A stretch of DNA of 64,000 nucleotides from Macrostomum lignano (GCA_002269645.1 NIVC01000031.1:496001-560000), one strand, 5' to 3'. Positions 1-64,000 are shown, counted from the first letter of the stretch. Notes: generated by a model from the sequence alone, not told the origin. A program made the numbers and translations.

Positions 1-49
1 TAACGGGCACATTAGACTGCCAGACTCCAACTGAATGTACAATCCTTAC

Positions 50-191
50 AAATGTTGCTTGTTGATTCGGGTCGAGCGCGTGTCTGTACAGCACGTTGAC
101 CACGGTGTACAGACCGATCCACAGCAGGACGTCAGTCCAAACCAGACTGTACACGCTGACCTGCCAGTGCAGCAGGTACCTGATCATCAGA
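50..191 (-). CDS. best: Bestrophin-family chloride channel, N-terminal coding exon; gene runs off the left edge
   Basis: Manual translation LMIRYLLHWQVSVYSLVWTDVLLWIGLYTVVNVLYRHALDPNQQATF matches the bestrophin N-terminal pattern (LLxWxxSIY..L.....Y..YR.AL...QQ..F). Acceptor ctacag at 192 (alternative atcag at 180); donor gtaag at 49. Confidence 0.7.
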
Positions 192-1334
192 CTGTAGTTT
201 CTCGGCTGCTGTTTGCTGTTAATAAACTCAAACAGTCGAGTACGCAATCGACGAATCTCCCGACGCGACTCTGCTCGAGTTCGGTGTCGATCGGTTGACC
301 CATCGGCAGCTGCGGCCGATGGCGAACTGTTGCTGCCGCTGCTGCAACTGCCCGCGGAGGAGTGGCTTTGACCGCAGCGGAAGCAGGACGCGAATGCCGC
401 GAAAGCCGATTGATCAGCTCCTTGCGGCTGACGATTGCTTTCGACTTGTTCCGGTGACACGTTCTGGTATCGGTTCATTTTACTCAACAGAGAGCAACAG
501 GTACTTTCGCGCTGTTTTGAGACTCAAGCCTTATGAAGAGCTCTAACAGAAAAAAGACTGCACAAAATGCACGCAAAAAGTTAGCAAAACTTCAACTCTT
601 AAACTATTTAAAGTGAAGAGCTACATTTTGTGTGCCGAGAGAGGGGCGGGCAGGACCGAGAAATACATTGATATATTTTGTTTAACTTGTCATACCCCTG
701 CAGCTCTGTCTCTGGCTATGCCTAGGCAAGTACGGTGTTGTTTTAGAACATCACGTGACTGCTCGCGCTCAGCGGGGGGGTAGGGTTGAGGGGCTAAGGG
801 GCTAATTTGGTAGTTCAGCTGTGTGTATGCAAAAGGGGGTGTTTGGACAGACAAGTTTTTCGCTTGAAGAGACTTAAGAGAGAAGAGAGAGGCAGGTTCG
901 GGTGGCAAATTACTGGGTAAAACCCAATAAAATGCGGCTGTACATTTCCATTGCGTGACCATTCGTTGAAAGGCTGCTATTAATGTCTAAAAAATTTCCG
1001 ATAGAAATGAACTGCCTGATATACTCGCAGATCTTTACCGAATAGCAACAACCTGTTTTCTAGGTCCGAAACGACCTTTGAGTTGTTTTCTAGGACTTGC
1101 AAATACATGTAATGACAAATTAAAGACTGGATATTGGTTTGATTACAAAAATTTGTATTTTCTGTCAATCATTTAATATATTGCCAAGATTCTCGTCGAT
1201 AGTAAAATCAGTATATGAATGAAAAATCAATAAATTTTGCTTAGAGCCATTTGACAACCACTTTGAGCTTGCAATTAGCACCTCCCCCCTTGAGTTGAAG
1301 CCCACGATGATATTCCACCGTACAATGACAGATC

Positions 1335-2450
1335 TGACTCCACAATGACACTCCTGACTCCAAAATGACACTCCTGACTCCACAATGACACTCCTGACTC
1401 CACAATGATACTCCTGACTCCACAATGACACTCCTAACTCCAAAATGACACTCCTGACTCCACAGTGACACTCCTGACTCCACAATGACACTCCTAACTT
1501 CACAATGATACTCCTGACTCCACAATGACACTCTTGACTCCACAATGACACTCCTAACTCCAAAATGACACTGCTGACTCAACAATGACACTCCTGACTC
1601 CAAAATGACACTCCTGACTCCACAATAACACTCCTGACTCCACAGTGACACTCCTGACTCCACAATGACACTCCTAACTCCACAATGACACTCCTAACTC
1701 CACAATGACACTCCTGACTCCACAATGATACTCTTGACTGCACAATGACACTCTTGGCTCCACAATGACACTCCTAACTCCACAATGATACTCCTGACTC
1801 CACAATGACACTCTTGACTCCACAATGACACTCCTAACTCCAAAATGACACTCCTGACTCCACAGTGACACTCCTAACTCCACAATGACACTCCTGACTC
1901 CACAATGATACTCTTGACTGCACAATGACACTCTTGACTCCACAATGACACTCCTAACTCCACAATGATACTCCTGACTCCACAATGACACTCTTGACTC
2001 CACAATGACACTCCTAACTCCAAAATGACACTCCTGACTCCACAGTGACACTCCTGACTCCACAATGACACTCCTAACTCCACAATGATACTCCTGACTC
2101 CACAATGACACTCTTGACTCCACAATGACACTCCTAACTCCAAAATGACACTGCTGACTCCACAATGACACTCCTGACTCCAAAATGACACTCCTAACTC
2201 CACAATGATACTCCTGACTCCACAATGACACTCTTGACTCCACAATGACACTCCTAACTCCACAATGACACTCCTGACTCCACAATGACACTCCTGACTC
2301 CACAATGACACTCCTGACTCCACAATAACACTCCTGACTCCACAATGATACTCCTGACTCCACAATGATACTCCTGATTCCACAATGACACCCATGACTT
2401 CACAATGACACTTCTGACTCTACAATTACGCTTATGAGTCCACAATGACC
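1335..2450. repeat. 20-bp minisatellite (CACAATGACACTCCTGACTC)n, ~55 copies
   Basis: Visible 20-bp periodicity with recurring point variants; explains ORFs 1165-2445. Confidence 0.97.
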
Positions 2451-3789
2451 CTCCTTGACCAAAACAACTTTAATCCGGAATGTAAAATTACTTTAAACCA
2501 TCTTAATTCTCTTTTCAAATAGTCTATGGTAAAAAGACAATAGGAAAGTTCAAAAGAAGACTGACATTCTGAAGTTCCTTTACGACGTACGTTTTATGCT
2601 TCAGCACAGCACACTGAGCTGCATCGATCAATCAATAACCAAGCAATGGTTAGAATTGCCGGTACAAAAACTGAAAACCCGCTAGCATTAATTCACAATA
2701 AATGGAATTTAATCTCGGCCTCAACAATTCTAACAACATTTGTCCTGGCCCTGCTGCTGTTCTCGCTGCTCATCAATCGGCAGACGTTCGGATCGTCGGC
2801 CGTCCGACGACGCGTCGAAGAGCAGCAGCTGGCGTACGGTTCGGCCTGGCACGGCGTCCGAGTGACCAGGGAACTGCGGCTGGTCCGAAATCCGAATTTG
2901 AAACCGAAGACAAGTGACTGATTTGTTGTTCGAAATTATACTCCTTAATAATTGCTGCTTCTAATTAAACTTATGTGATAACACAACGGCTCCCTAGTCT
3001 TACTTTTTGGTAATTAACACGTGGCTTAAAAAGATTTTTGTGCGAATCTAATAAACCTCCATTATTTAACATCCCTAGGTAACTAAAGTGGATTAATCGA
3101 AGCTTGATTACATTTTATAAAGTAAGCAGGACCTTGTGCCATTTGCAGTGTAGTGAGCTAAAGTCAATCGCTCTGCCAACGCTCTAAAGGTGGCGGTTTT
3201 CTATGATGGAAGCTTGGGGACAGAGCAACAAAGTAATGGAACGTTGCAATCCACCTATACTAAATCTCTAAGGTTTGTATGCTTGCTTGCTCGAATGCTT
3301 GTATTGGATACTAAACCTCTCAAAAGCTTTTACAAGGCTTAAACTATCAGAGTTTATTTAAAAAGATTTCACGTTTCTATTTTGTGTTGAGACTCGAAGA
3401 ACAATCAACGCCGAACCCCATCTGCAGCGGTCCGCCTCAGTCCGTCCCAGAGCGAGCCAAGGTTCACGCAGTCGGGCCACTCGCCCATGGCAAACAGGCT
3501 AACCGGGATCTGCACAAGCAGCGGGGAGCCGTAGCAGTCCTGCATCTGAAGCCGATTTCCTGGCTTCTCATCGATTCTGTCCAGCTTCCACTCGGACTCG
3601 TCCAGAATCTGCCAGCCGTCGCAGTCAGTCCAGTGTGGAAAGCTGATGAAGAACCAGAAAGCTCCCCACTCAGACTCATCTAGGATGTCAACAGGATCTC
3701 CTCGAACGGCGGGTTGAGCACCCAGCCACCTTGATGCTGTATCAAGTGATGCATCAAGGATTCGCTCGAACAGCAGGTCGATGCGGCGC

Positions 3790-4000
3790 ACGCTGGCTCG
3801 CTGCTGACGCTGCAGGCACCTTACCGGTGGGGCAGGCCCGCACTCGACGTTTCGACTGCCTGCTGGCTGATGCCGGCGCCCCGGACACTGCCAGCAGTAC
3901 GATCGTACGTTCGTGCCTTGAAACGCGCCCTTGTGACATTGTCCCACGATTGACTAGCTGACAATTTATTTTGTTGTTGTTGTTGCTGTTGTTGTTGTTG
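3790..4000 (+). mobile_element. 3' end fragment of an RTE-like LINE with (TTG)n tail
   Basis: Encodes ..RFDCLLADAGAPD.., similar to the 3' segments at 31176-31414 and 60350-60560; ends in a TTG-repeat tail at 3971-3999. The 5' boundary is approximate. Confidence 0.5.
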
Positions 4001-4328
4001 GAGTACTTTGGTAGGTCATTGGGTTATTTTAGTTGGTCAGCTCGGGATCATTCTGGGGTCTTGAGCGCTTCTTAGAATCCTCGTCAAGAGTAAATAAGAA
4101 ATTCAGTTTAAAGATGTTTTTGCTTCAAAAACGGAGCCGACAGCTCGCATTCGCATGTCGTCAAAGCACAGGACTTCGCGCACTCTGTGTATTCATTAAA
4201 AGCAAATCATACAGAAAAATCAAAAAAAGTTTCAAACTCTTTATCAGTCTAGAGCAGGTCCAAAGTCACGCAGACCCAGCTCCAAGCAGTACAAACCGGT
4301 ACAGCTGGTCCAGTGTTGAGTTTGCCAC

Positions 4329-4641
4329 TGTTGTTATTTTGGAGTCGCTTTGTTTAACTTTAGGATGAGCAACGGAAAAACAAACGATAGGCACGAAAGG
4401 CCTTGCACGGTCAATATATTTTGTATTAAAAATGGTGAGTGAAAATTGGGGGGGTGGGGGGGGCTAGGTAGGCTAGGAGAGAGATAAGAAGGGTAGGAAA
4501 ACGGGGGGAGGCGGCAAAGCGCACAAACAGAGGGGGTGGTTTGAAAGCGGCAAATAAATCGATATTAGGCTAAACAACCACCACCGTACACACAGGTACA
4601 TATGCACTGAATGAATGAGTGAATGAATGAATTCCGCGACA
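4329..4641 (-). repeat. 3' LTR of the BEL/Pao element (TG...CA)
   Basis: Matches 10889-11198 except for T/G homopolymer lengths; preceded on the minus strand by the purine tract GGGGAG (4642-4647). Confidence 0.95.
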
Positions 4642-5030
4642 CTCCCCAAATGACTTGTCATTTGCGATAATGGATGAACTATAATGAATGAATGAACTCG
4701 GAAACATTTGGGCATGTTTGAAAATAGCAAAGACTAATTGAGCATTAACCACCACCCAGCAAAACCGAAACTACGAATGAATAAATGTTTTCATACGTTA
4801 ATTTATACTTTTACGCTCGAAGTTTAAATTTTAAACGTTATAAATATGAGCAGGAGGCTGAGTTGAACAAATAGGAAATATCAATGAAAAAGATTTTTTG
4901 AGCTCAACAGGTTATTGAGTAAACAAAACGACAGATTATGAAGAAAAAAGAAAAAAATAATGACTTGCGCTTAAACTTCACAAGCAAATAGCGCTGTCTG
5001 AGAACAAACTGCCGAGGATTGATGCAAAAT

Positions 5031-8000
5031 TTAGTTGGGAACTTTGAATTCGAGCGGAATGAGAGCTTGAACGGGTCGCCTCAGACGTTCCCGTCGCCGG
5101 GGATCACCCGCTCCCGAAATCCTCACGACCGCAGAGCGAACAACTCCATCGCGACCTGCCTTGACCTCCTCGACAACCCCTAACTTCCAATGGAACCTGG
5201 GTTGCCGGGGCTCGCCCGAAATCAGTACCACTTCACCAACCGTCGGTGAGCGACCTTGCGAATGACGCTTAGACGACTTCTCGCGGAGAGCTTCGAGATA
5301 TGATCCCTTCCACTGGTCCCAAAACCAGTTCAAGGCTGCACGGAGCATTTTGAACCGTTGAGGCAAAGGCAACATCAGTTCAGGACCCAAACTGACTTCA
5401 GGCTCCTGAGTGAGACGAGCTGTCACAATAAAATGAGACGGCGTAATGACTTCCATCGTCTCTCCTGACGCTACATACAGCAGCGGACGGCTATTGACAA
5501 CCGCCTCCACTTCCATCACCAGAGTTAATAACTGATCGTACGTGAATAACTGACGACCGGCGGCTTTTTTAATGGCTATCTTGATGACTCCAATCAACCT
5601 CTCCCAGAAACCTCCCCACCACGGGGCCCGCTCAGGAATGAAGTGCCAGGTGATTCGCTTCGACGTGCAAAACTCCTGAAGCTCCTTAGACACTTCAGCA
5701 CCGATCACCCTGGCAGTTGCACGGAAGGTCTTGGCGTTGTCGCTAACGATTGACGGAATGCCTCTACGCGCCACGAAGCGGCGCAGAGCATGCAGAAACT
5801 GATCGCTTCCCATGCTGGTCACCAACTCAAGGTGCACAGCACGAGTCGCTGCACATGTGAAAAGAAGAATATACGACTTAGCAGAGTTGTCACCCTCCCC
5901 CGTCCGATAATAGATCGGACCAGCATAGTCCAATCCCACAGTCTGAAAGGCTCTGATATCAGACAAACGGAACGGAGGAAGTTGTGGAACCTGAGTGACC
6001 GTGAAGGGCTGACCCTGAAGCTTCCGGCACGTCACACACGTAGAGAGAACCTGTTTCACCCGCTGCCGAGCCTTCAAAACCCAAAAGCGTTCTCGAATTT
6101 TGCACAGAGTTGCAGGCACTCCCCCGTGGAAAACAGCCAGGTGACAGTGCCGGATGATGAGCAGTTCAATATGTGTCTTCCCAGGAATCAGCACGGGGTG
6201 ATTCGTATCAAAAGGCACGGCATCAGCGAGCCGCCCTTTGGAACGGATGAGTCCATCGTCGCCAAGAAAGAGTTGCAGTTGTTGAACCAGTGGCGTACGA
6301 GGACCAGCACCTTGTAAGTGCTTGAGTTCTGGCCCAAGAAAAATCTGTTGAGCAGCGCGAAGAATCGATGTTTCTGCGTCGACAACTTCTGCAGTAGTCA
6401 GAGACCTCTGCTGTTGTTGGGTGGATTTTTTTGCTGCCGCTCGCGCGTTGCTGATGAAGCGGCGCACCCAGGCAACCACGCGAGTTAGCTTCGGCCATGA
6501 CGAGTAGTCGTGAATGTTCAAGATCTGAAGAAGATTGCGAGTCTGGTTTCCCTCGTCACCGATCTCTGCTGTGGCCAGACAATAATGCTGGTCAGGCTTC
6601 GCCGGACCACTTGGAGCACAATCGACTGATAGTTCTTCGGAAATTTCGATGCCTGGGTCATATGGAAGCTCGTAAGAGTGCAGGAAAGAGGGGCCGTCCA
6701 GCCACATAGGATTGCTCACAAGCTTATCGGGAAAGCAACCTCTGGACGGAATATCTGCTGGGTTGCTCTCCCCCGGGACATATCTCCAATCCACAACCGA
6801 GGAAAGTCTGCGAATTTCAGTGACACGATTGTGAACGAAGATTGGACGAATTCGAGTTTCCTGGGTGATCCACTGCAGTGTGGTCATGCTGTCGGTCCAC
6901 AGCTGTTTCCGTACACCCGGAAATTGTGAGGAAACGAAGTCCATCAACCGAGCCAGAATCAGCGCTCCAAGAAGCTCCAAACGAGGAATGCTGATGACTG
7001 TGAGAGGAGCGATGCGAGACTTCGCCATGATAAGAACAGTTGAGGCACTGCGACGGACATGGTCAATCACCCGAAGGTAGACGACAGCGGCGTATGCTCG
7101 CTCACTGGCGTCGGAAAAACCATGCAGTTGAACCTCAAGGTGATCGGCTTCATCAGTGTCTGGCATCACGTAACGGCGAACGGTCAGGTGCGTCTCCTGA
7201 AGCGAGGTCAGCCAGCGAGACCACTGCGAAGCAATGTCAGTAGGAAGCTGTTCGTCCCACGTCAATTTCCGGCTGCACAGCTGCTGAAACCAAATCTTGA
7301 CAATAGTCACAGCCGGTGACAGAAGGCCAAGCGGATCAAAAATTCTGCCAAGAACGGCGAGCATTGACCGCTTCGAGTGAGGTCGATCCGGGATGGAATC
7401 TAGCAGTGAGCGAAAGTTAAAGTGAAGCGTGTCTGTCTGGGCATCCCAAGGTAGGCCTAAAACCTTACAAGCCTTGCTGACGTCTGCCACCGGCAAGTGG
7501 GCTGTAAAGCCATCAGAGTTTGACTGCCACTGTCTCAAGTTCATCCCTGCTAAGCTAAAAACTTGCTTCGCTTGTTCGTAGAGCGAAATTGCGTCCTTTA
7601 CAGAGTCGCAACTAGTAACTAGATTGTCTACATACAGATCCTGTTTCAGAGTGTCTACAACACCCGGAAAATCGTTCTGGTGCAGTTCGAGATGGTGCAA
7701 AATGGTTGCCCGAAGCACCCCAGGCGAGCACGTAAGCCCAAAGGGCAGACGGCAGAACCGATAATGAATAACCTCCTGAGCACCCGACTGACCCTGAGTC
7801 CAGAGAAAACGGAGCGAATCCCGATCACTCTTCTCAATGCCAATCTGCAGAAAGGCCTTTTCGATGTCAGCTAAGACTGCTATCGGCTTCATTCGGAACC
7901 TAATGAGAATTTGTGGAATTTGCGGAAAATTCGTCGGACCAACTTGAAGTAGGTCATTAATTGCAAAGTCAGCTGAATGAGTTCGAGCTGACCCATCAAA

Positions 8001-8201
8001 CACAATGCGAAGTTTTGTGTGCTCACTTTCTGCTTTGGAGATACAGCTGTGAGGAAGATAGTGAATCAGGCTACTACTAGAGTTACTAACAGGGACTCTC
8101 TCAATGATGCCAAGAGCCTCTTGCTCTGCGATGATGGCTTCGCACTGGGCCAGCTTAGTCTGATCGCGTTCCAGTTGACGTCTGGTCGATATCAGTCGCC
8201 G
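5031..8201 (-). CDS. pol: BEL/Pao pol: RT, RNase H (Pao A17-type region), HHCC zinc finger, DDE integrase
   Basis: ORF 5031-8003 has RLPFGLTCSP, LYVDN, LHGFSDASERAYAA, GLDYAGP, SDNAKTF and WWGGFWER. The same frame stays open back to 8201 (RRLISTRRQL...HYLPH...KLRIVFD). Confidence 0.95.
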   Translation of the reverse strand, partial: RRLISTRRQLERDQTKLAQCEAIIAEQEALGIIERVPVSNSSSSLIHYLPHSCISKAESEHTKLRIVFDGSARTHSADFAINDLLQVGPTNFPQIPQILIRFRMKPIAVLADIEKAFLQIGIEKSDRDSLRFLWTQGQSGAQEVIHYRFCRLPFGLTCSPGVLRATILHHLELHQNDFPGVVDTLKQDLYVDNLVTSCDSVKDAISLYEQAKQVFSLAGMNLRQWQSNSDGFTAHLPVADVSKACKVLGLPWDAQTDTLHFNFRSLLDSIPDRPHSKRSMLAVLGRIFDPLGLLSPAVTIVKIWFQQLCSRKLTWDEQLPTDIASQWSRWLTSLQETHLTVRRYVMPDTDEADHLEVQLHGFSDASERAYAAVVYLRVIDHVRRSASTVLIMAKSRIAPLTVISIPRLELLGALILARLMDFVSSQFPGVRKQLWTDSMTTLQWITQETRIRPIFVHNRVTEIRRLSSVVDWRYVPGESNPADIPSRGCFPDKLVSNPMWLDGPSFLHSYELPYDPGIEISEELSVDCAPSGPAKPDQHYCLATAEIGDEGNQTRNLLQILNIHDYSSWPKLTRVVAWVRRFISNARAAAKKSTQQQQRSLTTAEVVDAETSILRAAQQIFLGPELKHLQGAGPRTPLVQQLQLFLGDDGLIRSKGRLADAVPFDTNHPVLIPGKTHIELLIIRHCHLAVFHGGVPATLCKIRERFWVLKARQRVKQVLSTCVTCRKLQGQPFTVTQVPQLPPFRLSDIRAFQTVGLDYAGPIYYRTGEGDNSAKSYILLFTCAATRAVHLELVTSMGSDQFLHALRRFVARRGIPSIVSDNAKTFRATARVIGAEVSKELQEFCTSKRITWHFIPERAPWWGGFWERLIGVIKIAIKKAAGRQLFTYDQLLTLVMEVEAVVNSRPLLYVASGETMEVITPSHFIVTARLTQEPEVSLGPELMLPLPQRFKMLRAALNWFWDQWKGSYLEALREKSSKRHSQGRSPTVGEVVLISGEPRQPRFHWKLGVVEEVKAGRDGVVRSAVVRISGAGDPRRRERLRRPVQALIPLEFKVPN

Positions 8202-10387
8202 AAAAAAGACAAATCAAAGTGGTCAGTGAGCATAATGGACTCTTTTGGCAGAGACCATGGTAGCTGGACGGAATAGCGTCCATCCCGAAGCTGAGGATTG
8301 CAATGAAACGAGGACTCCGAGTTGGGGCCCGGATCATCTAGGACCCCAATAGACTCTAATTTCCAGAGAGTCGAAATGTCTCGTGTGTGTGAAGCGTCCA
8401 GTGAGATATTCTCGCAAACTGAGCAGCATAGAGCTAAAGCGCAGGTGTCCTCATTGGGAACACTAGACTCGATCGAGTTGCCTATACTAGCACTACATGT
8501 ATTGTTGATGCCAGTAGCGAGGGGGCCGCATAATAGAAACCCCAGCTTTGATGAGATGGCCACTGGGCCAGAGTCTCCACGCACTACCGTGTCACCCACG
8601 ATTTGGTAATAGAAGTCTGAGCCTATTAGAATAGATATAGGCGTGTGCTGATCCCGAGGATCGTATGGATCCGCTAAATCTAGAGAGTGCAGGTGTTCGA
8701 ACCCTGTCACTTTGACTGAATGTTGTGGTTGACATATTGTCTCGACGATATTTGTACGAATCTGGATCACTTCGAAAGAATCCATTTTGCGTAATGCGAT
8801 GTTAGCACTACCAGACTGCAGAGCCGTGCTGTTTCCAGCAAACGACGAGACGTTAAGCCGTTCCAGTGAATTCGCCTGAATGCCCAGCAGGTCACAAATG
8901 TCCTGACGAATGTAGCTGCGATTACTGGCCGTGTCAAACAGAACACGCACCATCATTTCCCGGCGACCATCTGTGCTGAGCAAAATGGCTTTGGCAACGG
9001 GCAGAGCCACTGCCGGATTGTCAGAAATGAACATTGTGAAGGCAAAAGACTCTGTCACAGATGCTAAGCACTGATTCGGCGGCGAAGCTGGTTTCTTGGC
9101 GGACGTGGATGGCTTATCTGACTCCCTGCCTGCCTGTGAATTTTTAATGCAGATGCTGACATGGTGTCTACCTGAGCAGCCCCGACATGGTCTCGGATCT
9201 TTGCATTGAGGTGCCAAATGTCCCAGGCGCAAGCACCTAAAGCAGCGCTTCTCAGACGCAAGAAAGGCCCGTCTCTGATCAGCGGAAACGAGGTTGGTAC
9301 AGGACTCAGACGAGTGTGAGCCTTTGCAGTAGGTGCAGAAGATCTTCGAAGAGGCCTGTTTGGACGCCTTCGGCTGAAGTGTCACCAGAGTCGAGACAGA
9401 CGAATGCCGTGGAGAAGCTTTGCTACTGCTAGAGCCAGCAGGTGATGAGGACTTCGTCGACTCTTTCGAACTCAGGAACTGCCCTTGCCCAGCACTTTCG
9501 CGAACCGTAATTTCCTGCTTTAGCGATCGCAAGAGGCTCTCCAGTGAATTAATGTCCGATCCCTGCATTTGCGCGGCTCTCAGGAGCTCTAACCGGAAGG
9601 CTGATGGGCACTTGCTCATCAGCGATGGAACCAAAAGTGACTCGTAAGAATTGGCAGAGACACCCTGAGCGTTCAGGCTACGCATGGCAGCAGAAATGTC
9701 ATCGTGAAATTGCTGCAGAGAGCGCAGGGATGCATCAGACAGGCGAAGCTCCGAGATTTTATGCATTAACTCCTTGACAACCACCTCGGGTTTGCCAAAG
9801 CGCTCTTTTAGAATATCCACCGCAGTGGAATAGTTGTCAGCAGTGATAGCCAGGCCTCTAATGCATGACTTTGCCGCCTCAGATAGAGAGGCCACGAGAT
9901 AATTAAACTTGTCAATTTCAGAAAGTGAGGTGTTTGAATTGATCGAGGAATCGAATTGATCCCAAAATGATTGCCATGTTGAAACCTGCCCATCGAACGT
10001 GGGAACCTGCAGCTTAGGGAGCTTGACTTGAGGTTGCTGCGACTGAGTGGGAGGCGAACTCGCCTGAGATTTAAAATTACGAGAAAGAGCAGCTTCTAAC
10101 CTTTTGATGCAAGTGAGACACTGCAGCCCATAGCGCTCACAATCATCGCGCTCCGACTCTAACTGCTCATCTGCAAGAGACTCGTCTATCGCATCGTCCA
10201 GTTGCCTCAATATACTGAGCTTCGAATTGAACACCTCGAGATACGCAGCCGCCTCAGCGACTTCGACTTCTCTCTGCAAACCCCTGTCCAACAGCACTTG
10301 CACTTTGCCGACCGCTTTAGTAACGCTAGACCGAATGCCCGCCCGTTTCCGGACAGCAGCTGCCAATTCATCTTCTGAGAGAACCAT
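8192..10387 (-). CDS. gag: BEL/Pao gag-protease
   Basis: KLPKLQVPTFDG/WQSFWDQF gag motif, CCHC knuckles (CTYCKGSHSSESC, CFRCLRLGHLAPQC), protease VLFDTASNRSYI; likely ATG at 10387 (MVLSEDEL). Confidence 0.93.
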   Translation of the reverse strand: MVLSEDELAAAVRKRAGIRSSVTKAVGKVQVLLDRGLQREVEVAEAAAYLEVFNSKLSILRQLDDAIDESLADEQLESERDDCERYGLQCLTCIKRLEAALSRNFKSQASSPPTQSQQPQVKLPKLQVPTFDGQVSTWQSFWDQFDSSINSNTSLSEIDKFNYLVASLSEAAKSCIRGLAITADNYSTAVDILKERFGKPEVVVKELMHKISELRLSDASLRSLQQFHDDISAAMRSLNAQGVSANSYESLLVPSLMSKCPSAFRLELLRAAQMQGSDINSLESLLRSLKQEITVRESAGQGQFLSSKESTKSSSPAGSSSSKASPRHSSVSTLVTLQPKASKQASSKIFCTYCKGSHSSESCTNLVSADQRRAFLASEKRCFRCLRLGHLAPQCKDPRPCRGCSGRHHVSICIKNSQAGRESDKPSTSAKKPASPPNQCLASVTESFAFTMFISDNPAVALPVAKAILLSTDGRREMMVRVLFDTASNRSYIRQDICDLLGIQANSLERLNVSSFAGNSTALQSGSANIALRKMDSFEVIQIRTNIVETICQPQHSVKVTGFEHLHSLDLADPYDPRDQHTPISILIGSDFYYQIVGDTVVRGDSGPVAISSKLGFLLCGPLATGINNTCSASIGNSIESSVPNEDTCALALCCSVCENISLDASHTRDISTLWKLESIGVLDDPGPNSESSFHCNPQLRDGRYSVQLPWSLPKESIMLTDHFDLSFFGD

Positions 10388-10876
10388 GATTGAGATGCGA
10401 ACGACAACGAGAACACAGAGAAAACCGGCAGCGAGAATCCCGACTAAAGAACGTCTAAGCGACCAAACGGAGACAAAGGTGGAAAAGAGAGGACAAGAGG
10501 GCAGGAGACAAACTACGAGTAGTATGCGAATAGAAAAAAGAACATCGAAAAAACAAGCACATAGAGTCAATCTACCGCAAGCCGTGCAGAGTCAGAAGCC
10601 AGCAGCACCGGCTCGAATCTAGATGAGAGCCCCTGGTTCCAGAACGTCACGAAGTTGGCCCGTGCTATGATGTGAAATCAGGTGTGGTCGAGCGGAGACC
10701 GTGACCGCCACGGCAGAAGCCGGTTGAACCAGGAGCGAGCCACTGTCGAGTGCAGACGGCTAGAACAGCGAACTGCAGAGAATGTTGAGCTGGGCCGGAG
10801 TTGAGGTCGAGTTTGGCTAGTCGAACTGAGCTTCTAATGCTAGATTTTGAGCCAGGTTGAATTCTTCAGTAATTTA

Positions 10877-10888
10877 CATTGGGCGCCA
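10877..10888 (-). promoter_or_regulatory. Primer binding site TGGCGCCCAA(TG), tRNA-Lys type
   Basis: Directly follows the CA end of the 5' LTR; the first 10 nt match the known tRNA-Lys1,2 PBS start TGGCGCCCAA. Confidence 0.8.
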
Positions 10889-11198
10889 TGTTGTTATTTT
10901 GGAGTCGCTTTGTTTAACTTTAGGATGAGCAACGGAAAAACAAACGATAGGCACGAAAGGCCTTGCACGGTCAATATATTTTGTATTAAAAATGGTGAGT
11001 GAAAATTTGGGGGGTGGGGGGGCTAGGTAGGCTAGGAGAGAGATAAGAAGGGTAGGAAAACGGGGGGAGGCGGCAAAGCGCACAAACAGAGGGGGTGGTT
11101 TGAAAGCGGCAAATAAATCGATATTAGGCTAAACAACCACCACCGTACACACAGGTACATATGCACTGAATGAATGAGTGAATGAATGAATTCCGCGA
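10889..11198 (-). repeat. 5' LTR of the BEL/Pao element, lacking its first 2 bp (TG)
   Basis: Direct repeat of 4329-4639. Confidence 0.95.
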
Positions 11199-11560
11199 TT
11201 GCCACAGGTGAGATGCTTTCAGCTGTGCCCAGCCAGTTTGCCGGCTCGCCCTCGCCCTCGCCGAGCCACAGCCTCACCACGAAATTGTACTTGCGCCAGT
11301 TCCACAGCCGGCCTGCATCGTAGAGCCAGCCGATCTCTCTCTGAGTCCAGCTTGGTCGACTCAAGCTCATGGACTCAATGTGGCACAGTGTTGGCATGCA
11401 GTGGCACAGCACGCTGGGCAGCATGCCGCTTCTCCATGCCTTTGGATTTCTGTGAGTATCGTTTCTGCTGTTGCCATGGTGACCAACTGTAGGTGACTGG
11501 CGCTGCAAAACCGAATGCCAGACTGAGGCCAGGGTCGAACCTCGAGCGGCCAGGAATACG
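11199..11560 (-). CDS. Candidate host exon interrupted by the BEL/Pao insertion; product unknown
   Basis: Open non-repetitive frame (..REIGWLYDAGRLWNWRKYNFVVRLWLG..ESISPVA) continues in frame across the reconstructed empty site as NSTLDQLYRFVLLGAGSA*. The acceptor position is uncertain. Confidence 0.4.
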
Positions 11561-11691
11561 CCATCGCTGAGGCCGTGCCGCCTGTGGTCCTGCAACCAAT
11601 CAGGGATCGGCTGGGGTTTGAGCTGGGGATTTGCTTGGGAGTCTGAGAATTGCCCGTGCTGAATGGCTTTGATACAGGCTTTTTGCTGGCG

Positions 11692-12349
11692 CCCCTCTCT
11701 ATGTAGGTGGCGACCCCCTCTGTAGCCGGCGCCTCTCTCTGTAGCTGGCGCCGCTCTCTGTAGCTGGTGCCCCCTCTGTAGCTGGCGCCCCTCTCTGTAC
11801 CTGGCGCTCCTCTCTGTACCTGGCGCCCCTCTCTGTAGCTGGCGTCCCCCTCTGTAGCTGGCGCCCCCCTCTGTAGCTGGCGCCCTAATCTGTAGCTGGT
11901 GCCCCTCTCTGTACCTGGCGCCCCTCTCTGTAGCTGGCGCCCCCCTTTGTAGCTGGCGCCCCCCCTCTGTAGCTGGCGCCCCAATCTGTGTAGCTGGCGC
12001 CCCCTCTGTAGCTGGCGCCCTAATCTGTAAATGGCGCCCCCTCTGCAGCTCGCGCCCCTCTCTGTAGCTGGCGCCCACTCTGTTGCTAGCGCCCCTCTCT
12101 GTAGCTGGCGCCCCCTCTGTAGCTGGCGCCCCTCTCTGTAGCTGGCACCCACTCTGTAGCTGGCACCCACTCTGTAGCTGGCGCCCCTCTCTGTAGCTGG
12201 CGCCCACTCTGTTGCTGGCGCCCCTCTCTGTAGCTGGCGCCCCCTTTCTGTAGCTGGCGCCCTACTCTGTAGCTGACATTCCCACTCTGTAGCAGGCGCC
12301 CCACTCTGTAGCTGGTGCCCCTTTTTCTGTGGCTGGCGCCCCACTCTTT
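11692..12349. repeat. ~19-bp GC-rich minisatellite (GCGCCCCTCTCTGTAGCTG)n
   Basis: Visible degenerate tandem periodicity. Confidence 0.93.
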
Positions 12350-12949
12350 AGCTGAGCCAAATTTGCCAATCCTGCTGACTCCTGAGCACATGCAAGTGGC
12401 ACGCACTCATACAAACGCTCACAAAGGGTGTACAACGGCGTTTTGACCTTCTAATCTTCAGACATGTACACTGTCAGTGCCTTGGGGCTGGCCCTCATGG
12501 CTGTGAATCGCACGGCCACCCAGTGTGTCCAAGAGAGCCTCATGCAGGACCCTTCCAACACATTTTACAGACTCATTTTACCTGCCCAATTACAAAGTGG
12601 AACCTTCGCAACTGAGAGACCGGTTTCACTATCAGCGAGTCGGTTGTCAGAGCTGCTCCGCCGAAAGTCAGCACCGCTTCCAGCTTCACTGTCAGCATCA
12701 TCTTTGCTCTCTGCTGACTGCTCTCTGTCAAATATTCGCTCAGTAGGTCGTGTCTATGCGACAGAACGATGGTCGACTCCCAGAGGTGGGCGCTGGTGAG
12801 GTTCCGTCTGAGGCGCTCCCAGTTTTTACCGGCCGGAGTCGCGCCCTTTGGCAGCCAGATGAAGATGAGCTGAGGCTGCATTATCCAAGCACAGCTGAGC
12901 AGGCTCACCTGTGATTGCAGTGGCTTTTGAGTCAGAAGAGTTACAGTAA

Positions 12950-13845
12950 TCCTCTCCTCTTCTCTCCTCTCTTTTTCTCTCCTCTTCTCTCCTCTTCTCT
13001 CCTCTTCTCTCCTCTTCTCTTCTCTTCTCTTCTCTTCTCTTCTCTTCTCTTCTCTTCTCTTCTCTTCTCTTCTCCTCTCCTCTCCTCTCTTCTCCTCTCC
13101 TCTCTCCTCTCCTCTGTCCTCTCCTCTCCTCTCCTCTCCTCTGTCCTCTCCGTTCCTCTCCTCTCCTCTCCTCTCCTCTCCTCTCCTCTCCTCCCCTCTC
13201 CTCTCCTCTCCTCTCTTCTCCTCTCCTCTCTCCTCTCCTCTGTCCTCTCCTCTCCTCTCCTCTCCTCTGTCCTCTCCGTTCCTCTCCTCTCCTCTCCTCT
13301 CCTTTCCTCTCCTCCCCTCTCCTCTCCTCTCCTCTCTTCTCCTCTCCTCTCCTCTCCTCTCTCCTCTCCTCTCCTCTCCTCTCCTCTCCTCTCTCTCTCC
13401 TCTGTCCTCTCCTCTCCTCTCCTCTCCTCTCCCCTCTCTTCTCCTCTCCTCTCCTCTCCTCTCCTCTCCTCTCTCCTCTCCTCTGTCCTCTCCTCTCCTC
13501 TCCTCTCCTCTCTCCTCTCCTCTCCTCTCCTCTCCCCTCTCTTCTCCTCTCCTCTCCTCTCCTCTCCTCTCCTCTCTCCTCTCCTCTGTCCTCTCCTCTC
13601 CTCTCCTCTCTCCTCTCCTCTCCTCTCCTCTCCTCTCCTGTTCTCTCCTCTTCTCTCCTCTTCTCTCCTCTTCTCTCCTCTTCTCTCCTCTTCTCTCCTC
13701 TTCTCTTCTCTTCTCTTCTCTTCTCTTCTCTTCTCTTCTCTTCTCTTCTCTTCTCTTCTCTTCTCTTCTCTTCTCTTCTCTTCTCTTCTCTTCTCTTCTC
13801 CTCTCCTCTCCTCTCCTCTCCTCTCTCCTCTCTCCTGTCAAATTT
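12950..13845. repeat. Pentanucleotide polypyrimidine microsatellite (CTCCT/CTCTT)n
   Basis: Almost pure C/T tract; explains ORFs 12573-13973. Confidence 0.97.
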
Positions 13846-14074
13846 CGCCTCTCCTCTCTTTCATTCCATTGCCTTCTCTTCCTTCTATCCTTCTTCTGTA
13901 TTCCCTTTGGCATCTCCTCTCGTTCCTCCTGTGTTCCTCAGTCATGGTCTGGATTCTCGACCCCTTGAGGTAAAAAGTTTCTCGACCCCTGATTGAAACA
14001 AAGATGTAAAGCAGCTACAGTTAAATGTAATCCATCTCATTTTCTCAATGCCTAACTTTATCAGTCTTAATTAC

Positions 14075-14258
14075 CATGCTGAATGCTAACAAATGCATAC
14101 ACAGAATGACATTATGAATCCATCATGTCTATTCAGCCATGCTAAATGCTAACAAATGCATACACAGAATGACATTATGAATCCACCATGTCTATTAAGC
14201 CATGCTGAATGCTAACAAATGCATACACAGAATGACATTATGAACCCATCATGTCCAT
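14075..14258. repeat. 63-bp tandem repeat, ~3 copies
   Basis: AAATGCATACACAGAATGAC recurs at 14091, 14154 and 14217. Confidence 0.9.
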
Positions 14259-14957
14259 TCACCAATTCGTGAAATCGCAAGTCGGTCCCGCCAGACCCAT
14301 CGGAATCTGCACTGCGCACTCGCGGCAGCACAAAGTGAGCAACATTGGGCACGGGGCTGCTCATGGATGCAGCTCTGCTGGCAACGTCTTGCAGATGTCG
14401 AACTTCGAGTCGCCTGCCCGAAGGCGAGGTCAAGCGCCAAGTACCTGTGCTGAAATGGGCCAGCGTGGATGGCGGTACCACCTGCGGCAGCTGGTCCTGC
14501 TTGGTCAGCGACAGCCGAGCGAGCAGCCCCTGCAGACTGCTGAGGCTGTCGCTGATGGAGCTGGTGAGTCTGCGGCAAATTTGAGATGTTGGCGAAATGC
14601 GACTGGCGATTTTTTGGTCACCGCCTTGAGTTGCTACCCGGGGTTTTGATGGCTCGGGAGTGTTCGGCTGCCCGTCCGTAGCATTTGCTTCTGTCATGCC
14701 AAAGAGATGATTTAAGTGCGAAATATTGCGTCTCAGATAGAATAATCGCATTCTTGTTTTTCATTTTTCATTTGATTTATTGTACATTTAGTTTCATTCA
14801 GTGTGAGTTTTATCATCACATGGGTCTTCATTAGGGGTTTATTATGGTGGTCTTCGACTTTGTTTTATCATTGTTTTTTGGGACTTTTCGGTTGTCATCA
14901 GGGCTCTTGGTTATCTGCGTTCAATACGCAATTTTTAATTCAGAAATGAATGCTCAC

Positions 14958-15102
14958 CAGAACTACTGTTAGTAGCACTTCGATTGCCACTGTTGGTCTC
15001 TGGCTGGGGCGAATCGATTTCCAACGAAATGGTCAAAGTTTCAGCAGCCCAGATGCAAAGCAGCAGAGCGACTGAGGCAGCGGCCAGCTTTGATGTCGGC
15101 AT
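14958..15102 (-). CDS. Candidate first coding exon of a secreted or membrane host protein
   Basis: MPTSKLAAASVALLLCIWAAETLT looks like a signal peptide. Donor G|GTGAGC at 14957 is phase 1, matching acceptor atgacag|AA at 14691, which opens into the frame of ORF 14212-14751. Confidence 0.45.
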
Positions 15103-15362
15103 TTGTTGCTTTTTCCCGGTGCAAAAACAATCAAATGTTACGATCAACGAACCTCTAGACTTGTAGAATCGCTATTAGCATCGGTAATTACCTTGCAACA
15201 TTATCGCTCTGGAGAAGGCTGCACTGCTCATCAATATGTCTATGGCCTGAAGCTTGGGGCCGCAGCCCAGTGGTGGTCTGGCGCGGCGCTCTGATGTGCC
15301 AGCGGCCAGGGCTCGATTCCAAGTGCAGTCATAGTGAAGTGTGCATGACTAACGATAAATAA

Positions 15363-15378
15363 AGTAGTAGTAGTAGTC

Positions 15379-15472
<94 letters not shown>

Positions 15473-18400
15473 CCCTTCTACGGTGCTGCGGATGCCGGTG
15501 GCAGCTTCACTGGCGGCGGCGGCGGCGGGTCTTGCTGTTCCGGAAGCGGCTGCAACTTCACTGCTGCTGCTTCTTCTTTTTCTTCTTCAGACATGCGCAC
15601 CGCAATCGACGAGGGTCGAACGCGCCAGTGCGATCACGCCGGCAGGGTCGGAGCTGAGGACCGCAAGGGGGGGGGGCACGGGGTGCCGAACTGGTGGCTG
15701 CGCCGACCATACAGGGCCGCCGGGCACGCACAGAGCCAATGCTCCACGGTTTCAGGTTCCAGGTTGCAGAAGGGGCAGGAGGAGTCCGCCGACGCGTCAA
15801 GTAAGGCGTGGTAAGCGCGGAGCGACCGGCAGTGGCCAGCCCGGAGTTGGACGAGCAGGCGCTGGTCGGCCCGGCAGGTGACGGCGGCGCGGTCCTGAGC
15901 ATGACTAACGAGTTCGTAGGCGGCGGACGTGCGCAAGTGGCTAGGATGGTCAACGATATGGCGCTGACAGGCAGCCGCGGCCGCGCGAAAGGGAAATAGG
16001 AGACGGGGGGTCGGCAGGCGACTCCCCTCCTTGGCCAGGTGGTCGGCGAGCTCGTTCCCGGGAATGCCGCAGTGCCCCAGGATCCACTGAACCACGACGT
16101 CCGCGTCGATGCGGGCGAGCGAGGTCAGGGCGCGGCCGATCGAGCGGTTGGAGTTAGACAGGGCCACCACCAGGCTTTGACTGTCGGTGCAGAAGACGAA
16201 ACGGCGAATAGAAACAGAATCGGCAGCCACAGGCTGCGGCAGCGCAGAAAGCGGCGACTTCCTCATCGAACGAGGAGGTAGCAGGGGCGCCGCGGAAGGA
16301 AGACAGATGGGTGGGCTGGGTCGCTTTGGGTGACAACGAAGGCGTGGCCGCCGGCCGAGACCCCTTTCTGGGCGGAGCCGTCAGAGTAGATGACCAGGGA
16401 GGTGCCTGGAGGGCTGTGCAGGTAGTCACTGACGCGGTCCAAGGCGCGGGCGCGGAAGTCCGAGTCGGAGAGCACCAACGCTGGACCGAGGGAGTGGTCA
16501 AACACCCGAGTGCGATCAGGCGGTGGAGGAGGAATCGCGGCATCGGCAGGGTAGAGCGGAAGGCGGGGGGCCATGGTCAACGGAAGATGCTCCAAGAGGC
16601 GAGAAGCGGCCTGGCGCCAGCTGGATCTGACCAGGCGGTGCTGTACCGTACCATCCGCGGCACGTCGACGAGGGTGATTCGGCGGGAGGCGAAGGGCATT
16701 CTCCCAGGAGCGGGCAAGCAGGCGCAGGCTGTGGGTTCTGTAGCTGAGAACGTCGGCCTCCAGTCTGATGGCGTCCACCGGGGACGATTGGAGTTGGCCC
16801 GTGATGATGCGGAGCGCCCGGTTTTGACAGCGATCGAGGTCATCAAAGCGGGACTCGCTCAGCCAGGGCTGCCAGGCGGGGCAGCATAGTCCAGCACTGA
16901 GCGGATCAGCGCGTTGAAGACCAAGCGGAGTTTATCTTTGCGCCAGCCCCAGTCCTGGTTGGCAAGCGCGGCGAGCACGCGACAGCGGCCGCGGGCCTTC
17001 GAAACGAGGTCCCTGACGTGAGGGCCAAAGCTGAGGGTGCGGTCCAGGACGACGCCGAGAAAGCGCGGGTTGGCGTCGAAGGGCAGAGACGAGCCGTTGA
17101 GAAGCAGCTGTGGTTGAAGTGACGCCTCCGCGGTCGAGTTGGAGAAGAGCGACACCACGCTCTTGGACGGATTTAGCGTCATCTTCATGCGCGCACTCCA
17201 CTCAGCAGCAGCGTCGAGTCCAGCCTGGAGGGACTCCGTGGCGGAAGCGACCGACGAGTGCTACGCGCGGATGGTGAGGTCGTCGGCGTAGAGTGAGGGG
17301 GTGATCGCGGGAGGCATGGTGCGAGCGACGCCATCGATGAAAAGCCGAAAAAGGAACGGGGCGATCACCGAACCTTGGGGCAGGCCTTGGCGGAGAGGCA
17401 GAGGGTGGCTCAAGGCGCCATTGACGTTGACGCGGGCGGAGCGGTCGCATAGGAAGGCGAAACACCATCTCACCAGCGGGGCCGGGGCCTGGAGGTCCAG
17501 CATGATGTGGACGAGCGTTTGTCTCAACACACGGTCGAACGCTCTACTGTAGTCGAGCAGGGCGACGATGTCCGAAGGTGTGGACGAAGCTGGAAGCCGT
17601 CGCTGATGGCTTGGACAAGCTCGAGGACGAGGTCCTTACAGGAGCGGAGGCGGCGGAAGCCGGCTTGGCAGTGATGGATCCAGCCTTGACTCTCAGCGAG
17701 ATCGTAAAGCCGGATGAAGATGATCCGCTCAAGGAGTTTGACCACACAGGATGTGAGGCTAACTGGGCGGAAGCTGTCGACGCGGCAGGCCGGCTTACCG
17801 TGCTTGAGCAGTGGGATGATGGTGGCGCGGCGCCAGTGAGCCGGGACGGTCCCGGTCAGAAGCGAGATGATGCAAGGCTGAGCGGGGCGGCTTCCCGATC
17901 GGGCGCACGGGGCGGCCGGCCAAGGTGGTGATGCTGGAGTTGGGAGGAGCATCGCGGTCAGGATGGAGCGAACAGGTCCAGGAAGGATTCCGGGCGTAAC
18001 GCGAGGCCCCGGAGCAGGAGCAGTGGCACGCCGAATCGCATCCCGGGACGGAGCAGTGGAGGTGGCGAGCACCACGCCGGAAAGATTTGCCGCTTTGCCG
18101 CAGCGAAAGCAGACGGTGCATTTGCAGTGCTCGATCGCGGCGGAGGCAGGGTACGGAGCCGGAGCTGCCTGCGGTCTGATGGCGTCCGACGGCCGGTGAA
18201 GGAGGCAGAGCCAGTTGCTTTTGGGCTCGGACCGGTGGAGTCCGCTACAGTGGAAGCGCAAGTGGCAGACAGCGGGGCAGTCAGGAACAGAGAAGTGGAT
18301 GCAGTTACTGCCGCAGCGGACAGAGCGGGCACAGGAGTCACAGGAGCCGCTGGGGCCGGGATTACTTTTGATGTCACCGGCGCGAAGAAGAAGAGAGACG

Positions 18401-18600
18401 GAAAGCGGCAGCAGGGGAAGGAACCGAGGAGCAGGCACCCAGAGGGGCACCAGGTGACCCCTCCTGCGGACCGGGTTAAGGACCCGAGGCCGGAGAGAAG
18501 GTCTGTACGGGTAGTATTCGGCCGCCGAAATGACGGGTCCGGGTCGCCACGGAGAGGCTACTACCATGACCGCGCGGACTGCTGCTGCTGCGGCTGGTGC
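15363..18600 (-). mobile_element. Decayed, internally deleted Ingi/I-group-like LINE (2A-like motif, PHD-like Cys region, RT, RNase H, CCHC) with (TAC)n tail
   Basis: FRPVSLTSCVVKLLER, GLPQGSVIAP, LYADD, YSDGS, TDSQS, WILGHCGIPGNELAD and CPFC..ETVEHWLCAC lie in several frames with stops. No AP endonuclease is visible. (AGT)n at 15363-15471 is the 3' tail. The 5' boundary is approximate. Confidence 0.85.
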
Positions 18601-19133
18601 TGGTCAGCCTCACGGAAGTGTCGACTGCTCTTGCTGGCTCCGTTAGTTGTGACACTGTAGTTGTGATGGCATTGTTTAATGCTTGCATGATTTACAATGA
18701 TGTAAGCAGAATTTTAATTGAAGGCATGGCCCTAAGGGTTTCCTGGTGGGCGCCTCTGCCTCTTTTTCTTAGACCGGTGGATGCCAAGTCAAAGAGGGCG
18801 GCAAAATTTGAGCTCCTGTCATTATTCAAACATGGTTGCCTCCTATTTCGTTTTTAGGAGGGTAATTATTATGGCAAAAATGCTAATTTACATTTATTTT
18901 GCAAGCTATAAAGTAGCGATAAAGTTCTTCATTAGCCTGAGTGTCTAACAGAAGACTCCAATGTCTAGCAAAAGACTCCCATTTCTAACAGCACGAGTTT
19001 GCATTCAGTTTAAAACACATACTCTGCTATCTAAAGTAGTCTCAGAAGTATTTTCATACAAAATTCGGTCCAACTAAAAGCATAAATGGGACTACTTAGT
19101 TCCAAACTAAATGGGAACTTTTATGTCCCAGTT

Positions 19134-19599
19134 CAATGGAATGCGAGGCTACTACAAACACTTATTTATGCACATTGCACAGTGCACTGAGTGAGCACAG
19201 ACTCAAGTGTCTGCCAGCATCATTGATGCAGCATCAGCTGCTCAAAAGACGCACAGAATGGCTGATGCTCGTTCGAACTCATTTTTGTGCAGATGAAGCA
19301 ACCAGCCGTACCACCCAGCCTCCAGGTGAGCAGATTGCTCAGCTGTCCACAGACTTCTCTGCGTCTCTCCGAGCTCGAGTCTCCCCCGTTGCCATGGCAA
19401 CTGGAGCAGCTCTGCTGCATCTGTGCAGTTAAGGGCTCTGCACATCTCCTGCTCACTGCGTGAGGGGCCGAGCCATGAGGCAGCCTCAGACCTCATGACA
19501 CTCTGCAAGCCCTTTGAAAACTATGGCCAGCTTCACTGCATGCCCGCTTCATCAGCTCTGCCTTCCCCACACTGTTGTGTGCATTGCACTGAGTGAGGC
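19134..19599. repeat. Duplicated ~465-bp block (paralog of 47824-48294)
   Basis: Colinear, high identity by eye. Confidence 0.92.
19388..19401. promoter_or_regulatory. Perfect palindrome GTTGCCATGGCAAC (RFX X-box consensus)
   Basis: Exact 14-bp palindrome, retained at 48082-48095; function not shown. Confidence 0.35.
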
Positions 19600-19636
19600 T
19601 CAGAAATGATGCTGCGAAATATTGAAATATGAAATG

Positions 19637-20370
19637 GGACACAGCGGGTCACGGCAAGTCAGGACACAGCGGGTCACGGCAAGTCAGGACACAGCGGGTC
19701 ACGGCAAGTCAGGACACAGCGGGTCACGGCAAGTCAGGACACAGCGGGTCACGGCAAGTCAGGACACAGCGGGTCACGGCAAGTCAGGACACAGCGGGTC
19801 ACGGCAAGTCAGGACACAGCGGGTCACGGCAAGTCAGGACACAGCGGGTCACGGCAAGTCAGGACACAGCGGGTCACGGCAAGTCAGGACACAGCGGGTC
19901 ACGGCAAGTCAGGACACAGCGGGTCACGACAAGTCAGGACACAGCGGGTCACGGCAAGTCAGGACACAGCGGGTCACGGCAAGTCAGGACACAGCGGGTC
20001 ACGGCAAGTCAGGACACAGCGGGTCACGGCAAGTCAGGACACAGCGGGTCACGGCAAGTCAGGACACAGCGGGTCACGGCAAGTCAGGACACAGCGGGTC
20101 ACGGCAAGTCAGGACACAGCGGGTCACGGCAAGTCAGGACACAGCGGGTCACGGCAAGTCAGGACACAGCGGGTCACGGCAAGTCAGGACACAGCGGGTC
20201 ACGACAAGTCAGGACACAGCGGGTCACGGCAAGTCAGGACACAGCGGGTCACGGCAAGTCAGGACACAGCGGGTCACGGCAAGTCAGGACACAGCGGGTC
20301 ACGGCAAGTCAGGACAAAGCGGGTTACGGCAAGTCAGGACACAGCGGGTCACAGCAAGTCAGGACACAGT
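19637..20370 (+). repeat. 25-bp minisatellite (AAGTCAGGACACAGCGGGTCACGGC)n, ~29 copies
   Basis: Near-perfect 25-bp periodicity; same unit at 48500-49325 and inverted at 31617-31815. Confidence 0.97.
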
Positions 20371-20863
20371 GGGTGGCTGTATATTTAACTGAGAACTCTT
20401 GAGTAAGCACTGGGCTTCCTGCTCCAACAGTTGCTAATAAAAAGTCAGTCCAAAAATCAAATACAAAAATCAGTGCCGGAAAAAGCTCCAAACCGGTGGC
20501 TGAAAAAAGTGAAAAATTCTCGGCAACAGAAAATCTGGAGTAGGCATTGAGCAGTCTGAGCAGATTAGAGAATTGGGATTGTCTTTGTGCCAGAGTTTCA
20601 AAATCAACCTTGATTAGCTTAAAACTGAAATAGCACTCAAGTCAGCACAAAAATGTCTCATTGTGAAAGGAGCAACCAGTAAAACAACCCGGAAGTCAAA
20701 ATTTAAGTTTCGGATCGCAGCTGAATAAACAAAACTATGATTTGATAATTGATTCGAACATCTGATAGCAGCAGGAAAATTGATAGAGAAATGGATAATA
20801 GATTCAAATCTGAGCAGTTCAAAAAAACAAAACAGTTATATAAACAAAAATGACACTGGGATA

Positions 20864-22092
20864 ACAAAAACGGCAATCGGATAAACAAAACGGCAATCGG
20901 ATAAACAAAACGGCAATCGGATAAAAAAAGACAGTCGAATAAACAAAAACGACAATCAAATAAACAAAAACGGCAATCGGATAAACAAAAATGGCAATCG
21001 GATAAACAAAAACGGCAATCGAGTAAACAAAAACGGCAATCGAATATTCAAAAACAGCAATCGGATAAAAAACGGCAATCGGATAAACAAACGGCAATCG
21101 GATAAACAAAAACGGCAATCGGATAAACAAACGGAAATCGGATAATCAAAAACGGCAATCGGATTAACAAAAACGGCAATCGAATAAACACAAACAGCAA
21201 TCGGATAAAAAACGGCAATCGAATAAACAGAAACGGCAATCGGATAAACAAAAACAGCAATCGGATAAAAAACGGCAATCGGATAAACAAACGGCAATCG
21301 GATACACAAAAACGGCAATTAAATAAACAGAAACGGCAATCGGATAAACAAAAACGGCAATCGAATAAACAAAAACAGCAATCGGATAAAAAACGGCAAT
21401 CGAATAAACAGAAACGGCAATCGGATAAACAAAAACAGCAATCGGATAAAAAACGGCAATCGGATAAAGAAAAACGGCAATCGGATAAACAAAAACGGCA
21501 ATTAAATAAACAGAAACGGCAATCGGATAAACAAAAACGGCAATCGAATAAACAAAAACAGCAATCGGATAAAAAACGGCAATCGAATAAACAGAAACGG
21601 CAATCGGATAAACAAAAACGGCAATTAAATAAACAGAAATGGCAATCGAATAAACGAAAATGGCAATCGAATAAACAAAAATGGCAATCGGATAAAAAAC
21701 GGCAATCGGATAAACACAATTCAAATCGTATAAAAAACGGCAATCGGATAAACAAAATGGGCAATCGGATAAACAAAAGGGCAATCGGATAAACAAAAAC
21801 GGCAATCGGATAAATGAAATGGGCAATAAGATAAACACAAACGGCAATCGGATAAACAAAATGGGCAATCAGATAAACAAAAGGGCAATCGGATAAACAA
21901 AAACGGCAATCGGATAAACAAAATGGGCAATAAGATAAACACAAACGGCAATCGGATAAACAAAATAGGCAATCGGATAAACAAAAGGGCAATCGGATAA
22001 ACAAAAATGGCAATCGGATAAACGAAATGGGCAATCAGATAAACAAAAGGGCAATCGGATAAACAAAAACGGCAATCAGATAAACAAAAACA
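20864..22092. repeat. ~21-bp A-rich minisatellite (AACGGCAATCGGATAAACAAA)n
   Basis: Visible periodicity; explains ORFs 20819-22110. Confidence 0.95.
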
Positions 22093-22167
22093 GACAACAT
22101 CAGCTAGCAAGCAAAGCCGCCCGCTTCAAGAGTCGCTCAGCTCCCTCACAGCCCGTCGCTCTCGCAG

Positions 22168-22653
22168 TCACGATGAGGCACTCAGGAAGCTGTGCCCCAG
22201 CAGCTCCGCGGTGTCCGCTCGCTCCCTCGGGTCATAGTCTACGCACCTGAGGTAGAAGTCCTTCAGGCCGGCTGAGAACCCGTCAGCAATCTGAGGCATC
22301 GCTCGCCCTTCGCACCTCAGCACGGCGATCCGGAACTGCTGAACGTTCGCGTCAGGAGGCTGCATGGCCGTCAGCTCATACACGGTGCAGCCGAAGGCCC
22401 ACACGTCGGTCTTGGCTGAGTACGGAATCGATTCGCCATCGCCCATGAACAGCTCGGGCGCCAGGAAGTAGAGGGTGCCTTTGGGATCGACGCCGTCGCT
22501 CAGGTCGCTGGTGCCGACGATCTCCTTGGCGAGACCGAAGTCGATCAGCTTGATGACACCCTTGTTGGTGAGCATCACATTAGAGCTCTTGATGTCACGG
22601 TGCAGGATGGCGCCCTGCGGCTGGCAGTGCAGGAAGTTCAGGCCTAAGCAGAT
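22168..22653 (-). CDS. ANK-kinase copy 1, last exon (kinase C-lobe)
   Basis: Acceptor cctgcag at 22654; [41 protein letters not shown]..; 486 nt, phase 0. Confidence 0.9.
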
Positions 22654-22709
22654 CTGCAGGTGGAGCAGTTTTAAGCAGTCATCAAGTTGGATCTAGCCAT
22701 TCCAGATCC

Positions 22710-22883
22710 CACCCACACTGATCCCACACTGATCCCACACTGATCCCACACTGATCCCACACTGATCCCACACTGATCCCACATTGATTCAACACTCATC
22801 CCACACTCATCCCAAACTCATCCCACACTCATCCCACACTCATCCCACACTCATCCCACACTCATCCCACACTCACCCCACCC
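22710..22883. repeat. 11-bp intronic minisatellite (CCCACACTGAT/CCCACACTCAT)n
   Basis: Shorter versions lie in the same intron of copies 2 (~36955-37040) and 3 (~51405-51455). Confidence 0.9.
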
Positions 22884-22917
22884 ATGCCAGGCAATGCCAG
22901 AGAGCCCAGAGACGCAC

Positions 22918-23305
22918 CTGTCTGGAGAAGTCCCTGACCCCGGACTCCTTGAACGGCTTGTTCTGACGCTGCATCAGCTCAAAGAGGCTGTGACCCGAGA
23001 CCAGCTCGGTGAAGATGTACAGCCCATCCGACTTCTGCTCGCACTTGAGGAACTGCACAATGTTGGGATGCGAGAGTCGCTTGAGGATCTCAACTCCCCG
23101 CTTCTCCATCAGAATTTTTATCTTCAGTTCCTCTGCGTCTTGCTCAGCTTGGCTCATGGGCAGCACCTTGACAGCCACCGTCTGGTTGCGGTCTGTGAGG
23201 GCCTTGAACACCTCACCGAATCCACCAAGGCCGATGAGCTGCTTCTTTTCGTCCTGCAGAATGAAGTCCCAGTCGGTAAAGCTGGGGTCCAGCTGCTTCT
23301 TGGCG
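22918..23305 (-). CDS. ANK-kinase copy 1, kinase N-lobe exon
   Basis: Acceptor ttcccag at 23306, donor CAG|GTGCGT; AKKQLDPSFTDWDF..LIGLGGFGEVFK..VAVK..HPNIVQF; 388 nt, phase 2 to 0. Confidence 0.9.
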
Positions 23306-23617
23306 CTGGGAATATTAGGTAAAGGAATTCAATAAATTTTGAGTTGTTTGAGGCTTTCGGAGTACTTTGGAGTCACTCAGCATTCCGCGGCACAACCCTC
23401 TGCTTCACCTACACTGGCCCCATATTTAAGCGCGGACTCACTGAGTCGCACCTTAAATGCCGACATCTGTACTGTCATATTTTTACCTTCCAAAAACACC
23501 TTGAAATTGGGGCGCCAGGGCATGGTTTAGGGGTGCCATGAAGAGATTGGGGATGCTGTTGACTCCTATCTGATTGAGCTGACTGTCGAGGAGGGAATCT
23601 CCATCGGCGTTGAGCGG

Positions 23618-24424
23618 ATGGTGCTGCGAAGCACATTCGTTCTTATTGCTCCTAGCAGCGAGGAGGACGCTCGGCGGCTGCTCCAGCGGCTACCGACGGT
23701 CTCCTTGGATGCTGACCTTGGTGGAGCTCTTTTTCTTCGCGAGGGCCAGCGTCCAAAGACGATACCCTATGTGGTTTTCGTCCCTGCTAAGAGCACCGCA
23801 GCTGGACCAGACGTTATTCGCCGGGTCCTACTGCGTCTGAACCCCGACCTCCCTGCTAGTGGACTGGTGTATCACCGCAAAGTCCGCAGGGGGGAGACGG
23901 GCAACTCAATTGTCCTCGGCCTTTCCAGCACTTGGGCGAGTCGGTACCCTAATGGATCCTCTTTCCAGCTGGGTGCCCTCAAGCTCAAGTTGCGCCGAGG
24001 AAAGTCTGCCAAAGGGAAGGCTACTGCCAACCCCGGCATCTCCGGCAAGAGCGGGCGCAGTCTAAGGCCCAAGGAAAGGCGCAAGCCGATCCCAAAGCCA
24101 AAGCTGCATCTCGCCCCTCTGCTAGCAGCAGTTCGGCGACCGCGGTAACGGCTCCGGCCGAGCCCCGGGAACCAAACCTGCCAGTCGGAGAAGGAGTTGA
24201 GGACGAGGCCGGGTCTTCGGAATCCGAGCTCTCCTCGGCCACCTTGGTGGGGTCTGAAGGTAAAGATGCAGGTGAGGAAGCTTCCTCCATCCTGTCATCG
24301 GAGCCTGAGGACTCTGCTGGGGGGCCGGTGGGGTGAGGAGGCCATGGACGTCGACCAACTCCCATCTCCCAGTCAAGCCCCAGCGGCCTGGGACGAGGAC
24401 GATCTGTTGTCCAAGTCTCCTTGA
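23618..24424 (+). pseudogene. LINE ORF1 remnant, frameshifted
   Basis: The frame of ORF 23618-24148 is open from the element's 5' end and is followed by acidic, low-complexity pieces in shifted frames up to 24424. Confidence 0.55.
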
Positions 24425-24463
24425 TGGCCCTGGGCTCTAGCCAGATATTGCATTTAATACAGT

Positions 24464-27400
24464 ATGACTAAGCTCCACGCTGCCAAAGGAGCGACATTCT
24501 GTCTGCAAATAAATTTACAGCATTGCGTATCTGCGTCAGTAAATCTGATGAAGATTGCTGAGCTGTACAGGCCAGGCCTCATCCTGATCCAGGAACCCTG
24601 GATGCGCAACGGTAAGTTGCCCAACATTCCCTCTGGCTACTCTGATTTTTATGTGTGTGGCCCGGGGAACAGCCGCCCTAGAGCGGCTATCCTCGCTGCT
24701 AGCCATCTCCAGGCTTGGCTGAGGACTGATCTCTCTGATGGAGACCTTTGCGTCATCCAATCTAATCATTTCTCTCCGCGTACGTGTCTTGTTGCCTCGG
24801 TTTATATCCCAGGCGACAGAGACCCTGCTCCGAGAGTTTACTGCGCCTTGCGCAGTACTGCGAGTCCAGAACGCTGAGCTGTGCTTAGGGGGCGACCTCA
24901 ACGCGCACCACAAGCACTGGGGCAGCAAAGATACCAACACTAGAGGAGAGGAGCTTCTGGCCCTCATCTCTAACACAAACCTCATGCTCTGCAACCGCGG
25001 CAGCACTCCTACCTTTAATAATGGCAGATGGACCGAGGTCCTCGACGCCACACTCGTTACCCCAAGACTCTTTGACAGAGTCAAGGAGTGGAGAGTCTGG
25101 TCTGAGGAGCCCTCCCTGTCTGACCACTGCTTTATCGCCTTTAATATCGCGGACACTAAAACCCAGTCTCCGATCACTTGGAGACGCAATATCCGCAACA
25201 CTGATTGGGCGGCCTACAAGGCTGCCCTTGATCTGCACCTGCAGGAACTCACGGACTTACGTCCGATTGAGACCTGCGAGGATGTGGATCATATGGCTGA
25301 GACGCTGACAGGTTGCATTATTGCAGCCTACGAAGCGGCTTGTCCTGCTCGCGCCTACAGAGGCAAGACCTCGGCGCCGTGGTGGAACCCGGAGCTGGGG
25401 AAACTCAGGCGGAAGGCCAAAAGCCTTCATCGCCGTGCCATGAAGACCGGAAACCCGGAGGACATGGAGCTTTTCCGGCAAGCCTCCCGCAATTTCAAAT
25501 CTGAAGTGCGCAAGGCCAAGGAATGTAAGTGGCGCCAATTCTGCAATGAATTGGATCAAGACAGACCTACTTCTAGGCTTGTCAAGGCCCTTACAATGGA
25601 CAAAATGTCCAAATTAGCCATGATCAAAAAAGATGATGGCTCTCTTACTAAAGACCCTGAAGAAGTGCTTCAGCATATGCTTAGCACATTCTTCCCGAGG
25701 GTACCTACTGCTAGACCGGAGCCCAACCATTCGATGGATGGAGCCACCCTAGCGGCGGGCATTGTCACTGAAGACCTAATCGCTCGTGCGGTCAGAACCT
25801 TCAAACCCTTCAAATCTCCTGGACCTGATGGTATCTACCCTGTTCTCCTTCGTGAAGCAGCCAAGATACCCTCGTTCCTGAGACTCACCCGCAATCTTAT
25901 GCGGGCCTCTATCCAGCTGGGATACGTTCCCAAAAGCTGGACTGAAGCTCGAGTAGTCTTTATTCCCAAACCTGGGAAGGGTGACTACCAAAGCGTCAAG
26001 GCCTTCCGGCCAATTAGCTTAACGTCAGCAATGCTTAAGCTCACTGAGAGGCTTATTCTCTGGCGGCTGCTCTCCTGCGAGCTGACAGCGATGCCCCTCA
26101 GCAATAATCAGCACGCCTTCCGTACCGGGAGGTCGACTGACAGCGCCCTGCATGCGATTGTCGAAAAGATTGAACGGGCGGTACTGGGTGACGGTTACGC
26201 CCTGGCTCTCTTTCTTGACATTGTTGGCGCCTTCGACAACGTTATCTTTGAAGCGTTTCAGAGGGCCCTTCAAAATCGCAAAGCTCATGCTACCCTCATA
26301 CGGTGGATCATGTACATGATCTCCAACCGTACGGTCACTGCCCAACTTCTTGGGCAAACTGCCTCCACCAGAGTCTGTAAGGGTGGACCCCAAGGCGGAG
26401 TCCTCACCCCGACGCTCTGGAACCTGGTCATGGACGCTCTTCTGAGTGACTCCCGACCTGACCCCGTCTTCAAAGTCGGGTATGCTGATGACGTCACGGC
26501 CATTGTGGCAGGACCGTCTCCCAGCACGCTCAGGGATCTGATGCAGAGCTTTATCCGCAAAGCAGAATCCTGGGCCAATGACAATGGTTTGGAACTCTCT
26601 GAGCCCAAAACCGTTGCCATTATGTTTACCAGCAGACTACGCTGGAACATACGTCCTCTGCAGCTCTACGGCAGAGATATTGCCTTCGCGCACCAGACCA
26701 GATGTCTCGGGGTCACACTTGACCACCGGCTCAACTGGTCCTTCCACGTGAAAGCAAAAGCTAAGCGTGCCTCAGCCATCCTGGCCCAGCTCCGACGAGC
26801 ACTTGGCACTTCTTGGGGTCTATCCCCAAAGCGGCTTTGGTGGATCTATACTTCCGTAGTTAGACCTGCCATTACGTACGCCTCTGTTGTCTGGGTTAGC
26901 GCTACCCAGGTCAAAAGCCATGCAGACCTGCTCAACACGATCCAAGGCAGAGCGTGTAGGCTCATCTGCAACGCCACCAGGTCCACGCCCTTTGCTGGCA
27001 TGGGGGCCTTTCTTAATCTTCCGCCTCTTGACCTCTTCATCAGGGGTGAGGCGGCTAGAACGACGCGGCGTCTAATTGATGCCGGCGTCAAATTCATTTA
27101 CATGAGAGCACCTGCTAAGCGGAACCTTGTCCCGCATAGCGATCTGTGCCTCAACTTTCTCAACGAGTGTCAGGCCAATCGCGTCTTCACCGATGGCATT
27201 GCCTCAACGCTCAACCTGAGACAGCGCTACTCCGTAGCTATCGACTCGCGCGATAACATCAATGACCATTGGAACCCTGGTGAGCTTCATTGCTACACCG
27301 ACGGTTCTAAGCAGTCAGCCAACACCGGCTTTGGTGTTGGAATCTTTCTGAACGGGAGGGTCATCGCTACCCACGCTCAATACACTGGGGTCAACTCCAG

Positions 27401-28202
27401 TGTTTTCCAAAATGAAGTTCTGGCCATCAGCTCCTGCACTGCAGAGCTTCTCGCCACTGGCGTTACTGGTAAGAACATCATTTTCCATTCGGACAGCCAA
27501 GCTGCCTTGCACGCCATCAGTGGCTGCAGCACCAACTCTGCTACAGTCCTTGACTGTATCAAACTCCTCAATGTGTTGGGTTCCGCCAACAAAATTACCC
27601 TTAAGTGGGTTCCGGGGCATGTGGGGATCCGAGGAAATGAGTTGGCTGACACCCTTGCAAAAGTTGGTGCCTCCGGCTCCTCTCTCGGCCCCGAACCTCT
27701 TGTCCCGATTCCTGGCTGTGTCATCGACTCGCGCATCAAAGCGTGGATCAGGACTCAGCACCGCTCGACTTGGGCGAACCGCACGAACTGCAGGCAATCC
27801 AGAGGCGCTGTCCCTCAGCCCTCTCACCAGTTCCGGAAGCTCCTCTTGCGCCTCTCGCGCAGAGACATCCGGGCTGCCACCATGACCCTCTCTGGTCACG
27901 GCTGCTTCTCCAGGCACCAGTACCTGCAGGGCAACGCCACCAACGCCACCTGTAGTTTCTGCAACTCAGGTGACGAAACCGCTGAGCATTTCGTCAGCAT
28001 CTGTCCCGCCTTCACGCGGGCCAGACTCACTTACCTCGGGCCACACACATCTATTACTGAAGCGTGCAAACCCGAAAACTTTAATCAGCTCATGCGCTAC
28101 CTTCGGGCCACCCGCAGGGCTGAACTCTCCTTTCCAGAGAGCACCATAGCTGCTGGCGACACTGGGGGACCTCCCTGGGCGGCGCCAACCCTCCGTCCAT
28201 AG
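24464..28202 (+). CDS. pol: LINE ORF2: AP endonuclease, reverse transcriptase, RNase H, C-terminal CCHC; frameshift near 24820-24880
   Basis: QINLQH/LIQEPW, GGDLNAHH, SDH, FLDIVGAFDN, GPQGGVLTP, GYADD, YTDGSK, KWVPGHVGIRGNELAD, CSFC..ETAEHFVSIC. Confidence 0.93.
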
Positions 28203-28479
28203 CGACGCGTCGGCCGTTCAGGGACTAGCGGAATGGGCGCCCGCGCCTTCCCGCTGTGTCCCCTCCGGGACAGCCCTGCAGCTAAGTCAAGATTGGGGAT
28301 GCCATAGGAAGTTTGGGGGTGCCATGAGGAGCTGCCCCAAGAAATTCGTGACGCCCTTGCTTGACTGCTGCGCTGCTGAGAATTTCAGGGCGCCGATCAT
28401 CAAAGCGCAATGAATTTTCGCCAAAAATATTTTCAGCATTTTAGCGTCAGTCATGCAGCATCTCTCTGCCAGGACTCAC

Positions 28480-29615
28480 CCAGCGTGAGGCTGAGAGGCT
28501 TCGAGCAGCCGCTGTGTGGAGGAAATCCAGGCCTGCTTTGCTGACTGGTCATTGAGTAACCAAAATCTCTCAACAACATCAGCCGGTGTTATGCCCCTGT
28601 TGCTCTTCAAACTGAACATTTCGGCTCCGATTTGGTCAAAAATGAACTGAAGAGAATCGACTGGCTGATGCTTAGCGGCCAAATGGACGGCCGTGTCACC
28701 GTCTCTGTCAGGAACTGTGAGACAGTCGCTGCCGAGCTCATTCACCAGCCACTTCAGATTTGAGCTGTCGGACTTCTGAGCAGCAAAGTGAAATGCTGTT
28801 CTATCACACTTTGTCTTCAGCCGAAAGCAGTCAGTTCCGATCTGTCTCTTGATCCACTCCAGCGACTCGATGCCTTGATACAGAGCGGCCAAATGGACGG
28901 CTGTGTCACCTTCTTTGTCAGGAACTGTGAGACAGTCGCTGCCGAGCTCCTTCACCAGCCACTTCAGATTTGAGCTGTCGGACTTCTGAGCAGCAAAGTG
29001 AAATGCTGTTCTATCACACTTTGTCTTCAGCCGAAAGCAGTCAGTTCCGATCTGTCTCTTGATCCACTCCAGCGACTCGATGCCCTGATGCCTAGCGGCC
29101 AAATGAACGGCCGTGTCACCGTCTTTATCAGGAGCTGTGAGACAGTCGCTGCCGAGTTCCTTCACCAGCCACTTTAGACAAGAACTGCTTTTTCTGTTCA
29201 TAGCGGCAAAGTGAGCGACTGTCTGCCCCCACTTATCAACAATTCTCAGACAGCCTCTGCCTCCCTTCTCTTTAACCAGCTTCATCCAAGACTCGTCCTG
29301 ATGCTGGGCTGCCAAGTGCACTGGAGTCTGATCACTGTCATTTATATGTGTCAGACAGCCGGGTCCGAATCTGTCAATCAGCAGCTCCAGGCAGGACGAA
29401 CTCACCGGCTTGCAGGCCACGTGATGGGCCAACGGCATTTTAAGAAGCTTTCTAAAGAAAAGGTTTTGCATTCCGAAGCCGCCCACCTTCAGCTCGATGT
29501 TGCTGCCGACCTCACCGCACAGTCGCTGCAGCTCCTCGCTGTCTCCAGCCTCCAGCGCCGCTCTCAGCTTCCGCTCCATCTCTGTTGCCTTGGCTACACT
29601 TCGAGTGTTCCCCAT
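28480..29615 (-). CDS. ANK-kinase copy 1, ankyrin-repeat exon
   Basis: ORF 28476-29615 with repeated TAVHLAA/TAFHFAA ankyrin motifs; its apparent stop lies inside a GG|GTGAGT donor at 28479 (phase 2). Confidence 0.9.
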
Positions 29616-30029
29616 GCCGGTTTCTCTTTCCTAGCAGCGCTTCTCTGCGGATCTGCTGTCTGCCGCAGCTGTTCCACACGGCTTCAAATTGAGTGCTTTG
29701 CTCTTCTTCAAGCAAATTTGCCTGCCAGCTCAGCAGCAGCAGCAAAAGTGATCTGTCCTTAAAAGTAGCATGTCTTGGTTCAACTCTGACGCACTTGCAT
29801 TTCGAAAATAGGCGGCACGGCAGTCTTAAACGATAGGGCAGTGTCGGTGTGCAGCAGCACCACTGTGCGATAAGCGGAGTTCTGAATAAGATAAGCAGGA
29901 GTTTTACCTGAGAGTCGCATAGCGCTGTAAACATTAGGCTGTGGCATTCCGAGTTTTGTTGTAATGTTGGAAATTTGACTCGTTTAATTTATACAGCAAA
30001 TGGGGGATGGGGGGAAATGGCAACTTAAA

Positions 30030-31513
30030 CCGAGGGACTCAGTGACATCTGCCAGCTTTTCGTTTCCGAGGAGGTTTCTCCATCCTCTTTCGCTCAGGCC
30101 TGGCTGTGGGAGAACAGATCCCCCCTGCTGCCTTTTTGCTGGGCAGGTGGCTGCTGAGTAGTTGGCTGCTGACTGTTCTCAAGGGCCACTTCTGTGGAGG
30201 AGGGCTTGGGCGTCAGCTGTCACTCTGACCTGGCGTCTGGTCCCAAACCTACAGCCGGCCTCCCGCCCCCTGATCTTGCAGTGTTGACCGGGGGCCTGCC
30301 GGGGCCTCGCCTGGAAGCAATCCTGTGGTAAGACGGCAATCCAAAGCTTCTCTGTTGTTTACTGTGACAGAGGGTAGCTCCTCGGAGCTGGCTGGGGTAT
30401 ATCCAGTCCCCGCGCGGTTACCTACCCCATTTTTCTACAATTCAGTTTTCTCCATTCCAGCCTACTCTGCATGGATTTCTAGACCATTCGATACGGCTCG
30501 AGAGACGAAAATTCCGCGGCAGCGTCATCCTCGCCTTCAAGGACGAGGCCCAGCTTGAGCTCGCGCTGGCAAAGCTTGTGTCCATCTCCTGGGACACCTG
30601 CGCGACCGCTCTCCCACCCATGGTCGTTGAGCGTGCCCGACCACGCCGCCCTGTAGGCGCTACCGAGCCTTCTACTCCGGCTCGAGGTGCATCGAGGAGA
30701 TTCGCGCCGGGCTCCCCGGTAAGACCCCGTACATGGGTTTCTCGGCTGAGTGGGAAAACGTCCTCGGAAAGAGCGATTTGGAAGCCTACGTCGGGGCGTG
30801 GAAGATCGTCTTCCACCTGCTGCCCAGGCGTCGCCCGGTTGGCGATCGACGCAGAGGCGAGTCCGCGAGCTCGGATAGCTCTGGGAACGAGTAATGCCGT
30901 TCGCAACGCTGTGTCAAACTAGGAGCGGGGCTCTGAGGGCGAACCCTGCTGGCCAGCCGAAATATGACACTGCGACCAGCAACCAAATCATTGGCAATCC
31001 GCCTCCGGCGAACCAACCAGTAAACCTGCACATTATTCATATCAACCTGTTCCAAGCTCTCGCAGCATCTGGCAACCTTACAGGCACTTTCGACAACAAG
31101 GATGTTGACATCTACCTTATTCATTAACCGTATACCCGCATGGAAAAGCCGACCTGCATGCTTCCAGGCTACCAACAACAACAACAGAATACGCAGGGCG
31201 CTCTTCAAGGCCAGGTCGCGAATGAACGCCACGCCGCCGGTCGAATCCGGGGCGCCGGCGTCAACCAGCAGGCGCCGAGTGCGCGCCTGCCCCGGCCGAT
31301 AGGGTGGTTAGCAGCAGCACCGGCCTGCACCGGCTCTGGTCAGTACGACTCGGCGCGGATGATGTGGCCTGCCTGCTGGAGTCGCCGAAGGGCGCAACAG
31401 GTCGTTTGGACGGACCAGGCTACCAAGTTATGTACCTTTGCGCGACCGACACCACCAGAGCCATCGCCCTCGTCAGAGGCGCTTTTTTCGAGCAACTGAT
31501 TTTTGTGTTTGCA
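30030..31513 (+). mobile_element. Decayed LINE 5' portion (ORF1-like region plus start of AP endonuclease), truncated
   Basis: VNLHIIHINL..DVDIYLI(H*)PYTR..MLPGYQ|VMYLCATDTTRAIALVRG parallels the APE start at 24464; contains stops and a nested insertion. The left boundary is approximate. Confidence 0.6.
31176..31414 (-). mobile_element. 239-bp 5'-truncated RTE-like LINE end nested in the APE remnant
   Basis: 12-bp TSD CCAGGCTACCAA at 31164-31175 and 31415-31426; (TTG)n tail; encodes RRLQQAGHIIRAESY. Confidence 0.8.
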
Positions 31514-31616
31514 TGATTTTTGGACTGAACTTTTACTAGCAACTGTTGGAGCAGGAAGCCCAGTGCTTACTCAAGAGTTCTCAGTTAAATATACAGACAC
31601 CGTTTAGCTTGCCGTG

Positions 31617-31815
31617 ACCCACTGTGTCCTGACTTGCCGTGACCGGTGTGTCCTGACTTGCCGTGACCCGCTGTGTCCTGACTTGCCGTGACCCGCTGTG
31701 TCCTGACTTGCCGTGACCCGCTGTGTCTTGACTTGCCGTGACCCGCTGTGTCCTGACTTGCCGTGACCCGCTGTGTCCTGACCTGCCGTGACGTGACCCA
31801 TTGTATCCTGACTTG
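31617..31815 (-). repeat. Inverted copy of the 25-bp minisatellite, ~8 units
   Basis: Reverse complement of the unit at 19637-20370. Confidence 0.95.
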
Positions 31816-31856
31816 CTCATACCTACCGCTGCAACCACGCTCAGTTGTGCAGCAAT

Positions 31857-33234
31857 AGGAGTCTCCTGTTAGCCGTGGGAGTCTCCTGTTAGCCGTGGGA
31901 GTCTCCTGTTAGCCGTGGGAGTCTCCTGTTAGCCATGGGAGTCTCCTGTTAACCCTGGGAGTCTCCTGTTAGCCATGGGAGTCTCCTGTTAACCCTGGGA
32001 GTCTCCTGTTAGCCATGGGAGTCTCCTGTTAGCCATGGGAGTCTCCTGTTAGCCATGGGAGTCTCCTGTTAGCCATGGGAGTCTCCTGTTAACCCTGGGA
32101 GTCTCCTGTTAGCCATGGGAGTCTCCTGTTAGCCATGGGAGTCTCCTGTTAACCCTGGGAGTCTCCTGTTAGCCATGGGAGTCTCCTGTTAGCCATGGGA
32201 GTCTCCTGTTAGCCATGGGAGTCTCCTGTTAGCCATGGGAGTCTCCTGTTAACCCTGGGAGTCTCCTGTTAGCCATGGGAGTCTCCTGTTAGCCATGGGA
32301 GTCTCCTGTTAGCCATGGGAGTCTCCTGTTAACCCTGGGAGTCTCCTGTTAGCCATGGGAGTCTCCTGTTAGCCATGGGAGTCTCCTGTTAGCCATGGGA
32401 GTCTCCTGTTAGCCATGGGAGTCTCCTGTTAACCCTGGGAGTCTCCTGTTAGCCATGGGAGTCTCCTGTTAACCCTGGGAGTCTCCTGTTAGCCATGGGA
32501 GTCTCCTGTTAGCCATGGGAGTCTCCTGTTAACCCTGGGAGTCTCCTGTTAGCCATGGGAGTCTCCTGTTAGCCATGGGAGTCTCCTGTTAGCCATGGGA
32601 GTCTCTTGTTAGCCATGGGAGTCTCCTGTTAACCCTGGGAGTCTCCTGTTAGCCATGGGAGTCTCCTGTTAACCCTGGGAGTCTCCTGTTAGCCATGGGA
32701 GTCTCCTGTTAGCCATGGGAGTCTCCTGTTAACCCTGGGAGTCTCCTGTTAGCCATGGGAGTCTCCTGTTAGCCATGGGAGTCTCCTGTTAGCCATGGGA
32801 GTCTCCTGTTAGCCATGGGAGTCTCCTGTTAACCCTGGGAGTCTCCTGTTAGCCATGGGAGTCTCCTGTTAGCCATGGGAGTCTCCTGTTAGCCATGGGA
32901 GTCTCCTGTTAACCCTGGGAGTCTCCTGTTAGCCATGGGAGTCTCCTGTTAACCCTGGGAGTCTCCTGTTAGCCATGGGAGTCTCTTGTTAGCCATGGGA
33001 GTTTCCTGTTAACCCTGGGAGTCTCCTGTTAGCCATGGGAGTCTCCTGTTAACCCTGGGAGTCTCCTGTTAGCCATGGGAGTCTCCTGTTAGCCATGGGA
33101 GTCTCCTGTTAACCCTGGGAGTCTCCTGTTAGCCATGGGAGTCTCCTGTTAACCCTGGGAGTCTCCTGTTAGCCATGGAGTCTCCTGTTAGCCATGGAGT
33201 CTCCTGTTAGCCATGGGAGTCTCCTGTTAGATGT
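31857..33234. repeat. 20-bp minisatellite (GTCTCCTGTTAGCCATGGGA)n with an AACCCT variant, ~68 copies
   Basis: Exact 20-bp register with two interspersed variants. Confidence 0.97.
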
Positions 33235-33639
33235 CCACACGCAGGTCATTACCTTTCCTATATAAAGCTTTGATACATCGTTGGAACTCTGTAATAGCTA
33301 TAAAAATTTTTTTATTCTCCCGTACTGAACTGTTGAAAGCTGGAAAATGCTTACTCTCAAACATCTAACAGGAGACTCCCATGTCTAACAGGAGATTTCC
33401 ATGTGGCGCTTGGTGAAGGCACATACTTTGAAAACTAAATAAAAAAATAAAATTTCTCCCATGATGAATCTCCTATAGTTTTCCCATATTTACTCCAAGA
33501 AAAAATGCGAGGCAACAAAACTTGATAAATGAGATGACCGAGCTCAACTTTTGCCACTCTTGGATGTACCTCCAACCGGCCCGAGATACCGGTCCACACC
33601 TGGAGACAGCGGGGTTTAACAAAAGACATCGGCGCCCAG

Positions 33640-34260
33640 CAAGAGACCCATAGGGTTGCGGCAAGCAAGAGACCCTTAGGGTTGCGGCAAGCAAGAGACC
33701 CTTAGGGTTGCGGCAAGCAAGAGACCCTTAGGGTTGCGGCAAGCAAGAGACCCTTAGGGTTGCGGCAAGCAAAAGACCTTTAGGGTTGCGGCAAGCAAGA
33801 GACCCTTAGGGTTGCGGCAAGCAAGAGACCCTTAGGGTTGCGGCAAGCAAGAGACCCTTAGGGTTGCGGCAAGCAAAAGACCTTTAGGGTTGCGGCAAGC
33901 AAGAGACCCTTAGGGTTGCGGCAAGCAAGAGACCCTTAGGGTTGCGGCAAGCAAGAGACCCTTAGGGGTGCGGCAAGCAAGAGACCCTTAAGGTTGCGGC
34001 AGGCAAGAGACCCTTAGGGTTGCGGCAAGCAAGAGACCCTTAGGGTTGCGGCAAGCAAGAGACCCTTAGGGTTGCGGCAAGCAAGAGACCCTTAGGGTTG
34101 CGGCAAGCAAGAGACCCTTAGGGTTGCGGCAAGCAAGAGACCCTTAGGGTTGCGGCAAGCAAGAGACCCTTAGGGTTGCGGCAAGCAAGAGACCCTTAGG
34201 GTTGCGGCAAGCAAGAGACCCTTAGGGTTGCGGCAGGCAAGAGACCCTTAGGGTTGCGGC
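33640..34260. repeat. 26-bp minisatellite (GCAAGCAAGAGACCCTTAGGGTTGCG)n, ~24 copies
   Basis: Visible periodicity with no spacers. Confidence 0.96.
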
Positions 34261-35639
34261 CACGCCTCCAATCAAAGTTTCTTCCTTTGTTTTTATTACC
34301 GATTTTCACCTGCATTCTATCCCAGAAAGCTGAGATTCTGCTTTAAATATATTCGTAATAATATCTCAGTGAAAAATATGTCGTTTGCTCATTTACGACT
34401 TTGTATTTATCAAATATAAAGTTGCAGTTTTCGAAAGTAGTGTTCCGCTCGTACAATTAGGTTGTGACAGATTTTTTTTTAGCTAGTTACGTTACTTCGA
34501 AGCAGTTTTTAGTAGAAGGGAGAGGCAGACTCTTTCTTTCTGAGTTTTAAGAGACTTGATTTTCACGGTTACATCTTGCAGCTAAACTAGTCGAACAACA
34601 TCTGCTAGAGACGTCCAACTACCCAGCTTAACATCCACCAAAGTGGGATGACCTGAAGGCTCAGTATTTAGGTTGCATGGAGGATGCACCCGCTGGTTGG
34701 CACAAAGGAATGGATTCTGCTGCGACCGAAACTGTACTCTACGAAAGTCAACTACAATGCTAAACAGACGGCTAGAGGTATACAAAGATCAGTGCTGCAA
34801 ACTGAAATTCGCACGATGATTATTAGCAGACCTACGAGTAGCTATATGAGCAGCTGAAACTGATGGAATTTCAAGTTAGGCTAATCGGCAGTCGTCTTCA
34901 GACTTCAGAGGCTCTTCACTATATGGAGCAAACCAACGATTTGGGAAGTCAAAGGGGCTTGGCCGGGACCAAAATCAGAGCCTAACGTTTGGTAACTATG
35001 CACGGACCACTGTAGTGCAAGAGGTTGTAAAAGTTAAATATTGAGTACTTTTTGGAGGCCGATTTTCGAAAAATATACAATGCGGAGATAGGAAAAAATG
35101 AATTTTTCGTCACAAAATCTATCATTATTATATACACACTTGATTCAAGAAGGAGCAGAACAAAAATTCTGCTTAGTGCCACTTTTAGGTATTTCTAGGC
35201 CTCCATTTTGGAATTCCCCTTTCACAATATCTATTTGAGTATCTACTGTCTTACAATATGTGCTTGCTTTTTTTAGAATTTTGGTCTAAATTTTATTCTA
35301 CTGTACTGCCCAGCTTTATAAGTTATCTGACACTAACTTTATCCTAACCAATTGCCATTCTATTTTGTTCGAGTTTTCTCTCTTACTTTCATTTCCATGC
35401 CTTCGAGCAGGGCACTCATCGTCATGCAATTTATGTTATACATAGTGATCTTGGTATCGTAAAGTGTGTCATTTCAAAACAACAAAAATAAAAGTTGAGA
35501 CGGAATTCAGTACCGAATTTTTCTCAACTCTCTTACAATCATTTTCAAATCACATAACTTGAAAAACTTGGTAGATCACATGAACCATGCTTGGAGTCAG
35601 CTCCCGTAGAGGCAGCTGGGCGCCCCTGCCTCCACCCTT

Positions 35640-36120
35640 GTGTCTGCCTCAGACAGCTGGCTTAAACCGCTTCTCTTTATTACTGTTTACCTTTTTGGGG
35701 CTGCTTGGGGATTGTTTGCTGGGGTGCGGTTGGCGGCCGCTCAGGCTTTGTAAGTATGCTCGTAGTGGTCCCCCCCTAGTATTGTGCGGCACTGGATGGG
35801 TGCTTTGTGATTAGCGCATTGCTGATTGGCTGCGGCCAGTTTTGCCCTTTGTTGTTATTGTGTCTGTGGTGGGCTGGGCTGGGCGGCCTTTCGGCTGGGT
35901 CGGTGTTGGGGTGCTAGGTTGGAGGGTTGGTGGCCTTTCCCACTCTCCAGGCAGTGGCTATAGCGGCTCCCTCCGGGTCTTGGGGAAGTGCCTTTCTCGC
36001 TTCTCTGTCCCTCCTTCCCCGCTCTGCGCACAAGACAGTTCCTTACTGCCAGATTACTTGTGAAGCAACTAAACAATCAGCAAGGCCAAAAGTTCACACC
36101 GGCTGGGCGTCAGCCTCTAC
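35640..36120. repeat. Duplicated ~480-bp block downstream of the kinase gene (paralog of ~49945-50410)
   Basis: Colinear similarity (CTCAGACAGCTGGCTTAAACC.., GCTGATTGGCTGCGGCCAGTTTTGCCCTTTG..). Confidence 0.85.
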
Positions 36121-36413
36121 CGCTAAGGCGCTAACTATGTAAGTGTGTCGTGACGCATGCAAGCAAGGACCTGTATACTAATGTGTACCCTGTGCTCGCT
36201 ACAGACCTCGAAGCCCAGGGATGCAAAAATTAGATAACAAAAGGCAAAAGGGCAATCGGGTAAAAAATTGCAATTAGATAAAGAAAAAGAGGCACTAATA
36301 ATCAAATAAACTATCAAACTCAATGATTAACAGACAACATTCTGTGTCAGCAAGCAAAACCGACAGACCGACCGAAAGTCGCTCCGCTCCCTCACAGCCC
36401 ATCGCTTTCGCAG

Positions 36414-36898
36414 TCACGATGAGGCACTCAGGAAGCTGTGCCGCAGCAGCTCCGCAGTGTCCGCTCGCTCCCTCGGGTCATAGTCTACGCATCTGAGGTA
36501 GAAGTCCTTCAGGCCGGCTGAGAACCCATCCGCAATCCGAGGCATCGCCCGCCCTCCGCACCTCAGAACGGCGATCCTGAACTTCTGAACGTTCGCGTCA
36601 GGAGGCTGCATGGCCGTCAGCTCATACACGGTGCAGCCGAAGGCCCACACGTCGGTCTTGGCTGAGTACGGAATCGAGTCACCCTCGCCCATGAACAGCT
36701 CGGGCGCCATGAAGTGCCAGGTGCCTTTTGGCGGGTTGCCTGCGCTCAGCCGCAGGTGGTGAATATCTCCCTGGCCAGACCGAAGTCGATCAGCTTGATG
36801 ACTCCCTCGTTGGTGAGCATTATATTTCCGCTTTTGATGTCTCGGTGCAAGATAGCGCCCTCCGGCTGGCAGTGCAGGAAGTTCAGGCCTGAGCAGAT
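36414..36898 (-). pseudogene. ANK-kinase copy 2, last exon with a 1-bp deletion near 36749
   Basis: [21 protein letters not shown], then frameshift; 485 nt versus 486 in copy 1; the APE-containing part continues in another frame. Confidence 0.85.
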
Positions 36899-37075
36899 CT
36901 GCAGGTGTAGCAGTTTTGAGCAGTCATGAGAATGCATCTATCCATTCTGGATCTCACCCACACTGATCCCACACTGATCCTACACTGATCGCACACACTG
37001 ATCGCAAACTGATCCCACACTGATCCCACCTGATTCCACACATGCCAGGCAATGCCAGAGAGCCCAGAGACGCAC

Positions 37076-37459
37076 CTGTCTGGAGAAGTCCCTGACCCAG
37101 GACTCCTGGAACGGCTTGTTCTGACGCTTCATCAGCTCAAAGAGGCTGTGACCCGAGACCAGCTCGGTGAAATGTACAGCCCATCCGACTTCTGCTCGCA
37201 CTTGAGGAACTGCACAATGTTGGGATGTGAGAGTCGCTTGAGAATCTCAACTCCCCGCTTCTCCATCTCGACGGCTTTCTGCAGCTTCCCCGATTGTCCG
37301 GTGTCGCTCAGGGGCAGCACCTTGACAGCCACCGTCTGGATACGATCTGTAAGGGCCTTGTACACCTCACCGAATGCACCACGGCCGATGAGCTGCTTCT
37401 TGTTGTCCTGCAAGATGAAGTCCCAGTCGGTGAAGCTGGGGTCCAGCTGCTTCTTGGCG
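37076..37459 (-). pseudogene. ANK-kinase copy 2, kinase N-lobe exon with a 1-bp deletion near 37171
   Basis: Acceptor ttttcag at 37460; LIGRGAFGEVYK, VAVK; GGTGAAATG versus GGTGAAGATG in the paralogs; 384 nt versus 385 in copy 3. Confidence 0.85.
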
Positions 37460-37578
37460 CTGAAAACATTGAGGTGAAGGAATCCGATGAATTTTGTGTT
37501 GATTAGGGCTTCCTAAGTACTTTGGAGTCAGTCAGCCTTTGTGTCACCAACCTTCCGTGTCTCCCCGCGTGGACTCAC

Positions 37579-37665
37579 CCAGTCTCCTCAGAAAGTCCCC
37601 CCTCGGACGGCCCAGACGGCTTGACCCGCTCGCGCGCTCGGGGGCGGGGACGCGGAGCTGCAGCG
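37579..37665 (-). CDS. ANK-kinase copy 2, 87-nt linker exon (AAAPRPRPRARERVKPSGPSEGGLSEETG)
   Basis: ttcccacag acceptor, GG|GTGAGT donor, phase 2 to 2, no stop. Confidence 0.75.
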
Positions 37666-37854
37666 CTGTGGGAAGCGAATGAGGCGAATATCTTCCATCA
37701 GGAGGTTGAAGCGCCATGAGGAATCGTGACGCCCTCACTTTACTGTGGCTCTGATGAGAATTTTAGGGCGCCGATCATCAAAGCGCAATTAATTCTCACC
37801 AAAAATATTTTTAGTATTTTCAGTGTCAGGCTGCAGTTCTCAGTCAGGACTCAC

Positions 37855-38996
37855 CCAGCTGAGGCGGCAGTCGGCGCTGAGCTGCCAGCGGGAGGCCGAG
37901 AGGCTTCGAGCCGCCGCTGCGTAGAGGGAATCAAGGCCCGCTTTGCTGACTGGTCTGTTCGGCACCGATCACTTTCAACAATATTAGCCGGTGTTTTGCC
38001 CTTGTTGTTCTTTAAGCTGAACGTTTCGGCTCCGATTTGATCAAAAATGAACTGAAGAGAGTCGACTGGCTGCCGCTGAGCGGCCAAATGGACGGCCGTG
38101 TCACCTTCTTTGTCAGGAACTGTGAGACACTCGCTGCCGAGTTCCTTCACCAGCCACTTCAGATTTGAATAGTCAGACTTCCAGGCAGCACTGTGAAATG
38201 CTGTTCTATCACAAAATCCCTTCAGCCGAAAGCAGTCAGTTCCGATCTGTCTCTTGATCCACTCGAGCGACTCGATGCCTTGATACAGAGCGGCCAAATG
38301 GATGGCCGTGCTCCCGTATTCATCAGGAACTGTGAGACAGTCGCTGCCGAGCTCCTTCACCAGCCACTTCAGGTTTGAATTGTCAGACTTCTGAGCAGCA
38401 AAGTGTAATGCTGTTCTATCCAACCACCCCTTCAGCCGGAAGCAGTCAGTTCCGATCTGTCTCTTGATCCACTCCAGCGACTCGATGCCCTTATGCCTAG
38501 CGGCCAAATGAACGGCCGTGTCACCGTCTTTATCAGGAGCTGTAAGATAGTCGCCGCTGAGCTCCTTCACCAGCCACTTTAGACAAGAACTGCTTTTTCT
38601 GTTCATAGCGGCAAAGTGAGCGACTGTCTGCCCCCACTGATCAACATTTCTAAGACAGCCTCTGCCTCCTTTCTCTTTAACCAGCTTCATCCAAGACTCG
38701 TCCTGATGCTGGGCTGCCAAGTGCACTGGAGTCTGATCACTGTCATTTATATATGTCAGACAGCCGGGTCCGAATCTGTCAATCAGCAGCTCCAGGCAGG
38801 ACGAACTCACCGGCTTGCAGGCCAAGTGATGGGCCAGCGGCATTCGGCGACGCTGCCTAAAGGGATATTCTTGCTTGTCGAACCCGCCCACCTTCAGCTC
38901 GATGTTGCTGCCGACCTCACCGCACAGTCGCTGCAGCTCCTCGCTGTCTCCAGACTCCAGCGCCTGTCTCAGCTTCTGCTCCATCTCTGTTGCCAT
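37855..38996 (-). CDS. ANK-kinase copy 2, ankyrin-repeat exon
   Basis: Likely start GCCATGG at 38996 (MATEMEQK); donor GG|GTGAGT at 37854. Confidence 0.88.
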
Positions 38997-41819
38997 GGCT
39001 ACACTGCTTCTCCTAGCAGCACTTCTCTGCCGATCTGCTGTCTGCCGCAGCTGTTCCACACGGCTTCAAACTGAGTGCTTTGCTCTTCTTCAAGCGAATT
39101 TGCCTGCCAGCTCAGCAGCAGCAGCAAAAGTCCCGCTGTCACGGACTGAAATCTCTGAGCTCTCTCTGTGCAGAGAAATTTGTTTAAATGGACTGAGGCG
39201 GATAGTAGTGTGGGTTAGTTGAACGCTGACGCACTTTCCCTAGGGAGATAGGCGGCAATGTTAAAGATTAGGGCAGTGTCGTTGTGGAGCTGCACAACTC
39301 TGCGCTAACCGGAGTTATAAATATGATAAGCGTAATCGAGTTATAAACAAGAGGTGTACTCGTATAGTTTTGTAGACGTTAGTCTCTGTCACTGCACGTA
39401 CTGTTTTAATGTTGAAAATTTGACTCGTTTAATTTAGACAGCAAATAAAAACCTATTCATATGGAAGCCTCAGTAGCTATAAATATACCTGCTTAACGAG
39501 CTATTTGAAAACCCAGCCTAGCATTATGCCTGCAGAGTGTGAAGTGCTATGCATTTGGAGTGAGACGTACCAATGTAACCAACCAAGCCTTTTTCCCAGC
39601 ATCCTCCCTCCGGCACTCACCCCACTCCGCCATAGATATACTAGCGCAAAGGGAGCAGCTTTGAAAAAAGTATTTGCGAATCTGCGAAAGACGATTCTGT
39701 GAGGCACGTACGTTAGGGTAGCCAAAATTCTAAAGACAGAATTTTTTTGCAATAATGAAGCAATAAGGCAGCGTCATCAGCCTCAAGCCTTTAGTTCCCA
39801 GCTTCAACCTCAATATGCGTCAGTAGGCGAAACTGAAAGAGGTAAACCGCTCCCTCGTGAGGCCGCTCTAAGCAGGGAAACTAAGGTGGTGAAGTTAGGC
39901 TTCGACAAGTTCGTCGAAGTCAGACAAAGAATAATTTGGTTTAAGCGACTGCCAGAGGACTGTTGTGAGGAGTTCGTGAAACTCATGCACCCTGCCCCTG
40001 CCTTCGCTCATGAGGCAAAAACGTGGGAAGCTTCCAGCTGGATGACAAGTTAAGTAATGAAGTACGAGCTGAGCTCATCTGACACTGATGAAGATGATTT
40101 TGACACCGTGAAGCTACCAGTCAAGACTGAACTGAATGAGAGCAGAGAGGATGCCCGCTAACCAACAGAGCTGACGATCGTTAACCAGCCGGTGACTTCA
40201 ACGCCCTCAGATGCCCTCAGCCGATGCTGGGAACATCCCTGCCAGAGGACACGGACTTGCAAGAAGCTCCGGTGTGGTACCGATTTTGGACTCGTGCGGC
40301 TGCAACAAACAACGTCAGGAAACGAAAGCAACGTCCAGGAAGAATGCGGTCAAGAGGCCAATATGGATGCCGAACTAAGACAATGAGGATGAGTGAAGTT
40401 CTTTCTGAATGACAGCACCTATTTCGAAGTATTCTACTACAGTAAATTCTCTTCGTGTGTGTGTGTGTATGCTCGCCTTAATTCGTTCTTATATCAATTT
40501 TCATGATACTACACAATATGTTACTAAAATACACTGCTCTTCTATTAAAGGTCATCTGTCGCAGTCTTTGAAGCATTTAAGAAAGAAATCTGTCTTGTCT
40601 TACTTGAATTTTAAGTGGGTGGAAAAGATATCACCTTTCACCCCGAGCAGCCCAAGCAGCAATTTTTCTGGTTGCAACGGACTTCTAAATGAGGGCTCGA
40701 TGTGGGCTCGAAAACAAGGCATTAAGTCGGATAAAAATCACATAAGAGTTGGATTATCGAACATTAAACAGAAATTAGGCAAAGTGGCTCGCTTAATGAA
40801 AAGTAGATAAATTGAATTGAATAAAAGTAGAAAAAGTAGATTATTGAACCCAAACAGTATATATGGTGAGTGGGGAGAAGTATGAAAGTACGAGTACATG
40901 TAATTTTGATGGTTTAAAAACTTGTACATATTAATCGAAAGTAGAAGCATTGGTAGGGGAAGAATGCATTTCGGTTTCGGTTACCAATAAAAAAAAACTT
41001 CTCTCCACTCACTATATATACTGTTTGCGTTCAATAATTTGGTTCAAATAAATTTCGACCCTGAAGATTGTTGGACGAAATCCATCGGCAACTCAAATAA
41101 ATAACTAAAACTTAATGTTAATATTGAACTATATCAACAGTATGAGTACAATATGAGTATATGAATATATGAATATGAATATACTACTATATATTGTACT
41201 CATTGTTGTTCGAGCTATAAATGATCAGTGAGAACCATAGGAATTAGAAATTAGCAGAGAATAAGTTGCACAAAGAAGTTAAAGTAAAACAGCGCCGAGC
41301 AAGGCGAGCTTAGCTTAGAAGTACAAACGGTAGAAGTGAAAGATCGTCTAAATCGGACGATTAGAGGTAAGTAGCGGGGACCATGAGCATGATAAGAATA
41401 GAACAGCCACCCTCCATTCCAGATACCAGGCCAGTCGGTGCGGTGCCAGGCAAAACAGGTGAGATAAGCGAAGTCAGTTCTGGTAAGTGTGAAAATTGGC
41501 CGACTGGAGAGGAAGAAGCAGCAGCCACCCCAACGCCGATGAGCAACCCCGAGGAGCATAGCAACCAAGGGGCTGGACTGGACCGGCGGTCTGATGCGCG
41601 CACAAGACTTCAGTCTGACTGTCCCTAATCGCTCTAACTTAACCTAGACAAAATAATTACTGATAATAAAAAATTATCTCGCCCCATAGCAACGTACTAA
41701 TTTATTGTAAAACCGTTTGAATGTGTTTGTTTTTGAGCCCGGGCGTTGCTAACCACAAAGGAACCCTCCCCCTCCAGCAGCAGGGGACGAAAAGTTTAGG
41801 CTCTGTGTAGCAGTCTTGC

Positions 41820-43897
41820 AAATATTGTACTTGAAGTACTCGTACTTTAATGTCAGACAAAGTCGGAGGATTAGAACGAAACAGCGGGAGACAAGAGGAC
41901 TTTAAAAGAACTGTATCTGGTAGAAATGATTCCATTCACAAAGTACAACCAGGGATACAAGTATATCCTCACATGCATCGAAGTGCTGTCAAAATAAGTG
42001 CCTGGACCAAGCCGCTAACGACTAAATCAGCAGCAGATGTGAGGTCTGCTCTCGAGACAATTTTGAAGAGCACAATTAAAGCGAACAGTTCGCTCAGACC
42101 AGGGGAAAAATTGTCAATTCGAGCTTTCGTCAGAGCTTGCACATACGAGCGTAAAATGGAATTCTAGCGTTTAAAACAAGCAGCAAGCTGAAATCATCGA
42201 TTGGAAACGATGGGGCAAAACTTTAAAGAATAAAAGTGGGTTGATGCGCTGTCAAAGTTACTGAAGTAGTACAATATGCTGCTTTTTACAAGAAATTTTT
42301 GCAAGCAAAACGAGCCGGAAGTGCAGATGAACCTGTGTTGACCGCAAGGCACTAGAAACCAGTGTTGGATAAAGTCAGGAAACCAAAGTGACACTTTTCA
42401 CCGGACCCGGACTATTCAGAAAAGTAAATGTATTGAAATTCACAAAGCAAACTAGAGCGAGAAGGTGTACGAGTACACTGTAGTTGCAAAAATAGCTCCG
42501 AAACGCTATCCTTACACGTACAGGATACCAGACACGAAAGGAGAAAAGATCCAAGGGTTATTTCACAAGCACGAACTGCAGGCGGCGTCGGACTCACAGC
42601 GACCGTACGAGCTGTGTGATTGCAATAGAGTTTGCACAGACACACAGCTCTGTTATGCTCTGTCCAGATTCCGGTGAACCTATTGCAACGAAAGAACAGC
42701 AGCTGATTCAGCAATATATTGGAGGGTAAGAATAGGACACTAAAAGCATGCACTCTATGGCTGTGGGAGCTTTCCAGGGATCAGGACATACCGGCCTCCA
42801 CTACATCATCCGCACCCTCAACTCGTAGCAATGTCAAGCGCAAAAGAAATATTGAACCAAATCTGAAACGTTTGAGGAGGAAAAAGCGCACTTAAAGGGC
42901 GAGTGGTGGAGAAGAGGTATAAGAGGTGCAATGGAAGAAAGCCGACCAAGGCTACGAGTGCACTACTCTGTCACAGACGCGGCTTACGGATTCAATCCTC
43001 GACTTGATTTACTTAAGACTCCCATTATGCAAACCTGCATTAAAAGGCTACTTATTTTGACATTTACCCAGTTAATTACATTACTCCAAACTCACCCATT
43101 CAATTTGACTGCCACAAATCTGCTGCTGAATACACAGATTCACTTAATTCTTTTCTTTATATTCACTGCCGCCTTGTGAGACTGGATGGAGTTGATAAGG
43201 GAGAATGTTCGAGACAGAGATGTTATCATCACTGATCGCAGAGACACTGATGTGCACCCAGAAAATTTTGTTCTGTCTACAGCCTTCTCAGATGTAATTG
43301 TGAACATTAACCAGCGAGTGGTGTCTGGCGGAGACCTGCTCTATCCCTACCACGCGCACTTCAAAGCGCTAAGGAGCTCATCTGATGCCCAGCAACTAAA
43401 GCTTTACCCTGCAGACTTCCTGGAGCCGGACTCTGCAGCTGAAGAGCTCAAAGAGAGCCAAAGATGGAATGAGTATGCGGGCCGCTCTCCTCAGCGATGT
43501 TTTCCAGTGCCCGTGTTTCTGTTAAAACAGAGTTGAGCAGCCATAGATGTGCATCTCCACCAGGGATTTCCCAAACATCGAGACGTGTAGCTGAGACCCA
43601 ATGGCCTGGTGAACTGGTGATGACTTAATAGACGAAACTTCAAATTCTGCTTTAATGCGAATTTTTTCATTGGAATCGCACATCACTTGCCGGTGCTTCT
43701 TGGTAATGCTGGCTCAGAAATTTTTTGTTCAATGGAAAAGCAGAGACCAGCTGCAGATTGCAGCACTAAGCAGCCAGTGTTTTACAGATCAACCCGGCTT
43801 TCTGCACTCAGTGTTGAAGCATGTGACCGCGCAGAGCAGGGGAGCCTCGTACCTGTTTCTGGATTTTCACCATAAACTCCCGATGTCCCAGCTATAG
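41820..43897 (+). mobile_element. Collapsed Polinton/Maverick remnant (integrase, major capsid and packaging ATPase fragments)
   Basis: FKRTVSGRND, KYNQGYKYILTCIEVLSK, AWTKPL and YTYRIPDTKGEKIQGLFHKHELQ (integrase-like); LDLLKTPIMQTCI and TAFSDVIVNINQRVVSGGDLLYPYHAH (capsid-like); KSRDQLQIAALSSQCF..SYLFLDF (ATPase C-terminus-like). Recognised from memory of family motifs. Confidence 0.6.
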
Positions 43898-43939
43898 TGC
43901 GGGCCAGAATTCTGTCTAACCAGCGACCCCATCTTGTAT

Positions 43940-44406
<467 letters not shown>

Positions 44407-46810
44407 CTTGACTTAGCTGCAGGGGGGCTCCGTGCGTCCGGAAACAGCGAGGAGGCGTTGCCGCCCATTTCGCTAACCCCTGGCGACCACGGGCAGCTAG
44501 TGCTGCAGTGTCACGCAGGGAGTTCCGGTGGTGCCGGTGTCCGCAGCGCGGCCCCCCTCCGGAGAACCAGGAGGTGGATTGTCGCTCGCCCGGTAGCCCT
44601 TAGGTAGCGAACGAGCTGGCAGAGATTCTCGGGCCTGAAAACGTCGGAGAGGTCCGGGTTTGGGCCGAGGTAGGTGAGCCTGTCCTGAGTAAAAGCGGGG
44701 CATTCACAGATGAAGTGCTCCGCATTCTCGACACCGAAGAGGCAGAATGAGCATTCCCCGCTGCGGATTTTCCCTGGAGGTGACGATGCCTAGCAAAATG
44801 TCACCGCCATGGTCACCGCCCTGATGTCCCTGCGGTTGAGTCCAAGCAGGGCCCTGTGCAGGGCGGAGGAAGGACAGGGGACAGCCGCCCGGGATTTTCG
44901 GCAGTCGGGGACGTTAGCCCACCTCTCCCTGTGCTTAGAAACCACCCAATGGTTGATCCGATTGGTGACAACGGCGGTGGGGGTGGGGCCACGGGCAGGG
45001 AACCAGTAAAAGAACCGGTCGAGCCAGCCTTGGCTAGGCGATCGGCCAGCTCGTTGCCGGGGTGGCCCGAATACCCGGGGATCCACCTTAGGGACACCTT
45101 GTTGGAGGCGCCTAAGCGGTTGAGCTGCCCGGTGCAGTCGAGGACTGTATGCGATCAGATGGTGCGGCGCTCAAGGGCGTGGATCGCCGCTTGACTGTCC
45201 GAGTGGAGGGTAATCTCCTTCCCCCAGACGCGCTGATTGTACAGCTCCATGGCGCAGGAGCTGATGGCAAGAACTTCGTTCTGGAAGTCGGTGGAGCAGG
45301 TGCCGGTGTGTTGGAAGAAGGTCGCCACAGTTCTCCCTCCAGACACGATGCAGTAGCCGTAGCCAGAGGCGGAGTTTATTTGGGACCCGTCAGTGAAGCA
45401 GTAGATTTCATGGGGTTTCCAGTTGTCTCTTGCTTCATGACGTGGTGGAATGCTGGTTTTAATTTGAGCGGAGGCGGAGCGTGGACGGAATTCCGTCCGA
45501 GAGTGTAAGCAGGCCTCCCGCTGCTTCCAGGTCTCGCAGGCTGAGGTCGCCGTGCGGCCGGAGGTTCCGCTTTCTGAAGGCGAACTGCTTCTGGATTGGG
45601 ACACCCGAATCAAGCAGACGGCGGGTGGTTTTCATTGCCTCCCCTCTAACAAAGATTCGGGGGGGGGATGTCCAAGAAGGAGTTCATACCAGCAAAGGGT
45701 ATGGAGAGAGCTCATGATGGCTCGACAAGCGCGGCCTTGCACCCTATTTAGAACCTCAAGAACCCTTTCCACCTCTAGGGCACTGTTCCAAATGAAGCCG
45801 GCGAAGGAGTTGGCCGGTCTAACAATGGAATGGGAGCCATGGGAGACGAGGGTAACGTCAAGGGCCTCCGTCCATCGCCCGTTGTCAAAGGTGGGGGTTC
45901 CACCAATGTTGCAAAACTCAGTGTTGGTGGTGCAGATGTAAGCAAGGAGTTCCTCGCCTCTGCTGTTGGAAGTATTACTGCCCCAGTGGGGTGTGGTTGG
46001 CGTTGACGTCGGCCGCCACCAGCAGCTCGAACCTGCGGTTAGAGCAGTGAGCAGTAGTCCATGAGGGAGGTGAGGTTGGGTGGAACCGCGGGGCCATCGC
46101 CGGGGATATAAATCACGCTACGTTCACGCAGCTCGTCGGCCTTGGTGATGCAGCTGCGAGCCGGAATCCAGGCACGGTGCCGGTGTGTCCGGGGTCGCTC
46201 GTTCTCCCTTTAGATAAACAGGTTTTTTCAGCTCCGTACCTCAGTCGAAGGTTTTCAGCATCTCGAGGAGCTGCTGTCCAGACTGCAGGCTGTCGGCGGG
46301 CTGGATATGGAGGGCTTGGTCCTCGACTTTCGTCTTTTGGACTGGAATAGTAGTACCGCTCAAGGCCATCTTGACCAGGTGGGAGTCCAACCTTCCCCGG
46401 ATAAGGTCGAGCTGTTCGGCCGTAAGAGGCGTCTCCTGGCCTTGGATAACCAGGGCCGGCTGCCTCTTGGCCATAGCCGCATAGGTGCGCTTCGGCTTAG
46501 TGGTTTGGCCAGCACCCCCCGCTTTGGATCCATCCGCGGCCGTGGGAGTTTCCACACGGGCAGAGGTCCCGCCACGGGAGGGGCCGGCCGCACCAGGAGC
46601 TTCGGCGGCACCTGACGCTTCTGACCGGCGCGAGGGGTCCTCCCCCTTGTTGGATGTCGGCTCCTCCGCGGGATTCGCAGAGTTACTGGCACCCTCCTCC
46701 CTCCTCGGATGTGGCCGGAGGGGCGGCTTTCGCACTCCTCCGTTCCTCCGCTTTGCGCTGGAGAAAAGCTTTGTAGCGAGCAATGCTACGGGCCTTCTTC
46801 TTCTCTTCTA
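44407..46810 (-). mobile_element. Heavily deleted LOA/Lian-like LINE, diverged relative of the 23557-28289 family (ORF1 piece, APE pieces, RNase H, 3' end; RT largely missing)
   Basis: [42 protein letters not shown] and TPTFDNGRWTE (APE); same 3' terminus CTGCAGCTAAGTCAAG. Confidence 0.85.
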
Positions 46811-46961
46811 AAAAACCTGTGGCATGTGTACTGGTAACTCATCATAAGGGATGCTTATGCTCGCAGAGTGCTAATCTGCTTTTGTTTATCGTAGTTTTAA
46901 GTGTTTTTGCGGGAGCACGAGAATTTCCCGCATGAAATTTCCCCGTCGAGATTTTCCTCCC

Positions 46962-47574
<613 letters not shown>

Positions 47575-47823
47575 ATAGACCCGTTTTTGCATAGGAAAAT
47601 TTTCAAAAAAAGTCTACCTGATGGCTCTCCTACACCTTTCAAGCATGTGAATTTCAGCACAGGAATCGATCATATGGCCCTGATTTTTGTCAGCTGCTTC
47701 CATTATAAAGCTTTTATAAAAACTTTGTTAGCACTTTTGACAGTGTGCATTCAATTTTGACACCGGGAACAGCGGCGCCCCGCTGAGGTGGCTGAGCAGC
47801 CCTCATGCCCCGCCATTGTCTCA

Positions 47824-48294
47824 GTTCAATGCAATGCGAAGCCACTGCAAACACTTATTTATGTACATTGCACAGTGCACTGAGTGAGCACAGACTCAAG
47901 TGTCTGCCAGCATCATTGATGCAGCATCAGCTGTTCAAAAGAGATGCACAGAATGGCTGATGCTCGTTCGAACTCACTTTTGTGCAGATGAAGCAACCAG
48001 CCGTACCACCCAGCCTCCAGGTGAGCAGATTGCTCAGCTGTCCACAGACTCCTCTGCGTTCTCCGAGCTCGAGTCTCCCCCGTTGCCATGGCAACTGGAA
48101 CAGCTCTGCAGCGTCTGTGCAGTTAAGGGCTCTGCACATCTCCTGCTCACTGCGTGAGGGGCCGAGCCGTGAGGCAGCCTCAGACCTCATGACACTCTGC
48201 AAGCCCTTTGAAAACAATGGCCAGCTTCACTGCATGTCTGCTTCATCAGCTCTGCCCTCCCCACACTGTTGTATGCATTGCACTGAGTGAGGCT
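47824..48294. repeat. Duplicated block (paralog of 19134-19599), with palindrome GTTGCCATGGCAAC at 48082-48095
   Basis: Colinear, high identity. Confidence 0.92.
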
Positions 48295-48499
48295 CTGACT
48301 CAAGTAAGCCAGCACCTCTGATGAAGCACTGAGTGACAAACTATACTGTATAATCTAAATTTTACGTGATTCTGTCTGTGGAGGCTGTAGCTGTCTGCAG
48401 GGTCTGCAGTCCCCAGCGCATGGCATGGCAGCCCACTAGCCACTCATATGCCGAACTCCATTGCTGCTCATCAGAGCGGGGCTGCAGCAGCAGGGATGA

Positions 48500-49325
48500 G
48501 CAAGTCAGGACACAGCGGGTCACGGCAAGTCAGGACACAGCGGGTCACGGCAAGTCAGGACACAGCGGGTCACGGCAAGTCAGGACACAGCGGGTCACGG
48601 CAAGTCAGGACACAGCGGGTCACGGCAAGTCAGGACACAGCGGGTCACGGCAAGTCAGGACACAGCGGGTCACGGCAAGTCAGGACACAGCGGGTCACGG
48701 CAAGTCAGGATACAGCGGGTCACAGCAAGTCAGGACACAGCGGGTCACGGCAAGTCAGGACACAGCGGGTCACGGCAAGTCAGGACACAGCGGGTCACGG
48801 CAAGTCAGGACACAGCGGGTCACGGCAAGTCAGGACACAGCGGGTCACGGCAAGTCAGGATACAGCGGGTCACGGCAAGTCAGGACAAAGCGGGTCACAG
48901 CAAGTCAGGACACAGCGGGTCACGGCAAGTCAGGACACAGCGGGTCACGGCAAGTCAGGACACAGCGGGTCACGGCAAGTCAGGACACAGCGGGTCACGG
49001 CAAGTCAGGACACAGCGGGTCACGGCAAGTCAGGACACAGCGGGTCACGGCAAGTCAGGACACAGCGGGTCACGGCAAGTCAGGATACAGCGGGTCACAG
49101 CAAGTCAGGACACAGCGGGTCACGGCAAGTCAGGACACAGCGGGTCACGGCAAGTCAGGACACAGCGGGTCACGGCAAGTCAGGACACAGCGGGTCACGG
49201 CAAGTCAGGACACAGCGGGTCACGGCAAGTCAGGATACAGCGGGTCACGGCAAGTCAGGACAAAGCGGGTCACAGCAAGTCAGGACACAGCGGGTCACGG
49301 CAAGTCAGGACACAGCGAGTCACTG
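48500..49325 (+). repeat. 25-bp minisatellite, ~33 copies
   Basis: Same unit as 19637-20370; followed by a ~400-bp block similar to 20440-20860. Confidence 0.97.
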
Positions 49326-50823
49326 CAAGCCAAACGGTGTCTGTATACGAGCTATTTACGAGAACTCGTATTTTTGAGAACTCTTGAGAAAGCACTGGAT
49401 TAGTCAGTCCAAAAAATCAGTCCAAAAATCAAATACAAAAATCAATGCCGGAAAAAAGCGCCGAACCGGTGGCTGAAAATGTGAAAAATTCTCGGCAACA
49501 AAAAATCTGGAGTCGGCATTGAGCAGTTTGAGCAGATTAGGGAAATTGTGATTGGCTCTGTGCCAGAGTTTGATCAGCTTAAAACTGAAATAGCACTCGA
49601 GTCAGCACAAAAAAGTCTCATTGATTGAAAGGAGCAACCGGTTAAACAAACCCGGAAGTCAAAAAAAAATTTTTTTTCGAATCGCAACTAAATAAACAAA
49701 ACTGTACTAGAATAATTAACCTAAGCAGCGGATAGCAGCAGGAAAATCGATAGACAAAACGATACTAACTCAAAATCTAAGCCGTTCGAATAAAGAAAGC
49801 AGTCGGACAAACAAAAGATGTGGTTAAACAAAAAGTGTAATTATGCTTTGTCGCGCACTTTTGCAGTACGAGTGCACCCGTCCTCCAAACTGTCTGAGCC
49901 TACCAAGCGTCCCATTTTTTCGCTGTTTACGCGAGTCAACCCCTTGTGTGTGTCTCAGACAGCTGGCTTAAACCACTTTTCTTTATTGCTGCTTACTTGT
50001 TTTGTAGCTGCTTTTGGGTGGTTGGTTGGGGTTGGGGTGCGGCTGGCGGCGGCTTTTTTAAGTACGCTCGTAGACCCCCAACCGTATTACGCGGCACTGG
50101 CTTGGTGTTTTGTGTTTGCCGCGTTGCTGATTGGCTGCGGCCAGTTTTGCCCTTTGTTGTTATCGTGTCTGTGATGGGCTGGTCTGGGCGACCATTCGGC
50201 TGGGTCGCTGGTGGGGAGCTAGGTTGGAGGGTTTGTGGCCTTCCCCCTCCGTAGGCAGTGGCTTTAGCGGCTCCCTCTTGATGTGCCTCTCTCGATCGCT
50301 TCTCTCTCCCTGCCTCCCCGCTCTGCGCACAAGACAGTCCCTTACTTCCAGATCCGCTACGGTTTGTGAAGCAAATAAACCCTCAGTTCACGTCAGCCTC
50401 TACAGCTAACCAAGTAATTCCGTCATTCGGTTGGCAGAAGAAATTGATAGTCCGAGTGACCTAACGCCGTCCTAAGTTAGACATATCGATACTGGATTGC
50501 GTCATCTGTACGCGAGCCAGAGCGTTCCGATCACCGCTTCCCGACGCGTGGGAAGGTATCATGGGTGCGTCCCGACGCTTTAGACGCTGGGAAATTGTAA
50601 GCACTCCTTGGCGACCCGTGCGAGTGTACTAGTAGTGTACCCTGTGTCCGCTACAGATCCCGTAGGCTAGGAATTCAGGGATACAAAAATTAGATAAACA
50701 AAAAGAGCAATCAGATAAGCAAGGGCATTAGATAAAGAAAAAGGGACAACTAATTATCAAATTAATTATCTAATTCAATAATTAACAGGCAACTTTCGGT
50801 GTCAGCAAGCGAAAAAGACCGCT

Positions 50824-51351
50824 TCAAGAGTCGTTCCGCTCTCTCACAGCCCGTCGCTCGCGCAGTCGCGATGAGACTCTCAGGAAGCTGTGCCCCAGCA
50901 GCTCCGCGGTGTCCGCTCGCTTCCTCGGGTCATAGTCTACGCACCTGAGGTAGAAGTCCTTCAGGTCGGCTGAGAACCCGTCCGAAATCCGAGGCATCGC
51001 CCGCCCTCCGCACCTCACGACGCCGATCCGGAACTGCTGAACGTTTGCGTCAGGAGGCTGCATGGTCGTCAGCTCATAAACGGTGCAGCCGAAGGCCCAC
51101 ATGTCGGTCTTGGCTGAGTACAAAATCGAGTCGCCCTCGCCCATGAACAGCTCGGGAGCCATGAAGTAGGAGGTGCCTTTAGGATCGACGCCTGTGCTCA
51201 GGCCGCAAGTGCCGACGATCTCCTTAGCGAGGCCGAAGTCGATCAGCTTGATGACTCCCTCGTCGGTGAGCATTATATTTCCGCTTTTGATGTCGCGGTG
51301 CAAGATGGCGCCCTGCGGCTGACAATGCAGAAAGTTCAGGCCTGAGCAGAT
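50824..51351 (-). CDS. ANK-kinase copy 3, last exon (kinase C-lobe)
   Basis: Acceptor attgcag at 51352; [26 protein letters not shown]; 528 nt, in frame. Confidence 0.92.
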   Translation of the reverse strand: MCSGLNFLHCQPQGAILHRDIKSGNIMLTDEGVIKLIDFGLAKEIVGTCGLSTGVDPKGTSYFMAPELFMGEGDSILYSAKTDMWAFGCTVYELTTMQPPDANVQQFRIGVVRCGGRAMPRISDGFSADLKDFYLRCVDYDPRKRADTAELLGHSFLRVSSRLRERRAVRERNDS

Positions 51352-51479
51352 CTGCAATTGGAGCAGCTTTAGCCTGTCTAAAAATGCATGTATCTATACT
51401 GATCTCCCACTGATCCCACACTGATGCCATGCCTGATCCCACACTGATCCCACCCATGCCAGAGAACCTAGAGACGCAC

Positions 51480-51864
51480 CTGCCTGGAGAAGTCCCTGAC
51501 CTCGGATTCCTCGAACGGCTTGTTTTGACGCTGCATCAGCTCAAAGAGGCTGTGACCCGAGATCAGCTCGGTGAAGATGTACAGCCCATCGGACTTCTGC
51601 TCGCACTTGAGGAACTGCACAATGTTGGGATGCGAGAGTCGCTTGAGGATCTCAACTCCCCGCTTCTCCATCTCGACGGCTTTCTGCAGCTTCCCCGATT
51701 GTCCGGTGTCCCTCAGGGGCAGCACCTTGACAGCCACCGTCTGGTTGCGGTCTGTGAGGGCTTTGTACACCTTGCCGAATCCACCACGACCGATGAGCTG
51801 CTTTTTGTCGTCCTGCAGGACGAAGTCCCAGTCGGTGAAGTTGGGGTCCAGCTGCTTCTTGGCG
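51480..51864 (-). CDS. ANK-kinase copy 3, kinase N-lobe exon
   Basis: Acceptor ttttcag at 51865; LIGRGGFGKVYK, VAVK; donor CAG|GTGCGT; 385 nt. Confidence 0.92.
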
Positions 51865-51922
51865 CTGAAAACATGAGGTCAAGGAATTCGATAAATTTGA
51901 GTTTGCTTGGGCTAATGTACCG

Positions 51923-53030
51923 CCTCTTCGTCAGGAGAGGCGGCTATAACGACGCGGCGTCTACTTGATGCCGGTGTCAAATTCCTTTACATGAGGGCAC
52001 CTGCTAAGCGGAACCTCGTCCCGCATAGCGACCTGTGCCTTAACATTCTCAATGTGTGTCAGGCCAATCGCTTCTTTACCGATGGCATTGCTTCAACGCT
52101 CAACCTGAGACAACGCTACTCCGTAGCTAACGACTCGCGCGATACCATCAATGACCACTGGAACTTTGCTACACCGACGGTTCTAAGCAGTCAGCCAACA
52201 CCGGCTTTGGTGTTGGAATCTTCCTGAACGGGAGGGTCGTCGCTACCCACGCTCAGTACACTGGGGTCATCTCCAGTGTCTTCCAAAATGAAGTTCTCGC
52301 CATTAGCTCCTGCACTGCAGAGCTTCTCGCCACTGGCGTAACCGGTAAGAACTCATTTTCCATTCGGACAGCCAAGCTGCCTTGCACGCCATCAGTGGCT
52401 GCAGCACCTCTCGGTCCCCGAACCCCTTGTCCCGATTCCCGGCTGTGTCATCGACTCGCGCATCAAAGCGTGGATCAGGACTCAGCACCGCTCGACTTGG
52501 GCGAACCGCACGAACTGCAGGCAATCCAGAGGCGCTGTCCCTCAGCCCTCTCACCAGCTCCGGAAGCTCCTCTTGCGCCTCTCGCGCAGAGACATCCGGG
52601 CTGCCACCATGACCCTCTCAGGGCACGGCTGATTTTCCAGGCACCAGTACCTACAGGGCAACGCCACTAACGCCATCCGCAGTTTTTGTAACTCAGGTGA
52701 CGAAACCGCTGAGCATTTCGTCAGCATCTGTCCCGCCTTTACGCGGGCCAGACTCACTTACCTCGGGCCACACACATCTATTACTGAAGCGTGCAAACCC
52801 GAAAACCTTAATCAGCTCATGCGCTACCTCCGGGCCACCCGCAGGGCTGAACTCTCCTTTTCAGAGAGCATTTTAGCTGCTGGCGACACTGGGGGACCTC
52901 CCTGGGCGGCGCCAACCCTTCGTCCATAGCGACGCGTCGGCCGTTCAGGGATTTGTGGAATGGGCGTTCGCACCTTCCTGCTGTGTCCCCCCCCGGGACA
53001 GCCCTGCAGCTAAGTCAAAAAGAAGTCAAG
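51923..53030 (+). mobile_element. 5'-truncated, internally deleted copy of the 23557-28289 LINE family in intron 2 of copy 3
   Basis: High similarity to ~27030-28289, with ~150 bp of RNase H missing near 52410; tail TAAGTCAAAAAGAAGTCAAG; no clean TSD found. Confidence 0.92.
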
Positions 53031-53082
53031 AGCTACTTGGTGGGGCTATCTGAGTACTTTGGAGTCACTCAGCCTTCTGCGT

Positions 53083-53602
53083 TATCACCCTTCTGCGTCA
53101 CCACCCTTCTGCGTTATCACACTTCTGCGTCACCACCCTTCTGCGTCGCCACCCTTCTGCGTCACCACCCTTCTGCGTTATCACACTTCTGCGTCACCAC
53201 CCTTCTGCGTCGCCACCCTTCTGCGTCACCACCCTTCTGCGTCGCCACCCTTCTGCGTCACCACCCTTCTGCGTCACCACCTGCGTCACCACCCTTCTGC
53301 GTTATCACCCTTCTGCGTCACCACCCTTCTGCGTCACCACCCTTCTGCGTCGCCACCCTTCTGCGTCACCACCCTTCTGCGTCACCACCCTTCTGCGTCA
53401 CCACCTGCGTCACCACCCTTCTGCGTTATCACCCTTCTGCGTCACCACCCTTCTGCGTCACCACCCTTCTGCGTCGCCACCTTTCTGCGTCACCACCCTT
53501 CTGCGTCACCAGCCTTCTGCGTTATCACACTTCTGCATCACCACCCTTCTGCGTCGTTACCCTTCTGCGTCACCACCGTTCTGCGTCACTACCCTTCTGC
53601 GT
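53083..53602. repeat. 16-bp intronic minisatellite (GTCACCACCCTTCTGC)n, ~32 copies
   Basis: Visible periodicity. Confidence 0.95.
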
Positions 53603-53632
53603 AACCAACTGTTATTTCGAACGCGGATTCAC

Positions 53633-53767
53633 CCAGTCTCAGGCTGTCTGCCCTCGGATGCAGAAGTCGGTCCAGCTGCTGACCTGACGCAATCTTGTGC
53701 TCGAACCTCATAATCGCACTGCTCATATGCGTCCGATGAGGTAGGCCGGGAACGCAGAGCTGCAGAG
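53633..53767 (-). CDS. ANK-kinase copy 3, 135-nt linker exon (SAALRSRPTSSDAYEQ..EGRQPETG)
   Basis: cccccacag acceptor, GG|GTGAAT donor, phase 2 to 2; both ends are homologous to the copy 2 linker exon. Confidence 0.75.
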
Positions 53768-54499
53768 CTGTGGGGGCGAATAAGGGAGGCAGCTGCTGAC
53801 TGCCCCAAAATATCAGATACCAAAGCCCCGAGAGGTAAACCATTTCAAAGGAAAATTTCTTCCCAAGTAAAACACCTGTAGCTCTGAGATCAGCCATCAG
53901 ATTCGAAACCCTCCCATTGCGGCAGCTGCTTGAGCTCTCACGCAACAGAATGACAGGCCAGCAGGACTTCAAAATGCTTCACCGATTTTCTGAACTCCCA
54001 GTGAGTTTTCAGAGCTTCAGAACTGAGAGAATGCGAATGACAGGGTATCGAGTTTCACAGTGCCACTTCCTGCTTTGCTAGCTTTTGGATTACAGGTAGC
54101 CAATATAAATTAAGTGCCAACAACCCAGAATATTCAAGTAGCTTCCTCGAAGAGGTTCCAACCCGTTACACATAAAAGGGTTGGCATGATGGCACTTGAA
54201 CTGGTTACAGAAGCTCCTGTAGATTGAACTCTGGATGGTGGCTCTATATGGAGATTGGGGGCGCCATGAGGATTTACTCTGTAAAACAACTTGGCTTTAC
54301 CATTGCACTAGCTGAAAACCCTTACATAAAAAACTGTTACTGAGTCGACTTCTAAATTTGACAGCAATATTTTATTGATAGAGAGAAGGGACAAAACGCA
54401 AAGTACGATCGAACTTACGCTACGACAGCTTTATAGTACCACCCCATTGAATTTTCGCAAAAAAGCTTTTCAATACTTTATTTGTCAGTCAGGACTCAC

Positions 54500-55656
54500 C
54501 CAGCTGAGGCGGCAGTCGGCCCTGAGCTACCAGCGGGAGGAAGAAAGGCTTCGAGCCGTTGAGTAGAGGAAATCCAGGCCCGCTTTGCTGACTGGTCTGT
54601 GCGGCACCGATCACTCTCAACAACATCAGCCGGGGTTTTCCCCTTGTTGTTCTTCAAACTGAACATTTCGGCTCCGATTTGGTCAAAAATGAACTGAAGA
54701 GAGTCGACTGGCTGATGCTTAGCGGCCAAATGGACGGCCGTGTCACCGTCTTTGTCAGGAACTGTGAGACAGTCGCTGCCGAGCTCCTCCACCAGCCACT
54801 TCAGATTTGAATTGTCAGACTTCTGAGCAGCAAAGTGAAATGCTGTTCTATCACTCTTTGTCTTCAGCCGAAAGCAGTCAGTTCCGATCTGACTCTTGAT
54901 CAACTCCAGCGACTCGGTGCCCTGATGCTGAGCGGCCAAATGGACGGCCGTGTCACCGTGTTTGTCAGAAACTGTGAGACAGTCGCTGCCGAGCTCCTTC
55001 ACCAGCCACTTCAGATTTGAATTGTCAGACTTCTGAGCAGCAAAGTGAAATGCTGTTCTATTCCACAGTCCTCCTTTCAGCCGAAACCATTCAGTTCCAA
55101 TTCGTCTCTTGATCAATTCCAGAGACTCGATGCCCTGATACAAAGCCGCCAAATGGACAACTGTGGTACCATTTTCGTCAGGAACTGTGAGACAGTCGCT
55201 GCCGAGCTCCTTCACCAGCCACTTTAGACAAGAGTTGCTTTTTCTGTTCATAGCGGCAAAGTGAGCGACTGTCTGTTTGCAAAAACCGACAATTGTCAAG
55301 CAGTCGCTGCCTCCCTTCTCTTTAACGAGCTTCATCCAAGATTCATCCTGATGCTGGGCAGCCAAGTGTATTGGAGTCTCACCGACATCCCAAAAACTGC
55401 TATCATTTTTGTTTTTCAGACAGTCGGGTCCGAATCTGTCAATCAGCAGCTCCAGGCACGACAATCTCACCGGCTTGCAGGCCACGTGATGGACCAGCGG
55501 CATTTTAAGAAGTTCTTTCAAGGGAAATTCTTGCTTTTCGAACCCGCCCACTTCCAGCTCGATGTTGCTGCCGATCTCACCGCACATTCGCTGCAGCTCC
55601 TCGCTGTCTCCAGCCTCCAGCGCCGCTCTCAGCTTCCGCTCCATCTGTGTTGCCAT
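54500..55656 (-). CDS. ANK-kinase copy 3, ankyrin-repeat exon
   Basis: Likely start GCCATGG at 55656 (MATQMERK); donor GG|GTGAGT at 54499. Confidence 0.9.
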
Positions 55657-58229
55657 GGCTACACTGCTTCTCCTAGCAGCGCTTCTCTGCCGATCTGCTG
55701 TCTGCCGCAGCTGTTCCACACGGCTTCAAACTGAGTGCTTTGCTCTTCTTCAAGCTAATTCGCCTGCCAGCTCAGCAGCAGCAGCAAAAGTCCCGTTGTC
55801 ACGGACTGAAATCTCTGAGCTCTCCCTGTGCAGAGAAATTTGTTTAAATGGACTGAGGCCGATTCTCTTCTCTGACCCAGCGGCTGTGTTTGAGGCCTGA
55901 TTGGGTGCCAGGGGGTCCGGCAGCTGCTCTGCTCAGCGGGGTGAGAGATGCAGGAGCAGTGAGATGCTGCGAGCTCTGCTGAGTTAAACAATGAGAGCTG
56001 ACTGTGGCTGCGTGCTCGGCATAGCAAGTGCATTGTCAGTGGACAGGGGTTACGGGGCGGCAGCTAAGGCGCAAGTGGAGAGAGATGGAGAGTTAAGGGA
56101 GAGCAGGGCTGAGGCTTGGATCTTGACGATTTTTAATTTACTCGTAGTTTGCGACTTCATGGCAACTGTTATGAAGAATGATGCTTACCACTGCAAGGAT
56201 TTTTCTATTGCTGAATTCAAATAGATGGACAATGGCTTGCCAGCTACACTTTAGATAAGTATCTAACAGGTGACAGCAGTATCTAAACAGGGGACATCAG
56301 TGTAGTGTGAGCATCTTATTCGTATTGCTATTACCAGTCAACCCCACTACCGGCTTGAGGTCATGGGGTTTAAATTGGCTAAAAATAAAACTGCAGCGAT
56401 GACAGTCAGATCTCACTTCTCTCCGCTTCTCTTTCTTACTTCCTCCAATCCACCCTACAACTAGGTTACATGCATTCTGCCCCCCTCCCCAACCTCTTGG
56501 TTCATTTGTTGCTTCCCTGCTCGACCTTTAGCCTTGCCGGCGCAACACGTACATGTACGTTTAGGGCGGTTTGTCTGAGTATCATTGCCGGTCATTGCGG
56601 TCTAGCTATAGGTGCTGACGGATTGACACAGTCATTAGGCCAGTTAGGGGGAGACTTCTCCGTATAGTCGAATCTTATCATTCAAAAATTTATCTTATTT
56701 TATCATCTACTGCTGCGTTCCTCATTATCGTCATGAAGATGTGATTGCAAAGTCGTGGCTTAAATTAATAACAGTTAATTTAAGAGTTCAATACATGTGA
56801 AGAGTTCAATTTCAGATTAAAGAGTCAGAGCTGTATACAAATTCGAAGCCTAGCTATCGTCTGTTATCCCTGCCATCAGTGTCACAAACACGTAGCAGAA
56901 TAGGACACGTTTTTTTCGGCTTCAGAAGCGGTCAATACATGTTTTGTGTACGAAAATGTATTAGTAAGATGTATCACCCGTGACACAACGTAAGGCTCAA
57001 AAATACCTCTTCACAAGAGCCTTAACCTTTTTTTTAGCCTTTTCCTTGAGAGCATTTTCCTTAAAGGCAGATAATACCCGTCGATAGGTATTTGTACCCA
57101 TATTTTTATGCATTTTAAGGCTTCCGTGTACTCGCGTGTAGAAGTTGTCACGGGTGATGTTGGTAAACTGTATAATTCAAATTCCATTCTAGCTAGCTAT
57201 TAAAATAATTAGCCTGCGTCAGGATTAGCAAAAATTTAAAGGGCTAGTGACCAATGTAGCTAGTTCTAGTCTAGGAAGTTGCGCATCTTACCTAGCTATC
57301 TTATTCTTGGTCTAATCGGCTAGGCCTATGCTATGCTGTTCGACCTAAATATTAAATTTTACTACTATTGCCATTTTGTTACAGATTTATTTAGGACCTA
57401 CTGTTCTACCAATGTCAATGGCAATAGATTAAATTTAAAACTACCTAGGCAGCTAGGCCTAGTAATTTTGCATTTAGTAATACAAAGCCTACTGTTTCAC
57501 TGATTATTTTCTTCTATTGACTAGTAGCCCTAAATCTAAAATATTTTCTTTTCTTTTGTGTTATAAGGCCTAGCCTTTACCTTTATGTTATATTATTAAA
57601 ATGTTCTTTTGACTTAATAATAGTATTAATAAGCATCTTTTTTCTTTCTTGGATGTAAAGTTAATTTGGTCCTTCTTTGATTTAATTTAATTAGCTTATA
57701 TTTTATACAATTTACTAAGGCTATAGGAATGGAAGTATTATAATATTTATATTAATTTTTTCTAACAAATATTATAAATTCTGTTTTATAAGCATCAAAA
57801 ATGGAAATATAAAACAAGATAATATAGAGCACATTCTATATTGAAATATTATGCACATTTTTTAAATATTTTGATGCATAAGATTTCTCCACAAAATTAA
57901 AAAATATTTTAGAAATTAGATTATAAACTTAAAGCCATAAACCATAGACTAGCAACTAGTTATTTACTACCATTATAAAGTAAGTCATGATATCTATCTA
58001 GTAGTCATGACCTTTTCTTCCTCTCTAACCTCTATCTATATCCTGTTCTTCTTTCTAGACCTATTTTCTTTTTGAAAAATTTACCTCCTCTTCCTTCCAA
58101 TATTACTCTTTTCTTTATTTTAGCCCCATCATGTCTTCCCCTTGAATCCTTATTCTCTCCTCTTCACTACATACCTTCTCTTTTCTAGTTCTTACTTTCC
58201 TCATTTCTAGCCCTTACTCTCTTCTCCTC

Positions 58230-59880
58230 TCCAGCCTAACCCTCCTAGCCTCACCTCTTCCTCCAGCCCCACCTAAACCTCTTTGAACCTCTAGCCCCAT
58301 CTTTTTTTCTTTCCAGCCCTATCCTCCTCCACTCTAGTCTCATCCTACCTTCCAGTCTTATCCTTCTTTCTAGCCTCACCCTCCTCCCTTTCAAGCCCTA
58401 CCCTCCTTCCCTGCACCACCACCCTCCTTCTCTCCAGCCCTACCCTCCCTCCCTGCAACACTACCCTCCTTCCCTCCAGCCCTATCCTCCCTCCCTGCTA
58501 CCCTGCTTTCCTTCTAGCCCTACCTTTTCCCCCTACTACCCCGCATTCCCCTCCAGCTTCCATCTTCTATCCTCTAGCCCAACCCTTCAGCCCTATCCTT
58601 CCCTCTAACCCTACCCCCTTTCCCTCCAGCCCTACCCTCCTTCTCTGCAGCACCACCCTCCTACCCTCTAGCCCCACCCTCCTTCCCTCTAGCCCACCCT
58701 CCTTCCCTCTAGCCCACCCTCCTTCCCTCTAGCCCTACCCTCCTTCCCTCTAGCCCTACCCTCCTTTCCTCCAGCCCCACTCTCCTTCCCTCCAGCCCCA
58801 CTCTCCTTCCCTCCAGCCCCACCCTCCTTCCCTCCAGCCCGACTCTCCTTCCCTCAAGCCCTGCCCTCTTCCCCTACTGCCCCACGCTCCCCTCCAGCTT
58901 CCATCCTCTTCTACCCTCTAGCCCCACCCTCTTACCCTTCAGCCCCATCCTTCCCTCTAACCCTACCCCTTTTCCCTCCAGCCCTACCCTCCTTCCCTCC
59001 AGCCCCACTCTCCTTCCCTCCATCCCCACCCTCCTTCCCTCTAGCCCTGCCCTCCTCCTCGACTTTCCACCCTCCCTTCCAGCTTCCACCCTCTCCTCCC
59101 TCCAGGACCCACCCTCCCTCCTTCTAGCCCTACCCTCCTTCCCTCCAGCCCCACTCGCCTTCCCTCTAGCCCACCCTCCTTCCCTCTAGCCCTACCCTCC
59201 TTCCCTCCAGCCCCACTCTCCTTCCCTCCAGCCCCACCCTCCTTCCCTCCAGCCCGACACTCCTTCCCTCCAGCCCCACTCTCCTTCCCTCAAGCCCCGC
59301 CCTCTTCCTCTACTGCCCCACGCTCCCCTCCAGCTTCCATCCTCTTCCACCCTCTAGCCCCACCCTCTTACCCTTCCACCCCATCCTTCCCTCTAACCCT
59401 ACCCCCTTTCCCTCCAGCCCCACTCGCCTTAGCTCCAGCCCCACCCTCCCTCCCTCTAGCCCTACCCTCCTTCCCTCCAGCCACACCCTCCTTCCCTCCA
59501 GCCCTGCTCTCCTTTCCTCTAGCCCCACTCTCCTTCCCTCCAGCCCCACTCTCCTTCCCTCCAGCCCCACCCTCCTTCCCTCCAGCCCGACTCTCCTTCC
59601 CTCAAGCCCCGCCCTCTTCCCCTACTGCCCCACGCTCCCCTCCAGCTTCCATCCTCTTCTACCCTCTAGCCCCACCCTCTTACCCTTTAGCCCCATCCTT
59701 CCTTCCAGCACCACCGCCTTCTTTCCCCAACCCCAACCTCTCCTCCCCTCGAGTGCTCAGCCTCTCCTCCCCTCAAGTGCTCAGCCTCTCCTCCCCTCCA
59801 GCCTCACCCTCTCCTCCCCAGCATGAACATCTTCGCCCCTACTGGCCCACCCTTCGCCCCTGCAGTCCCCACCCTATTCT
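58230..59880. repeat. Degenerate C/T-rich ~21-bp minisatellite (CCCTCCTTCCCTCCAGCCCCA-like) with longer internal duplications
   Basis: Directly visible; explains ORFs 58874-59570. Confidence 0.9.
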
Positions 59881-60074
59881 CCTTTTCAGCCTCACCCTTT
59901 TTTCGTAGCTTTGTTAATTAAATTTAATTATCCGTTTTAGAAGTAAAAACGAATATTTCTCCTTCCTCTCTTCTGAATCTCCTCGATGGGGAGAAAAAGA
60001 TAAGGCCAAGGCAAAACCTAACAATAGCAAACCAAGCAATGGAGACAATGCTACGGAGGGCCCTGCCAACAGGA

Positions 60075-60590
60075 TGAGTACGGCTTTCTACTTCCTACCG
60101 AACAAACAGCCGCCAATCGGAGAAGCGGCTGTCACTCCTGGGTTACGCCGACGACCTGGCGCTGCCCGCCTCTACGGCTGAGGGAGCCCCAGCGCATGCT
60201 AGACAGCCTGGTGGCAGCTGCGGCATCGGTCGGGCATCAACACCGAGAAGACGAGGTGATGACTGTACCCGCGGAGCTGCCTATCAAAATCACCTGCTGG
60301 GACGCCCGACGGTTGTGCAGCAGCTCTACCTCGTTGCACCCTCGCTGCGACTACCCAGCGAGACCTTCCGCAGGCGAAGACTTCAGCTGGTGGGCCACAC
60401 CATCCGCGTGGAGGCCTACTGTTCTCAACCATTGAACCAGTGCAGGACGTCCTGCTGCTCACGATGCAGGGCCCCTGGCGCCGGGATTACGGCCGGGCGG
60501 GTCGCTACGCGAATTGCCTGCTGGATGACGCTGGGTGATCGGCCAGGCGCACGCTGTTGTCGCTTTCAGAGAGTTAGCACTGAAAGAACT
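60075..60590 (+). mobile_element. Deleted RTE-like LINE fragment (RT core fused to 3' end)
   Basis: LLGYADDLAL (TACGCCGACGAC at 60144-60155), then INTEK.EVM and SETFRRRRLQLVGHTIR. Confidence 0.8.
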
Positions 60591-61533
60591 GATCTGACAC
60601 TGCCTCCCATTGTGAACTGTTACTCTTAACTCAACCTTGCCTTGTTGTTTTCTCTTCAGAATAATTTGCCCAGCTGCAAACTGTGATGGTGCATATCTCG
60701 TACTCGCGATTAAAAAATCTTATACTTCTTACTGTTTCACTGATTTAATTCCGAACCAACCAGGAAAACAAATTTATTTTTAATTCCGTGCATTTTTCTT
60801 GTGCTTTACTTTTACTGATCGGTGTTAGTGCTATTTATTGTGTGTAATATTATCGAAAAATTCAATTTCCGATGTCATTATTTAGGAACTTCCGCTGTGC
60901 TGTATTAAAACTATATAGTACTTCCGCATGCACTGACGTAGCATTGCGCCAATAATTTTACATTGCGTGACGCAGGCGCCTAAACCAATCTTTTGTTGAA
61001 TGCTACTAGCATAATAATCCTTTGAAATACATTGTATTGCTATACTGCATTGCTTTTGATGATCTAAACGAGACTAGCTAGACTCCTCACTGATCCATAC
61101 GAGTATGCTCCTCAGTCCTCAAGCGAACTACGAGTATATGGAAACGAGAGCAGATTGAGCTAGCAGCAAACTTAGTATTTGATCTTCGGATCACGGATAG
61201 AATCAAGGAAATGTAGATCTGGCACTTACACAAAAGTCCTTGATTTAATGGAATACAGCAATTTTCAATCTGTCACTTTTTCAACTTCAACTTTTTAAAA
61301 TTTGGATTGGCGCAAGTCTCCTTTACATCGTCAAAAGCAATACTGGTTCCAATCCAAGAGAATGATTTGTTGATAACTGTATTTCACTCTTTGAGCTGAA
61401 CGCTGTGTTTGACCATTATTTTGTTGGTGTACAGCGTGCAACAGATCGCATGAATTGGTAAATTTCCTTTCATGCGTTCCTTTCATCCTATAATTCTGGT
61501 AGGGGGCGCTGCTGTTGCAAAGAGCGGCGGTGG

Positions 61534-62229
61534 ATAGCGGAGCTGTTGCAGGAGCTGCGGCAGATAGCGGAGCTGTTGCAGGAGCTGCGGCAGATAGCGG
61601 AGCTGTTGCAGGAGCTGCGGCAGATAGCGGAGCTGTTGCAGGAGCTGCGGCAGATAGCGGAGCTGTTGCAGGAGCTGCGGCAGATAGCGGAGCTGTTGCA
61701 GGAGCTGCGGCAGATAGCGGAGCTGTTGCAGGAGCTGCGGCAGATAGCGGAGCTGTTGCAGGAGCTGCGGCAGATAGCGGAGCTGTTGCAGGAGCTGCGG
61801 CAGATAGCGGAGCTGTTGCAGGAGCTGCGGCAGATAGCGGAGCTGTTGCAGGAGCTGCGGCAGATAGCGGAGCTGTTGCAGGAGCTGCGGCAGATAGCGG
61901 AGCTGTTGCAGGAGCTGCGGCAGATAGCGGAGCTGTTGCAGGAGCTGCGGCAGATAGCGGAGCTGTTGCAGGAGCTGCGGCAGATAGCGGAGCTGTTGCA
62001 GGAGCTGCGGCAGATAGCGGAGCTGTTGCAGGAGCTGCGGCAGATAGCGGAGCTGTTGCAGGAGCTGCGGCAGATAGCGGAGCTGTTGCAGGAGCTGCGG
62101 CAGATAGCGGAGCTGTTGCAGGAGCTGCGGCAGATAGCGGAGCTGTTGCAGGAGCTGCGGCAGATAGCGGAGCTGTTGCAGGAGCTGCGGCAGATAGCGG
62201 AGCTGTTACAGGAGCGGCGGCAGATAGCA
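61534..62229. repeat. 30-bp minisatellite (GCAGATAGCGGAGCTGTTGCAGGAGCTGCG)n, ~23 near-perfect copies
   Basis: Exact 30-bp register. Confidence 0.98.
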
Positions 62230-63159
62230 GATTTACTCGTATCCCAAAAATATTCGCCTTTAAAATTGCATACAGTGTTTGAAAAAATCAATTGTGGAGT
62301 TTTAGATGCTTGAATCAATTTTGCTTAAGCCAGTGGCGTTTGCCGTACATGCCGTTCAATCTTTTTGTACATAAGGCCAAGCATAATTCTCAAATGGTAG
62401 ATTTATCGCTTGGTTTCAAGTGCGTTAAGTCCTGTCACGAGTGCGCATAGCCTCCTCGCCTGTGTGGAGTTTTATTAGCCATTGATGAGGCTCCATGACC
62501 AGTAGCGCACTTGATCCAGTAATCTTTACGCACGAATTAAGGAATCTTAAAAACGAATAACCAATTAAGGAATTTATTTGCGAAGCTGTTTTCTGATTTA
62601 GACAAGCGTATAGACATTTAGAGGAATTGGAACTTACCATACTGCTAAGGAAAGGGAAAACAGCTTGTCTGCATGGAGTTCTCACAGGAAGCTGGAGTTT
62701 TACCATAAGACTATAAGAGATATACATGTAAAGAGACGAAGAGTGGGGACTAAAATTTTGAGTTGGTCCCGGAAGAAGAGGTGACGAGAAGGACGACAAG
62801 AGCTGAAAATGTCTCGAACCACTACAGATCGACTAAGGCTTTAGACTGGCATGGAGTGACGGCGCTGGTTGATGAGCACTGGCTGTCTCCGGCGATTTTT
62901 TGACGAAGATCACAGGCAAACAATTCAAATAGACTTTTGGATTACCGGAGATTGATGGAGCTGGCTAAGAAGAAGCTGTACTGGTGGAGTTGACAAGAAT
63001 ATTTGCGCTCAGTAACTCGAGAAGACCAGCTGAATTGAAGGGACAAAGCGAGAAGATCGTTCTTTATTTGGGCCTCTTTTGGAAGCTTGCTTCTGCGCAC
63101 ATACAGCCATGACCTGACCTGAAGGACCTGACAAGATGTAAGAAAGGTCTACTAGCTAC

Positions 63160-63690
63160 ATTTAGATGCCGGCGTCAAATTTCTCTACATAACAGCACCA
63201 ACGGAACCTTGTTCCAGATAATGACCTGTGCCCCAACATTCTCAATGAGTGCCAGTCCAATCGCGTCTCCACCGAAGGAATTGCCAATCTGAGATAACGC
63301 TACACTCCCGTAGCTATCGTATCACGCGATATATCCTCAATGACCACTGCTGGAACCCTGGGTGAGCTCCACTGCTACCACTGACGGTTCAAAGCAGTCA
63401 ATCAACACCGGCTTTGATGTTGGGATCTTTCTGAACGGGAGGGTTTCGCAACCAACGCTCAGTACACTGAGGTCAACTCCAGTGTTTTCCAAAATGAATT
63501 AGTTCTCGCCATCAGCTCCTGCACTGCAGAGCTTCTCGCCACTGGCGTAACCGGTAAGAGCATAACCGAAACCGGCCTTGTAGACTTGGCATGGCATCTG
63601 TGGCTGCAGCGTCAATTCTAAAACATTCCTTGACATGTTGGGTTCCACCAACGAATTTACTCTTCACTGGGTTCCGGGGCATGTGCAGGA
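63160..63690 (+). mobile_element. Degenerate fragment of the 23557-28289 LINE family (pre-RNase H and RNase H region)
   Basis: Similar to ~27075-27630 (GATGCCGGCGTCAAATT.., TTTTCCAAAATGAA.., TGGGTTCCGGGGCATGTG) with many indels. Confidence 0.85.
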
Positions 63691-64000
63691 GCGGTGGAAG
63701 ATAGCAAAGCTGTTGCAAGGAGCCAGCGGTGGTAGATAGTGGAGCATGGCCGGCAGGGCGGGAGCGAAGAGTAGAAGTGGCAGGCTGCAGAAGCTTTTTG
63801 TTGTTTTGCATGGCTGCTAAACATGTAAATGCTGAAGTTAATTATGATAAATTGAGTACATGTGCGTGTGAGATGTGCTTTTTATTAGCCATAAACGGTA
63901 TACAGTATGTACAGTACAGCTACATTAGCATACATATATATTGTAGTTCAATAACATTTTGACTCAAACGAGTCCGGCGTTCGAGTCACGACGATGTGCC

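Follow-up and report, generated by a model that had tools for sequence, protein, structure and literature searches.

Three adjacent paralogous genes on the minus strand of the Macrostomum lignano genome form a tandem cluster. Each gene product consists of an N-terminal cap, about seven ankyrin (ANK) repeats, a short disordered linker and a C-terminal STE-group Ser/Thr kinase. The genes lie in a 64-kb stretch (NIVC01000031.1:496001-560000), hereafter the window, in which tblastn finds exactly three ANK-kinase copies. Copies 1 and 3 are intact, while copy 2 is frameshifted in the window haplotype. As the best explanation, to which we give a probability of roughly 60%, the cluster belongs to a Macrostomum-specific family in which the ANK array serves as a variable recognition surface that switches the kinase.

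Gene structure and transcript support

In each gene, the ankyrin array is coded in a single large phase-2 exon and the kinase in two exons; a linker cassette exon is optional. The ankyrin ORF ends at GG/GTGAGT in all three copies (first intron base 28479, 37854 and 54499, minus strand), and polypyrimidine-AG acceptors precede the kinase exons (AG ending at 23306, 37460 and 51865, minus strand). An earlier sequence-only reading of this DNA had proposed these donors, acceptors and phases, and all of them were verified on the sequence. The joined exons yield open frames of 2010 nt in copy 1 and, from the ATG at 55656, 2205 nt in copy 3. In copy 2 they amount to 2098 nt; repairing its two 1-bp deletions brings this to 2100 nt. 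The three coding lengths claimed earlier are thus reproduced. The linker exons of copies 2 and 3, also claimed earlier, have the expected phase 2/2 and AG and GT borders. The earlier reading had further singled out the ankyrin stop codon that sits inside the donor. The stop is indeed present in all three copies, but it is no special feature, because a phase-2 intron starting with GTGAGT or GTAAGT reads G/TGA or G/TAA. It appears likewise at the linker-exon donors and in a caspase paralog (CC/GTAAGT).

Copy 1 starts with MGNTRS (ATG 29615-29613), an N-myristoylation-type MGxxxS start that was gained by this copy alone. Its exon 1 (28480-29615, minus strand; 100% tblastn match) encodes the cap and the seven-repeat array and has a phase-2 end. 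Within it, a 210-bp unit spanning two ANK repeats is tandemly repeated 2.4 times at 94% identity. Intron 1 (23306-28479, 5174 nt) contains a LINE insertion and a decayed linker-exon remnant that has lost its acceptor AG. Exon 2 (22918-23305), entered at the phase-2 acceptor and left at the donor CAG/GTGCGT, encodes the kinase N-lobe (GLGGFG, VAVK). The C-lobe follows in exon 3 (22168-22653), with the stop TGA at 22170-22168.

The LINE, a non-LTR retrotransposon, lies antisense to copy 1 (23557-28289, plus strand). Its intact ORF (24738-28202) encodes endonuclease, reverse transcriptase and RNase H, and a 13-bp target-site duplication, GCATCCCCAATCT, marks the insertion. The site is empty in two other contigs, L001 and L002; this 4.7-kb insertion is polymorphic. 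The region as a whole is rich in transposable elements (TEs) and satellites.

Copy 2 comprises the ankyrin exon (37855-38996, minus strand, tblastn; start MATEMEQ), an 87-nt linker exon (37579-37665), a first kinase exon (37076-37459) and a last kinase exon (36416-36898). One base is missing from the first kinase exon, between 37172 and 37171 in a T run (ATTTC versus ATCTTC or ATTTTC), a deletion that is private to the window. A second 1-bp deletion, between 36749 and 36748 in the last exon, gives GGCTGAGC instead of GGCTTGAGC (the intact copy 2 of contig L002) or GGCCTGAGC (copy 3). This deletion is common to the window and contig L001, while L002 is intact. Frameshifts are reciprocal between the duplicated genome blocks.

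Copy 3 begins with MATQMER in an ankyrin exon at 54500-55656 (minus strand, tblastn). A 135-nt linker exon (53633-53767) is predicted by homology to that of copy 2, and the sequence places the kinase N-lobe exon at 51480-51864 and the C-lobe exon (HRDIKSGN) at 50824-51351. The ancestral stop TGA has become CGA, which adds 14 residues up to a new stop at 50826-50824. The second intron holds a 5′-truncated LINE (51923-53018, plus strand) of the same family as that of copy 1 by similarity, 91-95% identical to 27032-28290.

Turning to the existing annotation, we found that copy 1 is 99.4% identical over 669/669 residues to the GenBank protein BOX15_Mlig032061g1 (PAA; P0011 below). The repaired copy 2 matches BOX15_Mlig031600g2 (P0007 below), whose 699 aa correspond to 2100 nt including the stop codon and include the linker exon. 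Both models came from an RNA-seq-guided StringTie/TACO transcript assembly and span the predicted junctions, so the proposed splicing of ankyrin to kinase exons is transcript-backed for copies 1 and 2. Among the database matches of copy 3, no annotated protein exceeds 79% identity; this copy is absent from public annotation, and its junctions are predictions. The earlier claim that the family is hidden did not hold, since two of the three genes were already GenBank/UniProt entries. Both entries are unnamed hypothetical proteins with neither a described function nor a family description; the family is known to databases, yet undescribed. The exon structure and three-gene order are identical on contigs NIVC01000368.1 and NIVC01003511.1. 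Large duplicated blocks are present in the M. lignano assembly, and the P0011 and P0007 loci are either the same genes as those of the window or near-identical duplicated-block copies. The window differs from those blocks by the LINE in the copy 1 intron and by its frameshift pattern.

An active-type STE-group kinase behind an ankyrin array

Searching the spliced proteins against Pfam, we recovered both domains of the N-terminal ANK plus C-terminal kinase order that the sequence-only reading had described. The repeats match Ank_2, Ank_4 and Ank_5 (E=1e-22 to 1e-28), with seven TxxHxAA anchors per protein, and the proteins belong to the ankyrin-repeat proteins. The kinase matches Pkinase (PF00069) with E=1e-56, aligned to positions 3-263 of the 263-position profile, and in copies 1-3 it carries the full set of GxGxxG, VAVK, HRD, DFG, APE and DxWxxG motifs. 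The G, K, HRD, N, DFG and E residues are invariant in 13 diverged paralogs, and all catalytic residues are retained in paralogs just 40-50% identical. Judged by these motifs, the domain is an active-type member of the eukaryotic protein kinase superfamily, and the encoded proteins are predicted to be cytoplasmic and catalytically competent.

PDB searches placed the kinase in the STE group, an assignment that rests on similarity and fold matches rather than a kinome-wide phylogeny. With a single sequence, ASK1 (135.7 bits) came ahead of SLK (127.7), with MST also matched. With the family profile, the STE20 kinases scored 194-180 bits (SLK 194, MST3 190) and the MAP3Ks 171-169 (ASK1 171), with PAK matched too; STE20-type kinases (SLK, MST3) stood about 20 bits over ASK1 and MEKK2, and STK25 also ranked ahead of ASK1, PAK and MEKK2. 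NEK7 (168 bits) was close behind the STE kinases. Foldseek ranked ASK1 first (TM 0.82), followed by LOK, SLK and MST3. The closest kinase-domain matches are thus STE20 (SLK, MST3/STK24, STK25, MST4, LOK) and MAP3K (ASK1/MAP3K5, MEKK2) kinases, at 27-30% identity. They have the HRDIKxxN and GTxxFMAPE motifs in common with the M. lignano proteins, but lack an N-terminal ANK array, and there is no orthology to any single subfamily. The STE half of the earlier "STE/MAP3K-like" call therefore stands; on the MAP3K half the searches are split, the profile favoring STE20, the single sequence ASK1, and the fold search putting ASK1 and LOK together in the lead.

The sequence-only reading had also set these kinases apart from TKL-like and IRE1-related ones, and the best PDB and fold matches, being STE-group, agree. 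No TKL kinase occurs among the 60 PDB matches listed, which contain STE-group kinases plus NEK1 and NEK7, and the ANK-kinase family scores 190 bits with Pkinase versus 140 bits with PK_Tyr_Ser-Thr. ILK, TNNI3K and the plant ANK-Raf-like kinases have the same domain order (ANK, then kinase), but their kinases are of the TKL group, that of ILK being a pseudokinase. With these matches and with intact catalytic motifs, an ILK/TKL-type ANK kinase is ruled out, and the ANK-STE fusion looks independent of the ILK, TNNI3K and ANK-Raf fusions.

In the AF2 model, an ankyrin solenoid with pLDDT >90 is followed by a disordered segment (residues 375-382) and the kinase fold; a pTM of 0.55 leaves the relative orientation of the two domains uncertain. 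RNase L (PDB 4O1O, 6M13) was the sole whole-length structural match by Foldseek, with the same order of N-terminal ANK and C-terminal kinase fold. It is only 14-16% identical to the ANK-kinases, and with a TM of 0.25 the two domain arrangements cannot be superposed. RNase L continues from an inactive IRE1-related pseudokinase into a ribonuclease, whereas the M. lignano proteins end at an STE kinase with all motifs, 5-20 residues past subdomain XI. The Pfam domain search found no C-terminal RNase domain, and an RNase L/IRE1-like ANK-pseudokinase-RNase is ruled out. RNase L is nevertheless a plausible mechanistic analog, in which ligand binding by ANK leads to dimerization and activation.

A variable surface in a Macrostomum-specific family

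Aligning 54 repeat units from 11 paralogs, we find that variability is limited to four positions, which map to the DARPin paratope positions 2, 3, 5 and 13. With the canonical ankyrin binding positions chosen in advance, pN/pS was 1.30 there, compared to 0.31 elsewhere; amino-acid changes are 4-fold concentrated there, and 0/5000 random position sets matched the observed value. The excess of omega over 1 at these positions is not significant (Fisher p=0.08-0.25), so the hypervariability is accounted for equally well by relaxed constraint and by positive selection. In contrast to these positions, dN/dS is 0.30 in the ANK framework, and it is 0.29-0.45 in the kinase. Array length varies by 70-residue units, and the paralogs measure 669-840 aa.

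Scanning 1.84 billion representative proteins, we found close relatives in M. lignano alone. In the exhaustive scan, the source-traced matches with a closely similar kinase were all from M. lignano, one transcriptome match aside. Some 30 protein clusters of M. lignano show the ANK-kinase architecture. An OrthoFinder orthogroup, OG0000013, contains 73 genes of four Macrostomum species (supplementary table, Brand et al. 2020, PMC7336406). The nearest relatives of copies 1-3 (72-99% identity) are members of it; Mlig032061, Mlig024086, Mlig020446, Mlig008815, Mlig013667 and Mlig028886 are all listed there. Such identities assign copies 1-3 to OG0000013. Its mean protein divergence is 1.05. At the orthogroup level it is upregulated in regenerants of two species and is not gonad-specific, with other contrasts mixed. 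The family is large, fast-changing and Macrostomum-specific, as the sequence-only reading had supposed of its lineage. The tandem expansion it had claimed is likewise borne out, as the three window copies are tandem paralogs that have diverged to dS values of 0.15-0.28.

The same ANK module is found fused to caspases, in the platyhelminth ANK-caspases (Genome Biol Evol 2024, PMC11463336) and in M. lignano. One M. lignano ANK-caspase, P0026, is 46% identical to the ANK-kinases over 312 residues of the ANK array and has the same N-terminal cap and the same framework of two ANK types in alternation. As in the ANK-kinase genes, its single-exon array ends in phase 2 and is followed by a phase-2 effector exon, and tandem duplication is seen among the ANK-caspase genes too. 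Their effector domain is a caspase p20, whereas the ANK-kinase genes of the window lack a caspase. A Pfam search found no Peptidase_C14 in copies 1 or 3, which have just the ANK module in common with P0026 and are ruled out as platyhelminth ANK-caspases. In Giardia, 133/198 Neks carry 1-26 ANK repeats, and ANK deletion changes their localization (PMC3218828). This expansion is similarly lineage-specific, with rapid turnover and variable-length ANK arrays on a kinase. Those proteins, however, are protist Neks, mostly catalytically dead, with the kinase N-terminal and the ANK repeats C-terminal.

Five features are new here: the binding-position bias, the 70-residue units, the reciprocal frameshifts, the polymorphic LINE and the phase-2 junction of ANK-caspases.

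Proposed mechanism and competing explanations

The family changes through tandem duplication and unequal exchange of 70-residue double-ANK units, with TE insertion into introns and allele- or block-specific pseudogenization. In the mechanism that we propose, the concave face of the solenoid would be the variable surface that recognizes a protein or small ligand. Binding would recruit, relieve or dimerize the attached kinase, which may then autophosphorylate and signal downstream. Such a switch would resemble 2-5A sensing by the ANK domain of RNase L and the switching on of STE20/MAP3K kinases by induced proximity. Separate paralogs may recognize separate partners, and the sister genes would place the recognition module on a caspase in place of a kinase.

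The ankyrin and kinase ORFs could instead be separate genes, or the cluster pseudogene and TE debris with coincidentally continuous frames, given that every ANK ORF carries a stop codon of its own, copy 2 is frameshifted and repeats abound in the region. We regard this as very improbable. The transcript-derived proteins cross the junctions exactly as predicted, which for copies 1 and 2 effectively refutes it. Ahead of the Gly-rich loop, the kinase exons lack an in-frame ATG, the ANK framework and the kinase show dN/dS of about 0.3, catalytic residues are kept despite deep divergence, and the architecture recurs across M. lignano clusters. Alternatively, the array may target or scaffold a STE20-like kinase of the ordinary kind to structures such as the cytoskeleton, membrane or cilia, with expansion by subfunctionalization or near-neutral drift. 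An omega statistically compatible with 1 at the variable positions fits this, as do the duplicated blocks of the assembly, the altered localization of ANK-deleted Giardia Neks, and the start gained by copy 1 alone, which suggests paralog-specific localization. We think it rather unlikely, because an extremely conserved framework that changes only at paratope-equivalent positions speaks more for partner diversification than for drift, and the coupling to caspases points to a signaling or death decision, not anchoring.

An innate-immune or non-self receptor cluster, whose arrays would detect pathogens or foreign molecules and signal through kinase or caspase with an NLR-like logic, was the suggestion of the sequence-only reading; by analogy it is possible, if unlikely. 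Replacements cluster on the predicted binding surface (omega ~1.3), and the variation in repeat number, the reciprocal pseudogenes and the TE churn are what arms-race loci typically show. The module also sits on tandem caspases, the only full-length structural analog is an antiviral sensor, and OG0000013 is very large and divergent, not gonad-specific and upregulated in regenerants. Yet the Pfam search of the ANK-kinase proteins found no NACHT/NB-ARC, TIR, Death, CARD, DED or other immune-signaling domain, and on domains they are not NLR, TLR or death-domain receptors. Reproductive, chemosensory and cytoskeletal families show similar evolutionary signatures, and the regeneration signal, seen at the orthogroup level, stands beside mixed contrasts. 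More doubtful still is a hitherto unrecognized Macrostomum class of intracellular surveillance receptors, diversified by birth and death, in which a hypervariable ANK exon was shuffled onto an STE kinase for signaling or a caspase for death. If true, it would be a repeat-based sensor system that builds the logic of NLRs and RNase L from other parts.

Should the ANK-kinases be ordinary scaffolded kinases, the value of these results would be confined to annotation. In practical terms, OG0000013, among the largest orthogroups of Macrostomum, is now recognized as a coherent ANK-STE kinase family. The intact paralog differs among duplicated blocks, a point to consider when knock-outs or RNAi are planned in this hidden polyploid. 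M. lignano is a transgenic model of regeneration and stem cells, in which RNAi, transgenesis and in situ methods exist, and little is known of stress or immune signaling in flatworms. Dozens of active-type kinases with a variable ankyrin surface, and with a module shared with caspases, are a concrete candidate, open to experiment, for a sensing system specific to the lineage.

Three spliced ankyrin-kinase genes in tandem

Performing a tblastn search of the window, which is eukaryotic and repeat-rich, we found exactly three copies of the gene. Their ankyrin (ANK) ORFs lie on the minus strand at 28476-29615 (copy 1), 37851-39059 (copy 2) and 54496-55719 (copy 3), and each of them terminates ...GCTGG/GTGAGTCC (the slash marks the exon border), where intron bases 2-4 make TGA. 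Two kinase-coding exons follow downstream of every ankyrin ORF. The first is preceded by a polypyrimidine-AG acceptor (23306, 37460 and 51865 in copies 1, 2 and 3), and a short intron with the borders CAG/GTGCGT and TGCAG/ separates it from the second. Copies 2 and 3 carry an additional phase-2/2 linker exon of 87 nt and 135 nt, respectively. Joining the re-derived exons gave an open frame of 2010 nt for copy 1 and 2205 nt for copy 3, counted from the ATG at 55656; copy 2 gave 2098 nt, or 2100 nt after restoring two 1-bp deletions. All coordinates and lengths proposed in the sequence-only reading (2010, 2100 and 2205 nt) were reproduced. The same reading had singled out the stop codon inside the donor. 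The TGA is indeed present at all three donors, but it is no special feature, because a phase-2 GTGAGT/GTAAGT donor necessarily reads G/TGA or G/TAA. We thus ruled out a regulatory role for the TGA, which arises automatically wherever a GTRAGT donor lies in phase 2; the linker-exon donors and a caspase paralog have in-donor stops as well.

Searching 5.8 billion proteins, we obtained only about 33 close relatives, all from Macrostomum lignano; most of them are annotated with ANK and Pkinase domains under the title 'hypothetical protein' or 'Protein kinase domain-containing protein'. The copy 1 model is 99.4% identical to BOX15_Mlig032061g1 (669/669 residues), and copy 2, after repairing its two frameshifts, reproduces BOX15_Mlig031600g2 (699 aa, equal to 2100 nt including the stop). 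The Mlig_3_7 GenBank annotation rests on transcripts assembled from RNA-seq with genome guidance (StringTie, TACO and TBONE; PMC5730564), and therefore copies 1 and 2 both have transcript evidence for the ANK-to-kinase junction. No database protein exceeds 79% identity to copy 3, so its model, chiefly the 135-nt linker, is a prediction by homology. Since transcript-derived proteins match the joined frames, we rejected the idea that ANK and kinase are separate genes; that, or a cluster of dead debris, is highly improbable. The copies encode spliced ANK-linker-kinase proteins with intact catalytic motifs, and we regard this gene structure as practically certain.

Kinase domain, relatives and the common ankyrin exon

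Pfam assigned several ANK families (E=1e-15 to 1e-28) and a full-length Pkinase domain (E=1e-56). The GxGxxG, VAVK, alphaC Glu, HRDIKxxN, DFG, APE and DxWxxG motifs are all present and invariant even in paralogs of about 40% identity. With a single kinase domain as query against PDB sequences, ASK1/MAP3K5 ranked best (E=2e-38), followed by SLK, STK25, MST4, MST3, LOK, MEKK2, NEK1 and TAO3. A profile of 13 family kinase domains reversed this order, with SLK (194 bits), MST3 (190) and LOK (180) scoring above ASK1 (171), PAK1 (170), MEKK2 (169) and NEK7 (168). The kinase is thus STE-like and not TKL- or IRE1-like, as had been proposed from the sequence; the further proposal of a MAP3K is not established, as the order of ASK1 and SLK/MST3 depends on the query. 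The family kinase is of the STE group and is predicted to be active from its intact motifs.

The AlphaFold2 model of BOX15_Mlig032061g1 (mean pLDDT 83) shows N-terminal cap helices followed by an ANK solenoid (pLDDT >90 to about residue 350), a capping helix (357-374), a disordered stretch (375-382) and a kinase fold. Foldseek matched the kinase part to ASK1 (TM 0.82), LOK, SLK and MST3, and the whole length to RNase L only (TM 0.25, 14-16% identity).

We scanned 1.84 billion cluster representatives exhaustively with phmmer and re-scored the matches locally, finding the ANK-then-kinase order in about 40 proteins. All those traced to a source are from M. lignano but one, an 877-aa protein from two Logan transcriptome assemblies. 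This protein is encoded on contigs of 3.1-3.2 kb (SRR28338164, SRR28338163), has 36% identity to copy 1, and may be a family member outside M. lignano. Other non-Macrostomum ANK-kinases, e.g. from Caenorhabditis angaria, have a TKL-type or weakly similar kinase. In the supplementary tables of Brand et al. 2020, the M. lignano members fall in the OrthoFinder group OG0000013, which holds 73 genes from M. lignano, M. hystrix, M. spirale and M. pusillum (PMC7336406). The claim of a large, lineage-specific family is thus borne out, while the family is hardly 'hidden', being catalogued publicly among annotated GenBank proteins and in these tables. OG0000013 is not specific to testis, ovary or tail, lacks a neoblast/germline annotation and gives mixed social-environment signals; its mean protein divergence is 1.05, and two species show it, at the orthogroup level, as 'up in regenerants versus adults' (PMC7336406). 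The main texts, and the supplements of PMC5730564, PMC5946080 and PMC12896417, held no gene-level expression for the Mlig identifiers, and our literature search found no paper discussing the family. Two other members (P0001 and P0003) each lie as one copy within ±10 kb, so tandem clustering is not universal in the family.

The ankyrin module is also found in front of another effector. One M. lignano protein that carries a caspase p20 domain shares its N-terminal cap and alternating A/B ANK framework with the ANK-kinases (46% identity over 312 residues). Its gene adjoins a second ANK-caspase gene, the tandem pair occupying 1-1498 and 10001-12175 of contig NIVC01000874.1. Its ANK array is a single exon with a phase-2 end (CC/GTAAGT), and the caspase exon begins in phase 2. 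The matching exon phases make it plausible that effector domains were shuffled as exons behind one recognition exon. A recent paper describes ANK-caspases as a clade specific to platyhelminths and essentially restricted to parasitic flatworms, and notes an M. lignano caspase with a kinase-like prodomain (PMC11463336). Since M. lignano is free-living, the tandem pair may extend this clade.

Duplicated blocks, decayed copies and mobile elements

Two further M. lignano contigs are collinear with the window and have the same gene content and order: NIVC01000368.1 (mostly 92-99% identity; about 98-99% from the copy 1 ANK exon through copy 2) and NIVC01003511.1 (mostly 95-99%). This is consistent with the 180 Mb of duplicated blocks at ≥95% reported for M. 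lignano, a hidden polyploid (PMC5730564). The three copies differ from each other by 13-18% in DNA (dS 0.15-0.28), lie on one sequence and recur in unchanged order on the two further contigs, which rules out a haplotig or assembly artefact as their source.

Comparing the blocks, we find that pseudogenisation is reciprocal. In the window and NIVC01000368.1, copy 1 is intact and copy 2 has a common 1-bp deletion (36748/36749). In NIVC01003511.1, copy 2 is intact (the source of BOX15_Mlig031600g2) and the copy 1 ANK exon (19357-20465, against 28480-29615 in the window) has a 16-bp deletion, which is not error-like. Simple sequencing errors in copy 2 are rejected in part, as the 36748/36749 site is common to an independent contig; this reading stands in part because the other site (37171/37172) is a 1-bp deletion in a T run, found in the window alone.

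Copy 1 has lost the linker exon, the acceptor of which has decayed. At 29560-29640 (minus), a 23-bp insertion made a new upstream ATG giving MGNTRS; the ancestral ATG, still the start in copies 2 and 3, is now AAG in copy 1. The new start fits an MGxxxS N-myristoylation-type motif, suggesting paralog-specific membrane targeting. In copy 3 (50824-50868, minus), the usual family stop TGA has become CGA, adding 14 residues (RLRERRAVRERNDS).

A full-length 4.7-kb LINE (23557-28289, plus strand) sits in the first intron of copy 1. Its 1154-aa ORF, which codes for endonuclease, reverse transcriptase and RNase H, is intact, and its target-site duplication of 13 bp is perfect. Both collinear contigs have an empty site here, so the insertion looks recent; the element is possibly still active. 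In the corresponding intron region, copy 3 has a 5'-truncated copy of this LINE family (51923-53018). A BEL/Pao-type LTR retrotransposon (4324-11198, minus; gag-like DUF1759, Peptidase_A17, RT, integrase) is a recent insertion, given the 99% identity between its 316-bp LTRs (4324-4639 and 10885-11198). At 15634-18567 lies a degenerate non-LTR RT/RNase H fragment.

A 25-bp minisatellite belongs to the duplicated unit, since it is repeated, together with its flanks, downstream of copies 1 and 3 as well as between copies 1 and 2 (19637-20374, 31608-31792, 48500-49329). Further minisatellite stretches lie at 20840-22091, 31858-33230, 33638-34260 and 53064-53607, and several other long minisatellites, with units of 16-26 bp in up to 69 copies, fill intergenic and intronic space. 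Low-complexity satellites with strong strand skew (GC skew -0.5 to -0.8) at 12573-13973 and 58000-60000 include a purine-rich array reading (EERRG)n. An Rfam scan of the window gave zero matches.

Ankyrin array variation and a possible mechanism

A 210-bp tandem unit encoding 70 aa, that is, one A-type and one B-type repeat, is present in every ANK exon, and paralog lengths (669-840 aa) differ by whole 70-aa units. Comparing 54 repeat units from 11 paralogs, we find nearly all variability at repeat positions 2, 3, 5 and 13, numbered from the conserved Asp. These are the positions of the randomised concave-face paratope in DARPins (residues 46, 48, 56, 57, 78, 79, 81 and 89 of DARPin G3). A first dN/dS run took the hypervariable sites from the data, which is circular, and was therefore repeated with positions fixed a priori. 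In this run, pN/pS was 1.30 at the four positions and 0.31 in the remainder of the array. None of 5000 random position sets reached the observed pN, while omega >1 was not significant (p=0.08-0.25). Purifying selection acts on both the ANK framework (dN/dS 0.30) and the kinase (0.29-0.45). The pattern of ANK variation resembles a binding surface, and the family shows birth-and-death dynamics.

On the mechanism that we propose, the ANK concave face would bind a paralog-specific partner or ligand, and this binding would control the kinase, whether by recruiting it, relieving its inhibition or inducing dimerisation, by analogy with RNase L and with STE20 and MAP3K activation by proximity. We give this mechanistic part roughly even odds, and put the explanation as a whole, gene structure together with an ANK-controlled kinase, at about 0.6. 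Its more specific version, an immune or non-self recognition role as suggested from the sequence, is unlikely. Somewhat less likely still is a targeting or scaffold role for the ANK array with near-neutral diversification, as in the Giardia ANK-Neks.

ANK and kinase domains occur together in ILK, TNNI3K, RNase L and plant ANK-Raf-like kinases, and in reverse order in RIPK4/ANKK1. The Giardia Neks also have the reverse order (PMC3218828). The M. lignano family differs from other ANK-kinases in its STE kinase group, its restriction to a single flatworm genus, its paratope-like hypervariability and an ANK exon in common with caspases. Its sequences are publicly available, though uncharacterised, and we demonstrate nothing of a categorically new kind; what is new from this analysis is the evolutionary dynamics of the family, seen in its repeat units, binding-position variability, reciprocal pseudogenes and LINE insertion.
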